Made by a program: the position numbers and the translations under genes
Shown here: piece after piece, positions 1-37,327 of the stretch
Layout: the number at the start of each line of letters is the position of its first letter
Numbering within the stretch: the stretch's first letter is position 1
The notes under the pieces: model-generated
Told to the model about the DNA's origin: nothing
The model's input: the letters and a program-made list of their open reading frames with translations, nothing else
Databases searched by the model: none
Source of the DNA: an uncultured Burkholderiales bacterium
Lineage (GTDB): Bacteria > Pseudomonadota > Gammaproteobacteria > Burkholderiales > Usitatibacteraceae
Reading direction: 5' to 3'
Assembly (NCBI GenBank): GCA_964617435.1
Contig: CAZTYC010000001.1
Span: 859-38,185 of the forward strand
DNA: 37,327 nt

Positions 1-1442
1 CGGCCGACGTCCTTGGCGCGGTCGATGATCTTGAGCTGACCCTCGGCATCGAAGAATCCGGCGTCCCCGGTGTGGAACCAGCCGTCCGCGTCCTTCACCT
101 CGCGGGTCGCCTCGGGATTCTTGTAATACGCGGTGAACAGCCCCGGCGTCTTGAGCAGGATCTCCCCGCTCTCCTGGATCCGGATCTCGACGCCCGGCAG
201 CGGCGCGCCCACGGTGTCCGCCTTGACCTTGCCATTGGCCTGCACGCAGGCGTAGACGGTGGTCTCGGTCTGGCCGTAGAGCTGCTTCATGTTGATGCCG
301 ATGGAGCGGTAGAACACGAACAGATCCGGGCCGATGGCCTCGCCCGCGGTGTACGCCACGCGCACGCGGCTCATGCCCAGGGCGTTGCGCAGCGGGCCGT
401 AGACGCAGAGGTCGCCCGCCGAATACAACAGGCGGTCGAAGGCGCCCACGTTACCCGCGCCCTCAAGCAGCTGCGCGCCGACGCGCCGCGCATGCGCCAT
501 GAAGAAATCGAACATCTTCTTCTTGATCCAGCCGGCGTCCTCCATGCGGATCATCACGGTGGTCAGCAGGCCCTCGAGCACGCGCGGTGGCGCAAAGTAA
601 TACGTGGGGCCGATTTCCTTCATGTCGGTCATCACCGTCTCGGCCGACTCCGGGCACGAAACGCAGAACCCAGTCACCATGGACTGCGAGTAGGAAAACA
701 GGTTCTGGCCGATCCAGGCCATCGGCAGGTAGGCGAGGATCTCCTCGTGGTCGGTCAGCCCCTCGAACTCGCAATATGCGCGGCCGGCGGCAATCATCGC
801 GGCGTGGGTCAGCTCGACGCCTTTCGGGTTGCCGGTGGTACCGGAGGTGAAGAACAGCGCCGCCATGTCGCCGGGCCTGCCCAGCGCAATCTCATGCTCG
901 ACGTACGCCGGGTGCGCGGACAAATGTTCCTTGCCCGCCGCGTTGAGATCCGCAAACGACATCAATCCCGGCTCGTTGTAACGGCGCATGCCGCGCAGGT
1001 CGTCATACACGATGTGCGCCAGATCGGGGCACTGGCCGCGGATCTCGATCAGCTTGTCGGTTTGCTCCTGGTCTTCCACCAGGGCAAAGCGCACCGCGGC
1101 GTTCTTGAGCGCAAAGACCATCTCCTGCGCCACGGCATCCTGGTAGAACGGCACCGGCACGCCGCCGAGGCATTGCGCGGCGGTCATGGCCCAATACAGG
1201 CGCGGGCGGTTTTCGCCGATGATGGCCAACGCATCGCCGCGCTTGAAACCCAGCGACGCGAGGCCGGCGGCGAGCTGCAGGACTTCCGCATGCACCTGCC
1301 GCCACGTCCACGTCTGCCAGATGCCCAGGTCCTTTTCGCGCATCGCCGGGCGCGCGCCACGCACGTCGGCATGGTGGGCGAGCAACCGGGGAAACGTCAG
1401 CGCATCGCTGCGGCCCTCCCCTTGCGTTGCGGCGTCCTCCAT
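1..1442 (-). CDS. AMP-dependent acyl-CoA synthetase/ligase (long-chain-fatty-acid--CoA ligase-like); the 3' end runs off the window
   Basis: The reverse-strand frame is open from ATG (1442-1440) to position 1. The translation MEDAATQGEG... contains FFTSGTTGNPKGV (AMP-binding signature) and DGWFHTGDAGFFDAEGQLKIIDRAKD at the window edge. The listed + ORF 72..1517 is its Arg/Ala-rich antisense shadow. Confidence 0.88.
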   Translation of the reverse strand, partial: MEDAATQGEGRSDALTFPRLLAHHADVRGARPAMREKDLGIWQTWTWRQVHAEVLQLAAGLASLGFKRGDALAIIGENRPRLYWAMTAAQCLGGVPVPFYQDAVAQEMVFALKNAAVRFALVEDQEQTDKLIEIRGQCPDLAHIVYDDLRGMRRYNEPGLMSFADLNAAGKEHLSAHPAYVEHEIALGRPGDMAALFFTSGTTGNPKGVELTHAAMIAAGRAYCEFEGLTDHEEILAYLPMAWIGQNLFSYSQSMVTGFCVSCPESAETVMTDMKEIGPTYYFAPPRVLEGLLTTVMIRMEDAGWIKKKMFDFFMAHARRVGAQLLEGAGNVGAFDRLLYSAGDLCVYGPLRNALGMSRVRVAYTAGEAIGPDLFVFYRSIGINMKQLYGQTETTVYACVQANGKVKADTVGAPLPGVEIRIQESGEILLKTPGLFTAYYKNPEATREVKDADGWFHTGDAGFFDAEGQLKIIDRAKDVG

Positions 1443-1528
1443 CCTTGCGTCTCCCGGCGGGTGTCGTGGCTTACGGCTGACTTGAATCCGCAGTCTAAAC
1501 GCGCTTCGGCGCTATAGTTGTCGCCGCA

Positions 1529-2239
1529 ATGACAATCTCCATGACGCAGCGCAACATCGCCGAGCCCAGCCGCTTCCAGCGCCATTTGCGCGCCACGCGC
1601 TGGGCCGCTTCACTGCCGGCCGAGGAACTGCAGCGCATCGAAACGGAAACGCAAATCCGGCGCGTGCGCGCCGGCGCGACGGTCTGCAAGAAGGGCGAGC
1701 CGGTGGACCATTGGATCGGCGTGGTGTCGGGTCTGGCCAAGATGAGCCTGTTCTCCGCCGAGGGCAAGCTGACCTCGCTCACCGGCCTGCCGCCGGGCGC
1801 GTGGTTTGGCGAGGGCTCGCTGCTCAAGACCGGACCGCGCCTCTACGACATCCTGGCCCTGCGCGACAGCGAGATCGCCTACCTGCCGCGCAGCACGTTT
1901 TTCCGGCTGCTGGACACGCACCTCACGTTCAACCGTTTCCTGATCATCCAGCTCAATGAGCGGCTCGGCCAGTTCATTTCGCTGGTCGAGGGTGAACGCC
2001 TGCTCGAGCCGGACGCACGCGTCGCGCGCTGCCTTGCCAACCTGTTCAACCCGGTGCTCTACCCCGGCCTCGGCGCCAAGCTCGACATTTCCCAGGAGGA
2101 AATCGGCCTGCTCGCGGGCGTGTCCCGCCAACGCGTCAACCAGTCGCTGCGCGTGTTGGAAAACGCGGGGTTGTTGCGCATCGAATACGCCGGGCTTACG
2201 GTCACCGACCTTGGGGGTCTGCAGCACTTCGGCGCGTAG
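1529..2239 (+). CDS. Crp/Fnr-family transcriptional regulator (cNMP-binding domain plus C-terminal HTH)
   Basis: 236-aa ORF. It has a cyclic-nucleotide-binding-like core (GEPVDHWIGVVSGLAKMS...GAWFGEGSLL) and a C-terminal HTH (ISQEEIGLLAGVSRQRVNQSLRVLENAGLL). It is divergent from the acyl-CoA synthetase gene. Confidence 0.88.
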   Translation: MTISMTQRNIAEPSRFQRHLRATRWAASLPAEELQRIETETQIRRVRAGATVCKKGEPVDHWIGVVSGLAKMSLFSAEGKLTSLTGLPPGAWFGEGSLLKTGPRLYDILALRDSEIAYLPRSTFFRLLDTHLTFNRFLIIQLNERLGQFISLVEGERLLEPDARVARCLANLFNPVLYPGLGAKLDISQEEIGLLAGVSRQRVNQSLRVLENAGLLRIEYAGLTVTDLGGLQHFGA

Positions 2240-2469
2240 TTCCCTCACGATGTTTTCGGAGCGCCGTGCGCGACCACATCAACATGGTGCCGTCGCAAGT
2301 GCCGCACACGAAATGGCACGACGGACTAGCTCTCGCCGGCTTGCCGCACTCTGAAAATAGTTGCGGGATTGTTCACAAAGACACGTGATCGCGCGCTTTC
2401 GTTGGCGCTGCCGATGCACGATCGTATGCTCGACTCCCATCTGTTTCCGGGACTGAAAGTGATCGGGGC

Positions 2470-3417
2470 ATGACCGCGCTGGCAAGCGATGCAATCACGG
2501 ATCTCGACCGGCTGCTGCCGTTCCTGGACAGCTTGCCGCTGCCCTTGATCGTCGGCCAGTCCACCGGGCCGCGCGCGGACGGCATCCGTCCCTGGCGGAC
2601 GCTTTTCGTCAACCAGCGCTTTCGCCAGGTCCTCGGCTATGCGGTGGATGAAATTGCCGACGGCCAACGATGGAACGAGCGTGTGTACCCGGATCCGGAC
2701 TATCGCCGCGAGCGCCTCGCCGAGGTGGCGCGGCAATCAACCACTGCCGGAATTGGCGGCGCGGACGAATTTGTGGCCTCCGTGGTGCGCCTGCGCTGCA
2801 AGGACGGCCTGGACCGCTGGTTCGAGATTTCCAAGAACTACGGCAGCATCCACAGCGGCGGCTACTTCGTCACCACTTTCACCGATGTGACGGCCCTGCG
2901 CAATGCGCAGACCGAGATCGAGCGCCTGGCGCGCACCGACGACCTGACCGGCCTGCCCAACCGCCGCGCGCTGCAGGATGCGATGGCGCTTGCGCAGTCG
3001 CGACGGTTGCGCAGCGGCAATCCGGTGGTGTGCGCCATGGCGGACATCGACCGCTTCAAGTCGATCAACGACACCCACGGCCACGACTGCGGCGACGAGG
3101 TGCTCGTGCAGGTGGCGCGCGCGCTGGCCGGCGCCGGGCGCAGCACGGACCTCATCGGCCGCTGGGGCGGCGAGGAATTCTGCCTCCTGCTGTGCGACAG
3201 CGCCTTGGACGCTGCGATAGTCCTGATTGACCGCGCGCGGCGCAACCTGACCGTGCGGCCCCCGCAGTGGCAGGGCCAGACGATGCCGGTGACCCTCACC
3301 TTCGGGGTCGCCGTTTGCCGGAGTGGCGAAACGATGGACAGCGCCCTCAGCCGCGCGGATGCGGCCATGCTGGCGGGAAAGCGTGCCGGACGGGACCGGG
3401 TGATGACCGCCGAGTGA
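2470..3417 (+). CDS. PAS-like sensor diguanylate cyclase (GGDEF domain, GGEEF active site, RxxD I-site)
   Basis: 315-aa ORF with DDLTGLPNRR, DIDRFKSINDTHGHDCGDEVL and RSTDLIGRWGGEEFCLLL. RSTD lies five residues before GGEEF. The N-terminal ~140 aa look PAS-like. Confidence 0.9.
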   Translation: MTALASDAITDLDRLLPFLDSLPLPLIVGQSTGPRADGIRPWRTLFVNQRFRQVLGYAVDEIADGQRWNERVYPDPDYRRERLAEVARQSTTAGIGGADEFVASVVRLRCKDGLDRWFEISKNYGSIHSGGYFVTTFTDVTALRNAQTEIERLARTDDLTGLPNRRALQDAMALAQSRRLRSGNPVVCAMADIDRFKSINDTHGHDCGDEVLVQVARALAGAGRSTDLIGRWGGEEFCLLLCDSALDAAIVLIDRARRNLTVRPPQWQGQTMPVTLTFGVAVCRSGETMDSALSRADAAMLAGKRAGRDRVMTAE

Positions 3418-3434
3418 GCAGGCGAGTATCCGCC

Positions 3435-3815
3435 TCAATGCCAGAGGCCGAGGATCGCTCCGAACAACAAGAACTGGACCGTGTGATACCCGCCGTCGAT
3501 CAGCCACATCCGCGTCGAGCGCTGGGCGAACTGGTAGTTGATCCCGAAGCTGGTCGCCACGAATCCCAAGCCGGCGATCAGTCCGGTCCGCAGGGCCGCT
3601 TCCAAGGATGGATTCGGCCCCAGGAGCCAGGCAAAGCACGCTGCGGCCACCAGGGAAAAGGCGAAGCTCACGGCAAACACCCGGCCGGCATGCCCCGGCT
3701 TTTCCTGCACCCCATTGTCGGCATTCCACAGGCGCCCAAACAGCGCGGGCGAGTACCACAGGCCGCCGAGGGCAAAACTGCTGGCGGCGGCAACCAGGAC
3801 GGCATAGACATTCAT
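3435..3815 (-). CDS. DUF1761-family small membrane protein
   Basis: The internal Met at 3815 gives MNVYAVLVAAASSFALGGLWYSPALFGRLW..., the typical DUF1761 N-terminus, followed by 3-4 hydrophobic helices. The upstream 31 codons of the listed ORF look non-coding. Confidence 0.7.
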   Translation of the reverse strand: MNVYAVLVAAASSFALGGLWYSPALFGRLWNADNGVQEKPGHAGRVFAVSFAFSLVAAACFAWLLGPNPSLEAALRTGLIAGLGFVATSFGINYQFAQRSTRMWLIDGGYHTVQFLLFGAILGLWH

Positions 3816-4038
3816 TCGCAGCTCCCTATTGCGGATTTGGAGGATGAAAGAATGCCATGCCGTGCCGCCATGTGCGATCGGAACGATGCTGCTGATCCTG
3901 GCCTCCAATTTTCACATGGTGCTTGAAGGCGTGTCCGTGCCCATTCGTCCCGGGCCAACTGCGGATGCGCCATTCGCCCTATGATTGCTCCCTGCCCCAA
4001 GGCAAAATGTCTACACAACGACTTGCACGCAAACGCCC

Positions 4039-4647
4039 ATGACCACTCCCCGCCCCATCGATTTCTATTTCGATTTTTCCTCCCCCTACGGCTACCTGGC
4101 GTCCACGCGCATCAACGCGATTGCCGCCAACCACGGCCGGCGCGTGAACTGGCGGCCCATCCTGCTCGGCCCGATGTTCAAGGCCGTCGGCACGGCGCCA
4201 TTGGTGGGACTGCCCTTGAAGGGGCCGTATTCGATCCACGATTTCATCCGGTCCGCGCGCTATTACCGCGTGCCCTACAAGCAGCCCGACCCGTTTCCCA
4301 TCGGTACGCAGAATGCGGCGCGCGCTTTCTATTGGATCCAGGATCGCGACCCCCTGCGCGCCTGCCAGTTCGCGCAGGCCTGCTATGCGGAGTACTTCGG
4401 CCGCGGCATCGACATTTCCTCGGCCGAGAAAGTTGCCGACCTGGCCGCATCGTTGGGCGAAGATCGCGCGGCCACCCTCGCCGCCATGCAGGACCCGGCA
4501 ATCAAGGAGCGCATGAAAAACGAAAACGATGCGGCGCTGGCCCGCGGCGTGTTCGGCTCACCTTTCATCTTCGTGGACGACGAGCCGTTCTGGGGAAACG
4601 ACCGCCTCGACCAGGTGGATGCCTGGCTCGCCACAGGCGGTTTCTGA
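4039..4647 (+). CDS. 2-hydroxychromene-2-carboxylate isomerase-like DsbA/thioredoxin-fold protein
   Basis: Starting at ATG 4039, the translation is MTTPRPIDFYFDFSSPYGYLAS...GVFGSPFIFVDDEPFWGNDRLDQV, the characteristic HCCA isomerase/DsbA-like pattern. Confidence 0.85.
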   Translation: MTTPRPIDFYFDFSSPYGYLASTRINAIAANHGRRVNWRPILLGPMFKAVGTAPLVGLPLKGPYSIHDFIRSARYYRVPYKQPDPFPIGTQNAARAFYWIQDRDPLRACQFAQACYAEYFGRGIDISSAEKVADLAASLGEDRAATLAAMQDPAIKERMKNENDAALARGVFGSPFIFVDDEPFWGNDRLDQVDAWLATGGF

Positions 4648-4690
4648 GCGCCGCGAAAGCGGTTTGGCGAAGCCGAGTTCTCTCAGCGAA

Positions 4691-5302
4691 TCAGCGCGCG
4701 TCCGCTGCCAGGAGCGCCGCCCAGTCCTCGCGCCGGATGCGTGCGACCGGCACGGCATTCCCGGCCTTTGGCAGGAACACGATCATCTCCAGCAGTTCAA
4801 GATGCATCCAGTCGGCGCGGTCCTTGCCGCCGTGCACATGCGACACCAGGATGGCATTGGTTCCGGGCGCGGGCGTTTCCGACAGCAGCGCGCGGCGCGC
4901 GGCGCCGGGGGGGAGCGCACCCGTCTCGGAACCGGCGTTCAGGCCCTTGGCGATCTCGGCGTTTCCAAAGCCCAGGCGCCTTGCGGTTTCCCGGTTTCGG
5001 CAGGGCTCGGAACTCAGAATCCGGCCTACCGGGACTTTCAAGGCACGCAACGCCGCCGCCACCTCAGCCGTGCTGCTGATGCCCACGGGCGTCAAAGCCG
5101 GCTTGGAACAATCTTCGATCTCCTCCGGCGGATACTGCGCGGCATGCCGGATATAGAGGTTGTACCCGCCCTTGCCGAGCGCCTGCACAAGCGCGGCGCC
5201 CTCCAGCCGGTGCGCTGCGTCCACGACGGGCAGCACGGGCGGCGTCCCGGGTGCCTGCGCGAGCACGCCAACTGACCAGAGCAACACCAAGGCCATGCGC
5301 AT
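4691..5302 (-). CDS. Secreted histidine-phosphatase-superfamily protein (SixA/phosphoglycerate-mutase-like), paralog 1
   Basis: 203 aa. It has a signal peptide (MRMALVLLWSVGVLAQA), GGYNLYIRHA (RH catalytic motif), SSEPCRNRETAR and VSHVH. Its ATG overlaps the TGA of the upstream ligase gene (TGATG on the minus strand at 5300-5304). Confidence 0.75.
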   Translation of the reverse strand: MRMALVLLWSVGVLAQAPGTPPVLPVVDAAHRLEGAALVQALGKGGYNLYIRHAAQYPPEEIEDCSKPALTPVGISSTAEVAAALRALKVPVGRILSSEPCRNRETARRLGFGNAEIAKGLNAGSETGALPPGAARRALLSETPAPGTNAILVSHVHGGKDRADWMHLELLEMIVFLPKAGNAVPVARIRREDWAALLAADAR

Positions 5303-6195
5303 CAGAATTTCTCCCGCACGCGAAGGAACGACGCAAAGCGCGGCAGCCCGGAATTGGTCAGCCCGCGATAGGTATAGGTGATTTCCGTGCCGATCGCTGG
5401 GGGGTTGGCGCGCTGTTCATCGGTGAAGCCGGTGCCGATGTTGAACTCGCGCCCGTCGGGCATCCGCACCCGCAATGCGCCCATCCGGCCGGCATGTCGA
5501 CCCTTGCCGGGAATGATGCCGACGACCGTGGCCTCGGTGTCTTCCAGCGGCTTCAATTTGTAAAGCGCGTCACTGCGGCCCGTGATGTAGGGCGCATCCG
5601 CACGGTGCAGCATCAGCCCTTCGCCGCCGCCCTTGACGACTTCGTCGAGCTTCTTCTTCAGCGCCTTCCGGTCCGCCACGCGGAATTGTTCCACCGCCCT
5701 GAGTTGCGGCCACGCTGCTGCCTCCGCAATGGCACGGATGCGCGCCGCACGCGCTTCGAACGTGTCCGGCGCGCCGGGCAGTTCGAACACCAGGTATTTC
5801 ACCTCGCGCCATTCGGCGTCGACGGGCTCGCTCTTGCGCACGATGCCGGACAGGCGCTCGAACTGGCCGCGCGCGATCCACAGCTCTCCATCCAGCGCGA
5901 TGTCGGGCAGCCGTTCAAGGAACCATTTCGGCGCGTTCACGACATTGCCGCTGCGGAAACGCAACACCTTGCCATCCCACACGGCGCGCACACCGTCGAA
6001 TTTCTCGCTGACCAGGTAGTCGCGCGGATCGACATGCGCGGGCAACACTTTGGCCAGCAGCAGGTCCGGCGCCGCACGCGAGGGCGTGCAGGCGAGCAAC
6101 ACAAAAAGCCCAAGACCAAGAAGCCAAACCCAAGCACTGGCGCGGCCCGCAGGGCGAAACTGTCCGGAAGCGCCCGTCCCGTCTGGACTTTTCAT
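5302..6195 (-). CDS. ligE: Minimal ATP-dependent DNA ligase with an N-terminal signal peptide (Lig E-type periplasmic/secreted ligase)
   Basis: The ATG at 6195 gives MKSPDG...AWVWLLGLGLFVLLACTPSRAAP (signal peptide, possibly lipobox-like LLAC). It continues with VSEKFDGVRA (KxDG adenylation motif, Lys codon 6001-6003), EGLMLHR, LYKLKP and the C-terminal OB-like part. The product is 297 aa, and the start lies 8 nt after the stop of the giant gene. The listed 991-aa ORF 5302..8277 is real only in this last part. Confidence 0.85.
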   Translation of the reverse strand: MKSPDGTGASGQFRPAGRASAWVWLLGLGLFVLLACTPSRAAPDLLLAKVLPAHVDPRDYLVSEKFDGVRAVWDGKVLRFRSGNVVNAPKWFLERLPDIALDGELWIARGQFERLSGIVRKSEPVDAEWREVKYLVFELPGAPDTFEARAARIRAIAEAAAWPQLRAVEQFRVADRKALKKKLDEVVKGGGEGLMLHRADAPYITGRSDALYKLKPLEDTEATVVGIIPGKGRHAGRMGALRVRMPDGREFNIGTGFTDEQRANPPAIGTEITYTYRGLTNSGLPRFASFLRVREKF

Positions 6196-6203
6196 GCCGC
6201 CCC

Positions 6204-9200
6204 CTAGGGAATCGTCCGCCCTGCGCGCGCCTTCGACGTGCTGACGTCTGCGGCGGAGATGGTCCCGCTGGCATTGATGTCGAGTTTGAAATTCGACGCG
6301 TCCACCGGCGTATTCCCGCTCCTGGCCTTGACGGCCGCGATGTCTGCGGCAGTGACCTTGCCCGTGCCGTTGACATCCCCCGGGAGGAAGCCGACCGCCA
6401 CCGCCGCGTTGACACTGCCGCCGGCATTCGTCAATTGCACCGTCAGCCGTGTGGCCTCCGGCACATTGGCCAGCGTGACCACGGCTTCGCTGCCGTTGGC
6501 CACGACCGAGGCGTTGATCCCCGCATAGGTCATGCCGGCCGCATCCAGCACACTGACCGTCCCCGGATTCCCGCCCAGCGAGCCGGTGAACACGAACACG
6601 ATCTGGTGGCCCGCGCCGATCACGCGCGGCTCTACGGTATAGGCGCCGTTGACATCGACACCAACGGCAAGCGGGAGAATGCCGGCAAAGCCGCCGTGCT
6701 GCTTGCGCGATTCGACGCGGTCGAGCGCGATGGGCGCAAACGGTGTCACGTCCACCGTCGCCGACGCCGCCCCTGTGCCCGCCGAATTCATCGCGGTCAC
6801 GGAGCAGGTATAGGTGACGCCGTTGGACAGGCCGCTCACCAGGATAGGCGAACCGGCGGCACTGGCTGTCTTCATGCCCGGATTGCAGGTGACGGTGTAG
6901 CCGAGGATGGCGCTGCCGCCGTTGCTCGCCGGTGGCGAGAACACGATGCTGGCCGCACCATCGAGTTCGTCGGGAATGCCGATGGTGGGCGCGCCGGGAA
7001 CAGTCACCGCCGCGGGCGTGACATCCAACGCGCTCGAGGCCGGGCCGATTCCCATGTTGGCCGCCGCGGCATTGCGCGCCGTGACAGAACAGGAATAGGT
7101 GACGTTGTTCGCCAACCCGGTCACCGTGATCGGCCCGTTCGCCGCAGTCCCGGTGCGCGTCGTCTGGCCCGATGCCGTGCAAGTGACGGTGTAATCGATG
7201 ATCGCGCTGCCGCCGTTCGAAGCGGGCACCCCGAAGGAGACCTGCGCCTGCGCGTTCCCCGGCGTGGCGGTGCCGATGACGGGCATCCCGGGCGGAACGG
7301 GCGTGATCGTCACATTCTGGGTGGCTTGCGAGGCCGCCGCGTAGTTGGCATTGCCGGCCTGGTTGGCCGCAATGGTGCAGGTGCCGCCGAACACCATCGT
7401 CACCGTGGTGCCGCTCACCGTGCAAACCGGAGAGGTGATGGAGGAATACGTCACCGGATTGCCGGACCCGCCGCCGGAGGCCAATGGATTGATCGGGAAA
7501 GGGCCGCCGGGCACGAAGGATTGCGAAGACGGCGACTGGGAGGCAAAGGTGATCGTCTGTGCGGCGGGGGCGATGGTCAGCGTCAACGGCGCCATGCCGG
7601 TACCGCCGGCATTGGTCGCCGAAATCGTTGCGTTGAACACACCGCCTGCGCCAGCGGTGCCGGAAATCGCGCCGGTCATCGTGTCGAGGACGAGTCCAGT
7701 GGGCAAGCCGGCAGCGCCAAAGGAAGTCGGTGTTCCCGTGGCCAGGATCTGGTAACTGAACGGTGCATTGAAGGTGCCATTCGCCGTCGCGGCGCTGGTA
7801 ATCGACGGCGCACCAGGCAATACGGTGATCGTGACCTGGACCGGATCTCCATCGACATTCGGACTGGTTCGCTTGCCGCGATAGGTAAAGGAGTCGATGC
7901 CGGCAAAGCCCGGGTTGGGCGTGTAGGTGGCGACGGTGCCAGCAAAGGTGCCCAGCATGCCGTTGGTGGGAGGCGTCACCACCTCCACGTCCGTGAAGGC
8001 GGACCACGCCTGGCCGGTCAGGTGGATGTGGCTCGCCACGTCCACCTGCACAGGCGAGTTCTGCGACGTGCTGGGCGCATTCGCTGGCAACTGGTCGCGA
8101 ATGAACACGGCGATCGCGGCCAGTTCCGACTGCGTCAGGTTTTGCACCGGCGGGGAGATGGCCATCAACGGTTGCGCGGTACGCACATGCTGCAGCACTG
8201 TGGCGGTGCTGCCGGCGCCGTTGAGCTGGTTTCCGGAAGGCGAGGCGGCATGGCAGTTTGCGCACACGCTGGTCCACAGGGCGCTGCCGTTGGCCGACGT
8301 GGGCGTGACCATGACGCTGCCGGAGGGGCCGCTGGTCTTGCCGGCCTGGTTGGTTGCCGTCACGCTACAGGTGTAGGGCGTGCCGTTGGAAAGTCCACCG
8401 ACGGTCACCGGAGAAGCGGAATTGTTTCCAGTCACTCCGCCGGGGTTGCAGGTGGCGGTGTAGGTGGCGATGGCACTACCGCCCGCGCTCGAGGGCGGCG
8501 TGAAATTGAGGGTCGCGGCCATGTCGGAACCGCTGGCCACGCCGATTACAGGCGCCCCCGGGGCAATGGCATCAATGGTGACGCTCTGCGTGACCTGGGT
8601 CGCGGCATTGTAGTTGGCGTCCCCAGCCTGATTCGCCGCAATCGTGCATACGCCCGCGCTCAACGTATTAACGTTGTTGCCGGCCATGGTGCACACCGCC
8701 GGCGTGGTGGTGCTGTAGCTGATGGGCAATGCCGAAGTCGCAAAAGCCACGGGCGACAGCGCGAAGGGCGTAGTGCTGAAGTTGCGCGGGCTTGCCTGCG
8801 CGCTGAAGGTAATGGTCTGCCCCGCCTTGGCGATGGTGAACGCGCGCGTGACATCGTTGGCGGCCAGGTAGTCCGCGTTGCCCGCCTGGGCGGCCGTGAT
8901 CGAGCAGACACCGGGGGCGACCGTGGTCAGGTTGGCACCGGACACGGTGCAGACGGCCGGCGTGTTGCTGCTCAGGGTCACCGCCAGGCCCGAGGACGAA
9001 CTCGCCGCGAGGGGAATCGGGGCCTGCGCGTAGCTTTGCGTGCCCGGATTGGCAAAGCTGATCGTTTGGGCGACCTTGGCAACCGTCAGCGTGAACGACT
9101 GCATCACCGTGCCGGTTGCGTTTGTGGCGGTGAAGGTCAGCGGATACGGCGACGCGTTCGCGGTGCCGCTCGCGGGCAAACCGGACAGCACACCGGTCGC

Positions 9201-12200
9201 CGGCACAAAGGTAACGCCGGACGGCAGGGTCCCGCTGACCGACAGCACCGGTGGCAGGTTGCCTGTTGCCGTCACGGTAAACGTGCCGTTGGCCAGCACC
9301 GAGAAACTGGTCGCATTCGCGCTGGTGAAGTTGGGTGCCACCAGGGCGGCGGTCGGGGTCGCAAGCACGGGCGGGCTGGAGTCCGGGCCGGTCAATGCGG
9401 CGGCATTGGTCGCCGTCACGGTGCAACTGTATTGGACCCCGTTGGTCAACCCGCCGACGGTGATGGGCGACGTCGCGCTGGTCCCGGAGCCGCTCGGCGA
9501 ACAGGTCGCCGAGTACTGCGTGATCGGGCTGCCGCCGGTGTTCGACGGCGGCGAGAAGGACAGGCTCGCCTGCATCACGCCCGCCACGCCCATGACTCCC
9601 GTGGGCGCACCGGGCGCGACGGCGCTGATGGTCACGTTCTGCGTCACCTGCAGCGCGGCGTTGTAATTGGCGTTGCCGCCCTGGTCGGCAGCGACGGTGC
9701 ACACCCCCGCGGCAACCGGCGTCACGTTCGTGCCCGCCACGGTGCACACGGACGGTGTGAGCGAACTGTAGGTGACCGTCAGGCCGGACGTGCTGCTCGC
9801 CAACGGGCTGACGGGGAAGCCGGCGCCGAAAGGCTGCGGACCGGATTGCGCGCCGAAAGTGATCGACTGCGCGGCCGGCGAGATGGTCACCTGCACGAGC
9901 TGCATGCCGGTGCCCCCCGGGTTGGTGGCCGACACGGTGACGTTGAAGACGCCCGCTTGCCCGGGTGTTCCGCTGATGAGGCCACTTGCGGTGTCGATGG
10001 TTACCCCCGCGCCGAGCGGGCTCGCGCCGTAACTCACCGGGGATTGCGTGGCCGAGATCTGGTAACTGAACGGCTGGCCAAAGACGCCATTGGCGGCCCC
10101 TGGACTGGTAATCGCAGGAGCCGGCGGCGTGGCCACATTGACCGTTACCGTGAAGGCATCGCCCAGCAACAACGGCGAAGAGCGGCGCCCGCGGTAGGTG
10201 AAGCTGTCCATTCCCGCAAAGCCCGGATTGGGCGTGTATGTGATGACCGTTCCGTTGAATGCCGACAAGGTACCGTTGGCCGGCTGGCTGACCACCTGCG
10301 CGGCATCAAACGCGACGCCGCCCAGATACAAGTGTTTCGGCAGGCCGACGTCGATGTCCACCGGCGTCACATATGCGGTGTTGGCGGTGATGGGCGACAG
10401 TTGATCGCGGATGTACTTCGCGATCTCGGAGAGTTCATTTGCGGTAAGCGCCTGGACCGCGCCATCGGCGAGCATCTCCGGCTGCACGGAGCGCACATAG
10501 GCAATGATGTTGCCGGTCGCGCCGGCGGCGTTGAGGCGGCCTGCATTTGGCGTGGCACCATGGCAACCGCTGCAGACCGCATTCCAAAGCACAGTCCCGC
10601 TGCGCAGGGTCGGCGTGGCCATCAGCGCGTTGGACTCCGCCCCCACCCCCTTGGAATTTTGCGCCGCCACCGTGCACGTGTAAGCGGTGTTGTTGGTTAG
10701 CCCTCCGACCACCACGGGTTGCGACGCGCCATTGGCGGTGACGCCGCCGGGATTGCAAGTCCCCCGGTAGCCCGTGACGGCGGCGCCGCCATCGCTGGCG
10801 GGCGGATCGAAGTACAGCCGGATCGTAGAGTCATTGGCCAGTGTGTCATTGAGAGTGGGCGCGCCGGGCGGCACCGCATTAATCGAAATGTTGGCGTTGA
10901 CGGAACTCGCCGCAAAGTAATTTTGGTCTCCCGGCTGCGCCGCGGTCACCGTGCAGATCCCGGCAGAAAGGATCGTGATATTGGTGCCCGCCGCCATGCA
11001 AACGCCGGGGGTGGCCGAGGTGTAGTCGATGGGCAGGCCAGACGTCGCACTGGCCAGCGGGCTGATCGCGAATGAACCGCCCTGGACGAATGGTTGCGCC
11101 GCTTGCGCAGGAAAGGCGATCGATTGCGCCGCCTTGCCGATGACCACGTTTTGCGTCACATCGGCGGCCGCAAGGTAAAGCGCGTTGCCGTCCTGCGACG
11201 CTTCGATGGTGCAGGTGCCCGCGCCGATGATCGTAACCGTCGTGCCGGCCACGCTGCAGGTCGAGGGCGTCAGCGATGCGTAGCCGACCGCGAGTCCGGA
11301 AGATGCCGACGCCGTCGGGCTGATCGCAAAGCTGCCGCCCGGGCTGTAGGTGCGGCTTGCCTGGGCCCCGAACGTGATCGATTGATTTCCCTTGTTGATC
11401 GAGAAACTGCGCGCCACCTGGGAAGCCGGGTTGTAGCTTGCGGTATAGGACAGGGACGCATTCGCTGAATTGGCGTTGATGGTGCAGGTGCCGACGCCAA
11501 CGGTCGTCAAGAGCGTGCCGGACACGGTGCAAACGGGCGACGTCGCGCTGGTGAACACGATGTTCGACGCAGCCAGGGTGCTATTGGGCGTGGCGATGGT
11601 CGCCGCGAGGTTGTAGGTCGGCGAGGCCGTGTACTGCTGGTCCGCAACGGCCGGGAACGTGATGGTGGGGCTGCCCTTTGCGACGCTGAACGACAGCGTC
11701 TGCGTGGGGCACGGCGGCAACGTACCGCACTGCGAATTGTCCGCCTTCAACGTCAATGAGTAGGAACCCACGGATCCGGCCGCCGGAACTCCCCCCAACC
11801 AGGCGAGGCCGGGGGGAATCCTGGCGTTGGTGGCGTTGGTCTGGAACGTCATCCCGGACGGCAGCGACGATGCGTTGGTCAGCACCGCATTGGGACGCGC
11901 CGTGGTGACCACGACGAAGGTCTTCGAGGCTCCCACGTTGAAGGCATACGACGCGGGCGGCAACGTCGCCGCACTTCTGAAGGTCGGTCCAATCGGCGTG
12001 GATATTGGCGTCACCGACGCGGGCGACGAAGGCGGGCTGACCCCGAAACTGTTGCTCGCCGTCACCGTGCACGAATACGCCACGCTGTTGACCAGATTGA
12101 GCACGACAATCGGCGAGTAAACCGTGGTTGAACTTCCCGTCCGCGTTGTTTGGCCGGCTGCCGTGCAGGTTGCCGTGTATGTCACGCCCGGACCATTGCC

Positions 12201-13649
12201 ATTTGCGCCGATCGGGATGGTGGCCCGGGTGTCCCCAGCGACAATGGCCGAGGTAATCAGCGGCTGAAGCGGTGTTTCGGTAAGCGAAATGTCGCCATTG
12301 ACATCCGCCGCAGGATTGAAATTCGCATTGCCGTTCTGCGACGCCTCGATGGTGCAGAGCCCGTTGTCGAGCATGGTGACCGTGTTGCTGGTCGTCCCCG
12401 GCGTGGTGCACACGGTGGGCGTCAACGAGGTGTAGGTCACCGCGAGACCGGACGACGCCGCCACGCCCGTCACGGAGAATGTGCCATTGAGCACGAAGGC
12501 CTTGTCGGACTGCGCCGGGAACGTAATGGACTGGTTGCCCTTGTTGATCGTGATCGAGCGGTTGACTGAAACCGCCGGGTTCCAGTCGCTGTTGCCGGGT
12601 TGCGCCGCGGTGATCGAGCAGTTGCCCACCGACACCATGTTCACCAGGGTGCCGGAGGATGGCTTGGTGCAAACGCCCGTCGAATTGGACGAATACACGA
12701 TGGCCAGTCCGGAGGAGGCGCTGGCCGCCGGACTCAGGCTGAAGGTTCCGCCATTCGAGAAATAGGGCATCACGACTTGCGAACCGAACGTGATGGTCTG
12801 GTTGCCCTTGTTGATCGTGATGCTGCGCGTGACGTCCGGCGCCGCGTTGTAGGTCGAGTTTCCGTTCTGGTTGGCGCGCAACGTGCAAGTGCCGGCGCCC
12901 TGCATGGTCACCGTGGTCCCGCTCACCGTGCAAACCGGCGTGGTATCGGACGTATAGGTGATGGCCAGCCCCGAGGTCGCGCTGGCCAGAGGGCTGACGG
13001 AGAATGTGGCGCCCGGAGAGTAGGTGCGCGGCGAGGTTTGCGCGCCAAACGTGATGGTCTGGTCCAGCTTCGGCACGGTGATGACGAAGTTGGCCGCGTG
13101 ATTCCATTCGACACCAACGCGTGCCGCCGCATACAAGGTGCGCGTGCCACCCACGGCAACGCTGCCGGGCATGGTGAACTTGAAGGAAAAGGTGGTTGCG
13201 CCGGACGCATCGGTGATCCGGTCGTCGGTTGAGTTGTGGGTCAGGTCGTCGTCCGGCTTTTGCAGGTAGATCGACGATTCGCTCAGGTTGTCTGAACTCG
13301 CCGCAATATTGACCCCGGCTTTCGAACTCGCCGCGCCGTTGGTGATACTGATCGTGTACGACCCTTGGGCCCCTGCAGCCAAATTCGCCGGTCCGGAAAT
13401 GGACACGCCCAACGTTGCATTGGGGCTGTGGCACGAACCGCATCCCGCGCCGCCATCCTTGTTGGTGCGCCCGGTGATGCCGCTGGAGTAGGCGTCTGCG
13501 TTTCCAACGGAAAATGCCGTGAGCAAGGCGGCAAGTGCCGCAAAACACCGGGGCACTCCGCTACCGTTGCCGGTTGAAGGCCGGTGATGCGATTCAACAG
13601 CCGCTTCCAACGATGATCCCTTCTGGCGCTTATTGTGGTCTAACGGCAT
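6204..13649 (-). CDS. Giant (2481 aa) secreted multi-domain protein: N-terminal CXXCH module, many two-Cys Ig-like repeats, FN3 domains, two embedded class-I cytochrome-c-like domains, cadherin-like and He_PIG-like Ig domains, and a C-terminal dockerin-like repeat pair
   Basis: The frame is uninterrupted and G/T/S/A/N-rich, typical of adhesins. It has a signal peptide (VPRCFAALAALLTAFSVGNADA) and CGSCH at aa 70-74. Repeats of the form QTITFGAQ...SGL..Y.S.TP.VCTV.G...G.C.I.A.Q.GN..Y recur. FN3-like modules follow the pattern PGAP....F.PP...GGS.I..Y...C. The cytochrome-like segments are LWNAVCSGCHG...MLADGAVQALTANELSEIAKYIRDQ and LWTSVCANCHA...MAISPPVQNLTQSELAAIAVFIRDQ. The C-terminus reads GDVNGTGKVTAADIAAVK...LDINASGTISAADVS. 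A strong SD (GGGGGAGA) precedes the ATG. Confidence 0.9.
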   Translation of the reverse strand: MPLDHNKRQKGSSLEAAVESHHRPSTGNGSGVPRCFAALAALLTAFSVGNADAYSSGITGRTNKDGGAGCGSCHSPNATLGVSISGPANLAAGAQGSYTISITNGAASSKAGVNIAASSDNLSESSIYLQKPDDDLTHNSTDDRITDASGATTFSFKFTMPGSVAVGGTRTLYAAARVGVEWNHAANFVITVPKLDQTITFGAQTSPRTYSPGATFSVSPLASATSGLAITYTSDTTPVCTVSGTTVTMQGAGTCTLRANQNGNSTYNAAPDVTRSITINKGNQTITFGSQVVMPYFSNGGTFSLSPAASASSGLAIVYSSNSTGVCTKPSSGTLVNMVSVGNCSITAAQPGNSDWNPAVSVNRSITINKGNQSITFPAQSDKAFVLNGTFSVTGVAASSGLAVTYTSLTPTVCTTPGTTSNTVTMLDNGLCTIEASQNGNANFNPAADVNGDISLTETPLQPLITSAIVAGDTRATIPIGANGNGPGVTYTATCTAAGQTTRTGSSTTVYSPIVVLNLVNSVAYSCTVTASNSFGVSPPSSPASVTPISTPIGPTFRSAATLPPASYAFNVGASKTFVVVTTARPNAVLTNASSLPSGMTFQTNATNARIPPGLAWLGGVPAAGSVGSYSLTLKADNSQCGTLPPCPTQTLSFSVAKGSPTITFPAVADQQYTASPTYNLAATIATPNSTLAASNIVFTSATSPVCTVSGTLLTTVGVGTCTINANSANASLSYTASYNPASQVARSFSINKGNQSITFGAQASRTYSPGGSFAISPTASASSGLAVGYASLTPSTCSVAGTTVTIIGAGTCTIEASQDGNALYLAAADVTQNVVIGKAAQSIAFPAQAAQPFVQGGSFAISPLASATSGLPIDYTSATPGVCMAAGTNITILSAGICTVTAAQPGDQNYFAASSVNANISINAVPPGAPTLNDTLANDSTIRLYFDPPASDGGAAVTGYRGTCNPGGVTANGASQPVVVGGLTNNTAYTCTVAAQNSKGVGAESNALMATPTLRSGTVLWNAVCSGCHGATPNAGRLNAAGATGNIIAYVRSVQPEMLADGAVQALTANELSEIAKYIRDQLSPITANTAYVTPVDIDVGLPKHLYLGGVAFDAAQVVSQPANGTLSAFNGTVITYTPNPGFAGMDSFTYRGRRSSPLLLGDAFTVTVNVATPPAPAITSPGAANGVFGQPFSYQISATQSPVSYGASPLGAGVTIDTASGLISGTPGQAGVFNVTVSATNPGGTGMQLVQVTISPAAQSITFGAQSGPQPFGAGFPVSPLASSTSGLTVTYSSLTPSVCTVAGTNVTPVAAGVCTVAADQGGNANYNAALQVTQNVTISAVAPGAPTGVMGVAGVMQASLSFSPPSNTGGSPITQYSATCSPSGSGTSATSPITVGGLTNGVQYSCTVTATNAAALTGPDSSPPVLATPTAALVAPNFTSANATSFSVLANGTFTVTATGNLPPVLSVSGTLPSGVTFVPATGVLSGLPASGTANASPYPLTFTATNATGTVMQSFTLTVAKVAQTISFANPGTQSYAQAPIPLAASSSSGLAVTLSSNTPAVCTVSGANLTTVAPGVCSITAAQAGNADYLAANDVTRAFTIAKAGQTITFSAQASPRNFSTTPFALSPVAFATSALPISYSTTTPAVCTMAGNNVNTLSAGVCTIAANQAGDANYNAATQVTQSVTIDAIAPGAPVIGVASGSDMAATLNFTPPSSAGGSAIATYTATCNPGGVTGNNSASPVTVGGLSNGTPYTCSVTATNQAGKTSGPSGSVMVTPTSANGSALWTSVCANCHAASPSGNQLNGAGSTATVLQHVRTAQPLMAISPPVQNLTQSELAAIAVFIRDQLPANAPSTSQNSPVQVDVASHIHLTGQAWSAFTDVEVVTPPTNGMLGTFAGTVATYTPNPGFAGIDSFTYRGKRTSPNVDGDPVQVTITVLPGAPSITSAATANGTFNAPFSYQILATGTPTSFGAAGLPTGLVLDTMTGAISGTAGAGGVFNATISATNAGGTGMAPLTLTIAPAAQTITFASQSPSSQSFVPGGPFPINPLASGGGSGNPVTYSSITSPVCTVSGTTVTMVFGGTCTIAANQAGNANYAAASQATQNVTITPVPPGMPVIGTATPGNAQAQVSFGVPASNGGSAIIDYTVTCTASGQTTRTGTAANGPITVTGLANNVTYSCSVTARNAAAANMGIGPASSALDVTPAAVTVPGAPTIGIPDELDGAASIVFSPPASNGGSAILGYTVTCNPGMKTASAAGSPILVSGLSNGVTYTCSVTAMNSAGTGAASATVDVTPFAPIALDRVESRKQHGGFAGILPLAVGVDVNGAYTVEPRVIGAGHQIVFVFTGSLGGNPGTVSVLDAAGMTYAGINASVVANGSEAVVTLANVPEATRLTVQLTNAGGSVNAAVAVGFLPGDVNGTGKVTAADIAAVKARSGNTPVDASNFKLDINASGTISAADVSTSKARAGRTIP
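6207..6380 (-). other. C-terminal dockerin-like duplicated Ca-binding segment of the giant protein
   Basis: GDVNGTGKVTAADIAAVKARSG...KLDINASGTISAADVSTSKA contains two D.N..G.....D loop-helix repeats, as in type I dockerins. An Ig/cohesin-like module (SRKQHGGFAGILPL...) precedes it. Confidence 0.6.
7010..9074 (-). repeat. Super-repeat copy B of the giant gene (approx. aa 1526-2210)
   Basis: It starts at AKVAQTISFANPG (about 9041-9080) and has the same module order as copy A. Boundaries are approximate. Confidence 0.7.
8250..8264 (-). other. CXXCH motif 3 (CANCH, aa 1796-1800) inside the second cytochrome-c-like domain
   Basis: Reverse complement TGC GCA AAC TGC CAT. It lies exactly 770 codons downstream of motif 2, in the same domain context. 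Confidence 0.65.
9340..11384 (-). repeat. Super-repeat copy A of the giant gene (approx. aa 756-1436): Ig-Ig-FN3-cytochrome c-cadherin-like-He_PIG-Ig-FN3
   Basis: The domain order is colinear with copy B, and the two CXXCH motifs are 2310 nt apart. The copies are diverged at the DNA level (protein-level repeat). Boundaries are approximate. Confidence 0.7.
10560..10574 (-). other. CXXCH motif 2 (CSGCH, aa 1026-1030) inside a class-I cytochrome-c-like domain
   Basis: Reverse complement TGC AGC GGT TGC CAT. A Met-containing segment and an amphipathic LSxxELxxIAxYI helix follow downstream, as in monohaem class I cytochromes c. Confidence 0.65.
13428..13442 (-). other. CXXCH haem-attachment motif 1 (CGSCH, aa 70-74) of the giant protein
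   Basis: The plus strand reads gtggcacgaaccgca, whose reverse complement TGC GGT TCG TGC CAC lies about 18 residues after the predicted signal-peptide cleavage site. Confidence 0.6.
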
Positions 13650-13664
13650 GTCTCCCCCTAGTCA

Positions 13665-13689
13665 GCACGCCCAAGGTTTTGGGGCGTGC
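13665..13689 (-). promoter_or_regulatory. Stable hairpin in the leader, just upstream of the SD of the giant gene
   Basis: GCACGCCCAAGGTTTTGGGGCGTGC forms 10 consecutive Watson-Crick pairs plus one G-U, with a 3-nt loop. It ends 15 nt from the ATG. No U-tract follows on either strand, so it is not a classical terminator. Confidence 0.45.
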
Positions 13690-13951
13690 CAACCCAATGC
13701 CGCAGTCTATTCCCGTGGCATTGCGACAAATAGTGAATTCCGCACCCATCCCGTGAATGCGGGGCGGGGCGCTCCCTGATGATGGAAAGGCTTGACCCTA
13801 GATCTGGAGCGGACTTTCAGCCAAAAATGCCCGGAAAAGCCCGTCTATCAAGGACTTTGACTTTCTTCTTCTGATCTGGCGCGACGCAGACGCGGACTGC
13901 TCAGTGACTCAGCCGCATCGGTCGAGGCGCGGCCTTCCGCCGTGGCATCCC

Positions 13952-14662
13952 CTAGTTTCGGGATTGCGCCGGCGCGCCGTTGCTCAGCGCGCCCCATTCA
14001 CCCGACCGGATCCGCGCCACCGGCACCGGTGGCCCATCCGCCTTGGGACGAAACACGATCACCTCACCCATGTCCATGAACAGCCGGTCCGTTCCGCCAT
14101 TGCCGTTCTGCATATGCCCCACCAGCAGCCGGTTTTTGCCCGGCGGCGGGACCGTGGCGATCAACCGGGCGCGGCCCTCGTGCAAGCGGTGATCCTCGCG
14201 CTTGGGATTCCGATGCAAATCTTCATGCGTTTCCACCGGGGCGACGTCGACCAGCCTGGCGGTTTCCCAGACGCGGCACACTTCGGAGGAGATGACCTTG
14301 TCGAAAGGAATCTCCAGCCGCCGCATTTCCTGGCCGATGCGGCGCGCTTCCTCGCGGCCGGACGCGGTCAGGTTACTTTTGTCGCACGTCGGCGTGACCT
14401 CGCCGGTTTCCGTGTGCCGCAGGTAAAGCACATATCCGCCACGCCGCAACTCCTCCAGCAGGGCCTTGCCGGAGAGTGCGGACGCCTCGTCCACTTGCGG
14501 AATGCGCGGCAGGCCCCCGGGAGGCGTGCCCGAAACTTGCGCCAATGCCTGCATGCCGGGTACCAGGAGTAACCAGCCGACGAGCAAGGTTGCAACGCGG
14601 CGATCGCGCGACCTGGCAGCGCAATGTGTTTCCGTCGAATGGCAATTCGCACGCCTGATCAT
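13952..14662 (-). CDS. Secreted histidine-phosphatase-superfamily protein, paralog 2
   Basis: Starting at Met 14662, the hydrophobic signal region is VATLLVGWLLLVPGMQALAQ. GGYVLYLRHT, SSEVCRVWETAR and VGHMQ follow, and the tail (EVIVFRPKADGPPVPVARIRSGEW) is shared with paralog 1 (EMIVFLPKAGNAVPVARIRREDW). The start codon is uncertain; the listed ORF extends to 14791. Confidence 0.7.
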   Translation of the reverse strand: MIRRANCHSTETHCAARSRDRRVATLLVGWLLLVPGMQALAQVSGTPPGGLPRIPQVDEASALSGKALLEELRRGGYVLYLRHTETGEVTPTCDKSNLTASGREEARRIGQEMRRLEIPFDKVISSEVCRVWETARLVDVAPVETHEDLHRNPKREDHRLHEGRARLIATVPPPGKNRLLVGHMQNGNGGTDRLFMDMGEVIVFRPKADGPPVPVARIRSGEWGALSNGAPAQSRN

Positions 14663-14853
14663 CAGCCAATCCCCTGTTTGCGGGTCAATATGACGTTGGC
14701 ATTTTGGCATCTTCCGGCGTAACATGACGTCGGCCCAACAGGTTGAGAGTTTGCCTGAGTACCTTGTTCCAGGCCATTGATTGCAATACAATTTTTTGCG
14801 CCCCAGATTTCGCGCTCGGCGCGCTCGTTGTCTTCCGGCAAAAAGGGAATCCT

Positions 14854-17800
14854 ATGGCCCCGAGTATTGGCGGCATCTTTTGGCTATGCAGGCAGGTGCG
14901 CTGGACCGCCCTGCTCTTCCTCGTTGCCCTGGCCGCGACCTTGTCATCGCATGAAGCGCGGGCGCAGTCGATCGCCGCCGGTGCCAACATCTGGGCCCCA
15001 TTCAATGCAATGACCAACCCCACCGGCCAAGGGTGTGGCGGCTGCCACGGCACTCCGCCGAGCCTGCCGCAAAAGAACGCGGGCAACGCAGTGGCCGTGT
15101 TCAACGCCGCCATTGCGGCGAATGCCGGTAATTTCATGGGCGCGTACTCGGGCATGAGCGGCACGGATCGCCAGAGCGTCGCGCTCTATATCGGCTCTTC
15201 CGGCGGAGTCACCGAATCGGCAAGCCACTCCGTGACCGTCAACTACGGCAGTTCTGGAAATCTGATCACGCCGCTTAACATCGGCGTGAGCTACACCAGT
15301 GCCAGCATGACCGGCCTCAACGGCGGCACCGTGCAGCAGATCGCCACCACGTCAGGCCCGACGCGCGGCACACTGGCATCGAGCACCCTGACCACCGCTG
15401 GCGCGACGTTCAGCTACAACCACACCGCGACGAATTGCACGGCAGATTCGATTACCTACCAAGGGTCCGGGGTTTCCGGATCGCTGACTCAAGCAAAAAC
15501 GGTCACGATCAACATCACCCCCCCCACCCCGCCGACAATTTCGAACTCGTCGGCAAACATCGCCTACAACTCGTCGATGTCCACCAATATTCCGCTGACC
15601 TTGGGCGGCGGCACGGCGACGTCGCTGATCGTCGGTGCGCTGTCCGGGGGGGCGGGTACGTTGAATGCCACCGGCACCACGCTGACCTACACCGCCAGTG
15701 CCAGCACATATGTGGCCTCCCAGACCGTCAGCGTGCAGGCGGTCGGGCCGTGCGCGACCTCCGCCGCGGCCACCATCACCATCAACGTCGCGGCTCCTCC
15801 GGTGCCGGTGATCACCAGCGCCAACATGGCTTCGGGCGTCGGCGGACAGGCATTCAGCTTCAATGTCACGGCGAGCAATGCGCCCACCGGTTTCGCGGCA
15901 TCCGGTTTGCCCGCGGGTCTGAGCATCAACCCGACGACGGGCGCCATCACCGGAACCCCGTCGGTGTCCGGCATGTTCACCGCCATGGTGACGGCCTCCA
16001 ACGGATCGGGCACAAGCACCGCGCAATCGCTGGCCATCAACGTCACGCTGGCCACGCCGGTGATCACCAGCACGCTCTCCGCGAACGCCACCTCGGGCTC
16101 GCCGTTCACCTACAACATCACCGCAAGCAACCTGCCGGCCAGTTTCAACGCCACCGGGTTGCCGACCGGGCTGATGATCAACACGAGCACCGGGGCGATC
16201 ACCGGGACGCCGGTGGTGGCCATGGCGGGCACCGTGGCGATCACATTGTCGGCCACCAACACTGCGGGGACCGGCACGGCGACGCTGATGCTCAACGTTT
16301 CGCTCAACGCGCCCACCATCACCAGCGCCAACACGGCCAGCGGCAATGTCGGCAGCGCATTCACGTTCAATGTGACCGCAACGGACTTCCCCTCTTCATA
16401 CGGCGCCACGGGATTGCCGGCAGGCTTGTCGATCAACACGATGACCGGGGTGATCTCGGGGACACCCACCTCGGCCGGCGTATCGATGGTCAACCTCACG
16501 GCCACCAACGGAGCGGGCACCGGAATGCAGACGCTCGTGATCACCATCACGCTCCTGCCACCGGTAGTGAGCAGCGGCGCGTCGGTGTCGGGAACGGTCA
16601 CGCAACCGGTGAGTTACCAAATCACGGCCTCGAATTCACCCACGTCCTTTGGTGCGTCCGGGCTGCCCGCAGGGCTGTCCGTCAATGCCATGACCGGCCT
16701 GATCAGCGGCTCACCGACGTCCACCGGGACCACGGTGGTGACTGTCTCCGCCACCAACGCCGCCGGCACGGGCACCAAGGCGGTCACTTTCTCAATCTCC
16801 AATTTCCCGGCGCCCACAATGGCGGGCGCCACGATCCAGGTGCCTTTTGGCGGGACCGGCACCGTGGACTTCTCGCTCTTGTCCGGCGGCAGCAACGTGA
16901 CCAGTTATGTGATCACGCAACCGGCCACCCGAGGCACGATCACCGTCAACGGCAACGTTGCAACTTACACGCCGCAGGCCGGATTCTTCGGCATGGATTC
17001 CTTTGGGGTGACCGCCATGGGCCCCGGCGGAACCTCCCAGCAGGGCCTCATCACGGTGATCGTTGGCACGCCGGCCGCGCCGACCGTCGCGGCGCGCAGC
17101 GTGACGGTGCCCTACAACACGCAAACGGTCATCAGCCTGACCGCCGCAGTCACGGGCGTGGCCACCAGCATTGCCATCACCACGCCTCCCGCCAACGGCA
17201 CGGCCACGGTGAGCGGGCTGACGGTCCTTTACAAGCCGAAGGCGGATTACTTCGGTGACGACAGTTTCGCGTACACCGCCACCGGGCCCGGCGGAACCTC
17301 GATGCCGGCCACCGTTTCCATCACCGTCGCCACGCAGGCGCCATCCGCCTCCGCCGTCAGTTTCGCGGTACCGGCCAACACCGCCACCACGATGGACCTC
17401 AAGCCATTCATCACCGGTTCGGCGATCACCGGGGTGCGGGTCACGGTGGAACCCAAGTTCGGCAAGTCTGCGGTCAATGGCACCAAGGTGGTCTACACGC
17501 CCAATGAGGATTACCTGGGTCCGGACAGCCTTTCCTACATCGCGTTTGGCAATGCCGGCACCTCGGCAGCCGCTGTCGTGACGATCACCGTCATGGGCGA
17601 TCGTCCCAATCCGCTCAAGTCCGGCACGGTGGGCAGCATTGTCAGTTCCCAGGCAGACACCGCCCAACGCAATGCCACGACGACGATCACGACACTCCAG
17701 ACCCGAAACGAGGCCCTGCGGCGTGGGGGCGAGGTGGCCGACGCCAGCCCGGCCCCGCGTGCGCCGCGAGCGCAAGGGAGGGTCGAAACCTCGCTTACCG

Positions 17801-19674
17801 AAGGCGTGACGGGTACCCCCGCCGATTCACGCGCTCGGCCAGTCAGTGCGACGGCGGCCCCCGCTGACGCCAAGGGCCTCCAGGGCACGTTGGCGCAAGC
17901 AGTGTCCTCGCGCAGCGTGGACCTCGCCAGCGTGGCCCAGGCGGCGAGCAGCGGGGCGGTCAGCCAGGCGCCGGATCGCAGCGTCGGCGCGGTGAATTGG
18001 TGGGCTGCGGGAACCGCCCAGTTCGGCAATCGCAAGGGCGATGGCTCGTTCTCGGGCAGCGAGTTCACCACCAGCGGCATGATGTTTGGCGTGGACAAGC
18101 GTTTCGCGCGCGATCTGGCGGCCGGCATCGCCGTCGGCTTCATGCGCGACAACACTACGCTTGGCACGGACGGCTCCGCGAACAAGGCGCGGGCCGCCAC
18201 GCTGTCCCTCTATGGCAGCTACCAGCCTACGCGCGACACGTTCCTCGACGGGTTGCTCGGTTACGGCCGGCTCAACTTCACGTCGCGCCGCGCCATCGCG
18301 GCCAACGGAAGCATTGCGGAAGCCGATCGGGACGGAACCCAGTTCTTCGCGTCGGTCGCGGGCGGGTACGAAAAGCGCGAAAACGGCGTGCTGTGGTCGC
18401 CCTACGCGCGCCTCGACTACGCTTCCAACCGGCTCGACCAGGCCACGGAAAACAACGCCGGGCTGTATTCGTTGACCTACGGTTCGTTCACCCAGCCCTC
18501 GCTGCAGGGCGTCGTCGGCGTGCGCACCGAATCGGTCCATCGCACCAGCTACGGCGGGGCGAGCCCGCGGGCGCGCTTGGAATTCAGGCACGAATTCCAG
18601 GCGAACCGGGATACGAGCGTCGCGTACGCGGATCTGCCCGGCACGCGGTACGCACTGGTCAGCGCCCAGACGCTGCGCAATGCGATCGTGGCGTCCGTCG
18701 GATCGGATTTCCAGTTCAGTCGCGGCCTGACGGTCGGCATCGACTACCAGGTCACCCACGTGTTCAACAAGGACAGCAACCAGGGCTTGCGCCTGACGAT
18801 CACGCAGCCGCTCGACGGCAAGGGCAGCCCGCTGTTCTTCACGTCGCTGCCGACGACGCCGGCCAAGCCCAAGGATTACCAGGCCGATGCCGGCTTCATG
18901 TTCGACACCAACGTGACGCGCGCCAAGGCCGGGCCGGACAAGCTGTCCGACCGGATCTACTCGGTGAACACCAGCAAGAGCGAACTGTTCACCTTCGAAG
19001 ACCGCGAGAACATCCGCGCCACGGTGACCGTCCTTGCCGGGGCCGAGAAGTTCGACCGCTTCTCGGGGCTCGACCGCGCGGTTGCCAGCATCGAAGCCGA
19101 CGGCAAGTACAAGACTTCGGCGGAGTTCGACGCCTACACGTTCGGCGCCACGCTTTCGGTGGCCGGCGACCAATACCAATCAAAACTCCGCCGCGGCTAC
19201 CGGGCCAGTTTCACTCTATCGGCGCGTCAACAGCTCACCGATTTGATCGGTGTCTTCGCCGCGGCCTCGTACAACCAGCGCTGGGCGAACAGCAAGGTGT
19301 TCGACAACCGGTTCTCCGCGTTCCGCCTCAATGCCGACTATCAATGGAACGCGAACGACACCCTGTATGTAACCGGCGAGTTCCGCAAGGGGCACAGCGT
19401 GTCGTCGGGCAGCGGGTCTCTGGAGGACCTGGCGGTGGCCCAGATCTTTGTCGACGATGACGCTTTCCCGCACCGAGACTTCAACGCCTACCGGTTCGAA
19501 GCCAGGACCTGGATATCCACCGTGGGATACAACATGGGCTTCGGGCCGCGCCACGCGCTGGACCTGTCCTGGCGTCGCGCGCAGTCCACGCCGACCTTCC
19601 GGCCGAGTTACGCCACGTCTGCGAAGAGTTACATCGCAGACCAGTATTCGATCGTTTACCTGATTCGCTTCTAA
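14854..19674 (+). CDS. Large autotransporter-type outer-membrane protein (~1606 aa): N-terminal CXXCH cytochrome-c-like head, Ig-like repeats, autotransporter beta-domain and an extra C-terminal beta-rich extension
   Basis: ATG 14854 is preceded by AAAAGGGA. The signal peptide is WTALLFLVALAATLSSHEARA. GQGCGGCHG lies at aa 61-65. The passenger carries four ~84-aa He_PIG-like and three cadherin-like repeats. The autotransporter beta-domain runs NWWAAGTAQFG...GVDKRF...LSLYGSY...GLLGYGRLNFTSRR...EFRHEF. About 285 further residues end in YSIVYLIRF, a C-terminal aromatic OMP signal. Confidence 0.88.
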   Translation: MAPSIGGIFWLCRQVRWTALLFLVALAATLSSHEARAQSIAAGANIWAPFNAMTNPTGQGCGGCHGTPPSLPQKNAGNAVAVFNAAIAANAGNFMGAYSGMSGTDRQSVALYIGSSGGVTESASHSVTVNYGSSGNLITPLNIGVSYTSASMTGLNGGTVQQIATTSGPTRGTLASSTLTTAGATFSYNHTATNCTADSITYQGSGVSGSLTQAKTVTINITPPTPPTISNSSANIAYNSSMSTNIPLTLGGGTATSLIVGALSGGAGTLNATGTTLTYTASASTYVASQTVSVQAVGPCATSAAATITINVAAPPVPVITSANMASGVGGQAFSFNVTASNAPTGFAASGLPAGLSINPTTGAITGTPSVSGMFTAMVTASNGSGTSTAQSLAINVTLATPVITSTLSANATSGSPFTYNITASNLPASFNATGLPTGLMINTSTGAITGTPVVAMAGTVAITLSATNTAGTGTATLMLNVSLNAPTITSANTASGNVGSAFTFNVTATDFPSSYGATGLPAGLSINTMTGVISGTPTSAGVSMVNLTATNGAGTGMQTLVITITLLPPVVSSGASVSGTVTQPVSYQITASNSPTSFGASGLPAGLSVNAMTGLISGSPTSTGTTVVTVSATNAAGTGTKAVTFSISNFPAPTMAGATIQVPFGGTGTVDFSLLSGGSNVTSYVITQPATRGTITVNGNVATYTPQAGFFGMDSFGVTAMGPGGTSQQGLITVIVGTPAAPTVAARSVTVPYNTQTVISLTAAVTGVATSIAITTPPANGTATVSGLTVLYKPKADYFGDDSFAYTATGPGGTSMPATVSITVATQAPSASAVSFAVPANTATTMDLKPFITGSAITGVRVTVEPKFGKSAVNGTKVVYTPNEDYLGPDSLSYIAFGNAGTSAAAVVTITVMGDRPNPLKSGTVGSIVSSQADTAQRNATTTITTLQTRNEALRRGGEVADASPAPRAPRAQGRVETSLTEGVTGTPADSRARPVSATAAPADAKGLQGTLAQAVSSRSVDLASVAQAASSGAVSQAPDRSVGAVNWWAAGTAQFGNRKGDGSFSGSEFTTSGMMFGVDKRFARDLAAGIAVGFMRDNTTLGTDGSANKARAATLSLYGSYQPTRDTFLDGLLGYGRLNFTSRRAIAANGSIAEADRDGTQFFASVAGGYEKRENGVLWSPYARLDYASNRLDQATENNAGLYSLTYGSFTQPSLQGVVGVRTESVHRTSYGGASPRARLEFRHEFQANRDTSVAYADLPGTRYALVSAQTLRNAIVASVGSDFQFSRGLTVGIDYQVTHVFNKDSNQGLRLTITQPLDGKGSPLFFTSLPTTPAKPKDYQADAGFMFDTNVTRAKAGPDKLSDRIYSVNTSKSELFTFEDRENIRATVTVLAGAEKFDRFSGLDRAVASIEADGKYKTSAEFDAYTFGATLSVAGDQYQSKLRRGYRASFTLSARQQLTDLIGVFAAASYNQRWANSKVFDNRFSAFRLNADYQWNANDTLYVTGEFRKGHSVSSGSGSLEDLAVAQIFVDDDAFPHRDFNAYRFEARTWISTVGYNMGFGPRHALDLSWRRAQSTPTFRPSYATSAKSYIADQYSIVYLIRF
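15034..15048 (+). other. CXXCH motif (CGGCH) at the N-terminus of the autotransporter passenger
   Basis: TGT GGC GGC TGC CAC encodes aa 61-65 counted from ATG 14854. The sequence continues ...NFMGAYSGMSGTDRQSVALYIGS, which resembles the Met-ligand and C-terminal helix region of small cytochromes c. Confidence 0.55.
15799..16809 (+). repeat. Four tandem ~84-aa He_PIG-type (putative Ig) repeats
   Basis: The pattern P.ITS......G..F.....AS..P..F.A.GLP.GL.IN..TG.I.GTP....G.......ATN..GT recurs four times back to back. Confidence 0.8.
16810..17613 (+). repeat. Three tandem cadherin-like/bacterial Ig repeats
   Basis: The pattern ...P..G...V.G..V.YTP...Y.G.DSF.Y.A.G.GGTS....V.I.V recurs three times. 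The same module type occurs after each cytochrome domain of the 2481-aa protein. Confidence 0.75.
17992..18813 (+). other. Autotransporter beta-barrel domain
   Basis: The ~275 aa show alternating beta-strand patterning and the hallmarks listed for the parent CDS. Confidence 0.8.
18814..19671 (+). other. Additional ~285-aa C-terminal beta-rich extension of unknown family, ending in an OMP beta-signal
   Basis: A Pro/Lys linker (DGKGSPLFFTSLPTTPAKPKDYQ) is followed by alternating hydrophobic/polar strands (YTFGATLSVAGD, YRASFTLSARQQ, FRLNADYQWN, TLYVTGEFRKG, ISTVGYNMGF, LDLSWRR). The terminal sequence is YSIVYLIRF. Confidence 0.5.
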
Positions 19675-19685
19675 AGGATCCGACC

Positions 19686-21638
19686 GTGAAACGTACTCCC
19701 ATAGCCTCCTTTGGACTGTGTTTCGCGTTGTCCGCGCTCCTCGCGGGCTGCGGAGGCGGCGGCCAGGGCGAAACGACACCCGATGTCGTGCCCGGCCAGA
19801 AAGCCACGCCCCCGACCACCGGGCCCAACCTGTTCCTGCTGTTTCCGAACCCCCAGAAGCAGGCCGACGGCACGATCGAAACCAATACCGCCGCATATAC
19901 GCAGTCTTACTACGAGGCCATCGACCCGAACAATGAACGGGACACGCTGACCAAGTACAAGCAGAAGAATGGTTTTGGCAGCGGCACGGGGGAAGAAGTC
20001 ACGGTCGTGTTCGGCGACCAGCGCGACTTGGGTTACGGACGGCGGATGAACGCGCGCCGCAATCCGGACGGCACCCTCGCCTTCTTTGTCGAAAACTACC
20101 TGATTCAGGCGGGCGAGGGCTACCAGTACTCCCCCGCCAACCTGGAAGCCGCCATCGTGCGCGATCCAAAATGGCTGGTCGGCATCAACGCGATTGAATT
20201 CACGCCCGGGCCCAACGGCGGCGCGCCGTTCCCGAAGTTCTACAACTTCGTGGCGGGCACCGAGCAACGCGCAACCTTCGTGGATCTGGACGGCCGCGGC
20301 GGCAAGGCCATGCCCGGGCCGTGCATCAGCTGCCACGGCGGGCGCGGCGACGCCTTGATGCCGGCGGACGCCAGCGGGAAGCGCAAGTTCAATCTGGTTC
20401 AGAACGGCGTGTCGCTGCAGCGCGGCGACGTACAGGCGCGCCTGCACCCGTTTGAGCCGGATGTGTTCGGCTTCTCGACCACCACGGGTTTCAGCCGCGC
20501 GGAGCAGGAGGCCAGCATCAAGAAGATCAATACCTGGATCCTGTGCAGTTATCCGATCCACAGCGCATCCACCGCGCCGGAAGACCAGTGCCGGCGTCCT
20601 GCGGGCGCGAGCGAATGGCTGGCTCCGCAGGCCGATCTCATCAAGGCCGCATACGGCGGCACCGGATTGCCGCGCGCCAATTGGGATGACACCTACGTGC
20701 CGCCGGGATGGGAATCGGTGGGGCAATCCTCGCTCTACCGCGACGTGGTCGCCACGTCCTGCCGCACCTGCCATTCCCAGCGCGGCACCATCCTCCAGGA
20801 TGACATTTCTTTCCCCACCTACGCCAAGTTCGCCGCGTATTCCGACCGCATCAAGGCGCATGTGATCGACCGCGGCAACATGCCGCTCGCGCAGATCGTC
20901 TACAACGCGTTCTACGGCAACAACCGCCAGGAAACCGTCGGCGCATTCCTGGCCCAGCAGGGGTTGAACGTCAAGGATTCGGCCGGCGCGACGCTCAAGC
21001 CCGGCCGTCCGGTCGCGGATCCGGGCCCGTCGAGGGTCGTCCGCCAGGGGGCCTCGCCCCTGTCCGCGTCGAACAGCCTCTACGCCTCGTCCTACGCTTG
21101 GAGCATCCTGTCCGGGCCTTCCGGCGGCGCGACGATTTCGGCCCCCACCTCTGAGAACACCACGTTCAACGCCTCGCTCAACGGCACCTATGTGGTGCGA
21201 TTGGTGGCCTCGGCCGGCAGCGTGCAAAGCGCCCCAGTGGACATCACCATCGTCGTCGACAATTCACTGGCGAAATCGCCCGCAGACATCCGGTTTGCCG
21301 ACATCAAGGCCGTGCTTCAATCGGCGGAGGCGGGGTGCACGAGTTCGAATTGCCACTCCGCGGGGGGCACGCAATCCGCGCCGGTGTTCTACACCAACTA
21401 CGATCGCAACGGCGATGGCGTGCAGAACAGCATCGACGAGGACTGGTTCCATGCGGAGGTCCGCAGCCGGATCAATTTCACGGACATCGTGTCCAGCCCG
21501 CTGCTGCGCAAGCCTTCGGGAAATCACCACGCCGGCCTGCTGCGTCCCGGATTCGACGCCACGGCGGCCCCCGGCCAGTCCGCGCGCGCCAACTTTGACC
21601 TGTTCCAGAACTGGATCCTGAACGGCGCCCCAAAGTGA
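19686..21638 (+). CDS. Lipoprotein (650 aa) with two CXXCH motifs and one CX4CH motif; putative haem lipoprotein of unknown family
   Basis: The GTG start lies 11 nt after the autotransporter stop, with SD AAAGGA. The lipobox is LLAG-C (Cys22 codon 19749-19751), followed by a GGGGQ linker. The motifs are CISCH (20322-20336), CRTCH (20760-20774) and CTSSNCH (21336-21356). The last is followed by SSPLLRKPSGNHHAG, reminiscent of planctomycete-type cytochrome c modules. Confidence 0.8.
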   Translation: MKRTPIASFGLCFALSALLAGCGGGGQGETTPDVVPGQKATPPTTGPNLFLLFPNPQKQADGTIETNTAAYTQSYYEAIDPNNERDTLTKYKQKNGFGSGTGEEVTVVFGDQRDLGYGRRMNARRNPDGTLAFFVENYLIQAGEGYQYSPANLEAAIVRDPKWLVGINAIEFTPGPNGGAPFPKFYNFVAGTEQRATFVDLDGRGGKAMPGPCISCHGGRGDALMPADASGKRKFNLVQNGVSLQRGDVQARLHPFEPDVFGFSTTTGFSRAEQEASIKKINTWILCSYPIHSASTAPEDQCRRPAGASEWLAPQADLIKAAYGGTGLPRANWDDTYVPPGWESVGQSSLYRDVVATSCRTCHSQRGTILQDDISFPTYAKFAAYSDRIKAHVIDRGNMPLAQIVYNAFYGNNRQETVGAFLAQQGLNVKDSAGATLKPGRPVADPGPSRVVRQGASPLSASNSLYASSYAWSILSGPSGGATISAPTSENTTFNASLNGTYVVRLVASAGSVQSAPVDITIVVDNSLAKSPADIRFADIKAVLQSAEAGCTSSNCHSAGGTQSAPVFYTNYDRNGDGVQNSIDEDWFHAEVRSRINFTDIVSSPLLRKPSGNHHAGLLRPGFDATAAPGQSARANFDLFQNWILNGAPK

Positions 21639-21665
21639 CGGGTGAAGAGTCGTTGTGAATGGACG

Positions 21666-21697
21666 AAAAAAAAACGGCGCCCCGCGCCGTTTTTTTT
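21666..21697. terminator. Bidirectional rho-independent terminator between convergent genes
   Basis: AAAAAAAAACGGCGCCCCGCGCCGTTTTTTTT has a GC stem (CGGCGC/GCGCCG) with a CCC loop, flanked by an A9 run and a T8 run. Confidence 0.9.
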
Positions 21698-21711
21698 CGC
21701 CAACCGCGCAA

Positions 21712-22443
21712 TCAATAGTTGCGTCGCGGTGCGTTGTACGCGTCCTTGCCGAACGCGAACGGCGTGGTGCGACCCACCAGCGATTCAATCAGCGCAAGCT
21801 CCAGGTCCGTGTGGTTGACGAAGGGCGCGTTGCTGATCGCCTTGTTCCCATCCTTGCCGATATACACCGGCCGGTCGTGCTGTGTGGCGGTGATGGTTTC
21901 CTTGGCTTCGGGCTTGGCATTGGCACTGACCTCGGTGGTGCCATAGCAGGTGCAGAAATAGCTCTGCTCCTCCTCGGCCTCCACGTAAAACCCAGTTCCG
22001 CGGATACCGATGGTGGCGGTCGGCGTCCGCAACCGCATGGGCTGGTTGCGCGAAACGCTGAGCAGGGCACCGGTCAGCATGCGCAGGCCGGACACGATGA
22101 GCGAATCGGCCTTCTTCTCCGCCTCGATCACGACATTGCTGTTGGCACGCAGGATCATGGCCTGGGTGTTGACCACAAAGACCAGCTCGCTGTCCTTGGC
22201 GGTCTTGACCGTGTCCCCGGGGTTGACCCTGGTGCCCAGGGTGGCCGGCTTGTCGTTGACCGTTGCAGTGCCGGAAATGCGGTAGATCGACTGGCCCGCG
22301 GGAAGGCGGCCGGGCTTGCTCCCGAAGATGTTGGCGACCTGCGCAAGTGCGGCGGGTGAAGACGCCCCCAGCAAGCCGGCCCCCAGCATCTGGATGAGAA
22401 TGCGCCGGCGCGGGTCTTCACGGTCTTTGTCGATCAGGTACAT
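21712..22443 (-). CDS. Tat-signal periplasmic FecR-domain protein, tandem paralog 1
   Basis: 243 aa. The twin-arginine signal is DPRRRILIQMLGAGLLGASSPAALA. The FecR-like core is GQSIYRISGTATVNDKPATLGTRVNPGDTVKT...GIRGTGFYVE. A conserved FCTCYG is present, and the SD is GGAG. Confidence 0.85.
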   Translation of the reverse strand: MYLIDKDREDPRRRILIQMLGAGLLGASSPAALAQVANIFGSKPGRLPAGQSIYRISGTATVNDKPATLGTRVNPGDTVKTAKDSELVFVVNTQAMILRANSNVVIEAEKKADSLIVSGLRMLTGALLSVSRNQPMRLRTPTATIGIRGTGFYVEAEEEQSYFCTCYGTTEVSANAKPEAKETITATQHDRPVYIGKDGNKAISNAPFVNHTDLELALIESLVGRTTPFAFGKDAYNAPRRNY

Positions 22444-22485
22444 GAGGTCTCCAGATTTGGGAAATTGAAGGGCGGCGGCCCGGAC

Positions 22486-23223
22486 TCAGTAGTTCCTGCG
22501 CGGCGCGTTGTACGCATCCTTGCCGAACACAAACGGTGTGCTGCGGCCGACCAGCGATTCGATCAGCGCCAATTCAAGGTCCGTGTGGTTGATGAACGGA
22601 CCATTGACAATGCCACTGCCCTTGGACGCATCGTTGGTTATATAGACCGGCCGGTCGTGCTGCGTGGCGGTGATGGTTTCCTTGGCCTCCGGATTGGCGG
22701 CGGACGCCACCTCGGTGGCGCCGTAGCAGGTGCAGAAGTAGGTGCGGTCCTCTTCGGCCTCCATGTAGAACCCGGTGCCGCGGATGCCGACCGTGGCCGT
22801 AGGCGTGCGCACGCGCATCGGCTGGTTGCGGGAAACGCTGAGCAAGGCACCGGTCAGCATGCGCAGGCCGGAGACCACGAATGAATCGGCCTTTTTTTCC
22901 GACTCGATGACCACGTTGCTGTTGGCACGCAGGATCATGGCTTGCGTGTTGACTACAAAAACCAGTTCGCTGTCCTTGCCGGTCTTGACGGTATCCCCGG
23001 GATTGACCTTGGTGCCCAGTGCCGCAGGCTTGTCGTTGACGCTCGCCGTGCCGGAAATCCGGTAGATGGACTGGCCCGCCGGCAACTTGGTCGGACGCGA
23101 GCCAAAAATGCTGGCGACCTGCGCCAGCGCAGCCGGGGAGAGGCTGCCCAGCGCTCCAAGGGTGAGCATCTGGATCAGGGTACGGCGGCGGGGATCATCG
23201 CGGTTCTTGTCGATCAAATACAT
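22486..23223 (-). CDS. Tat-signal periplasmic FecR-domain protein, tandem paralog 2
   Basis: Using Met 23223 (MYLIDKNRDDPRRRTLIQML...), the protein aligns end to end with paralog 1. By eye, roughly four fifths of residues are identical. The SD is GGAG, 7 nt upstream. The listed ORF starts 4 codons earlier. Confidence 0.85.
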   Translation of the reverse strand: MYLIDKNRDDPRRRTLIQMLTLGALGSLSPAALAQVASIFGSRPTKLPAGQSIYRISGTASVNDKPAALGTKVNPGDTVKTGKDSELVFVVNTQAMILRANSNVVIESEKKADSFVVSGLRMLTGALLSVSRNQPMRVRTPTATVGIRGTGFYMEAEEDRTYFCTCYGATEVASAANPEAKETITATQHDRPVYITNDASKGSGIVNGPFINHTDLELALIESLVGRSTPFVFGKDAYNAPRRNY

Positions 23224-23554
23224 TGTGGGCTCCAAGAGCCGGGGAATACCGGCATCGGGCGTCAGGGGTGAGGTACGAATCGGCCGGTTTCCCGGATGCA
23301 GGCGATCTTAGCATTTCCGTTTCAACAGGCCATCCCTCATCCGCGCCAAGGAATTCCCTGATTCGCGGACGCTTTCGGGGCGGCGAGACCCCGGCCTTCG
23401 CCAAGCCGCCATCCCTTGGTCGTGGGAATGTTCCCTTCACCGGCAATCCCCTGCGTTAAACTCGCCGGAATGCCCGGACGCGGCTGTGCCGGGGCATGCC
23501 GCAATTCCAACAAGATCCGGCAGCACCAACGCCACACGTCATCGGGGAGCACTC

Positions 23555-25819
23555 GTGGACAAATTCAAGGCACTTTGGACCCGCTACTTTTCATCGATCA
23601 ATTCGATCGTTCGCGCGGGACTGGGGTTGGGCATCGTGGCGCTGGTGCTGCTCTATTACGTCGCCGATTTCAGATCCTCCGAACGCGGCGGCCTCCTGTT
23701 TCTCCAGCGCCTGGAGTTGCAGGCCTACGACCTGCGCCTGCTGGCGACCATGCCGGAAAAAATCGATCCGCGCATCGTCATCATCGACGTCGACGAAAAG
23801 ACGCTGGCGGCCGAGGGCCGCTGGCCGCTTTCGCGCGACCGCTGGGTGAAGCTGTTGACCAACCTGTTCGAAACCTACAAGGCGAAGGTGGTCGGCTTCG
23901 ACGTGCTCTTTACCGAGCCGGACACCAGTTCCGGTTTGACCAAGCTCGAGGAACTCGCCAAGACCGAACTGAAGGACGACGCGGCGTTTCGCGAGCGGCT
24001 CGAGGTGTTGCGGCCCACGCTGGACTACGACCGGCAGTTCGCGGAAACGATCAAGAAATACCCGGTGGTGCTGGCCTTTGCAGGCGTCAGCGAGGGTGCC
24101 AACCGCGAATTGCAGATCGGCCACCTGCCGCTGCCGGTATTCAGCACCGACAAGAACAAAAAGGTCGCCGCCATCGAGATCGACGGCTACAGCGGCAACC
24201 TGAAGAACCTGCAGGAGGCTGCGGCGGCCACCGGGCACATCATTCCCCGCGTGGATTTTGATGGCGTGATCCGGCGCATCCCGTCCGTCGTCAATTTCCA
24301 AACAGGCTATTACGAGTCGCTGGCCATTGCCATCTATCGGACCTATCTCGACAACGAACCCATGCGCGTGGTGACCCGCGCCGATGAAGGGGACGGCATT
24401 CCGAAACTGAAGGAGCTGATCATCCGCGATGCCGTCATTCCGCTCGACCATCAAGGTACCACGCTGATCCCCTATCGCGGCAAGAGCCCGATGTTCCGCT
24501 ACATTTCCGCCACCGACGTCATGCGGGGCAAGCTCACCCCGGGAGAGCTCGCCGGAAAAATTGCAGTGGTCGGAACGTCCGCTCAAGGCCTCTTCGATCT
24601 GCGGAACACGCCGGTTGGCGAGGTGTACCCCGGGGTGGAAACGCATGCAAACATGCTCTCCGGATTCCTGGACAACCAGCTCAAGAAGCGGCCGGAACTG
24701 GAGTTGGCGATCAGCGCCGTGATCGTGCTGATTCTCGGAATCCCGTTGGCGATCCTGCTGGTCAAGATGAATCCGCTGGTGTCCACGCTCACCATCATCG
24801 GAACCGTCGCCGCCTACATGGCGTTCAATTTCTATTGGTGGGGACAGGGATACGTCCTGCCGCTGGCCATACCGTTGCTGATGATCCTCGCCTTGTTCGT
24901 GCTGAACATGGCGTACGGCTTCTTCGTGGAGGCGCGCAGCAAGCGGGCCATCACCGGCATTTTCGGCACCTACGTGCCGAAGGAGCTGGTCGCGCAAATG
25001 GCTGAAAACCCCGAGGCCTACACGACCAAGGGCGAAAGCCGCGACATGACCGTGCTGTTTTCGGATGTGCGGAACTTCACGTCGATTTCCGAAGGCCTCT
25101 CGCCAACGGAACTGACCGCCATGATGAACGACTACCTCACGCAGATGACGGAGTCGATCCAGACCACCCGCGGCACCATCGACAAGTACATTGGCGACGC
25201 CATCATGGCCTTCTGGGGCGCGCCCCTTGCGGACCCCAAGCATCCCGAGAATGCGCTCACTTCCGCGATGCAGATGCAACAGCGGGTCAAGGACATGGGT
25301 CCGGACTACGTCAAGCGCGGCTGGCCCAAGCTGGAGATTGGCGTCGGGCTCAATTGCGGCATGATGAACGTCGGGGACATGGGTTCGTCGTTCCGGCGCG
25401 CCTACACGGTCATGGGAGACCACGTGAACCTGGCGTCGCGGCTCGAGGGGCTGACCAAGGAATACGGGGTCGGCATCCTGGTGTCCGAAAACATCGTCAA
25501 GGCGGTCGAATCGGCGATCTATCGTGAAATCGACCGCGTGCGCGTCAAGGGCAAGCTCGAGCCGGTGACCATTTATGAGCCCGCAGGGTTCAAGACCGAT
25601 GTGGTCAACCAGGAAATCGACGAGATCGATCGTTTCCACCGGGCACTGGACAAATACCGCGCGCAAGCCTGGGATGAGGCGGAGGCTGCGCTGCGCGCGC
25701 TCTCCCACGCCGACCCGAAGCGCAAGGTCTACCTGCTGTACCTGTCGCGCATCCGCGAACTGCGCGAGAAGCCGCCGGGGGACAATTGGGACGGCGTGTT
25801 CACCTTCACGCACAAGTAA
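23555..25819 (+). CDS. CHASE2-sensor class III adenylate/guanylate cyclase, probably an adenylate cyclase
   Basis: The order is an N-terminal TM segment, a periplasmic CHASE2-like region (IVIIDVDEKTLAAEGRWPLSRD...), three or more TM segments, then the cyclase domain. The cyclase motifs are VLFSDVRNFTSISE, DKYIGDAIMAFWGAP and AYTVMGDHVNLASRLEG. The Lys...Thr substrate-position pair matches class IIIb adenylate cyclases. I prefer GTG 23555 as the start (SD GGGGAG at 23544-23549); the longest ORF starts at GTG 23486. Confidence 0.85.
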   Translation: MDKFKALWTRYFSSINSIVRAGLGLGIVALVLLYYVADFRSSERGGLLFLQRLELQAYDLRLLATMPEKIDPRIVIIDVDEKTLAAEGRWPLSRDRWVKLLTNLFETYKAKVVGFDVLFTEPDTSSGLTKLEELAKTELKDDAAFRERLEVLRPTLDYDRQFAETIKKYPVVLAFAGVSEGANRELQIGHLPLPVFSTDKNKKVAAIEIDGYSGNLKNLQEAAAATGHIIPRVDFDGVIRRIPSVVNFQTGYYESLAIAIYRTYLDNEPMRVVTRADEGDGIPKLKELIIRDAVIPLDHQGTTLIPYRGKSPMFRYISATDVMRGKLTPGELAGKIAVVGTSAQGLFDLRNTPVGEVYPGVETHANMLSGFLDNQLKKRPELELAISAVIVLILGIPLAILLVKMNPLVSTLTIIGTVAAYMAFNFYWWGQGYVLPLAIPLLMILALFVLNMAYGFFVEARSKRAITGIFGTYVPKELVAQMAENPEAYTTKGESRDMTVLFSDVRNFTSISEGLSPTELTAMMNDYLTQMTESIQTTRGTIDKYIGDAIMAFWGAPLADPKHPENALTSAMQMQQRVKDMGPDYVKRGWPKLEIGVGLNCGMMNVGDMGSSFRRAYTVMGDHVNLASRLEGLTKEYGVGILVSENIVKAVESAIYREIDRVRVKGKLEPVTIYEPAGFKTDVVNQEIDEIDRFHRALDKYRAQAWDEAEAALRALSHADPKRKVYLLYLSRIRELREKPPGDNWDGVFTFTHK

Positions 25820-25871
25820 GCGTCCGGGCCGATCCATTTTCACGCGCCTGTCGGCGCGCAGGGGTGTTTGC

Positions 25872-26927
25872 TTGATCTCGTACCCGTTTGACCCCGCTCC
25901 GGCTCCCGGGGAGACCCTGGAGGTGGCGCCCGGCGTGTATTGGCTGCGGATGCCGCTGCCTTTCAAGCCTGATCACATCAACCTGTGGATTCTTCGGGAC
26001 GACGACGCCTCAGGCCCTGGATGGACGTTGGTGGACACCGGGTATGCCGTTGAGCAAACGCATGCTTTGTGGGACCGGCATTTCCAGACCCTGCTGGCCG
26101 GTGTGCCGGTCAAGCGCATCGTGGTCACGCATTTCCATCCCGACCACGTCGGCTGCGCGCGCTGGCTTTCCGAAAAGACCGGCGCCATGGTGTGGATGAC
26201 CGCCGGAGAATTTCTGTCCGCCCATGCGGCGCATGCCGATGTCGCCGGGTTTGACCGGGCCAACACCGGCCGCCTGTTCATGCGGCACGGCTTGGGAAAG
26301 ATCCTTGCCTCGCCCCCCTCGCCCACCAGCGACCCCCGCGCAGCGTTGCCCGGAGCGGAACGGCGCGACCCCCCGGTGCCCAACGCGTACCGGAGAATCG
26401 TCGATGGCGAGATTCTCACCATCGGAGCGCGCCGGTGGCGCGTTGCGGTGGCATACGGGCACGCCCCCGAACATGCCACGCTCGCCTGCCTGGATGCGCC
26501 GATTCTCATCGCCGGCGACCAAATCCTTCCCACCATCACGCCCAACATTTCGGTCTGGGGGAACCAACCGGAATCCAACCCGCTGGGCCAATACCTGGCC
26601 AGCCTGCGCGCATTTGAATCCCTGTCCGAGGAGACCCTCGTGCTTCCCTCGCATGGTTGCGTGTTCCTGGGATTGCATGCCCGGCTCGCCGCACTTCACA
26701 CCCACCATCGGGACAAGCTTGTCGAACTGGAAAACGCACTCTCGGATCCCCAATGCGCGGCAGACATCCTGCCCGTGCTGTTCAAGCGCCCGCTCGGAGA
26801 GTTCGAGCGCATCCTCGCCATGGGGGAGGCGATCGCGCACCTGCACTGGCTGATGTTCGAAGGCAAGGCGCGGCGCCTGGTGGGCGACAAGGGCGAGATT
26901 TCGTTCCAGCGCGCCGGCACGGCGTAG
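25872..26927 (+). CDS. MBL-fold metallo-hydrolase
   Basis: The HxHxDH motif is VVTHFHPDHVG, with later GHAPEH and PSHG. No in-frame ATG precedes the conserved N-terminus (APGVYWLRMPLPF), so I infer a TTG start at 25872 with AGGGG 7 nt upstream. The listed ORF start at 25575 overlaps the cyclase. Confidence 0.75.
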   Translation: MISYPFDPAPAPGETLEVAPGVYWLRMPLPFKPDHINLWILRDDDASGPGWTLVDTGYAVEQTHALWDRHFQTLLAGVPVKRIVVTHFHPDHVGCARWLSEKTGAMVWMTAGEFLSAHAAHADVAGFDRANTGRLFMRHGLGKILASPPSPTSDPRAALPGAERRDPPVPNAYRRIVDGEILTIGARRWRVAVAYGHAPEHATLACLDAPILIAGDQILPTITPNISVWGNQPESNPLGQYLASLRAFESLSEETLVLPSHGCVFLGLHARLAALHTHHRDKLVELENALSDPQCAADILPVLFKRPLGEFERILAMGEAIAHLHWLMFEGKARRLVGDKGEISFQRAGTA

Positions 26928-26961
26928 CTGAGCGGGCGCCCCGGCCCCAAGGACGAACGTC

Positions 26962-29391
26962 CTAGCCTGGTGGCTCGGAGGCCGGAAACGTCAGGGTAAA
27001 GGTGGTGCCTTGCTCTCCCGGGTGGGACCGGGCGGTCTTGCTCGCGACGGTCACCTGGCCGCCATGGCGTTCGACCACGGTCTTGACGAAGACGAGGCCG
27101 AGTCCGACACCGTCTTCCTCGGGTTGGCCCTCCACTCTGAGGCGCGCAAACCGCGTGAACAGCCTCGCCATGCCTTCCGGTGCAATCCCGTAGCCCTGGT
27201 CCGCAACCACCAGCTGAAGGGACTCTCCGCTACGCAACAGGTTCGCCGTGACGGTGGTTTCCGGCGGACTGTATTTCACGGCGTTGGACAACAGGTTCAC
27301 GATGACGCGGGCGATGAGGTCGCGGTCCCCGCGGATCCAGGCCCCCTCATGCTCGCCGCTCTCGATGCGGATGTGCTTCTGATTGGCCAGCGTCCAGACC
27401 TCGTCCACGGCGTCGCGCAGCAATTCGGCGAGGTCGATCGTTTCGAAGTCCTCGGCGCGCGCGCGTTCGGCCTTGGCCAGCCTCATGAATTCGTCGGCAA
27501 GATTCAGCGTGCGGCGCGAATATTTTTCGATTCTCGACGTGAGCTTGTCCACCGGCATGCTCGCCGGATCCTCCTGGTACATGCCCAGTAATGTCAGGAT
27601 CGATGCCTGCGGCGAACGCATGTCGTGGGACAGGAACCGCAGCGCCTCGTCGCGCCGGCGCTCGGATTCGCGCAGCGGCGTGATGTCCACCAGCGACACG
27701 ATGGTGCCGTTCTGGGTGCCGCGCGAGGAAAACAGCGGCGCCACCTGGATCAGGAAATCCCGTGTGGCCTCGAATTGCGCCTCGAAGGAGACCAGCCGCG
27801 TTTCCTCGTATGCATCGAGCCAGGCGGATCGCCAATCGCCGCCCGCGCCCGACCGGGAGAATTTTTCCAGCAGGCCCACCACATCGCGGCCTTCGAGCGG
27901 TTGGTCCAGCGGGCGGCCCGCCGCCTTCTTCTGCGTGGTTCGCCGCGCCTTGAACAGCCGGTCCGCAGCGGAGTTGGCCAAGAGTACGCGGCCTTCCGGG
28001 TTGGTCACCAGGGTCGCATCGGGCAGGCTCTCGATACTCTCCGCAATGAATTTGTTGAGCGTCCGAAGCCGCTCTGCGGCCGCCTGCACCACGGCGATCC
28101 GTTGCTCGATCAACCCCGGGAGCACGCGCGTACGGGAATCGGGAGCCGGCTTCGATGGGGTCTCGTAGGGGACGATGACCGGTTCGCGGTCGAGCCGCTG
28201 CAACTCTTCATTCAGGAAACGCTGCGTCGCCTCGAGTTTTCTCCAACTCCACAACGGATACGCCAGCAGCAACGCCAGGAACGCCGCAGCCGGCGGCCAC
28301 CAGAACGAGGCCCATTTCAGGAGCAGCAGCGACAACGCCACGCAGGCGCCGGCAGCACCCAGGGTAACGGCCAATGACACGCGGGGTGTGGCAAAGGGAA
28401 ATACCAGCATCGCGAGCAACAGGCCTGTAATGCCGATCGCCACGCCCTGCAACGACCCCGCCCGCCGCAGGTCGATGCCGTCCCGCAGGGACTGCAGCAC
28501 GTTGGCCTGGATCTCGATGCCCGGCATGGCCAAGGTGCCGCCGGAGACGGGCGTCGGGTAGGCGTCCGTCAGCGCCGGGGCCGTAGCCCCCACCAAAACG
28601 TATTTGCCTCCAAACACGCGCCGCGCCTCCACATCCGACAAGTGGAAGACATCCGCATAGGACACCGTCGCGAAATGCCCGGGCGGGCCGGCAAAGGGAA
28701 TCAGGTACCAGTGGTCCTGCACCCAATACTTCGACGCCATGCTCGGCAAGGATTCGCGAACCCCCGGGAGCATCCCGTCCTTCTTCCATCGGTCCGGCTC
28801 GGCCAGGCGCAGGGCCGCCAGGGGGGAAATATCGTAACGCGAGGCGCCAAACCCGCCACGCAGGTAAACGTGGCGCAGGATGCCGTCCGGATCGAGCGGC
28901 GCGCTGATGTGGGACAGCGCCGCCGCCGCATTGGCAAACTCCGGCGCCGGCCGCGCCTCGGACACGGTGCGGCCACCCTCGGAATACATCGTGACCGGCA
29001 GGATCACGCGCCCGGACCGCTTGATGGCCTCGGCCAGCGCGGTGTCGCCGGCCGGAAACAGGCGCTCGGGTTCGGACAAAATCACGTCTAAGACGATCGC
29101 CTTTGGAGACCCGGACGAAATCTTGTCCAGCAGCAATCCATGCAGGTCACGCCGCCAGGGCCAGCGCCCGAACTCGGCAAGCGAGCGTTCGTCCACGCCG
29201 ATGATGACGATGTCCTGCTGCGCCGGCCGCGCGAAGGCCGCCAGCGCCTTGTCGTAGAGCGTCGAATCGATCCTCGCGAACCAGCCCTGGTGGACGGCGC
29301 AGACGATGAGCGCGCACAAGCCGAGGAAGATTGCGCCCCACTCCCGGGCGACAGCCAGCGCAAGACGCCGGTCGATGCTCACGGCTGGCAC
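26962..29391 (-). CDS. CHASE2-sensor histidine kinase (CHASE2, TM region, PAS-like, HisKA, HATPase_c)
   Basis: 809 aa. The CHASE2-like N-terminus is DIVIIGVDERSLAEFGRWPWRRD. The H-box is FLSHDMRSPQASI, the N-box is LLSNAVKYSP, and the G-boxes are DQGYGI and GVGLGLVFV. Confidence 0.88.
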   Translation of the reverse strand: MPAVSIDRRLALAVAREWGAIFLGLCALIVCAVHQGWFARIDSTLYDKALAAFARPAQQDIVIIGVDERSLAEFGRWPWRRDLHGLLLDKISSGSPKAIVLDVILSEPERLFPAGDTALAEAIKRSGRVILPVTMYSEGGRTVSEARPAPEFANAAAALSHISAPLDPDGILRHVYLRGGFGASRYDISPLAALRLAEPDRWKKDGMLPGVRESLPSMASKYWVQDHWYLIPFAGPPGHFATVSYADVFHLSDVEARRVFGGKYVLVGATAPALTDAYPTPVSGGTLAMPGIEIQANVLQSLRDGIDLRRAGSLQGVAIGITGLLLAMLVFPFATPRVSLAVTLGAAGACVALSLLLLKWASFWWPPAAAFLALLLAYPLWSWRKLEATQRFLNEELQRLDREPVIVPYETPSKPAPDSRTRVLPGLIEQRIAVVQAAAERLRTLNKFIAESIESLPDATLVTNPEGRVLLANSAADRLFKARRTTQKKAAGRPLDQPLEGRDVVGLLEKFSRSGAGGDWRSAWLDAYEETRLVSFEAQFEATRDFLIQVAPLFSSRGTQNGTIVSLVDITPLRESERRRDEALRFLSHDMRSPQASILTLLGMYQEDPASMPVDKLTSRIEKYSRRTLNLADEFMRLAKAERARAEDFETIDLAELLRDAVDEVWTLANQKHIRIESGEHEGAWIRGDRDLIARVIVNLLSNAVKYSPPETTVTANLLRSGESLQLVVADQGYGIAPEGMARLFTRFARLRVEGQPEEDGVGLGLVFVKTVVERHGGQVTVASKTARSHPGEQGTTFTLTFPASEPPG

Positions 29392-29401
29392 GCGACAGGG
29401 A

Positions 29402-31048
29402 TCAGCGGCGGCTTCCCGCGATGTCGATCAACTGCCAGCCCCCAGGGTAGATCTCGAGGCGCCAGACCGGGCTCCATTCGCCCGTCGTGTTCTCGCCGGT
29501 GGCCACCCTGGCGCGCACGAAGTAGGCGTTGACCGGCAGATCGGACAAGTCGACCCGGCCATCAACAATGCGGTCCGCGACGATTTGCACAAAGCGCGCG
29601 TCGCGCGCCGCCTGCACCTGGAACTTGGCGTTCTCCTCGCCGATCCCGATCACGCGTCCGCTCTTGTCCGGATAGGGCTTGAAGACCAGTGGCGGGGCGA
29701 TGTCGAACGATTGCGCCCGTGACCAGGGCCCTTGCTTTCCTTGCACGTCCACGGTCGCCACGCGCCAAAGCCATTGACCCGCCGCCAGGGCACGGCCGAC
29801 CTGGAACACCGAATCCTCACCCGCGGCTTGGTCCACCGCCGGCGCGGCAAACGCAGCGTCCGCCGCGTTTGCGATCTGCACGCGATAACGCTTGCCTGCC
29901 GGAGATGCTTTCCAGCGCAAGGAGGCCGGCGCGGCGGCAAGACGGCTGCCATTGTCCGGTTGCAGCGCAGTCGGCGGCAGGGGACGCGCCTTGACCGACC
30001 ACGTGCCCTGCGCGTCGCGCCCTTCGAGGCCCTGCGCATCCACGCCCCGCACACGGACGAACAACGCGCCATCGGGCAAATCCTTGAACGCAATCTCATT
30101 GGCTTGTGAGGGGACGTCGGCCACCAACTGGGTGAAGGCGCTGTCGATCGCCACCTGGCCGCGGTACGACACGGCGCCCGGCACGGCGCCAAACGCGACC
30201 CGGACATCCGGCAATTCGCTGGCGCCGCTGGTCTGCGCGAGCACCGGCGGCTCCAGCAGTTGAACGGGGGGCGACGGCGGCTTGCCGGCCTCAACGATCG
30301 TTCCGAACCCCGCGGCCACCGCCACCGCGCCCGGAAACCTGGGATCCGTCGAATCCGCGGCGACGAGGCCCTCGGTCACTTCGCTTTGCGACTTCGCCCC
30401 GCCATCAGACCCGACACGAAAGACTGTCCCGCGCACGCCCATGTTGGATGTCGGCGTTTCGATTTCGTAACGTGCCGCGCCCGGCTGCTTGGCCACGCGG
30501 GTTTCCAGGCGGCCGCTATCCAGGCGGAACCGCGTGTCCCCGACGCCGCCCGTGTTGACGAGCTGCCGCGTGGTCTTGACTTGCAGCACGGAGCGCGGCT
30601 GCAGGGTCATGGTCGAGCCATCCGCCAATCGCAGCGTCACGAAACCGTCCTCCCCGGTGCGGATTGCGTCACCTTCCTTGAGGGCGGTGTTGGCTGCCAG
30701 ACTGGCGGAGCCAACTTCGGCCTTTCCCGCCGCCCGCACGACGGTTGCAGGCGCGAATTCGGTGCGCATGAGTTCCGCGGGGATTTTGACCTTGGTGCCG
30801 ACCGGAATCTTGCGCGAATCCGGAATGGCGTTGAGCGTTTCGAGAATCTTCCAGTCCGCGGGACGCAGCAGGTAGCGCGCCGCGATGCCCAGCAGCGTGT
30901 CGCCCTGGCGGGTTTCGTGCACGAAGATCCGGGCGGGCGCGCTGTTGATCTTTGCGGTTGTGGCCGCCTCACCGCTCAAATGAAACAGGGCCAGCATCAG
31001 CCCCATGTGGGCCAAGCCGGCCGCTTGCAGGAATCGCTTCGAGTTCAT
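29402..31048 (-). CDS. Secreted LysM-FecR-domain protein with C-terminal Ig/FN3-like modules
   Basis: 548 aa. A signal peptide is followed by LysM (HETRQGDTLLGIAARYLLRPADWKILETLNAIPDSRKIPVGTKVKIP) and a FecR-like core (AANTALKEGDAIRTGEDGFVTLRLADGSTMTLQP...GVRGTVFRVG). The stop lies 10 nt before the kinase start. Confidence 0.85.
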   Translation of the reverse strand: MNSKRFLQAAGLAHMGLMLALFHLSGEAATTAKINSAPARIFVHETRQGDTLLGIAARYLLRPADWKILETLNAIPDSRKIPVGTKVKIPAELMRTEFAPATVVRAAGKAEVGSASLAANTALKEGDAIRTGEDGFVTLRLADGSTMTLQPRSVLQVKTTRQLVNTGGVGDTRFRLDSGRLETRVAKQPGAARYEIETPTSNMGVRGTVFRVGSDGGAKSQSEVTEGLVAADSTDPRFPGAVAVAAGFGTIVEAGKPPSPPVQLLEPPVLAQTSGASELPDVRVAFGAVPGAVSYRGQVAIDSAFTQLVADVPSQANEIAFKDLPDGALFVRVRGVDAQGLEGRDAQGTWSVKARPLPPTALQPDNGSRLAAAPASLRWKASPAGKRYRVQIANAADAAFAAPAVDQAAGEDSVFQVGRALAAGQWLWRVATVDVQGKQGPWSRAQSFDIAPPLVFKPYPDKSGRVIGIGEENAKFQVQAARDARFVQIVADRIVDGRVDLSDLPVNAYFVRARVATGENTTGEWSPVWRLEIYPGGWQLIDIAGSRR

Positions 31049-31174
31049 GTCTGGGACGAGGGAAAACCGGGTGGCGCCATTGTGCGTGACTTCCGGCCCG
31101 CCCGCTTGTGAATCACCTCACCCGCAGGCCGCAATTTTTCAATTGTTCAGCTTGCGCGCGAGATGCCCACGGGC

Positions 31175-31867
31175 TTACTCCGGCGAGATCTTTTCCAGCC
31201 GGTATCCGAAGTTGTAGACCGGGGAAAGACGCACGCCATTGGCGGTTCCGAAATCGAGCTTCTTGCGCACGCGGCTCACATGGGTGTCCACGGTGCGCGA
31301 TTGCACGTCGGCCGAACGCCCCCAGACGGATTCGGAAATGTGCCCGCGGGAGAGCAGTCTTCCCAGGTTCTGGAACAGGAACACCGTGAGTTCGTATTCC
31401 TTGTCGGTCATTTCCACGGCTTCGCCATTGAGCTTGACGACGCGCCGCGCAAGGTCGATCTCGTAGGGCGACATCACGATCTGCGGGGTCTCGGCCACCT
31501 TGGGCCGCATGCGCCGGTACAGCGCCTCGACGCGCGCCAACAGTTCCATGCGGCGGATCGGCTTGATCATGTAGTCGTCCGCGCCGGCCGTCAGCGCGGC
31601 GACGATATCCTCTTCCGTGTCACGGCTGGTGGCGAAGAGCACGGGAACGGTGGTCTTCTGCTTGTCGCGCAGCCAGCGCAGCACCTCCTCGCCCGACATG
31701 TCCGGCACATGCCAGTCGAGCAGGAAAAGGTCAAAACTCTCGCGACCGGCTTCGCGCACGATCGCCTTCCCCGAAGTGTAGTGGTGTACTGAATGCCCGC
31801 CGGCTTCCAACCATTGCCGCATGGCCGATCCCACCACTTGATCATCTTCCAGCATCGCGATTCGCAC
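31175..31867 (-). CDS. OmpR-family response regulator (receiver plus winged-helix DNA-binding domain)
   Basis: 230 aa with MRIAMLEDD, FDLFLLDWHVPDMSG, ADDYMIKP and the C-terminal LTDKEYELTVFL...SRTVDTHVSRVRKKL. Confidence 0.9.
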   Translation of the reverse strand: MRIAMLEDDQVVGSAMRQWLEAGGHSVHHYTSGKAIVREAGRESFDLFLLDWHVPDMSGEEVLRWLRDKQKTTVPVLFATSRDTEEDIVAALTAGADDYMIKPIRRMELLARVEALYRRMRPKVAETPQIVMSPYEIDLARRVVKLNGEAVEMTDKEYELTVFLFQNLGRLLSRGHISESVWGRSADVQSRTVDTHVSRVRKKLDFGTANGVRLSPVYNFGYRLEKISPE

Positions 31868-31932
31868 TATCGGTCTCCTGGGATATATGTTGTGGTTGTG
31901 CCGTTATTCTAGGCGAAGCAAGGGGGTTTGGC

Positions 31933-33108
31933 TCACGAAAGCGTGCGCATTCCCTCTTCCAGCCCGGAGAGGGTCATCGGCACCATGCGTTCGTCCATGA
32001 GCTCGCGCACGATCTTGATCGACTGCGTCCACGCCCAATGCTCCGCCGGCGTCGGATTGATCCACACCGCATTCTTGTAGTGGCGCGTCAGCCGCTGGAG
32101 CCAGATCGCGCCGGTCTCCTCGTTCCAGTGCTCGACGCTGCCGCCCGGTTGCAGGATCTCGTAGGGGCTCATGGTGGCGTCGCCGACGATGATGAGCTTG
32201 TAGTCCGGCCCGTACTTGTGCAGCACGTCGAAGGTGGGAATCTTTTCCGAGTGGCGCAGGCGGTTGTTCTTCCACACGCTCTCGTAAATGAAGTTGTGGA
32301 AGTAGTAGTACTCCAGGTGCTTGAACTCGGTCTTGCAGGCGGAGAACAGCTCCTCACAGCGGTGCACGTAATCGTCCATCGACCCGCCCACGTCCAGGAA
32401 CAGCAGCACCTTGACCTTGTTGTGGCGCTCGGGCACCAGCTTGATGTCCAGGTACCCGGCATTGCCGGCGGTGGCGCGGATGGTGCCGTCCATGTCGAGC
32501 TCTTCCTCGGCGCCCTCGCGGGCAAAGCGCCGCAGGCGGCGAAGCGCGAGCTTGATGTTGCGGATGCCGAGTTCGACGTGGGTGTCGTAGTCGCGGTACT
32601 CGCGCTGGTCCCACACCTTCACGGCGCTGCGATTGCGCGACTTGTCCTGGCCGATGCGCACGCCTTCCGGATTGTAGCCATAGGCGCCGAATGGCGAGGT
32701 GCCCGCCGTACCGATCCACTTGTTGCCGCCCTGGTGGCGGCCCTTCTGTTCCTCGAGGCGCTTCTTTAGCGTCTCCATGAGTTTTTCCCAGCCGCCCAGG
32801 GACTCGATGAGCTTCTTCTCCTCGTCCGTGAGCGTCTTTTCGGCGAGCTTTCTCAGCCACTCCTCGGGAATGTCCGCCGGCAACACGGCGTCGAGCGCCT
32901 GCACGCCCTTGAAGTAATTCGAGAACGCGCGGTCGAAGCGGTCGAAATGCGCCTCATCCTTGACCAGCGTGGCGCGCGAAAGGTAATAGAAATCATCGAC
33001 GCTGCCGTGGATCACCCCGCGCGCCAGCGCCTCGACCAGCGTCAGGTACTCCTTGACGGACACCGGCAGCCCGCCCTCCTTGAGCGCAAGGAAGAACGGG
33101 ATCAGCAT
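31933..33108 (-). CDS. VWA-domain protein (CoxE-like partner of MoxR ATPases)
   Basis: 391 aa. The N-terminus MLIPFFLALKEGGLPVSVKEYLTLVEAL is typical of CoxE-like proteins. The VWA/MIDAS-like region is VLLFLDVGGSMD. It lies downstream of an AAA ATPase. Confidence 0.78.
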   Translation of the reverse strand: MLIPFFLALKEGGLPVSVKEYLTLVEALARGVIHGSVDDFYYLSRATLVKDEAHFDRFDRAFSNYFKGVQALDAVLPADIPEEWLRKLAEKTLTDEEKKLIESLGGWEKLMETLKKRLEEQKGRHQGGNKWIGTAGTSPFGAYGYNPEGVRIGQDKSRNRSAVKVWDQREYRDYDTHVELGIRNIKLALRRLRRFAREGAEEELDMDGTIRATAGNAGYLDIKLVPERHNKVKVLLFLDVGGSMDDYVHRCEELFSACKTEFKHLEYYYFHNFIYESVWKNNRLRHSEKIPTFDVLHKYGPDYKLIIVGDATMSPYEILQPGGSVEHWNEETGAIWLQRLTRHYKNAVWINPTPAEHWAWTQSIKIVRELMDERMVPMTLSGLEEGMRTLS

Positions 33109-33208
33109 GGCGCCCCACGTTGGCCCACCATGGCCGAAAGCGAAAATCCAGCATCCGCGCGGCTCCCGGGCCTAAAATGCCTTGAACACCGCGCCAGTTC
33201 CGGAGTTT

Positions 33209-34051
33209 TCATCGATTTCGCTTGGACAGGAACACCAGGCGCTCGAACAGGTGGACATCCTGCTCGTTCTTCAGCAGCGCCCCGTGCAGCGGCGGGATGA
33301 GTTTGCCCGCATCGCCGGATTTCAGCGCCTCGGGAGAAATGTCCTCGGCCACCAGCAGCTTGAGCCAATCGAGCAATTCGGAGGTGGACGGCTTCTTCTT
33401 CAAACCCGGCACCTCGCGAATCTCGAAAAACACCTCGAGCGCCTGCTTGAGCAGCGCCTTCTTGATTCCCGGGAAATGCGCGTCGACGATCTTTTGCATC
33501 GTCTCGGCATCCGGGAAGCGGATGTAATGGAAGAAGCAGCGGCGCAGAAATGCGTCCGGCAATTCCTTCTCGTTGTTGCTGGTGATGAAGATGATCGGCC
33601 GGTGTTTCGCCACCACGGTCTCGCGCGTCTCGTAGCAATGAAACTCCATGCGGTCGAGCTCGCGCAGCAGGTCGTTGGGAAATTCGATGTCGGCCTTGTC
33701 GATCTCGTCGATGAGCAGCACCACGGGCGCGTCGGCCTCGAACGCCTGCCACAGCACGCCCCTGGAAATGTAGTTGCGGATGTCCTTGACCTTTTCCTCG
33801 CCCAATTGCGAATCCCGCAGGCGCGAGACGGCGTCGTACTCGTACAGCCCGTGCTGCGCCTTGGTCGTGGACTTGATGTGCCATTGCAACAGCGGCTTGT
33901 CCAATTGGCGGGCCACTTCCTCGGCCAGCATGGTCTTGCCGGTGCCCGGCTCACCCTTCACCAGCAAGGGCCGCTGCAGGGCGATGGCGGCATTCACGGC
34001 CAGCATCAGGTCGTCGGTCGCAATGTAATTCTGACTGCCCGTAAACTTCAT
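33209..34051 (-). CDS. MoxR/CoxD-like AAA+ ATPase
   Basis: Starting at Met 34051, the translation is MKFTGSQNY... Walker A is GEPGTGKT, Walker B is VVLLIDEIDKA, and FITSNNEKELPDAFLRRC follows. The upstream 46 codons of the listed ORF are unlikely to be coding. Confidence 0.88.
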   Translation of the reverse strand: MKFTGSQNYIATDDLMLAVNAAIALQRPLLVKGEPGTGKTMLAEEVARQLDKPLLQWHIKSTTKAQHGLYEYDAVSRLRDSQLGEEKVKDIRNYISRGVLWQAFEADAPVVLLIDEIDKADIEFPNDLLRELDRMEFHCYETRETVVAKHRPIIFITSNNEKELPDAFLRRCFFHYIRFPDAETMQKIVDAHFPGIKKALLKQALEVFFEIREVPGLKKKPSTSELLDWLKLLVAEDISPEALKSGDAGKLIPPLHGALLKNEQDVHLFERLVFLSKRNR

Positions 34052-34112
34052 AACCCGTTCTTCGATTGGTTGCGTTGAAGGGATTATAGAGTCCACCCCA
34101 GGAGCCCAAACG

Positions 34113-35603
34113 ATGAAATTCCGCCGCCTTCCCCTCACCCTCGCCCTGCTCGCCACCTGGAACGCCCAGTCGCAAACCGCCGTCACCATCTACTCCAGCG
34201 CCCAGCCGGGCACCCTGTCCTCCGCAACGTTTCAGAGCGGCGGTGAGGGCATGGGCGTGCCGGGCTACGCGCTGGTGAAACAGGAGCGCGAAGTCAACCT
34301 GAACAAGGGTCGCACGGCGCTGCGCATCTCGGATGTTCCCGCGCTGATCGATCCCACCACGGTGGCGTTCGAATCGATCACCGATCCGGCCGGCACGCGC
34401 GTGGTCGAGCAATCGTTCGAGTTCGATCTCACCAACACCAACAAACTGCTGCAGAAATATCTCGACCGCGAAGTCACCGTGGATCAGGCGCGCGGAACGG
34501 GGATCGAATCGATCACCGGCACGCTGCTGGGCACACAGGGCGGGCTGGTGCTGAAGATGGCCGACGGCAGCATCCGCGCCGTCAACGGCTACAGCGGCGT
34601 GCGGCTGGCGGGCCTGCCCGGCGGGCTGATTTCCAAGCCGACACTGGCCTGGGACATCGCCGCCGAGCGCGCCGGCGCGCACCGTGCACGGCTGTCCTAT
34701 CAGACCGGCGGCATCACCTGGTGGACCGATTACAACCTGACGCTCTCCGAAGACGCGGGCGCGTGCAAGCTCGATGTCGGCGCCTGGGTGACCATCGTCA
34801 ACCAGAGCGGGGCGAGCTTTGACGACGCCAAACTGAAGCTGGTGGCGGGCGATGTGCAGCGTGCCGCGCCGCGTGCCGTGGCGCCGGCGGCCGAGATGCG
34901 CACGATGGCCAAGGCGGCGATGGCGGACGGCGGCTTCGCGGAAAAATCCTTCTTCGAATATCACCTTTACACGCTGGGCCGGCCCACCACGATCAAGCAG
35001 AATTCGACCAAGCAGATCGAACTGTTCCCGATGGCGCGCGGCGCGTCCTGCGAGAAGACGCTCGTGTACCACGGGCAGGCCGGCCAGTATTTCGGCGTCT
35101 ACGGCAGCGCGATGACGGACCGCAATTTCGGCAACCAGTCGAACAAGAAGGTGGACGTGTACCTGCGCTTCAGGAACCGCGAGGACAACCGCCTGGGCGT
35201 ACCCCTGCCCGCCGGCAAGATCCGCGTCGCCAAGCTGGACAGCGCGGACCAGTCGCTGGAGTTCATCGGCGAGGACATGATCGACCACACGCCGCGCAAC
35301 GAAACCATCCAGATCAAGCTGGGAAGCGCGTTCGATGTCGTGGGCGAACGCAAGCAGCTGGACTTCCGCGTTGATTCCTCGGCCAAGTGGATGGAGGAGG
35401 ATGTCGAGATCCGGCTTCGCAACCAGAAGGACGAGCCGGTCAGCGTGATCGCCAAGGAAACGATGTACCGCTGGACCAACTGGAACGTGATCCGCAAGAA
35501 CACCGAGTTCGAGAAATTCGATTCACGCACCGCGCACTTCCCGGTAAGGATCGCCAAGGGCGGCGAAGCGGTGATCCGCTACACGGTGCGCTATTCGTGG
35601 TGA
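34113..35603 (+). CDS. DUF4139-family secreted protein (MuiA-like)
   Basis: 496 aa with a signal peptide (LALLATWNAQSQTA) and beta-rich sequence. The overall pattern (VTIYSS...ALVKQEREVNLNKGRTALRISDVPALIDPTTV) resembles DUF4140/DUF4139 proteins. The family call is by recognition only. Confidence 0.65.
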   Translation: MKFRRLPLTLALLATWNAQSQTAVTIYSSAQPGTLSSATFQSGGEGMGVPGYALVKQEREVNLNKGRTALRISDVPALIDPTTVAFESITDPAGTRVVEQSFEFDLTNTNKLLQKYLDREVTVDQARGTGIESITGTLLGTQGGLVLKMADGSIRAVNGYSGVRLAGLPGGLISKPTLAWDIAAERAGAHRARLSYQTGGITWWTDYNLTLSEDAGACKLDVGAWVTIVNQSGASFDDAKLKLVAGDVQRAAPRAVAPAAEMRTMAKAAMADGGFAEKSFFEYHLYTLGRPTTIKQNSTKQIELFPMARGASCEKTLVYHGQAGQYFGVYGSAMTDRNFGNQSNKKVDVYLRFRNREDNRLGVPLPAGKIRVAKLDSADQSLEFIGEDMIDHTPRNETIQIKLGSAFDVVGERKQLDFRVDSSAKWMEEDVEIRLRNQKDEPVSVIAKETMYRWTNWNVIRKNTEFEKFDSRTAHFPVRIAKGGEAVIRYTVRYSW

Positions 35604-35673
35604 TGGCAAAACACAAGAACTGGCGCGGCGTTTAGGGCCATTTTGGCCTGGAAGCCGCGCCGGGTCTGGGGTT

Positions 35674-35910
35674 TTACCTCTTTGAAATCACGAAGGTGAA
35701 TTCGCTGGGCGACTCCACCGAGGACAGCAGCGGGTTGCCCGTCTGCTTGCAGAACGCCGCGAAATCCTTGACCGATCCCGGGTCCGTGGCGATCACTTTC
35801 AAGACCTGGCCGGACTCCATGCCAGCCAGCGCCTTTTTGGCTCGCAGGATCGGCAACGGGCAGTTCAGGCCCTTCACGTCGAGTTCGATGTTGATGGCGG
35901 GGGTATTCAT
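35674..35910 (-). CDS. TusA/SirA-family sulfurtransferase-like protein
   Basis: Starting at Met 35910, the translation is MNTPAINIELDVKGLNCPLPILRAKKAL...VLKVIATDPGSVKDF. The CPxP active-site motif is present and the product is 78 aa. Confidence 0.85.
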   Translation of the reverse strand: MNTPAINIELDVKGLNCPLPILRAKKALAGMESGQVLKVIATDPGSVKDFAAFCKQTGNPLLSSVESPSEFTFVISKR

Positions 35911-35989
35911 GTTCAAATCGCGGTTTCGTTGCGCCTGCCACCCTTTCAACGGCGGCAGCGCATCCTATCACTGACAAGCCATTGCCACC

Positions 35990-37012
35990 ATGTTGAGCCA
36001 AATCCAACGAATTCAATCCGTGCTGCTGGCCGTCGCGTGCTGTGCTGGCGCCGGCTCCCTCGCGGCGCAGGATTCCCCGGCGACCAGTTTCCGCGCCCTG
36101 CCCCAATGGACGCCCGGGGAAAAAGCCACCTACCAGGTGCAGCAAGTGGTCAAGGAACGCACCGGCGGCAAGGAAGAGACGCGCTTCCTGTCCAACGGTC
36201 AACTGGAAATCACCGCCGTGGCGGCCAGCGCCGACTCCCTGACGTTTACCTGGCACCGCCGCATGGACAATGGCGAACTCGAAATGGTGCGCGAGCCATG
36301 GGGCATCCGCGGCAACGCGGCCTCAGAAAAGCTCATCAACAACCTGATTCGAGATGGCTTGCCCGTCACCCTGCGGCTGGACCTGCGCACGCATCGGGCC
36401 TGGGTGGAAAACCGCGAGGAACTGACACAAGCCATCCGTCGCAGCCTGCAGTCTGTAGGCGGAGATTTTTCCGGCAACGTCACCGGCGTCTATCGCGCCC
36501 AGACGCCGGGCGAGCAAAGCTCCCGCGAGCCGAGCCGCGCGCAGCTCGGCATCCAGGGTCCGCTGGTGCGGCGTGACGAAACCAAGGTGGGCTTCACGCC
36601 GCGTTCGGCGCCCGCCATCGCGGCCTGGTACGGGCGGCTCGTGCAGGGCGAGGTCGAGGATTTCCTCGGCCTGCTGGGTCGAACGTATGCACCGGAATCC
36701 GAAAGCACCACCGGCGGCGCCAAGCGATCCTACCGGGCCACCGGTCCCGGCGATGTGCTGCTGACGCTGACCAGCGCGCCCGCCGTGCCGGAGCCACAGG
36801 ACGCGGCGCCGGTGGACGAGGACAAGGATGGCCGTCCCGCCGCAGTCGGTCTCGCCGGCGGCGCCGTGGCGCCCTTGGCGTTCGATGCCAAGGTCGAGGT
36901 CACCACCCCTTCCGTGTGGCCCAAGCGCGCGGCCATCGTGCGCACCGAGGCTGCTTCCGGCGATGCCGACGCCAAGCGCACCACGCAACGCCGCGTGTAT
37001 CTTCGCCAGTAG
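35990..37012 (+). CDS. Secreted hypothetical protein
   Basis: 340 aa with a signal peptide (SVLLAVACCAGAGSLAAQD). I recognised no family. Its stop codon sits within the SD region of the following chrA. Confidence 0.6.
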   Translation: MLSQIQRIQSVLLAVACCAGAGSLAAQDSPATSFRALPQWTPGEKATYQVQQVVKERTGGKEETRFLSNGQLEITAVAASADSLTFTWHRRMDNGELEMVREPWGIRGNAASEKLINNLIRDGLPVTLRLDLRTHRAWVENREELTQAIRRSLQSVGGDFSGNVTGVYRAQTPGEQSSREPSRAQLGIQGPLVRRDETKVGFTPRSAPAIAAWYGRLVQGEVEDFLGLLGRTYAPESESTTGGAKRSYRATGPGDVLLTLTSAPAVPEPQDAAPVDEDKDGRPAAVGLAGGAVAPLAFDAKVEVTTPSVWPKRAAIVRTEAASGDADAKRTTQRRVYLRQ

Positions 37013-37024
37013 GAATCGACGCGT

Positions 37025-37327
37025 TTGCCACCCGTCCGGTTTTCCGAGGCGCTGCGCTTCTGGCTGAAACTGGGATTCATCAGCTTTGGCGGGCCGGCGG
37101 GGCAGATTGCGATCATGCACCGCGAGCTCGTCGAGCAGAAGCGCTGGATCTCCGAGAAGCGCTTCCTGCATGCGCTCAACTATTGCATGGTGCTTCCCGG
37201 CCCCGAGGCGCAACAACTGGCGACCTACATCGGCTGGCTGATGTTCGGCGTGCGCGGCGGGCTGGTGGCCGGCGGACTGTTCGTGCTGCCCTCGCTCGTG
37301 ATTCTCATCGCGCTCTCGTGGCTGTAT
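37025..37327 (+). CDS. chrA: Chromate ion transporter (CHR family), N-terminal fragment continuing beyond the window
   Basis: The translation is ...[66 protein letters not shown], a characteristic ChrA N-terminus. The frame opens at 37013. I infer a TTG start at 37025 with AGGAA 9 nt upstream. Confidence 0.85.

Follow-up and report, generated by a model that had tools for sequence, protein, structure and literature searches.

A conserved module of an outer-membrane barrel, a trihaem lipoprotein cytochrome and a FecR-like protein in a soil betaproteobacterium

In Cyc2, a cytochrome is joined straight to a 16-strand porin and carries the signature AxPxFAR[Q/K][T/Y], and in porin–cytochrome complexes (MtrCAB, MtoAB/PioAB, Geobacter Pcc) a ~26-strand barrel sheathes a decahaem protein (PMC8406198). 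We analyzed a stretch of 37,327 nucleotides (the window) from a soil betaproteobacterium, which encodes three envelope proteins with haem motifs (Table 1). One of these, an autotransporter fusion protein, shares with Cyc2 a signal peptide, one CXXCH cytochrome domain at the N-terminus, an outer-membrane barrel in the same polypeptide and a PxL after the haem motif. Unlike Cyc2, it lacks the signature, has ~970 residues of Ig-like stalk between cytochrome and barrel, and uses as its barrel a 12-strand autotransporter domain, behind which comes a second barrel. As in the porin–cytochrome complexes, a barrel gene adjoins a c-type cytochrome gene; however, the window combines a ~12-strand barrel with a three-haem lipoprotein, and no periplasmic multihaem partner is encoded nearby. 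MtrC is an outer-membrane lipoprotein cytochrome, and the trihaem lipoprotein is alike in that respect. Signal peptide, passenger and 12-strand PF03797 barrel are shared with type Va autotransporters (EstA 3kvn, NalP 1uyo, EspP), but the fusion passenger starts with a haem-motif domain and, because a second, unrelated barrel follows, the autotransporter barrel is not C-terminal. Neither a second barrel behind an autotransporter nor such a passenger start was described in the literature searched.

On the signalling side, CHASE2 sensors are repeatedly found with FecR-domain proteins as partners (PMC9239204, PMC5192318), and in Sinorhizobium meliloti the outer-membrane barrel NsrA is reported to act upstream of the CHASE2 cyclases CyaD1/D2/K (PMC13001267). 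The window likewise encodes a periplasmic FecR-domain protein near a CHASE2 cyclase, together with an outer-membrane barrel, whereas no cytochrome is reported for the FecR/CHASE2 pairs or the NsrA system. In FecA–FecR–FecI, an outer-membrane component and a FecR-domain protein relay to a cytoplasmic output, as is proposed here. Unlike that system, the window module has neither a TonB-dependent transducer nor an ECF sigma factor; in place of a membrane anti-sigma factor it has a FecR-like protein that is short, soluble and a twin-arginine substrate, and where there is an output, a nucleotide cyclase provides it. RcsF is a cofactor-free lipoprotein sensor threaded through the general porins OmpA/OmpC/OmpF. 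The likeness, purely by analogy, is that of a lipoprotein with a small barrel through whose lumen a disordered tether could pass; unlike RcsF, the window lipoprotein has a dedicated barrel encoded next door. The window also holds a ligase of a known enzyme class, Lig E, which is targeted to the periplasm and influences biofilm and extracellular DNA use in Neisseria (PMC10799422; bioRxiv 10.64898/2026.03.22.713542); none of the literature searched describes such a ligase flanked by a giant cytochrome protein and a secreted phosphatase-like protein.

Haem motifs in three exported proteins

Table 1 Features of the locus (window positions)
Feature	Position	Strand	Basis or remark
Secreted histidine-phosphatase-like protein hp1, 203 aa	4691..5302	-	PRK06193-type matches below cut-off
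Lig E-type periplasmic ATP-dependent DNA ligase	5302..6195	-	NF006592; DNA_ligase_OB_2, DNA_ligase_A_M
Giant secreted fn3/Ig/He_PIG protein, 2481 aa	6204..13649	-	choice-of-anchor-V domain, two cytochrome c domains, C-terminal dockerin
Giant, cytochrome c domain 2 (CANCH at 1796)	8040..8318	-	second PF13442 stretch; PF00034 at 1786-1816
Giant, cytochrome c domain 1 (CSGCH at 1026)	10365..10634	-	PF13442, residues 1014-1080
Giant, CGSCH (residues 70-74) within choice-of-anchor-V domain	13428..13442	-	NF041895
Secreted histidine-phosphatase-like protein hp2	13952..14725	-	PF00300 29.5 bits; RH motif in sequence
Fusion protein, 1606 aa from likely ATG	14851..19674	+	Pfam, homologues, AF2
Fusion, N-terminal cytochrome c-like passenger domain (CGGCH 61-65)	14962..15240	+	family motifs; family HMM vs giant
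Fusion, classical type Va autotransporter beta domain	17998..18750	+	PF03797 155.6 bits
Fusion, second beta-barrel Cext, ~12 strands	18772..19674	+	AF2 barrel ~18877-19668
Trihaem c-type cytochrome lipoprotein with PKD domain, 650 aa	19686..21638	+	starts 11 nt past fusion gene
FecR-like periplasmic protein, twin-arginine signal, copy 1	21712..22443	-	PF04773 29.7 bits
FecR-like protein, tandem paralogue, copy 2	22486..23235	-	PF04773 31.5 bits
CHASE2-domain class III nucleotide cyclase	23486..25819	+	PF05226 190.6 bits, PF00211 72.9 bits; divergent from FecR-like genes

The three CXXCH motifs of the giant protein compare with at most 0.004 expected by chance from its composition. Its Pfam domains comprise fn3 (five), He_PIG (three), Big_9, Dockerin_1 and two Cytochrome_CBB3 stretches, the latter family scoring 53.5 bits (cut-off 27). 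The first motif lies in the region covered by NF041895 (residues 45–176, 82.8 bits) and is kept as CGSCH in most close orthologues. CXXCH motifs near residues 60, 1025 and 1795 are retained in ~40 homologues, and throughout the giant family the same cytochrome module recurs approximately every 770 residues. Haems placed singly at such distances cannot make an electron wire within one protein.

The fusion protein is ordered as signal peptide, monohaem cytochrome c domain, Big_9/He_PIG stalk (three and four Pfam domains, respectively), autotransporter barrel and Cext. Its haem motif starts 24 residues past the predicted signal-peptide cleavage site (ARA/QS), with less than 0.001 CXXCH expected by chance. 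A single CXXCH or CX4CH within 160 residues is present in 72 of 85 family members, the remainder having CX3CH/CX5CH or being truncated, and all 78 of 78 N-terminal domains contain a downstream Met, a candidate axial ligand. The N-terminal domain by itself scored only 13 bits against PF13442. An HMM of its family matched both PF13442 domains of the giant (2e-17 and 2.8e-15, the latter for domain 2), and the divergently transcribed giant secreted fn3/Ig proteins bear the same cytochrome domain as the autotransporter passenger. Together with the 36–42% identity between the He_PIG segments of the two proteins, this bears out the common module vocabulary proposed in the earlier note. The autotransporter beta domain matched EstA in a PDB profile search (3kvn, 9e-14) and EstA, NalP, EspP and BrkA in Foldseek. 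It is thus well supported that the passenger is an Ig-like stalk tipped with a predicted monohaem class I cytochrome c domain. Surface display of this cytochrome is uncertain, because a folded domain that already holds haem is poorly suited to type Va export.

The third protein has the lipobox LLAG-C22 and the haem motifs CISCH, CRTCH and CTSSNCH at residues 213, 359 and 551, with 0.002 CXXCH expected by chance. Three haem motifs are present in 120 of 120 homologues, the third being CXXCH in 82 and CX4CH in 38. Invariant in the family are C22, the three CxxCH motifs with the His after their second Cys, and M399-P400, and PF13442 was detected in 38 of 41 members. The AF2 model (pTM 0.77) was built without haem and shows lower confidence in the haem regions; the PKD domain alone matches the PDB. 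All seven haem motifs that the earlier note had read from the three proteins were recovered, and each orthologue family retains their Cys and His residues. Cytochrome profiles recognized the giant directly and the lipoprotein through its family, whereas the autotransporter was detected indirectly, by homology to the giant domains.

The conserved core and its neighbours

According to AF2, the fusion protein consists of two tandem barrels in one polypeptide, Cext being fused behind the autotransporter. The earlier note had overlooked this second barrel, ~300 residues past the autotransporter beta domain. Its pLDDT is mostly >90; no Pfam match was obtained at E up to 10, and hhalign revealed no similarity to the autotransporter barrel. 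The C-terminal extension is common to 85 of 120 homologues and has a conserved VYLxRF-type end motif (SIVYLIRF in the window). Homologues of Cext fall into 478 representative clusters, with Cext C-terminal in all of the 150 matches listed, and occur in two forms: fused behind a classical autotransporter in Usitatibacteraceae and relatives, or elsewhere as stand-alone proteins of ~300 aa (88 fused versus 51 short representatives). In 27 loci, Cext is such a stand-alone outer-membrane protein with its own signal peptide. No detectable match was found in a plasmid collection that includes pSymB. Judged by its model and homologues, Cext is an independent outer-membrane barrel.

Cext is located directly upstream of the lipoprotein gene in 59 of 60 loci, and a FecR-like gene accompanies the lipoprotein in all 55 of 55 (adjoining in 53, nearby in two). 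The FecR-like proteins exhibit an RRR motif (55 of 57), a conserved FCTCYG motif, and a conserved C-x-C motif and His; both copies are present in a 92% relative. In six loci the FecR-like gene lies directly downstream of the lipoprotein on the same strand, and in two of these (L031, L035) the CHASE2 cyclase extends the same-strand array. Of the 29 loci whose downstream sequence extends 4.5 kb or more, a CHASE2 cyclase is found near 12, including the window and both architecture classes, and is lacking near 17 (present in 3 of 15 of the fused class); in cyclase-less loci, the gene beyond the FecR-like gene varies. A conserved core of Cext barrel, trihaem lipoprotein cytochrome and twin-arginine FecR-like protein is therefore well supported, with the inner-membrane CHASE2 nucleotide cyclase as an often present, but not constant, fourth gene. 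The FecR-like genes and cyclase (21712–25819) lie beyond the locus of 4691–21638 delineated before, and the functional unit is bounded differently.

The minus-strand unit indeed continues from the giant gene into ligase and phosphatase: 8 nt separate the giant stop codon from the ligase ATG (6195), and the ligase stop overlaps the hp1 start by one base. The ligase, comprising a signal peptide and core NTase and OB domains only, scored 361.8 bits against the NCBIfam equivalog model NF006592 (PRK09125; cut-off 200). hp1 is a paralogue of hp2, which sits 302 nt upstream of the giant gene and whose start codon is uncertain (14725 or 14662). Among giant-centred loci, the order giant–ligase–phosphatase was found in one other genome (L091), where the hp1 counterpart occupies the same position with 56% identity, and phosphatase-then-giant in two (L089, L091); in L089, further giants follow where the window has the ligase. 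None of 84 lipoprotein-centred loci contains the ligase, their 10-kb flanks being too short to reach it. Lig E and the phosphatase genes are operon neighbours of the giant in the host lineage, outside the core. Of the six genes that the earlier note had joined into one system, those for autotransporter and lipoprotein are co-conserved, whereas the six do not form one conserved unit.

Redox signalling versus electron transport

With moderate confidence, we consider the assembly a module for redox sensing or transfer at the cell surface and not a wire for respiration. Our best explanation has in our estimate an even chance of being correct: instead of a respiratory conduit, the outer-membrane redox module would be a signalling device whose FecR-like protein relays to the cyclase. 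After Sec export and haem attachment in the periplasm, the lipoprotein cytochrome would associate with Cext at the outer membrane, where its invariant FLLFPNPQ segment, just past the lipid tether, may dock in or traverse the narrow barrel. The FecR-like protein would read the redox or ligand state of these haems, into which surface-displayed monohaem domains may feed, and the CHASE2 cyclase, where present, would turn this readout into a cyclic-nucleotide signal. The conserved FecR-like and frequent CHASE2 neighbours argue for signalling no less than for the DNA-matrix handling and electron export raised before. As the stand-alone-barrel form lacks both giant and autotransporter, haem on Ig stalks is a lineage-specific addition to an older core; the surface apparatus proposed in the earlier note is supported in part.

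It seems unlikely that barrel, lipoprotein cytochrome and surface monohaem domains instead serve energy metabolism by passing electrons through the outer membrane, as Cyc2 or porin–cytochrome complexes do in Fe(II)/Mn(II) oxidation or extracellular acceptor reduction. Such a conduit would be consistent with a lipoprotein c-type cytochrome adjoining an outer-membrane barrel, with extracellular-type stalks bearing cytochrome domains and giant secreted cytochrome proteins, and with a hexahaem P460-type protein adjoining one related locus. Moreover, the FecR-like protein is rich in Cys and His and, given its twin-arginine signal, C-x-C motif and conserved His, might act as a redox partner in the periplasm instead of transducing a signal. 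However, the few haems (3 + 1) and their ~770-residue spacing, which precludes hopping within one protein, argue against a wire; a cytochrome would not fit inside the narrow ~12-strand barrels, none of the 503 collected proteins has the Cyc2 signature motif, and neither the window nor the annotated loci contain periplasmic multihaem cytochrome, quinol or oxidase genes. The described members of the host family, Usitatibacteraceae, are aerobic organotrophs, which likewise counts against a conduit.

We also find it improbable that giant and autotransporter are mainly adhesins or biofilm-matrix proteins working with Lig E and the phosphatases on extracellular DNA, their cytochrome domains being ligand-binding or structural modules. 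The fn3, Ig, He_PIG and dockerin architecture, the tight translational coupling of giant, ligase and phosphatase, retained in L091, and the role of Lig E in Neisseria would agree with this, but the ligase linkage recurs in a single other genome, L089 having more giants instead, the core triad occurs without giant, autotransporter, ligase or phosphatase, and the strict conservation of haem motifs and Met ligand is left unexplained. That the CXXCH motifs serve metal binding or disulfides in ordinary repeat proteins is very improbable, for although the autotransporter domain alone scores low and the giant's first motif lies in a choice-of-anchor-V domain rather than a recognized cytochrome domain, PF13442 is above cut-off in the giant and widespread in the lipoprotein family, CXXCH swaps with CX3CH and CX4CH as at known c-type haem sites, the second Cys is always followed by His, the distal Met is conserved, and all three proteins carry export signals.

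As the earlier note had supposed, no system of such composition, nor the Cext–lipoprotein–FecR-like module itself, was described in the literature searched. The barrel–lipoprotein–FecR-like module is widely conserved, and its composition and frequent cyclase neighbour suggest that it may sense redox state or serve as an electron port on the cell surface.

Haem motifs in three envelope proteins

The minus-strand giant (a 2481-aa secreted fn3/Ig/He_PIG protein), the divergently encoded autotransporter and the adjacent 650-aa lipoprotein together contain seven haem-attachment motifs, and each of the three proteins starts with a signal peptide or a lipobox. The number of CXXCH motifs expected by chance, computed from the Cys and His content of each protein, was at most 0.004. 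The motifs and open reading frames of the earlier note were thus recovered at the positions claimed and far above the expectation from composition. The domain vocabulary that it had assigned to the two largest proteins was likewise borne out by Pfam: the giant contains two stretches of PF13442 (Cytochrome_CBB3; 53.5 bits against a gathering cut-off of 27) besides fn3, He_PIG, Big_9 and Dockerin_1 domains, and the autotransporter combines its beta domain (155.6 bits) with four copies of He_PIG and three of Big_9.

Features of the window and of its haem proteins
Feature	Coordinates	Strand	Details
Crp-like cNMP-binding regulator	1529-2239	+	
PAS-GGDEF diguanylate cyclase	2470-3417	+	
DsbA-like thioredoxin-fold protein	3985-4647	+	
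Histidine-phosphatase-like protein hp1	4691-5302	-	203 aa
Lig E-type DNA ligase	5302-6195	-	ATG at 6195
Giant	6204-13649	-	CGSCH at residue 70, CSGCH at 1026, CANCH at 1796
First CXXCH of the giant	13428-13442	-	residues 70-74
Histidine-phosphatase-like protein hp2	13952-14725	-	
Autotransporter	14851-19674	+	best start ATG 14851, 1606 aa; CGGCH at residue 61, 24 residues past the likely signal-peptide cleavage site
Trihaem lipoprotein	19686-21638	+	lipobox LLAG-C22; CISCH at residue 213, CRTCH at 359, CTSSNCH at 551
FLLFPNPQ segment of the lipoprotein	19833-19856	+	residues 50-57
FecR-like paralogue	21712-22443	-	PF04773, 29.7 bits (cut-off 24)
FecR-like paralogue	22486-23235	-	PF04773, 31.5 bits (cut-off 24)
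CHASE2 cyclase	23486-25819	+	places the window in the cyclase-bearing group
Metallo-beta-lactamase-fold protein	about 25881-26927	+	Lactamase_B, B_lactamase-like_C
CHASE2-PAS-HisKA-HATPase kinase	26962-29391	-	
LysM and FecR domain protein	29402-31048	-	
Response regulator	31175-31867	-	

The cytochrome domain of the autotransporter by itself scored 13 bits against PF13442. An HMM built from 78 such amino-terminal domains gave full-length matches to the giant's two PF13442 domains, at 2e-17 and 2.8e-15, and a distal Met located 15–60 residues beyond the CH was found in 78/78 of these domains as well as in both domains of the giant. Among 85 autotransporter homologues sharing the carboxy-terminal region, 72 have a single motif of the CXXCH or CX4CH type in their first 160 residues; the other 13 exhibit CX3CH, CX5CH or an amino-terminal truncation. 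For the lipoprotein, three haem motifs were present in all 120 best matches (60–87% identity), the third being CXXCH in 82 and CX4CH in 38. An alignment of 41 family members revealed an invariant lipobox Cys, all three invariant Cys-Cys-His sets and an invariant M399-P400. The window lipoprotein reached only 18.5 bits against PF13442; this domain was detected in 38 of the 41 members (E ≤0.01, best 2e-7) and PF00034 in 23.

The giant family (~40 homologues) shows a regular spacing, with a CXXCH near residue 60 and then one every ~770 residues (~1025, ~1795), and paralogues of 3.8–3.9 thousand residues carry up to five. The residue-70 motif of the window protein, kept as CGSCH in most close orthologues, is located within an NCBIfam choice-of-anchor-V domain (NF041895) and in no recognised cytochrome domain; in some paralogues, an ordinary cytochrome c domain takes its place at the start. 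Overall, three envelope proteins carry conserved haem motifs in cytochrome-type domains, predicted from their sequences to be c-type. A failure of HMM detection or a lack of Cys/His conservation, which the earlier note had named as grounds for giving up this assignment, did not come about, as the HMMs detect the domains and the Cys and His residues are conserved.

A second barrel and the conserved core

A PDB profile search with the PF03797 translocator domain of the autotransporter returned EstA and an autotransporter chain, in keeping with its identity. The domain ends ~300 residues short of the carboxy terminus, the remainder being a conserved extension that closes with a VYLxRF-type motif (SIVYLIRF in the window) and has no Pfam match even at E = 10. 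In type Va autotransporters the translocator domain is carboxy-terminal, a rule that the fusion protein breaks despite its bona fide PF03797 domain. As input for structure prediction, proteins taken at full length from databases were aligned to the fragment from the window. We modelled the last 609 residues with AlphaFold2, using a 50-sequence alignment, and obtained two barrels with a mean pLDDT of 82. Modelled residues 50–322 form the autotransporter barrel (Foldseek: EstA at 2.7e-14, also NalP, EspP and BrkA), and residues 345–608 are predicted to fold into another barrel, termed Cext, with ~12 long strands and pLDDT >90 over most of its length. Autotransporter barrels dominated the Foldseek search with the two-barrel model, which yielded no specific match to the second barrel. 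Cext as a duplicated autotransporter domain was rejected, the hhalign probability between the two barrels being 0.1%.

Among 1.84 billion representative proteins searched, 478 clusters with Cext were recovered, and Cext was found at the extreme carboxy terminus in all 150 matches listed. Of 143 Cext proteins examined, 51 were short and 88 were fused to an autotransporter domain, the ~300-residue second barrel following the translocator domain in these 88 representatives too. Both forms occur directly 5' of lipoprotein genes: the long form, as in the window, in 17 complete cases (15 with an amino-terminal haem motif), and a short form of 290–400 residues consisting of signal peptide and Cext only in 27 (e.g. 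8789-9928 in locus L053). Together, these observations indicate that Cext is an autonomous outer-membrane barrel and the lipoprotein's primary partner, and that the autotransporter-cytochrome portion is an amino-terminal addition in one lineage. If loaded with haem, the amino-terminal domain of such a type Va passenger may stay periplasmic instead of crossing the barrel.

To describe gene order, we collected 84 loci around lipoprotein homologues with 10-kb flanks and searched them with the window proteins; 80 came from a metagenome scan with an alignment query and two from a single-protein scan of genome contigs. Cext lies immediately 5' of the lipoprotein gene in 59 of the 60 loci with enough sequence. 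A FecR-domain gene follows immediately 3' in 53/55 loci and is nearby in the other two; it is mostly convergent and on the same strand in six. A CHASE2 cyclase gene was found within 4.5 kb in 12 of 29 loci, comprising 8/11 of the class with a stand-alone barrel, 3/15 of the fused class and 1/3 of those without class assignment; where the cyclase is missing, the gene past the FecR-like gene varies. In two loci (L031, L035) the cyclase extends a same-strand array with gaps of ~50 nt. Barrel, lipoprotein and FecR-like gene are thus tightly and widely co-conserved, with the CHASE2 cyclase as a frequent associate. A relative whose lipoprotein is 92% identical (L085) has a third, shorter FecR-like match (11117-11767) between the lipoprotein gene and the two copies. 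Directly 3' of the window's cyclase, on the same strand, lies a metallo-beta-lactamase-fold gene, whose product might be a candidate nucleotide phosphodiesterase; L085 and L086, the closest relatives, retain this gene, which L001 lacks. On the other flank, the product of the cyclase might be read by the Crp-like protein, whose gene is followed by those for a diguanylate cyclase and a DsbA-like protein.

The FecR-like proteins show strong conservation, with a twin-arginine motif (DDPRRRxL) in 55/57 cases together with conserved FCTCYG, HHD and NHTDQE motifs, a pattern suggestive of a protein with a cofactor and not of a simple relay; they have no match in the PDB. The AlphaFold2 model of the lipoprotein (mean pLDDT 78, pTM 0.77) shows a compact multi-domain body preceded by a disordered tether at residues 23–45. 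As only a PKD domain (about residues 445–525) was matched by Foldseek and a PDB profile search, the rest of the protein is without a solved relative. Neither single cytochrome segments nor the lipoprotein yielded useful matches in PDB sequence searches, and an exact look-up of the window's lipoprotein returned no record. Directly past the tether, the invariant FLLFPNPQ segment is modelled at pLDDT <50 in the monomer, as would be expected if it became ordered only upon contact with a partner. The segment is a candidate for docking on or threading through Cext.

The operon of the giant-bearing lineage

On the minus strand, the stop codon of the giant is 8 nt from the ligase start, and the ligase stop and the hp1 start share one base. 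The ligase is of the PRK09125 Lig E type (NF006592, 361.8 bits, cut-off 200; PF14743 and PF01068), passing the equivalog model with a minimal NTase and OB architecture; a KFDG motif and a hydrophobic leader were read from the sequence. The hp2 protein matches PF00300 at 29.5 bits (cut-off 21.7) and carries LRHT; its paralogue hp1 has no Pfam match and only sub-threshold PRK06193 matches, with IRHA present. Lig E is a periplasm-targeted ligase with roles in biofilm and extracellular-DNA use (PMC10799422; bioRxiv 10.64898/2026.03.22.713542).

Since the 10-kb flanks of the lipoprotein loci stop short of the ligase, this neighbourhood was read from loci centred on giant orthologues. In L089 (GCA_016850065.1), an autotransporter gene is divergent from a giant paralogue, a histidine-phosphatase-like gene, the giant orthologue (67%) and two giant-like genes, with no ligase within the fetched sequence. 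At least four tandem giant fn3/He_PIG/dockerin genes, three with cytochrome c motifs, occupy 1955-27443 (+) of this locus and look like an expanding paralogue family. L091 (GCA_054049875.1) contains a giant paralogue, a phosphatase-like gene, the giant orthologue (65%), Lig E (63%) and a phosphatase-like gene (56% to hp1). These are followed, at 15636-18581 (+), by a gene for a secreted protein of 981 aa that contains six CXXCH motifs, matches Cytochrome_P460 and has no counterpart in the window. The closest relatives (Usitatibacteraceae MAG_MBR_H10.61; lipoprotein 92%) keep hp2 and the start of the giant gene, their contigs ending inside this repetitive gene. Loci of the stand-alone-barrel clade contain no giant, ligase or phosphatase genes.

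The synteny of the six genes that the earlier note had grouped together is thus upheld in part: the phosphatase-then-giant order recurs in two other genomes and the giant-ligase-phosphatase unit in one, and both are absent from the stand-alone-barrel clade. This linkage is real but narrow, being restricted to the giant-bearing lineage. We redraw the conserved unit to span 14851-25819 and treat 4691-14725 as an accessory operon specific to the lineage. Of the earlier reading as a surface redox/adhesion apparatus, the surface or envelope haem proteins hold, whereas a single six-gene apparatus tied to DNA handling finds little support.

Possible function and relation to known systems

The trihaem lipoprotein would rest on the Cext barrel or lie partly inside it; the FecR-like protein would read the redox or ligand state of the lipoprotein and relay it to the cyclase. 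In the lineage with the fusion, monohaem domains borne by stalks and by the giants would lengthen the reach of the module. Judged from sequence, we favour sensing over respiration for the module, at about even confidence. Three plus one haems and 12-strand barrels fit no known conduit, lone haems ~770 residues apart cannot relay electrons, the neighbourhood contains no genes for periplasmic multihaem proteins or oxidases, and the conserved neighbours are signalling-type proteins. Our confidence goes no higher because the cyclase is missing from over half of the loci, and because the FecR-like protein, a Cys/His-rich twin-arginine substrate, might just as well serve as a redox partner and not as a signal transducer. 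The full form of the sensing reading is more tentative still: the triad of Cext, lipoprotein and FecR-like protein would be a haem-based device for signalling at the cell surface, informing CHASE2 cyclases of the redox state outside the cell or at the outer membrane. The lipoprotein would thread through the 12-strand barrel dedicated to it or dock there, and the fused form, a two-barrel autotransporter, would in addition display, or be gated by, a holo-cytochrome c passenger. We know of no precedent for such a cargo in type V secretion.

Among known systems, FecR/CHASE2 sensor pairs share the pairing, and are not known to include cytochromes. FecR-domain proteins recur beside CHASE2 sensors in Campylobacterota clusters (PMC9239204) and the Burkholderia BiofilmReg operon (PMC5192318), and we observed the same pairing in Paracoccus and Sinorhizobium plasmids; Cext had no match in the plasmid collection. 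In S. meliloti, the outer-membrane barrel NsrA is required for signal perception by CHASE2 cyclases (PMC13001267). The pairing occurs twice in the window (21712-25819 and 26962-31048), the second, independent pair belonging to a response regulator, LysM-FecR and kinase array with the gene order of BiofilmReg (PMC5192318). With FecA-FecR-FecI the FecR domain is the sole common feature, as neither a TonB-dependent transducer nor an ECF sigma factor was among the window ORFs scanned.

Of the electron conduits, Mtr/Mto/Pcc complexes have a ~26-strand barrel that sheathes a cytochrome, in contrast to the two ~12-strand barrels found here (TM-score ~0.2 against 22-strand barrels), and a periplasmic multihaem cytochrome (8–10 or more haems) was detected neither in the window nor in the annotated relatives L001, L002, L085 and L086. 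Barrel size, haem number and the missing periplasmic partner all differ, and we rejected this assignment. Cyc2 (PMC8406198) was likewise rejected: its PxFAR[Q/K][T/Y] motif upstream of CXXCH is absent from the three window proteins and all 503 collected homologues, and its cytochrome is fused directly to a 16-strand porin, whereas the autotransporter places a ~970-residue passenger in between and has ~12 strands per barrel. The position of a barrel gene ahead of the lipoprotein gene led us to consider a Slam-like translocon, which is an analogy in gene arrangement only, Cext giving no DUF560/TPR signal.

A literature search never returned CHASE2, c-type cytochrome and lipoprotein together, and autotransporter, CXXCH and passenger co-occurred only in a Pelobacter genome paper. 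Rfam gave nothing at gathering score, and a promoter and terminator scan no informative signal. The window module is a variant of outer-membrane barrel-plus-cytochrome modules, with Cext and the lipoprotein as undescribed core families.

This architecture is unusual and widespread, and the functions ascribed to it are inferred. If they are true, two features would be oddities of outer-membrane biogenesis, namely two tandem barrels in one polypeptide and an autotransporter passenger starting with a c-type cytochrome domain, and the giant secreted proteins with periodic single haems would have a geometry unlike the nanowire model. To our knowledge, the CHASE2/FecR sensor class is so far without a ligand and its input signals are largely unknown; the module would offer a concrete, testable hypothesis for this input. 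A complete genome assigned to the family by database names, Betaproteobacteria bacterium GR16-43, is presumably from a cultured organism, which would make genetics and haem biochemistry feasible. With the lipoprotein family comprising >1200 clusters at 90% identity, outer-membrane cytochrome modules of this undescribed type would be abundant among soil and freshwater proteobacteria.

Follow-up and report, generated by a model that had tools for sequence, protein, structure and literature searches.

The gene order described here raises the question of which partners the exported DNA ligase Lig E works with and what such partners would do. Lig E is also found in major pathogens, and the enzyme is widespread, with at least 8000 relatives at E ≤ 1e-20. 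Current proposals for its role are biofilm eDNA and transformation with damaged DNA, and Lig E was reported to raise transformation with nicked extracellular DNA and to affect eDNA-rich biofilm (PMC10799422; bioRxiv 10.64898/2026.03.22.713542). Published Lig E genes are stated to have no known conserved neighbours or operon partners, and this missing synteny is said to leave the partners without a clue (PMC8455567). In the window, i.e., the whole analysed stretch of 37,327 nucleotides from an uncultured Burkholderiales bacterium (Usitatibacteraceae), a Lig E gene is enclosed by two further genes. As judged from the sequences, the locus is the tail of a lineage-specific cassette of predicted exported proteins, in which a giant protein with Ig-like and dockerin parts is followed by Lig E and then by an enzyme with a predicted histidine phosphatase fold.

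As read directly from the sequence, all three genes lie on the minus strand. The giant gene (6204..13649, minus strand, an open reading frame of 2481 aa) ends with a TAG at 6206..6204, and a spacer of 8 nt (6196..6203, minus strand, GGGGCGGC) separates it from the ATG (6195..6193) of the ligase gene (5302..6195, minus strand, 297 aa). The stop of the giant gene and the spacer read TAGGGGG, which is Shine-Dalgarno-like. The ATG at 6195 is the sole sensible ligase start because the next in-frame GTG and TTG codons fall within the hydrophobic core of the leader. The ligase stop TGA (5304..5302) and the ATG (5302..5300) of the phosphatase gene (4691..5302, minus strand, 203 aa) share 1 nt in a TGATG junction (5300..5304, minus strand). 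Both junctions are as given in the preliminary description, which had placed the ligase ATG 8 nt behind the TAG of the giant gene and had read the overlap of ligase stop and phosphatase start as TGATG. Another Shine-Dalgarno-like motif, GGGAG (5311..5315, minus strand), lies within the last ligase codons (Arg-Glu of VREKF) with its last G 8 nt upstream of the phosphatase ATG. GGGAG or GGGAT occupies the same position in most paired loci, which may be a mere consequence of conserved ligase codons. Independent gene calls in five other assemblies of the same organism agree with this, yielding both genes (297 aa and 203 aa) and their 1-nt overlap. The ligase and the phosphatase are translationally coupled. 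Promoter and terminator scans gave nothing above shuffled controls, and the absence of a terminator-like site from the two junctions of the trio counts as weak evidence.

The preliminary description had further named a Lig E-type ligase, a downstream histidine phosphatase and N-terminal signal peptides on both products. The first two assignments held, and signal peptides are predicted for both proteins. The ligase reaches 362 bits against NF006592 (PRK09125; cut-off 200) over residues 31-296, and the three Lig E enzymes of solved structure, 4d05 (1e-72), 6gdr and 8u6x, are its best matches in the PDB. Its 297 aa feature the Pfam domains DNA_ligase_A_M and DNA_ligase_OB_2 and nothing else; an appended DNA-binding domain is lacking, and the protein can be aligned with 4d05 over its full length. 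The adenylation motif KxDG appears as SEKFDG, with Lys65 encoded at 6001-6003, and SEKFDG, EGLMLH and LYKLKP are invariant in the alignment of ligase homologues (A2) and agree with 4d05. Fusions of Lig E to another domain were absent from the best 120 of the at least 8000 relatives.

The 203-aa product has no Pfam match at E ≤ 0.01 and does not reach the gathering threshold of PF00300, and its NCBIfam matches to PRK06193 (1e-15) and SixA (4e-3) are both sub-threshold. The product does not qualify as SixA (TIGR00249), with a score of 16.9 bits, compared to a cut-off of 74.5, and a predicted leader peptide. Its AF2 model (pLDDT 89.4) gave 75 Foldseek matches in the PDB at E ≤ 1e-3, and the 50 listed ones were all histidine phosphatases, e.g., RosC, SixA, PGAM5 and the histidine phosphatase domain of MutT1, with E-values down to 9e-8 and a TM-score of about 0.55. 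Likewise, the family profile matched histidine phosphatases of the PDB at 1.7e-6, and the PDB relatives include PhoE, Gpm2 and RosC. Modelled fold and profile together place the product in branch 1 of the histidine phosphatase superfamily, as a SixA-sized member. Residue conservation suggests R52-H53 (5144-5149), R102 (4997-4999) and H155 (4838-4840, all minus strand) as catalytic candidates. They are invariant in the alignment of homologues (A1) and conserved across 100 family domains to 96% (R52), 99% (H53), 100% (R102) and 98% (H155). The catalytic core is intact, and phosphatase activity is predicted. Among the same 100 domains, 98 have Cys65 as well as Cys101, two have neither and none has just one of them, which makes the pair a candidate disulfide; such an almost invariant, co-varying cysteine pair fits an oxidising compartment for the phosphatase. 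The predicted isoelectric point, considered as a hint of DNA binding, did not discriminate between ligase-linked (median 9.1), unlinked (8.9) and giant-linked (8.65) members.

Export of the ligase and the phosphatase is suggested by N-termini that combine a basic n-region, a hydrophobic stretch and an A-x-A-type cleavage site. By manual criteria, a Sec signal peptide is predicted for residues 1-41 of the ligase (6073..6195, minus strand; candidate cleavage SRA|AP) and for residues 1-17 of the phosphatase (5252..5302, minus strand; candidate cleavage AQA|PG), with Kyte-Doolittle means over 10 residues of the hydrophobic stretch of 2.9 and 2.6, respectively. After cleavage, the ligase would begin with APDLLLAKV, and this segment aligns with the first residues of 4d05, a structure solved for mature Lig E. 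Sec-type leaders were recognised by the same manual criteria in the ligase and phosphatase of every homologous pair examined, and a hydrophobic N-terminus was present in all 21 first-round phosphatase homologues. A reading of the ligase leader as that of a lipoprotein (LLAC) was dropped because the cysteine is not kept in homologues.

The giant protein has its own predicted Sec-type leader, as have the ligase and the phosphatase. According to Pfam and NCBIfam, it comprises an N-terminal choice-of-anchor V domain, fn3, He_PIG and Big_9 repeats, two cytochrome c domains and a C-terminal dockerin (Dockerin_1, 36 bits, Pfam cut-off 22.9); three CxxCH motifs are found at residues 70, 1026 and 1796. 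The earlier label "adhesin-like" is a loose one. The C-terminal module of about 200 aa (6207..6836, minus strand), an Ig-like beta-sandwich with a dockerin-type repeat, is the sole part of the upstream protein common to all paired loci with upstream DNA. BLASTP with the last 200 aa found the upstream protein of each paired locus for which upstream DNA is available, and the 76 loci with Lig E only gave no match. No cohesin partner for the dockerin was found in the window. The AF2 model of the module (pLDDT 64) had generic Ig-like matches at E > 1e-3 and no significant PDB match. An interpretation as a cohesin-dockerin pair was dropped in view of the moderate model quality and the merely generic Ig-like matches.

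The pair of ligase and phosphatase genes recurs in 16 distinct loci of betaproteobacterial MAGs and metagenomes (window, L001, L006, L007, L009, L013, L014, L023, L033, L093-L096, L098, L173 and L174), the metagenome scan for the phosphatase being based on a set of closer homologues (A3). The carriers of the trio of giant, ligase and phosphatase are uncultured bacteria of soil and water that form one group. A 1-nt gene overlap by itself is common in bacteria. The junction is TGATG in 11 of the 16 loci and a gap of 0-25 nt in the other five, and its persistence exceeds chance; it is kept while identity between the phosphatases drops to 46% and the flanks change. Identity to the window amounts to about 68-81% for the ligase and 46-68% for the phosphatase. 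The bodies of the upstream proteins differ by locus (fn3/He_PIG/cytochrome c, PKD/YncE/InlB-repeat, RCC1 or SBBP/fn3), and the genes downstream of the pair vary as well, including an MFS transporter, a convergent DsbA gene, Ada, another giant protein and a TPR regulator. An RNase_T gene heading L173 and L174 is considered unrelated to the pair because it encodes an oligoribonuclease without leader peptide. In the survey of Lig E neighbourhoods that the preliminary description had proposed, the pairing turned out to be conserved in other genomes, although confined to one small lineage: among the 80 species representatives with the nearest Lig E, only four have it, so that simple vertical descent may account for some of its conservation. 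Downstream of the ligase in 70 other Lig E loci, no gene was found more than four times, the largest cluster comprising 4 of the 70. The tree of paired ligases supports a clade A (bootstrap 100%) and a clade B (68%), joined in 13 of 100 replicates, and is compatible with one origin of these ligases as well as with two. The preliminary description knew of no Lig E-phosphatase pairing in the literature, in agreement with the statement there that Lig E has no known synteny or operon partner (PMC8455567).

The phosphatase also occurs apart from the ligase. In L005, L097 and L099, members of the same clade immediately follow a giant dockerin protein gene and a ligase is absent; GCA_040006575.1 is one MAG in which the phosphatase follows a giant gene in this way. 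The phosphatases of L011 and L107 have neither a ligase nor a giant gene adjacent; a 259-aa protein upstream of the L011 phosphatase was ruled out as a ligase, being a secreted protein. The window itself has a paralogous gene for a second, likewise predicted exported phosphatase (13952..14662, minus strand, 236 aa) that ends about 300 nt upstream of the ATG of the giant gene. This paralogue matches the family profile at E 3.8e-56 and, like several other relatives, passes the PF00300 cut-off (29.9 bits, cut-off 21.7). It groups with the phosphatases of L116 and L117, which likewise precede the N-termini of giant genes. In more distant relatives, the phosphatase is found fused with lysyl oxidase, RTX repeats or glycosidase-like domains; lysyl oxidase is an enzyme cross-linking matrix proteins, and RTX repeats belong to type I secreted proteins. 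The wider family comprises 1033 clusters at E ≤ 1e-10 with heterogeneous neighbours and no shared partner, the upstream genes encoding, e.g., a methyltransferase, Hsp33, a PP-loop ATPase, a radical SAM enzyme or a NapC cytochrome. Among 80 more distant members, a giant protein in the neighbourhood is the exception, being absent in about 70. The giant-linked members without ligase, the upstream paralogue and the fusions indicate that the phosphatase is a general extracellular module rather than a ligase-specific accessory. The phosphatase family travels foremost with giant dockerin proteins, a pairing into which Lig E seems to have been drawn.

What the cassette might do can be outlined as follows. 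The giant protein, Lig E and the phosphatase would all be sent to the periplasm or the cell surface, where the giant protein would be a component of a surface layer or matrix. Lig E would close 3'-OH/5'-phosphate nicks in extracellular or incoming DNA, as was shown for Neisseria Lig E, and the phosphatase, produced in step with the ligase, would take terminal phosphomonoesters off the same polymer. That the phosphatase strips such groups from the polymer sealed by Lig E is the reading favoured here, though held tentatively. Its most useful targets would be ligation-blocking 3'-phosphates, whose removal would render the ends sealable, and such healing of DNA 3'-ends by the phosphatase is plausible but tentative. 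The more elaborate version, an extracytoplasmic end-healing and sealing system in which a metal-independent polynucleotide 3'-phosphatase supplies Lig E with ends it can seal, on extracellular DNA within a matrix organised by giant dockerin proteins, is rather doubtful. No DNA 3'-phosphatase of the histidine phosphatase superfamily was found in the literature, and nothing in the sequence points to DNA as the phosphatase substrate. The fusions of phosphatase relatives point toward extracellular protein or glycan chemistry, not DNA. Neither a nuclease nor a kinase, polymerase or competence gene is among the genes of the window, and the listed neighbours of the paired loci include no 5'-kinase or gap-filling polymerase. 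Nuclease-made 3'-phosphate breaks carry 5'-OH ends and oxidative ones are gapped. With such end chemistry, a phosphatase and a ligase without kinase or polymerase mend only the uncommon ungapped nick with 3'-phosphate and 5'-phosphate. Moreover, a non-specific phosphomonoesterase would equally remove the 5'-phosphates that the ligase needs.

Several other explanations have to be weighed. It is possible, if on the doubtful side, that the phosphatase serves the giant dockerin proteins instead of the ligase and dephosphorylates the giant or another matrix or envelope polymer, e.g., a phosphoprotein, a phosphorylated glycan or the LPS core as for E. coli Ais, while Lig E merely belongs to a common surface or biofilm regulon and acts on a different substrate. 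Two phosphatase clades are tied to giants, one downstream with or without the ligase and one upstream, and a dockerin module is present in every paired locus with upstream DNA. The fusions to lysyl oxidase, DUF4874/DUF4832 and RTX repeats agree with this as well, and a small, SixA-like size suits enzymes acting on macromolecules. Nevertheless, it leaves unexplained why the ligase sits between both genes and why the 1-nt overlap is kept in 11 loci despite the swapped giant body; besides, extracellular phosphorylation of such proteins is undocumented here, and most of the more distant family members lack a nearby giant. Heterogeneous neighbours of the 1033-cluster family would instead be expected of a general enzyme, namely a phosphomonoesterase of broad specificity, periplasmic or extracellular, that serves nutrient acquisition and is linked to the ligase by co-expression only. 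Such an enzyme would release phosphate from organic phosphoesters, or else their sugars and nucleosides in dephosphorylated form, possibly also from nucleotides of eDNA turnover. Branch 1 histidine phosphatases are often promiscuous, which together with the relatives PhoE, Gpm2 and RosC is in line with scavenging, and in L001, L006 and L007 the pair is followed, on its own strand, by an MFS sugar-type transporter. This transporter is missing, however, in the window, L009, L013, L033 and L173, Pho-type or phosphate-transport genes are absent from the window, and tight translational coupling with a DNA ligase is unexpected for a scavenger; this explanation is considered unlikely.

The co-translation of both genes at 1:1 would also suit a modulator. 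The phosphatase could restrain or tune Lig E by removing 5'-phosphates from DNA ends or by hydrolysing scarce extracellular ATP, ADP or AMP; the ATP supply for Lig E beyond the cytoplasm is a recognised open issue, and some domains of the histidine phosphatase fold act on nucleotides, e.g., the C-terminal domain of MutT1, one of the fold matches. Still, the phosphatases occurring without ligase argue for a role of their own, and tuning is judged improbable. Least probable of all is an adjacency without functional meaning, with a gene order inherited by accident in one lineage. The narrow taxonomic spread, the compatibility of the paired ligases with a single origin and the in-frame stops in the phosphatase frame of L033 would fit such an accident, but the pair persists although both flanks and the body of the upstream protein have been exchanged repeatedly, the catalytic residues are intact in both genes, and the junction lies within 0-25 nt in all 16 loci.

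Through the trio of giant, ligase and phosphatase, Lig E gains a first conserved gene partner. A coupled pair that always stands behind a matrix-type giant, where upstream DNA exists, turns the matter of Lig E partners into a concrete hypothesis. Activity of the phosphatase on DNA ends would give the histidine phosphatase superfamily a new class of substrates and would add a second step to DNA repair in the periplasm or outside the cell; if the end-healing system is true, it would be the first functional Lig E partner and a direct clue to the extracytoplasmic role of this ligase. Should the phosphatase be inactive on DNA ends, the cassette would still link Lig E expression to the production of a surface or matrix protein, which bears on the biofilm hypothesis.

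Compared to known systems, the phosphatase shares with SixA and other small branch 1 enzymes (PF00300), RosC and PGAM5 the alpha/beta fold, the R-H...R...H set, the S-x-x-x-R-x-x-x-T motif and a near-SixA size. It differs in that it is predicted to be exported instead of cytoplasmic, falls below the SixA and Pfam cut-offs and features a conserved cysteine pair beside the catalytic arginine; in addition, the ligase-linked clade reads RHA, not RHG. Enterobacterial periplasmic histidine phosphatases of the Ais/PmrG type have about 200 aa and a signal peptide and act on LPS core phosphate. The phosphatase resembles them in general terms, by its size and its predicted signal peptide, whereas the gene context differs. 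For a ligase tied to a 3'-phosphoesterase there is precedent in LigD (PMC3300020), and the proposed genetic link of a 3'-phosphate-removing activity to a ligase would be common to LigD, T4 or bacterial Pnkp and the pair described here (PMC3300020, PMC3592404). LigD-PE is a Mn-dependent PE barrel and Pnkp a DxDxT acylphosphatase, whereas the phosphatase has an unrelated fold and, going by its family, would use a phospho-His intermediate and no metal. Accordingly, no Pfam or NCBIfam match to a PE or DxDxT/HAD (or calcineurin-like) 3'-phosphoesterase was obtained. In contrast to those cytoplasmic systems, the pair lacks a kinase or polymerase partner and both proteins are predicted to be extracytoplasmic, the nucleic acid activity of the phosphatase being only proposed. 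Finally, the ligase resembles the Lig E enzymes of Psychromonas (4d05), Alteromonas (6gdr) and Neisseria gonorrhoeae (8u6x) in its NTase and OB architecture, its KxDG motif, its predicted N-terminal leader and its aligning predicted mature N-terminus. The hosts here are uncultured betaproteobacteria (Usitatibacteraceae/Burkholderiales MAGs) and not the pathogens studied so far, and, unlike published Lig E genes, the ligase gene is wedged between a giant dockerin protein gene and a translationally coupled phosphatase gene.

In the window, a Lig E-type ligase gene and a histidine phosphatase gene follow a giant gene, all three being located on the minus strand. The giant ORF (6204..13649, 2481 aa) ends with a TAG at 6206..6204, and the 8-base spacer GGGGCGGC (6203..6196) separates it from the ligase ATG at 6195, which is the sole workable ligase start since the next in-frame GTG or TTG lies inside the hydrophobic core of the leader. 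After 297 codons the ligase ORF reaches its TGA (5304..5302), the A of which also serves the phosphatase ATG (5302..5300), resulting in a TGATG junction. The phosphatase ORF (203 codons) extends from 5302 to 4691; a DsbA-family gene transcribed towards it (3985..4647, plus strand) stops 44 nt away. Reading the sequence confirmed the 8-nt spacing and the overlap noted in the preliminary description, and gene calls on five further public assemblies from this organism feature the identical two genes with the identical overlap. Ligase and phosphatase are probably co-translated.

Homologous loci were gathered by tracing phosphatase homologues to their contigs and by a Lig E scan with one genome per species; further loci were obtained by scanning metagenome contigs for the phosphatase and by looking up two closer ligases. 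A Lig E gene directly followed by a member of the phosphatase clade occurs in 16 distinct loci (the window, L001, L006, L007, L009, L013, L014, L023, L033, L093-L096, L098, L173 and L174), with the TGATG overlap in 11 and a gap of 0-25 nt in the other five, so that the pairing does recur in other genomes and metagenomes. Across these loci, identity to the window is about 68-81% for the ligase and 46-68% for the phosphatase. The pair stays intact while its flanking genes vary, including, on the 3' side, an MFS transporter, a convergent DsbA, an Ada-type regulator, another giant protein or a TPR regulator. Likewise, the body of the upstream protein changes (fn3/He_PIG/cytochrome c, PKD/YncE/InlB-repeat, RCC1 or SBBP/fn3), its constant part being the last ~200 residues. 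BLASTP with the C-terminal 200 aa of the window's giant protein matched the upstream protein in every paired locus with upstream DNA, and found no match in 76 Lig E loci without phosphatase. Taken together, the constant C-terminus and the pair define the conserved unit as an Ig-like and dockerin C-terminus, Lig E and the phosphatase. Of the homologous loci, the three nearest (L001, L006, L007) have a sugar-type MFS transporter of 579-595 aa on the same strand, 120-170 nt behind the phosphatase; it is missing in the window, where the convergent DsbA gene is found instead. Besides, the phosphatase frame behind Lig E in L033, a Burkholderiales MAG, contains two in-frame stops and gives two profile hits (4762-5309); this copy is either in decay or misassembled.

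The recurrence is narrow. Of the 80 species-representative genomes ranking highest in Lig E similarity (ligase 59-71% identical to that of the window), only four (L013, L014, L023, L033) carry the phosphatase beside Lig E, all betaproteobacterial MAGs labelled Usitatibacteraceae, Burkholderiales or Betaproteobacteria, and no downstream gene family is shared by more than four of the other loci. This scarcity fits the literature, according to which Lig E has neither synteny nor an operon-encoded partner (PMC8455567). No extra domain was found on Lig E among the best 120 of at least 8000 relatives. In a neighbor-joining tree, the paired ligases form two groups (bootstrap 100 and 68), which were joined in only 13 of 100 replicates, a result compatible with one origin or two. 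Lig E genes 59-70% identical to that of the window (within L017-L090) also occur in MAGs labelled Acidobacteriota (Holophagaceae, Blastocatellia), Binatia, Verrucomicrobiia, Chloroflexota and others, an assignment by label only, and MAG labels can mislead. Published accounts confine Lig E to Proteobacteria.

The ligase is indeed a Lig E, scoring 362 bits on the NCBIfam equivalog NF006592 (cut-off 200) and matching best the three solved Lig E enzymes in the PDB (4d05 at 1e-72, 6gdr and 8u6x). Its Pfam domains are nucleotidyltransferase and OB only, and the KxDG motif (SEKFDG) and later motifs are invariant across its close relatives. The 203-aa product has no Pfam match at E<=0.01 and only sub-threshold NCBIfam matches (PRK06193 at 1e-15, SixA at 4e-3). 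Nevertheless, the histidine phosphatase label holds, as four other lines of evidence place the protein in branch 1 of the superfamily: more distant homologues carry PF00300; a profile from 21 homologues matches PDB histidine phosphatases with E down to 1.7e-6; the AlphaFold2 model (mean pLDDT 89.4) resembles RosC, SixA, PGAM5 and the histidine-phosphatase domain of MutT1 (best E 9e-8; 75 PDB chains at E<=1e-3); and the catalytic residues are intact, R52-H53, R102 and H155 being invariant in the first alignment and 96-100% conserved in 100 distinct domains. It is a divergent member of this branch. Identity as SixA was rejected, since the score is 16.9 bits (cut-off 74.5) and the leader predicts export. 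Of the 100 domains, 98 contain Cys65 together with Cys101, which adjoins the catalytic Arg, and two lack both; no domain has just one of them, a pattern expected of a structural disulfide in an exported protein.

By manual criteria, basic n-regions, hydrophobic cores and small-x-small cleavage sites are found on ligase, phosphatase and giant protein, and on ligase and phosphatase in every homologous pair. The signal peptides previously ascribed to the two enzymes match these leader features, from which we infer that all three proteins are exported. For the phosphatase family, the Cys pair and relatives with fused RTX repeats strengthen this reading; the PDB alignment of the ligase starts at residue 43, just after the predicted cleavage site. 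A lipobox-like LLAC (window 6091-6102, residues 32-35) lies in the ligase leader just ahead of the A-x-A site. Its Cys is shared by L001 and missing from L006, L007 and L009, which makes lipidation unlikely as a conserved feature.

For the giant protein, "adhesin-like" serves as a rough label only. It features an N-terminal choice-of-anchor V domain, fn3/He_PIG/Big_9 repeats, two cytochrome c domains and a C-terminal dockerin, with CxxCH haem-binding motifs at residues 70, 1026 and 1796, two of them in the cytochrome c domains amid the fn3/He_PIG repeats and one in the choice-of-anchor V domain. Such a dockerin-terminated surface protein of 2481 aa, haem-bearing as judged by motif, is unusual in itself. 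A second, paralogous histidine phosphatase with predicted export (13952..14662, minus strand), which passes the PF00300 threshold, lies ~300 nt upstream of the giant-gene start; its leader contains an RDRRVATLL stretch and could be of Tat type. It adjoins a divergently transcribed 1643-aa autotransporter (14743-19674, plus strand), which combines He_PIG and Big_9 repeats with an Autotransporter beta-domain and is followed by a PKD-like protein of 650 aa (19686-21635). The region is an island of large surface proteins. Beyond it, 21715-31867 holds a signalling cluster of three FecR-domain proteins, a CHASE2 adenylate/guanylate cyclase, a CHASE2-PAS histidine kinase and an OmpR-type response regulator, while a PAS-GGDEF diguanylate cyclase (2470-3417) and a Crp-family regulator (1529-2239) lie on the other side of the cassette. 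These flanking genes are possible regulators of the island.

The picture of a phosphatase dedicated to the ligase requires the main correction. All ligase-linked sequences fall into one clade of the phosphatase tree, but the same clade holds L005, L097 and L099, positioned directly behind a giant dockerin protein without ligase, as well as L011 and L107, with neither giant gene nor ligase adjacent. The window's paralogue groups with L116 and L117, both likewise upstream of giant-gene N-termini. The two clades thus tie the family to giant genes on either side, and the ligase to one clade only. That the phosphatase acts on behalf of the giant protein, or of some other matrix polymer, is accordingly possible. 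The family is modest in size: among 1.84 billion representatives, 73 clusters match at E<=1e-30 and 1033 at E<=1e-10. Neighbouring genes of its more distant members are unrelated to one another. Fusions in 10 multi-domain relatives comprise lysyl oxidase (five, in independent 50% identity clusters), RTX repeats (three), DUF4874/DUF4832 (one) and a Vgb-lyase propeller (one), and tandem double-phosphatase proteins also occur (fusion and tandem relatives: P0102, P0108, P0115, P0125, P0160; P0104, P0112, P0132; L108, L125, L127-L129). Judged from these sequences, the phosphatase is a general extracellular module combined with various extracellular partners, Lig E among them. A broad phosphate-scavenging enzyme would suit such varied company and leave the intact pair to one side; it is rather unlikely.

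Within the pair, ligase and phosphatase may act on a common extracellular substrate. Work on Neisseria indicates that Lig E seals nicks in extracellular or incoming DNA (PMC10799422; bioRxiv 10.64898/2026.03.22.713542). In the end-healing proposal of the preliminary description, Lig E would seal such nicks and the phosphatase would strip ligation-blocking terminal phosphates. This is the single most likely specific mechanism, and is held tentatively because of the lacking pointer to DNA, the gaps among partners, the incomplete chemistry and the risk of 5'-phosphate loss. No pointer to DNA as substrate was seen in the phosphatase sequence, and predicted pI does not separate ligase-linked phosphatases from other members. 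Nuclease, kinase, polymerase and competence genes were not found in the window, nor did the literature search find a DNA 3'-phosphatase of the histidine phosphatase superfamily. Nuclease-made breaks with 3'-phosphate carry 5'-OH and oxidative ones are gapped, for which reason the known healing systems also include a kinase, as in Pnkp, or a polymerase, as in LigD; the healing chemistry of phosphatase and ligase alone is incomplete. Moreover, a non-specific phosphomonoesterase would also remove the 5'-phosphate required by the ligase. Given the phosphatase's other associations, a DNA role is less than likely. A modulator of the ligase would match the coupled genes and leaves the ligase-free clade members aside, which renders it improbable, and adjacency as meaningless inheritance, set between the restricted lineage and a pair intact amid varying flanks, is more improbable still.

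Each of the three proteins is of a known kind. As far as the literature was searched, a conserved pair of Lig E and a translationally coupled phosphatase, downstream of a giant protein that ends in a dockerin, is undescribed. The pair runs counter to the general view of Lig E as an enzyme with no conserved partners, in one environmental lineage only; it bears directly on the role and partners of Lig E outside the cell and is approachable with recombinant proteins. Its likeness to the healing-and-sealing systems LigD-PE and Pnkp is one of logic only, and it departs from them in fold, chemistry, cellular compartment and set of partners. Hence the pair, whose healing activity is putative, should not be filed under these systems.

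Follow-up and report, generated by a model that had tools for sequence, protein, structure and literature searches.

A giant modular protein of an uncultured Usitatibacteraceae bacterium with internal cytochrome c-like modules and a dockerin-like C-terminus

The gene described here is real and conserved, and encodes a very long modular extracytoplasmic protein, of the order of 100 nm if extended, hereafter the giant protein. It contains a duplicated block of eight modules, each copy of which includes a class-I cytochrome c-like module, and it ends in a dockerin-like segment. We tentatively read it as a secreted, dockerin-tethered, redox-active fibril, of which the secretion, the haem loading, the tethering and the electron transfer are all predicted from its domains.

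Should the haem modules be loaded and exposed, the giant proteins would join a small group of extracellular redox proteins that do not have a packed haem chain, so far made up of PgcA and the X183 proteins, and would bring common soil and freshwater Betaproteobacteria into it. Their design would be a different one, with rigid spacers of approximately 30 nm, a dockerin-type anchor and a linked cytochrome displayed by an autotransporter, and a function would be assigned to dockerins in Gram-negative, non-cellulolytic bacteria. If the modules are structural only, the finding reduces to a family of uncharacterised adhesins carrying a curious insert.

Sequence and analysis

The window, i.e. the whole stretch of DNA that was analysed, comprises 37,327 nt of the forward strand of contig CAZTYC010000001.1 (positions 859 to 38,185, assembly GCA_964617435.1) and stems from an uncultured Burkholderiales bacterium, a soil betaproteobacterium classified as Usitatibacteraceae in GTDB. 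The module map of the giant protein was made by in-protein HMM segmentation, which yielded 27 modules. A dockerin was defined as two segments of approximately 22 residues, each with a Ca loop (D/N at positions 1, 3, 5, 9 and 12) followed by a helix.

Module organization and duplication

The open reading frame has a GC3 of 0.82, the same as that of the adjoining genes. Scanning for promoters and terminators on either side of the gene gave results no better than chance, and no conserved coding signal was found in the approximately 900 bp downstream of its stop (5303-6203). The gene and the modules outside its haem-motif and C-terminal regions are as follows.

6204..13649, minus strand: giant open reading frame, 2481 aa, 27 modules
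13491..13649, minus strand: long N-terminal signal region, aa 1-53, read from the sequence
12276..13061, minus strand: Ig1-Ig3, Ig-like modules of about 85 aa with a Cys pair, aa 197-458 (in-protein HMM, iE 1e-35 to 1e-42)
12027..12275, minus strand: FN3-1, aa 459-541 (Pfam scan and in-protein HMM)
11685..11996, minus strand: He_PIG-1, aa 552-655 (Pfam scan and in-protein HMM)
11391..11669, minus strand: Ig4, aa 661-753 (in-protein HMM)
9378..11384, minus strand: super-repeat copy A, Ig5-Ig6-FN3-2-cyt-1-Big_9-1-He_PIG-2-Ig7-FN3-3, aa 756-1424 (BLASTP and in-protein HMM)
9069..9341, minus strand: He_PIG-3, aa 1437-1527 (Pfam scan and in-protein HMM)
7035..9068, minus strand: super-repeat copy B, Ig8-Ig9-FN3-4-cyt-2-Big_9-2-He_PIG-4-Ig10-FN3-5, aa 1528-2205 (BLASTP and in-protein HMM)
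6762..7004, minus strand: FN3-6, aa 2216-2296 (in-protein HMM)

By sequence reading, the predicted signal region has a hydrophobic core, CFAALAALLTAFSVGNADA, followed by YSSGITG, and the mature N-terminus GITGRT is kept in homologues. Adhesin-type beta-sandwiches account for 23 of the 27 modules. Pfam identified six fn3, four He_PIG and two Big_9 domains; Ig1-Ig3 had no Pfam model at or above its cut-off. Catalytic or carbohydrate-binding modules were not recognised by Pfam in the giant protein, nor was a CBM found in the combined Pfam and NCBIfam scans, and its sequence has no PT repeats. The MXAN_2561 family MXYO-CTERM model (NF045522) scored 66.3 bits against a cut-off of 150, its matches corresponding to repeated FN3-like stretches.

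A first-pass annotation, made from the DNA sequence, had proposed a super-repeat of approximately 770 aa. When one half of the protein was compared with the other by BLASTP, a single colinear HSP was found (aa 685-1418 versus 1429-2196, 48.5% identity over 777 columns, E = 0), and together with the HMM segmentation this identifies a block of eight modules duplicated colinearly. The module order given by that annotation, Ig-Ig-FN3-cytochrome c-cadherin-like-He_PIG-Ig-FN3, is exactly that of the segmentation, and the duplication that a dot-plot was expected to reveal is indeed there as the one colinear HSP.

Cysteines number 41 in total: one in the signal peptide, six in haem motifs, two in He_PIG-1 and the remainder in Ig and FN3 pairs. 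Where a conserved pair had been noted for nearly every Ig module, it is found in each of the ten, and all six FN3 modules have one as well. The presence of Cys pairs in 16 out of 16 Ig and FN3 modules supports a predicted extracytoplasmic location of the protein.

Internal cytochrome c modules

CXXCH motifs occur at aa 70 (CGSCH), 1026 (CSGCH) and 1796 (CANCH), where 0.004 would be expected from the composition of the protein, and are thus separated by 956 and 770 residues. The two internal motifs and their spacing of 770 codons had been recognised before (aa 1796 minus 1026); the third, N-terminal one had been overlooked.

10368..10622, minus strand: cytochrome c module 1, aa 1010-1094, with C1026, C1029, H1030 and M1059 (PF13442, PDB profile, AlphaFold2, invariant ligands)
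8058..8312, minus strand: cytochrome c module 2, aa 1780-1864, with C1796, C1799, H1800 and M1829 (Pfam and in-protein HMM)
10134..10367, minus strand: Big_9/cadherin-like module 1, aa 1095-1172, a module that always follows the cytochrome directly (Pfam scan)

Cytochrome_CBB3 (PF13442) matched two stretches of the giant protein with 53.5 bits against a cut-off of 27, and PF00034 remained below its cut-off (19.8 versus 21.3). The distal Met residues M1059 and M1829 are likewise separated by 770 residues, and both copies have the helix L[TS]..EL..IA.[YF]IRDQ, so the downstream Met and the helix described earlier hold for the two modules alike. Both Cys, the His and the distal Met are invariant among 28 aligned homologous copies. 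A profile of 32 cytochrome domains of this type, searched against the PDB, identified the cytochrome subunit of fructose dehydrogenase (7e-7) as well as QcrC, CcoP, c4, c2 and c6, all class-I cytochromes c; the profile was needed, as the single sequence of cyt-1 gave marginal matches with E-values of at least 0.1. AlphaFold2 modelled the cyt-1 segment as six helices over approximately 65 residues (pLDDT 92.8), and the two-domain model of cyt-1 with Big_9 reached a pTM of 0.85, although the top Foldseek matches of the latter were all to the Ig half, which dominated. The Pfam match, the PDB profile, the invariant ligands and the helical model therefore bear out the earlier class-I assignment, and support that both internal modules are class-I His/Met cytochrome c modules, predicted to bind haem.

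The haem motif is kept in 92 homologous internal domains. One subfamily has CX4CH in place of CXXCH with both Cys and the His retained; that the triad survives this switch, combined with the invariance of the ligands in the 28 copies, points to selection on haem ligation itself. The order FN3-cytochrome-Big_9 recurs in eight of nine other proteins checked, the other modules of which vary, and the ninth (P0142) has cytochrome-Big_9. Few modules are better conserved between orthologues than cyt-1 and Big_9-1 (76-78%). FN3-cytochrome c-Big_9 is, judged from this recurrence and conservation, a compact and well-conserved cassette, and one that lends itself to expression and testing.

N-terminal choice-of-anchor V domain

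13071..13490, minus strand: choice-of-anchor V domain, aa 54-193, with the third haem motif CGSCH at aa 70-74 (NF041895)

The N-terminal motif lies in a domain identified by NCBIfam NF041895 (82.8 bits against a cut-off of 42, aa 45-176), for which neither a Pfam match nor a PDB relative by sequence search was found. In 18 homologues its two Cys, its His and a further His never vary, and across homologues the motif ranges from CX2CH to CX6CH. In every full-length homologue inspected the mature chain begins with a haem-motif domain, either anchor-V or a classical cytochrome c. Literature searches for 'choice-of-anchor' and 'Usitatibacteraceae' returned incidental mentions only.

C-terminal region

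6387..6737, minus strand: X-module-like Ig sandwich, aa ~2305-2421, with an SRKxHG motif (AlphaFold2, profile, Foldseek)
6207..6383, minus strand: dockerin, aa 2423-2481 (PF00404), with two segments of Ca loop and helix, DVNGTGKVTAAD and DINASGTISAAD

Dockerin_1 (PF00404) matched aa 2423-2470 with 36 bits against a cut-off of 22.9, and a profile of the dockerin family identified solved dockerins (2ccl_B, 1.7e-6). In the loops of the two segments the residues at positions 1, 3 and 12 are canonical, and Thr/Ser occupies 5 and 9; the first and twelfth positions do not vary among 28 homologues, and the AlphaFold2 model has two dockerin helices. The dockerin-like C-terminus noted earlier is hence recovered by Pfam and PDB matches, and both of its segments are present.

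The preceding module lacks a Pfam match and was modelled as nine strands (pLDDT 92.8); modelled together with the dockerin the sandwich reached a pTM of 0.86. A weak profile match to the X-DocII of CipA (2b59_B, E 2.3e-5) spans the X as well as the Doc part, and Foldseek identified 4u3s_B, weakly (E 4e-3, TM 0.30-0.35), and 3kcp_A. In these models the C-terminus resembles a pair of an X-module-like Ig and a dockerin. Many otherwise unrelated cargo proteins of these bacteria terminate in this pair too, the behaviour expected of an anchoring module.

The first-pass annotation had recognised no cohesin-like partner in the window, and none of the window ORFs scanned has a Pfam cohesin match. The pre-dockerin module of ~120 aa with its SRKxHG motif was considered as the missing cohesin and rejected, since AlphaFold2 gives an Ig-type nine-strand sandwich and both Foldseek and the PDB profile lead to Ig domains and X-dockerin pairs instead.

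Homologues and neighbouring genes

Approximately 45 close homologues were collected, mostly from betaproteobacterial (Usitatibacteraceae) metagenome genomes, none of which carries a functional name. Many assemblies encode a full-length homologue, with identities of 45-69%. The number of internal cytochromes per homologue ranges from one to four, so super-repeat copy number varies; tandem paralogues of the gene occur, and in relatives the cassette is accompanied by FG-GAP, InlB-type and CHRD modules.

13952..14587, minus strand: HP1, secreted histidine-phosphatase-superfamily-like, start codon uncertain, directly upstream of the giant gene (tblastx to loci L003 and L001)
4691..5302, minus strand: HP2, HP1 paralogue, downstream of the giant gene
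14851..19674, plus strand: autotransporter, divergent from the giant gene, with a related cytochrome c domain (CGGCH) at the start of its passenger
19686..21638, plus strand: 650-aa lipoprotein with haem motifs CISCH, CRTCH and CTSSNCH and a PKD domain, downstream of the autotransporter

HP1 is 39% identical to HP2 and the pair of HP followed by giant gene is found in five loci; by this gene order HP1 is a conserved partner gene of the giant. The autotransporter consists of a cytochrome c domain, four He_PIG, three Big_9, the autotransporter barrel domain and, beyond these, a C-terminal extension of approximately 300 aa. This extension had no Pfam match; PDB sequence searches with it and with the lipoprotein with three haem motifs gave nothing usable. 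The cytochrome HMM of the giant protein matches the autotransporter with an E-value of 4e-9, and the divergent arrangement of the two genes is syntenic in loci L001, L003 and L027. Further haem-protein genes adjoin the giant gene in several genomes. The operon of autotransporter and lipoprotein is also found at loci without an adjoining giant gene, and thus its link to the giant is not obligatory; for the same reason the idea that the autotransporter is a dedicated anchor of the giants is weakened. No CAZyme or CBM was seen in the window ORFs scanned.

HP1, the divergent autotransporter with its cytochrome c and the lipoprotein had, like the N-terminal haem motif, gone unmentioned in the first-pass annotation.

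Comparison with known systems

Cytochrome domains embedded in an adhesin-like repeat protein had been called unusual; the architecture is as described, but X183 proteins (PMC8981238, PMC10916295) weaken that judgement somewhat. Each X183 domain is a cytochrome c with a single haem, built into a large secreted modular protein; electron donation by such proteins has been described (PMC8981238) and a role as extracellular electron carriers proposed (PMC8981238, PMC10916295), and TERTU_2913 of Teredinibacter turnerae has three of these domains (PMC8981238, PMC10916295). Cbp2D of Cellvibrio japonicus and TERTU_2913 share with the giant, on the predicted features of the latter, small monohaem c-type domains, at most three per protein, Sec export and the presence of FN3, a likeness of architecture. 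However, in X183 proteins carbohydrate-binding modules are present or associated and the linkers are flexible, whereas the giant has no CBM, contiguous Ig, FN3, He_PIG and Big_9 spacers, a duplicated super-repeat and an X-dockerin-like end.

PgcA of Geobacter sulfurreducens, described as 'hemes on a string', is extracellular with three monohaem domains (PMC11520253, PMC10570954, PMC5732950), and electrons are transferred between its tethered, non-packed haem domains (PMC11520253). As predicted for the giant, the haems do not form a fixed wire and transfer requires movement or collision. PgcA is nevertheless small, with flexible (PT)x linkers of up to about 18 nm (PMC11520253, PMC10570954, PMC5732950), as opposed to 2481 aa, approximately 8-9 folded modules per spacer, a dockerin and no (PT)x repeats. 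Multihaem wires and porin-cytochrome conduits need closely spaced motifs, unlike those of the giant, which lie 956 and 770 residues apart.

Cellulosomal X-DocII pairs (CipA 2b59; ScaA XDoc 4u3s), which the modelled C-terminus of the giant weakly resembles, close very large modular proteins with an Ig-like module and, right after it, a Ca-binding dockerin of two segments. The giant differs in its Gram-negative, non-cellulolytic host, in a window without cohesin match and in the Thr/Ser rather than Asp/Asn at Ca-loop position 5. Non-cellulosomal dockerin-like modules have been described, as far as the account relayed in PMC9012536 goes, in diverse secreted proteins of non-cellulose degraders with mostly unknown partners (Peer et al. 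2009); here, the cargo includes cytochrome c and one shared X-dockerin-like module ends a whole set of proteins encoded by these genomes.

Cyc2 of iron oxidisers is a fused cytochrome-porin with a class-I monohaem domain in or at the barrel, and thereby at the outer face of an envelope of betaproteobacterial type. In general plan the neighbouring autotransporter is similar in that a monohaem domain is fused to an outer-membrane barrel, but its haem domain lies about 1000 passenger residues from the barrel and the giant has no barrel.

Functional interpretation

According to the reading we tentatively prefer, the giant protein would be exported by Sec and, once in the periplasm, have haem attached covalently at three sites, the anchor-V domain and the two class-I His/Met cytochrome c modules; its Ig and FN3 modules would acquire their disulphides. 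It would then cross the outer membrane, type II secretion being the first route to consider for a haem protein that is already folded, and the X-module and dockerin would tether it in a Ca-dependent manner to a partner. Rigid beta-sandwich spacers of 8-9 modules, roughly 30 nm, would keep the haem domains apart, so that electrons could not pass along one molecule and any relay would need intermolecular contacts. The likeliest role would be that of a surface-tethered adhesive fibril, the exposed haem domains of which exchange electrons by collision with candidate partners such as external redox substrates, the cytochrome c displayed by the autotransporter or the lipoprotein with three haem motifs. 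Monohaem domains with His/Met ligation are usually high-potential carriers, which would suit the uptake of electrons or the handling of oxidants more than the reduction of minerals.

The beta-sandwich content (23 of 27 modules) would equally suit a structural adhesin or biofilm fibril for attachment or aggregation, in which the cytochromes are stable, compact spacer or binding modules with no physiological redox use. Variable super-repeat copy number, with one to four internal cytochromes, and tandem paralogues are typical of surface adhesins; relatives join the cassette to FG-GAP, InlB-type and CHRD modules, and the giant has no catalytic module. We nonetheless consider a purely structural role unlikely, though to be taken seriously, given the invariance of Cys, Cys, His and Met in 28 copies with a triad that survives CX4CH, the haem domain at the distal tip of every full-length homologue inspected and of the autotransporter, and the linked genes for other cytochromes. 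A further suggestion, that the modules are degenerate and 'cytochrome-like' without haem or that the gene is mis-called, might be prompted by the many long spurious ORFs that the window has because of its high GC content. It is highly implausible in view of a GC3 of 0.82 like that of neighbouring genes, full-length homologues at 45-69% identity in many assemblies, invariant ligand residues and confident models for both modelled regions.

That the giant serves as extracellular redox partner of secreted oxidative enzymes, as X183 of Cellvibrio Cbp2D does in reducing lytic polysaccharide monooxygenases, we regard as improbable. The X183 precedent (PMC8981238, PMC10916295) argues for it, as do other dockerin proteins of the same bacteria with enzyme-like cargo (beta-helix, lactonase, RCC1 propellers), because of which a shared scaffold could bring cytochromes and enzymes together. 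But a CBM or CAZyme domain is lacking in the giant and was not seen in the window, no X183 protein is present among the best 60 of 129 PDB matches of the cytochrome profile, the spacers are contiguous Ig modules instead of flexible linkers, and the TtX183 domains are reported not to have activated their cognate enzyme (PMC10916295).

The redox-active fibril can be taken one step further, to an undescribed surface electron-exchange apparatus of Usitatibacteraceae made up of giants, autotransporter and the conserved outer-membrane lipoprotein with three haem motifs, with fibril haems and collisions in place of multihaem wires; this extension is speculative and quite improbable. Fibrils anchored through the X-dockerin would keep their sparse, high-potential haems at a distance of tens of nanometres from the cell, and collisions between fibril and surface cytochromes would connect respiration with electron donors or acceptors outside it (Fe, Mn, humics, oxidants).

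Domain architecture of the giant protein

The giant secreted-type protein (2481 residues) is the product of a minus-strand ORF (13649..6204) whose third-position GC is 0.82, as in other real genes, in a window of 65% GC. CXXCH motifs occur at residues 70, 1026 and 1796, versus 0.004 expected from its composition. The first-pass annotation had placed two such motifs in a super-repeat of ~770 residues. Both internal motifs and their spacing of exactly 770 residues (1026 to 1796) stand, as does the downstream Met of each cytochrome module (M1059 and M1829, likewise 770 residues apart); the N-terminal motif at residue 70 had been overlooked. BLASTP of one half against the other bears out the colinear duplication with a single alignment (685-1418 versus 1429-2196, 48.5% identity, 777 columns). 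Segmentation was performed with HMMs of the protein's own modules plus Pfam, on whole and cut sequences, and yielded 27 parts.

Module map of the giant protein (residues)
N-terminal stretch: signal region, choice-of-anchor V domain, Ig1-3, FN3, He_PIG, Ig4
756-1424 (block A): Ig5-Ig6-FN3-cytochrome-Big_9-He_PIG-Ig7-FN3
Between blocks A and B: one He_PIG
1528-2205 (block B): the eight modules of block A repeated
After block B: FN3, Ig-like module, dockerin

The order within the super-repeat is exactly the one originally read from the sequence. All 41 Cys residues could be assigned: one to the signal peptide, six to haem motifs, two to He_PIG-1 and the remainder to Ig and FN3 pairs. The pair ascribed to nearly every Ig module is present in 10 of 10, and also in all six FN3 modules, which fits an oxidising compartment.

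Haem-motif modules

Pfam Cytochrome_CBB3 matches both internal modules, cyt-1 and cyt-2 (53.5 bits versus a cut-off of 27), in agreement with their first assignment as cytochromes. A PDB search with the single sequence returned marginal relatives only; a profile of 32 homologous modules retrieved class-I cytochromes c of known structure, with the fructose dehydrogenase cytochrome subunit at 7e-7 and further matches to actinobacterial QcrC, CcoP, c4, c2, c6 and the p-cresol methylhydroxylase cytochrome. Across 92 internal modules from homologues the consensus at a level of at least 80% is TP..G..W...C..CH...P....N..G....V...V...Q..M, and both Cys, the His and the distal Met are invariant in an alignment of 28 modules. 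In the last module of one subfamily (P0005, P0022, P0023, P0028, P0030, P0031, P0033-P0036, P0038, P0045) CX4CH, for example CGSGGCH, replaces CXXCH with both Cys and the His kept. The AlphaFold2 model of residues 1006-1177 (mean pLDDT 92.8, pTM 0.85) consists of six short helices followed by a beta-sandwich. Foldseek gave Ig-type matches only for this two-domain model and no cytochrome match, hence it is the sequence profile and the modelled secondary structure that argue for the proposed cytochrome fold. More distant relatives identified by the HMMER search (P0122, P0126, P0132, P0135, P0138, P0141) form tandem arrays; P0122 (1399 aa) has 19 CXXCH at a near-exact 71-residue period and is probably a chain of 19 monohaem class-I-like domains.

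The third motif, CGSCH, lies within residues 45-176, which match the NCBIfam choice-of-anchor V domain (82.8 bits versus a cut-off of 42). At this position homologues range from CX2CH to CX6CH (CX3CH to CX6CH in P0010, P0013, P0022, P0030 and P0032-P0034), always keeping both Cys and the His. A second His is also invariant in 18 aligned domains, so the ligand set appears compatible with a bis-His c-type haem. A sequence search of PDB gave no solved relative. Some homologues carry a classical cytochrome c domain in place of the anchor-V domain; thus the mature chain starts with a haem-motif domain in every full-length member inspected.

Family and cassette

About 45 close homologues of the whole protein, from betaproteobacterial metagenome genomes, share its Pfam set in 2.2-3.9 thousand residues, with one to four internal haem motifs per protein spaced 766-783 residues apart. 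Their names are limited to 'mono/diheme cytochrome c family protein' or 'Ig/FN3 domain-containing protein', and the closest genomic matches are Usitatibacteraceae MAGs. One compared locus, L001, holds four tandem giant paralogues.

When 1.84 billion representatives were searched exhaustively with HMMER, the cytochrome module turned up in only 81 clusters (E <= 1e-3). Nine proteins of differing architecture from these clusters were scanned against Pfam: FN3-cytochrome-Big_9 occurs in order in eight, and the ninth (P0142) has cytochrome-Big_9, its cytochrome found by the HMMER search with Big_9 directly following. The accompanying modules include FG-GAP, InlB-type repeats, CHRD, a lactonase propeller and dockerins. 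Since the triad recurs amid such varied architectures it is, judged by domain order, a mobile cassette. Few modules of the giant itself are as well conserved as cyt-1 and Big_9-1, at 76-78% identity versus six orthologues.

The X-dockerin-like C-terminus

The terminal dockerin proposed in the first-pass annotation is recovered by Pfam Dockerin_1 at residues 2423-2470 (36 bits versus 22.9). Its two segments, DVNGTGKVTAAD and DINASGTISAAD, can be aligned with dockerins of Clostridium thermocellum, and loop positions 1 and 12 are invariant in both (28-sequence alignment). The ~120 preceding residues have no Pfam match. Modelling of this module and the dockerin by AlphaFold2 (pLDDT 92.8, pTM 0.86) gave a nine-strand Ig-type sandwich and then two dockerin helices, not the cohesin that we had suspected there. 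A family profile spans both parts of the CipA X-module plus type II dockerin (2b59_B, E 2.3e-5), and Foldseek placed the ScaA X-dockerin 4u3s_B at rank 2 (E 4e-3), and 3kcp_A, amid generic Ig domains; the end of the giant thus weakly but consistently resembles an X-dockerin pair. In line with the first-pass annotation, which recognised no cohesin-like partner in the window, none of the window ORFs scanned gave a Pfam cohesin match.

The X module (41%) and dockerin (51%; together aa 2305-2481, window 6207..6737) are the least conserved modules versus six orthologues, the rod modules being 57-82% identical. Either module swapping or co-evolution with a partner specific to the lineage could account for this. 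A profile search showed that the pair terminates many other proteins in these bacteria, among them stand-alone proteins of ~258 aa bearing an S.NF repeat at the N-terminus and longer ones of 800 aa, 809 aa (beta-helix) and 1752 aa (RCC1 propeller) (loci L022 5444..8777, L024 4073..8801, L026 8481..17611), several sharing a genome with the four giants. Because it ends so many unrelated proteins, the pair appears to act like a common anchoring or sorting module.

Possible function and known systems

The architecture is well founded; the function we infer throughout. Haem attachment at CXXCH depends on Sec export followed by maturation in the periplasm, a protein this large that is folded and loaded with haem would leave a Gram-negative cell only by a pathway like type II secretion, and His/Met monohaem domains are usually of high potential. 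Our preferred though tentative reading is that the giant would be exported by Sec, receive haem in the periplasm, leave by a route such as type II secretion and be tethered by its dockerin as an adhesive fibril, with redox-active haem domains held singly at a distance from the cell, where collisions would pass electrons between them and external substrates or other surface cytochromes. It cannot be an electron wire, since its haems are separated by eight to nine folded modules, or ~30 nm if ~4 nm per module is assumed, far above electron-tunnelling range. That the giant is a purely structural adhesin is rather unlikely; that it serves as a redox partner for secreted oxidative enzymes is less probable again, and a non-haem relic or mis-called gene is hardly credible.

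Collision transfer from a tethered fibril has its likeness in principle in PgcA, whose non-packed tethered haems were shown to work by tethered diffusion (PMC11520253). Monohaem cytochrome c domains occur in the large secreted modular proteins Cbp2D and TERTU_2913, the latter with three X183 (PMC8981238, PMC10916295); the electron-donor role shown for X183 of Cbp2D (PMC8981238) likewise resembles the proposed exchange in principle. Dockerins are known outside cellulolytic bacteria, according to a passage of PMC9012536 citing Peer et al. 2009. The giant lacks the flexible PT linkers of PgcA-type proteins and the CBM of CBM-associated X183 proteins, and its motifs stand 770-956 residues apart, unlike those of multihaem wires. 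It is therefore outside all three families, and by analogy may function like the first two. In the literature we found no description of a rigid Ig/FN3 super-repeat in which a cytochrome recurs every ~770 residues, an FN3-cytochrome-Big_9 cassette, a haem domain at a distal tip, or a proteobacterial cytochrome-bearing protein that ends in an X-dockerin.

Gene neighbourhood

Features around the giant gene (window positions)
4691..5302 (-): HP2, downstream of the giant; paralogue of HP1 (39% identity)
13952..~14587 (-): HP1, directly upstream; secreted histidine-phosphatase-superfamily-like; start codon uncertain
14851..19674 (+): autotransporter, 1607 residues, divergent from HP1
19686..21638 (+): lipoprotein, 650 aa, lipobox LLAGC, PKD domain
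21712..31867: signalling cluster 3' of the lipoprotein gene

Five independent loci (the window, L001, L003, L027, L028) have an HP gene immediately 5' of a giant gene, an adjacency that suggests a functional pair. The autotransporter is divergent from HP-giant in L001, L003 and L027 as well. Its passenger opens with a cytochrome c domain (CGGCH) matched by the giant's cytochrome HMM at E 4e-9; a haem-loaded domain would be unusual as type V secretion cargo. Four He_PIG, three Big_9, the barrel domain and a ~300-residue extension follow; the latter, without Pfam or PDB match, runs past the complete Pfam barrel domain to end in ...YSIVYLIRF. An orthologue in strain GR16-43 has the same layout (L019 5214..9989).

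The autotransporter forms an operon with the lipoprotein, whose haem motifs are CISCH, CRTCH and CTSSNCH (the last being CX4CH). The lipoprotein is highly conserved, with >1200 relatives, the best 120 at 60-87% identity; where a source is given for these 120, which is seldom, it is Usitatibacter or Betaproteobacteria, and the annotation is 'hypothetical' or 'mono/diheme cytochrome c family protein'. As L020 and the complete GR16-43 genome also have the operon, with no giant adjacent to it, it is, by gene order, a core module, and giants are accessory, often but not always beside it. Nor did we find in the literature a description of the giant's recurrent association with a three-haem-motif lipoprotein, an autotransporter-displayed cytochrome and an HP gene.

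Between the giant stop and HP2 (5303..6203, ~900 bp) neither a conserved coding signal nor a convincing terminator was found; this might be a long 3' region or what is left of a lost gene. Long Arg/Ala/His-rich ORFs of up to 1421 aa (72..1517, 3981..5156, 5251..6207 and 6435..10700, all (+), and 33951..35288 (-)) were rejected as genes: spurious ORFs are expected at 65% GC, these five have no family matches, and they mostly overlap, or run opposite to, ORFs that have coding-type GC3 or family matches.

The signalling cluster comprises two FecR-domain proteins, a CHASE2 adenylate/guanylate cyclase, a metallo-beta-lactamase-fold (MBL) protein, a CHASE2 histidine kinase, a LysM-FecR protein and a response regulator. 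Its first part (FecR, the CHASE2 cyclase and MBL) is syntenic with L020, as are the later VWA/AAA/DUF4139 genes of the window.

Follow-up and report, generated by a model that had tools for sequence, protein, structure and literature searches.

Autotransporters are defined by a C-terminal beta-barrel, whose last strand passes to the outer-membrane assembly machinery. In type Va autotransporters such as NalP, EspP, BrkA, and EstA, a signal peptide and an N-terminal repeat passenger precede a 12-stranded barrel (PF03797) that closes the chain with an aromatic residue. Haem proteins encoded beside or fused with an outer-membrane barrel are known from porin-cytochrome conduits (MtrCAB, PioAB/MtoAB, and Cyc2), the barrels of which have 16-26 strands and enclose the cytochrome. 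Proteins that carry more than one barrel have been predicted in 34 architectures, among them YjbH/GfcD (12-12) and PagP-LptD (8-26), with a median inter-barrel linker of 22 ± 13 aa (Solan et al., 2021, PMC8346858). No architecture that contains an autotransporter is named in the main text of the study, and our literature search returned no description of cytochrome-bearing autotransporters or of multi-barrel proteins that include an autotransporter barrel.

Two further systems pair an outer-membrane barrel with the kinds of partners considered here. In the type XI secretion system (T11SS), the Slam translocon combines 14 membrane segments with a periplasmic TPR domain (PMC13230968), and known cargo carries a C-terminal 8-stranded barrel domain of the TbpBBD or lipoprotein C type (PMC12282271). 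In FecA-FecR signalling and in LysM-FecR/CHASE2 kinase operons, a periplasmic FecR-domain protein acts together with an inner-membrane sensor, and Burkholderia offers an example of CHASE2 sensors paired with FecR-domain proteins (PMC5192318).

The locus described here lies in a window of 37,327 nt, the whole stretch of DNA that was analysed, from an uncultured Burkholderiales bacterium (contig CAZTYC010000001.1). One uninterrupted gene (open frame 14743..19674, with an ATG at 14854) encodes 1606 aa, in the order signal peptide, CGGCH head, Ig-like stalk, autotransporter barrel, linker, and second barrel. It shares with type Va autotransporters the signal peptide, the N-terminal repeat passenger, and the full-length 12-stranded PF03797 barrel. 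Unlike them, it begins its passenger with a c-type haem-binding motif, and its autotransporter barrel is internal, lacks an aromatic end, and is followed by a second barrel. Overall, the product is a true type Va autotransporter that holds two barrels in a single chain, with a passenger that is predicted to be surface-exposed. With a probability of about 55%, we read its second barrel as the part that a conserved redox or signalling module of the envelope places in the outer membrane.

Organization of the locus

The features of the gene and of its downstream neighbours are collected in Table 1. The N-terminus reads directly as a charged n-region, a hydrophobic stretch (LLFLVALAATL), and a cleavage-like site (ARA/Q), and the Ig-like stalk is about 900 aa long. 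The gene ends with a TAA at 19672-19674, ahead of the GTG at 19686 that starts a lipoprotein gene. A promoter and terminator scan of 13600-23500 gave nothing exceeding chance, and a tRNA scan found none.

Table 1. Positions of the two-barrel gene, its parts, and the downstream genes in the window (slashes mark cleavage-like sites).
Feature	Position	Strand	Basis
Signal-peptide-like N-terminus, aa 1-37 (...LSSHEARA/QS)	14854..14964	+	Direct reading of translation
Small cytochrome-c-like head, aa 38 to ~135, CGGCH	14965..15258	+	Motif; weak Pfam matches
Passenger stalk, Ig-like repeats (He_PIG x4, Big_9 x3)	15259..17853	+	Pfam; NCBIfam tandem-95 repeat
Low-confidence helical linker and canonical 12-stranded autotransporter barrel	17854..18810	+	Pfam PF03797, AF2, Foldseek
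Inter-barrel Pro/Lys linker, 22 aa, LDGKGSPLFFTSLPTTPAKPKD	18811..18876	+	AF2 secondary structure, translation
Second 12-stranded beta-barrel, aa 1342-1606, YLIRF end, and stop codon	18877..19674	+	AF2, Foldseek
11-nt spacer aggatccgacc (AGGA inside), ahead of lipoprotein GTG	19675..19685	+	
Lipoprotein, 650 aa, three haem-binding motifs, PKD-like domain	19686..21638	+	Pfam, motif reading
FecR-domain protein, 243 aa, twin-arginine signal DPRRRILIQ	21712..22443	-	Pfam FecR E 9.3e-7; alignment
Tandem paralogue of the FecR-like protein, 83% identical	22486..23235	-	
CHASE2 sensor with adenylate/guanylate cyclase	23486..25819	+	Pfam

Two separate barrels in one chain

The autotransporter barrel is complete, with PF03797 matched over its full profile (1-255 of 255) at aa 1049-1299 (E 2.6e-45). 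Its AF2 model has 12 strands (pLDDT 86.8) and superposes on NalP, BrkA, and EspP at TM 0.72-0.82 in Foldseek. In the linker that leads into it, AF2 places helices at aa 1008-1019 and 1024-1031, within a low-confidence region (pLDDT <50 over aa 1001-1041). The final strand of the barrel ends ...GLRLTITQP-L at aa 1319/1320, with 286 residues still to follow, so that, as the preliminary description had noted, this barrel has no terminal aromatic and the only aromatic C-terminus (...QYSIVYLIRF-stop) sits on the extension. The same description divided the remainder into a Pro/Lys-rich linker and some 285 residues of beta-strand pattern; the linker and the pattern hold, and the lengths are corrected to a 22-aa linker and a 265-aa barrel.

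Modelled alone, the extension folds into 12 long strands (pLDDT 76.6), forming a barrel separate from that of the autotransporter, and the tandem AF2 model of both barrels gives 12 + 12 strands. We judged barrel closure and lumen occupancy from AF2 secondary structure together with Foldseek matches; the AF2 models may lean toward single barrels of a size already known. Of the two arrangements that had been thought to be implied, one much larger barrel or two in tandem, only the second agrees with these results. A single 24-stranded barrel was rejected, as 22-stranded receptors align only at TM ~0.2 (rmsd 17-19 Å) and autotransporter barrels at TM ~0.8. A tandem duplication was rejected as well, since the two barrels show no similarity in hhalign (probability 0.1%). 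A frameshift or mis-assembly joining two genes is refuted, as dozens of assemblies, independent of one another and at 37-95% identity, contain the in-frame fusion with a linker of nearly the same length.

By general barrel topology, the inter-barrel linker would lie in the periplasm, and the YLIRF end would serve as the signal to the outer-membrane assembly machinery. The protein has two complete, non-overlapping barrels in a single chain in common with the multi-barrel proteins of Solan et al. (2021), and its 22-aa linker equals the median given there. As in those proteins, a lineage-specific fusion has joined barrels of possibly complementary function.

A family of second barrels

No meaningful match to the extension was found in a Pfam and NCBIfam scan at E<=10, and a PDB sequence search with a profile of the second barrel returned a single chance-level match. 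The second barrel defines a large family of 1160 representative clusters, mostly from metagenome-assembled genomes of Betaproteobacteria and including the iron-cycling lineages Gallionella, Sideroxyarcus, and Rhodoferax. We regard the second barrel as an undescribed outer-membrane protein family, which is evolutionarily unrelated to the autotransporter barrel. Because no existing model covers this family, a search by known barrel families would miss the fusion.

Among the best 150 of the 1160 clusters, the domain is C-terminal in every one; it is fused behind another barrel in 96 and free-standing in 54, so that the extension does also occur as a separate gene. The fusion partner in these 150 is without exception an autotransporter barrel, and the barrel-to-barrel spacing is near-constant across the 96 fused representatives. 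Free-standing members carry their own signal peptides and no periplasmic domain, and no autotransporter is encoded within 8 kb of them. Of 80 independent genome loci, about 55 have the pair of barrels in frame. Such recurrence in many independent loci indicates that the architecture is neither an artefact nor rare; in this respect the earlier view of tandem barrels as a rarity does not apply within the clade. Short autotransporters without a haem head bear the second barrel too.

Haem head and three-haem lipoprotein

The passenger had been said to start with a CXXCH module, and this is borne out: CGGCH at aa 61-65 (nt 15034-15048) is the sole CxxCH of the 1606-aa protein, and 48 of the 52 long homologues with the fusion have a C(x2-4)CH motif directly after the signal peptide. 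An alignment of about 30 homologues retains this motif, a later Met, commonly some 30 residues past it, and an AAY(I/L) helix. The head falls below the threshold of every cytochrome Pfam model; its best matches are weak (DUF1924, E 0.022, in Pfam; TIGR01904, E 0.041, in NCBIfam), and a pairwise comparison with the Cytochrome_CBB3 domain of a neighbouring giant protein gives 27% identity over 55 aa (E 0.009). We describe the head as a small c-type-cytochrome-like domain with putative haem attachment.

An arrangement like that of Cyc2, in which the haem head would stay periplasmic, had also been proposed. The likeness to MtrCAB, PioAB/MtoAB, and Cyc2 lies in haem proteins that are encoded beside, or fused with, an outer-membrane barrel. 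By contrast with those conduits, both barrels here are 12-stranded and the haem motif is separated from them by about 980 residues, a distance that argues against a Cyc2-like topology, as does the width of a 12-stranded barrel, which cannot sheath a cytochrome. Among the scanned ORFs of the window, no periplasmic multihaem gene adjoins the two-barrel gene.

The gene that follows the two-barrel gene encodes a lipoprotein with a lipobox (LLAG/C22) and three haem motifs (CISCH at aa 213, CRTCH at aa 359, and CTSSNCH at aa 551). Exactly three haem motifs are present in 50 of 52 homologues and a lipobox in 47 of 52. In the Pfam scan, the lipoprotein yielded only the PKD-like domain and weak cytochrome signals, with no 8-stranded barrel domain, and the PKD domain was the only match in a PDB search with the lipoprotein profile. 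Its adjacency to the barrel gene, pointed out previously, is strongly conserved: the spacing over 52 homologous loci has a mode of 11 nt, about 80% of loci have the lipoprotein gene downstream at this distance, and free-standing barrels, too, are directly followed by a homologue. In 18 loci the barrel occurs without the lipoprotein and keeps its FecR-like partner.

The head and the lipoprotein tend to occur together, with both in 30 cases, neither in 10, the lipoprotein alone in 4, and the head alone in 0; the nominal Fisher p of 4e-7 has to be read with the 10 "neither" cases forming essentially one clade, so that the correlation is not phylogenetically independent. Since the two appear to be gained and lost together, it is most likely that electrons or a redox signal would pass between the haem head and the haem lipoprotein.

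FecR-like protein and CHASE2 cyclase

The most constant partner of the second barrel, a point absent from the preliminary description, is the FecR-like protein with a Tat signal. Its gene is found 3' of the barrel in 65 of the 67 loci with room for it, whether or not the lipoprotein is present, and its alignment contains an invariant YFCTCYG and invariant His residues. In about 20 related loci, a homologue of the CHASE2 cyclase follows the FecR-like gene; the genes flanking these partners vary among loci. The conserved module therefore consists of the barrel and the Tat-signal FecR-like protein, with the three-haem lipoprotein between them as an option and a CHASE2 nucleotide cyclase often following.

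The resemblance to FecA-FecR lies in a FecR-domain partner that is encoded beside an outer-membrane barrel. There, FecR is a membrane anti-sigma factor, whereas the FecR-like protein here is a soluble Tat-signal protein; unlike in FecA-FecR, no TonB-dependent transducer, STN domain, or ECF sigma factor was identified among the scanned ORFs of the window.

A second FecR-domain/CHASE2 pair is located in the window at 26962-31048.

Possible roles of the second barrel

In the reading that we prefer, the extension would stand outside the autotransporter secretion machinery and belong to the module as its outer-membrane component, and the fusion would keep the surface-displayed stalk and haem head next to the module partners. 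The second barrel most likely docks or tethers the lipoprotein and the FecR-like protein at the membrane, and such docking would feed a periplasmic pathway from the FecR-like protein to the CHASE2 cyclase. The module may thus be an envelope-spanning redox sensor or relay, rather than a porin-sheathed electron conduit. Several observations weigh against this reading. The second barrel contains no recognisable signalling (STN-like) domain, and it is not obvious by what path electrons from a lone haem, at the tip of a long Ig-like stalk, would reach the cell. In addition, the barrel and FecR-like genes are usually convergent and hence do not form one operon, and weak Pfam matches in a few relatives, considered next, leave room for a translocon role. 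The second-barrel family and its two conserved partners, which occur in environmentally important Betaproteobacteria, are a candidate for a new module of redox chemistry or signalling in the envelope.

The Slam-like translocon that had been suggested at first, a very divergent DUF560-type barrel that surfaces the three-haem lipoprotein beside the head displayed by the autotransporter, is in our view unlikely. As in Slam/T11SS loci, the barrel gene is immediately followed by a lipoprotein gene, for free-standing barrels too, and the co-occurrence of head and lipoprotein is easiest to explain with both on one side of the membrane. No other Pfam family gives weak matches to as many relatives as SlipAM (PF04575), which matches 5 of 61 with a best E of 8.2e-5; the barrel of one relative (L066) scores 19.9 bits, short of the cutoff of 22. 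Generic families match similarly weakly, however (OMP_b-brl in 4, DUF2490 in 3, and Porin_4 in 2 of the 61), and the copy in the window has no SlipAM match at E<=10. AF2 gives 12 strands, compared with 14 in Slam, and the free-standing copies consist of a signal peptide and at most ~40 residues before the barrel, with no TPR match. Pfam identifies no 8-stranded domain of the known cargo type in the lipoprotein, and a folded holo-cytochrome should not traverse a 12-stranded barrel. Moreover, the barrel can hardly be a dedicated translocon for the lipoprotein, because 18 loci have the one without the other.

A broader proposal would combine translocation with sensing. The lipoprotein with its three haem motifs, the FecR-like protein, and the CHASE2 cyclase might join the two-barrel autotransporter in a hitherto unrecognised outer-membrane apparatus for redox sensing or electron relay. 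In this apparatus, type V secretion would export a head with covalent haem, held on a stalk of some ten Ig-like domains, the second barrel, as a very distant DUF560 relative, would bring the lipoprotein to the surface beside the head, and the redox state would be reported inward to the cyclase. We regard this combination as quite improbable.

It is hardly probable that the second barrel is a channel for small solutes, comparable to NanC/KdgM, Tsx, or COG4313, with the ligand then sensed or processed in the periplasm by the lipoprotein and the FecR-like protein. The barrel does resemble 12-14-stranded outer-membrane barrels in Foldseek (COG4313 at TM 0.51-0.59; KdgM and NanC at a target-normalised TM of 0.64-0.67), has numerous conserved charged residues (R, D, and E) in its strands and loops, and exists free-standing with the periplasmic domain absent. 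However, these matches are generic, with query-normalised TM of 0.4-0.5, and the lumen may be closed off by long loops of conserved sequence (DDNVTRA and VxDDAF). A channel would also leave unexplained the repeated fusion behind autotransporters, and autotransporters only, as well as the tight coupling to the lipoprotein start.

Assembly and export of the two-barrel chain

A widespread subclass with an internal autotransporter barrel offers a test of how the assembly machinery deals with barrels in tandem and with recognition signals inside the chain, and of whether passenger secretion requires a free barrel C-terminus. In addition, the haem motif that is conserved at the tip of the passenger poses the question of holo-cytochrome export via type V secretion.

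The least probable of the functional readings is that the second barrel is an assembly helper, supplying a C-terminal signal and a membrane foothold for inserting the autotransporter barrel and secreting a haem-loaded passenger. Such a role would fit the placement of the aromatic end on the second barrel and the exclusive fusion to autotransporters among the best 150 clusters. By contrast, the 54 free-standing clusters have no autotransporter nearby to assist, headless short autotransporters also have the barrel, and it is with the FecR-like protein and the lipoprotein, rather than with the autotransporter, that the barrel keeps a conserved association. The last strand of the autotransporter barrel, read directly and judged against the consensus of the outer-membrane recognition motif, is still recognition-like, with a hydrophobic N-Q-G-L-R-L-T-I.

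Architecture of the Two-Barrel Autotransporter

The open frame extends without a break from 14743 to 19674, and translation from the ATG at 14854 yields a protein of 1606 aa, an autotransporter (AT) to which another outer-membrane barrel, independent and with conserved partners of its own, is fused. Its first residues read as a Sec signal peptide (...LLFLVALAATLSSHEARA, then QS). CGGCH occurs at aa 61–65 (nt 15034–15048), with no second motif of this kind anywhere in the sequence. Pfam assigned the Ig-like domains of the passenger to He_PIG (four) and Big_9 (three) and found a complete Autotransporter beta-domain (aa 1049–1299, profile 1–255 of 255, E 2.6e-45). As the preliminary description stated, the AT barrel lacks a terminal aromatic, its final strand being ...NQGLRLTITQP-L, and more residues stand behind it: a Pro/Lys-rich linker of 22 residues (LDGKGSPLFFTSLPTTPAKPKD) and a second-barrel part of 265 residues ending in ...QYSIVYLIRF-stop. 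The last strand of the AT barrel still holds N-Q-G-L-R-L-T-I, which we take to be a hydrophobic recognition-like motif. The position of this barrel away from the C-terminus raises the question of how the assembly machinery inserts it, and the haem-motif passenger that of whether a type V system can export a predicted haem-loaded domain. Homologues of the divergent histidine-phosphatase-family gene occur upstream of the AT in four other loci (L004, L006, L025, L046).

Coordinates of the features in the window
Feature	Position	Strand	Remarks
Crp-type cNMP-binding regulator and PAS-GGDEF diguanylate cyclase	1529-3417	+	left end of the window
Secreted-looking protein, 2481 aa	6204-13649	-	N-terminal choice-of-anchor V domain containing CGSCH; C-terminal dockerin
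Histidine-phosphatase-family gene	13952-14791	-	divergent from the AT gene; overlaps its alternative TTG start at 14743
Two-barrel AT, 1606 aa	14854-19674	+	stop codon 19672-19674
Lipoprotein, 650 aa	19686-21638	+	GTG start; lipobox LLAG-C22; third haem site aa 551-557 (nt 21336-21356)
FecR-like protein, 243 aa	21712-22443	-	Tat signal; invariant H189, H211; conserved C-terminal APRR(D/N)Y
FecR-domain tandem duplicate of the above	22486-23235	-	83% identical, same features
CHASE2 adenylate/guanylate cyclase	23486-25819	+	
CHASE2-PAS histidine kinase	26962-29391	-	
LysM-FecR protein	29402-31048	-	

Two Barrels Rather Than One

A larger single barrel and two tandem barrels had both been considered, and the structural models favor the latter. 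Modeled alone (AlphaFold2, 17 aligned sequences; pLDDT 76.6, pTM 0.74), the extension has 39 disordered residues followed by 12 long strands. Foldseek matched it to 12–14-stranded outer-membrane barrels in the PDB (TM ~0.4–0.67) with no specific family, including the EstA AT barrel, FapF, a COG4313 channel, KdgM, NanC, and CymA. The AlphaFold2 model of aa 1001–1606 (51 aligned sequences; pLDDT 86.8) has 12 strands in each half, with the second-half strand boundaries the same as in the isolated model, and its first half aligns to NalP, BrkA, and EspP over ~280 columns (Foldseek, target-normalized TM 0.72–0.82). Since 22-stranded TonB-dependent receptors align to this model only at TM ~0.2 (rmsd 17–19 Å), one large barrel was rejected, and the protein is predicted to form two 12-stranded barrels. 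Tandem duplication of one barrel was likewise rejected, because profile comparison found no relationship between the two (probability 0.1%). An even number of strands should leave both ends of a barrel facing the periplasm, so that a periplasmic 22-aa linker would be topologically sound. A published prediction describes multi-barrel outer-membrane proteins as a class whose linkers have a median length of 22 ± 13 residues, and its main text names no AT-containing architecture (PMC8346858). The protein described here falls among known autotransporters and multi-barrel outer-membrane proteins; the undescribed parts are the barrel family and the gene module.

Family and Distribution of the Second Barrel

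The second barrel of the window has no Pfam or NCBIfam match at E ≤ 10. Among the matches listed in a 90%-identity database, no Pfam domain is recorded on the barrel region in 120 relatives, which are named, where a name is given, “hypothetical protein” or with a generic autotransporter label. It is an unannotated, undescribed family.

When one genome per species was scanned, 111 genomes contained relatives, nearly all of them metagenome-assembled Betaproteobacteria, with carriers in Usitatibacteraceae, Burkholderiales, Gallionella, Rhodoferax, Sideroxyarcus, Casimicrobiaceae, and Nitrotoga. The closest locus (L004), also from a Usitatibacteraceae genome, is ~78–80% identical to the window at the nucleotide level over the AT, lipoprotein, FecR-like, and cyclase genes. 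In ~55 of 80 loci the extension continues the reading frame of an AT barrel (ORFs of 843–2318 aa), and in ~22 it is a free-standing gene. In an exhaustive profile search the number of representative clusters was 1160 with E ≤ 1e-3 and 833 with E ≤ 1e-10; in the best 150 of the 1160, the domain is always C-terminal, with 96 fused and 54 free-standing. All 96 fused clusters have an AT barrel immediately upstream, at a spacing that varies by only ~12 residues. A frameshift or mis-assembly joining two genes is therefore rejected, and the architecture, previously called rare, is not so within its clade. Free-standing copies have their own signal peptides (e.g., MLRGSALGLVVLLGICATASA, then QD, in the homologous protein P0013) and are intermixed with fused forms in a neighbor-joining tree of the domain, so fusion was gained or lost more than once, the partner always being an AT.

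In one lineage (L001, L084–L086) the free-standing barrel directly follows a Fer2/FAD/NAD ferredoxin-reductase-type gene. The homologous protein P0007, in which that reductase is joined to the second barrel and a remnant of an AT barrel, seems to result from a chimeric or frameshifted gene call.

Haem Head and Haem Lipoprotein

The lipoprotein gene does begin 11 nt downstream of the AT, after the spacer aggatccgacc. Three free-standing barrels are each followed, after 10–12 nt, by a lipoprotein homologue 50–55% identical to that of the window. Across the 52 loci with a complete lipoprotein gene, the spacer has a mode of 11 nt, 47 proteins have a lipobox, and in 50 the haem-binding motifs number exactly three, with the third varying between CxxCH and Cx4CH. 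At one locus (L002, 1–2008, minus strand), T2SSG, T2SSI, and T2SSC pseudopilin genes adjoin a free-standing barrel-lipoprotein pair upstream on the opposite strand; in this single case they could bear on exit of the haem lipoprotein from the periplasm.

Long fused proteins carry C(x2–4)CH right after the signal peptide (CGGCH, CSGCH, CSAACH, CTTSGCH, and others). After this motif come a conserved N-(A/G)-x-N, a Met some 30 residues further along, and a helix with AAY(I/L), a sequence pattern resembling small class I cytochromes. A shorter fused clade of 830–1000 aa (L040, L045, L048, L052, L058, L064, L065, L070, L082, L083) starts AECGGxxxC(I), contains one Big_9 domain in the passenger, and has neither haem motif nor lipoprotein gene; its FecR-like gene lies 8–200 nt after the barrel. 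Head and lipoprotein occur together in 30 cases, neither in 10, lipoprotein only in four, and head only in none (nominal Fisher p 4e-7, which overstates independence because the “neither” cases are essentially one clade). None of the four lipoprotein-only ORFs has a recognizable head at its N-terminus, and a signal peptide is missing from at least one of them (L014), which therefore looks truncated. Homologous haem-attachment sites switch among CxxCH, Cx3CH, and Cx4CH, both in the third lipoprotein site and in AT heads (L008–L013, L021, L031, L034, L067, L069, L075, L079).

There is a weak alignment between the head and a Cytochrome_CBB3 domain in the neighboring 2481-aa protein (E 0.009, single comparison). 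That giant repeat protein has two such domains (CSGCH at aa 1026, CANCH at aa 1796) inside fn3/He_PIG/Big_9 arrays, with single haem domains hundreds of residues apart; upstream of the AT, the loci L005, L006, L007, and L017 encode homologues of either its N-terminus or its cytochrome domain.

FecR-Like Partner and Possible Roles

The most constant partner of the barrel is the FecR-like protein, not the lipoprotein: its gene lies a short way downstream of the barrel in 65 of 67 loci with enough sequence, with or without a lipoprotein gene. Farther away, the gene content changes between loci, so this pairing is more than inherited synteny. The protein bears a twin-arginine (Tat) signal with the sequence DPRRRxLIQ, together with an invariant YFCTCYG and histidines that are likewise invariant; a cofactor or metal site could account for the Tat signal and for these Cys and His residues. 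Its identity to three aligned homologues from other loci (53–66%) exceeds the 33–50% typical of the barrel toward free-standing relatives. A CHASE2 cyclase gene comes after the FecR-like one in ~20 loci, the window included. The second barrel and its partners are an undescribed conserved gene module.

The preliminary observation is confirmed and its interpretation partly supported. We suggest that the second barrel serves its module rather than passenger secretion, and that the fusion would keep the Ig-like stalk and haem head beside the lipoprotein and FecR-like protein; the output may be a periplasmic signal from the FecR-like protein to CHASE2, or a short electron relay. A Slam-like translocon, as first proposed, is unlikely. 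SlipAM (DUF560) is the most frequent weak Pfam match when members are scanned singly (5 of 61, best E 8.2e-5; a fused homologue, L066, scores 19.9 bits against a cutoff of 22), but generic families match nearly as often (OMP_b-brl 4, DUF2490 3, Porin_4 2) and the window copy has no match, so that distant kinship with DUF560 may exist but is not demonstrated. A solute channel and an assembly helper each seem less probable still. Judging from the sizes of known barrels, 12 strands should leave too little room for a folded cytochrome to be sheathed or passed, which argues against both a porin-cytochrome conduit and a straightforward secretin for holo-cytochrome.

Three FecR-domain and two CHASE2 proteins are encoded in the window within 10 kb, and the LysM-FecR and CHASE2-kinase pair matches an operon described in Burkholderia (PMC5192318). 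The Crp-type regulator and PAS-GGDEF cyclase are possible downstream elements of nearby-encoded cyclase signaling.
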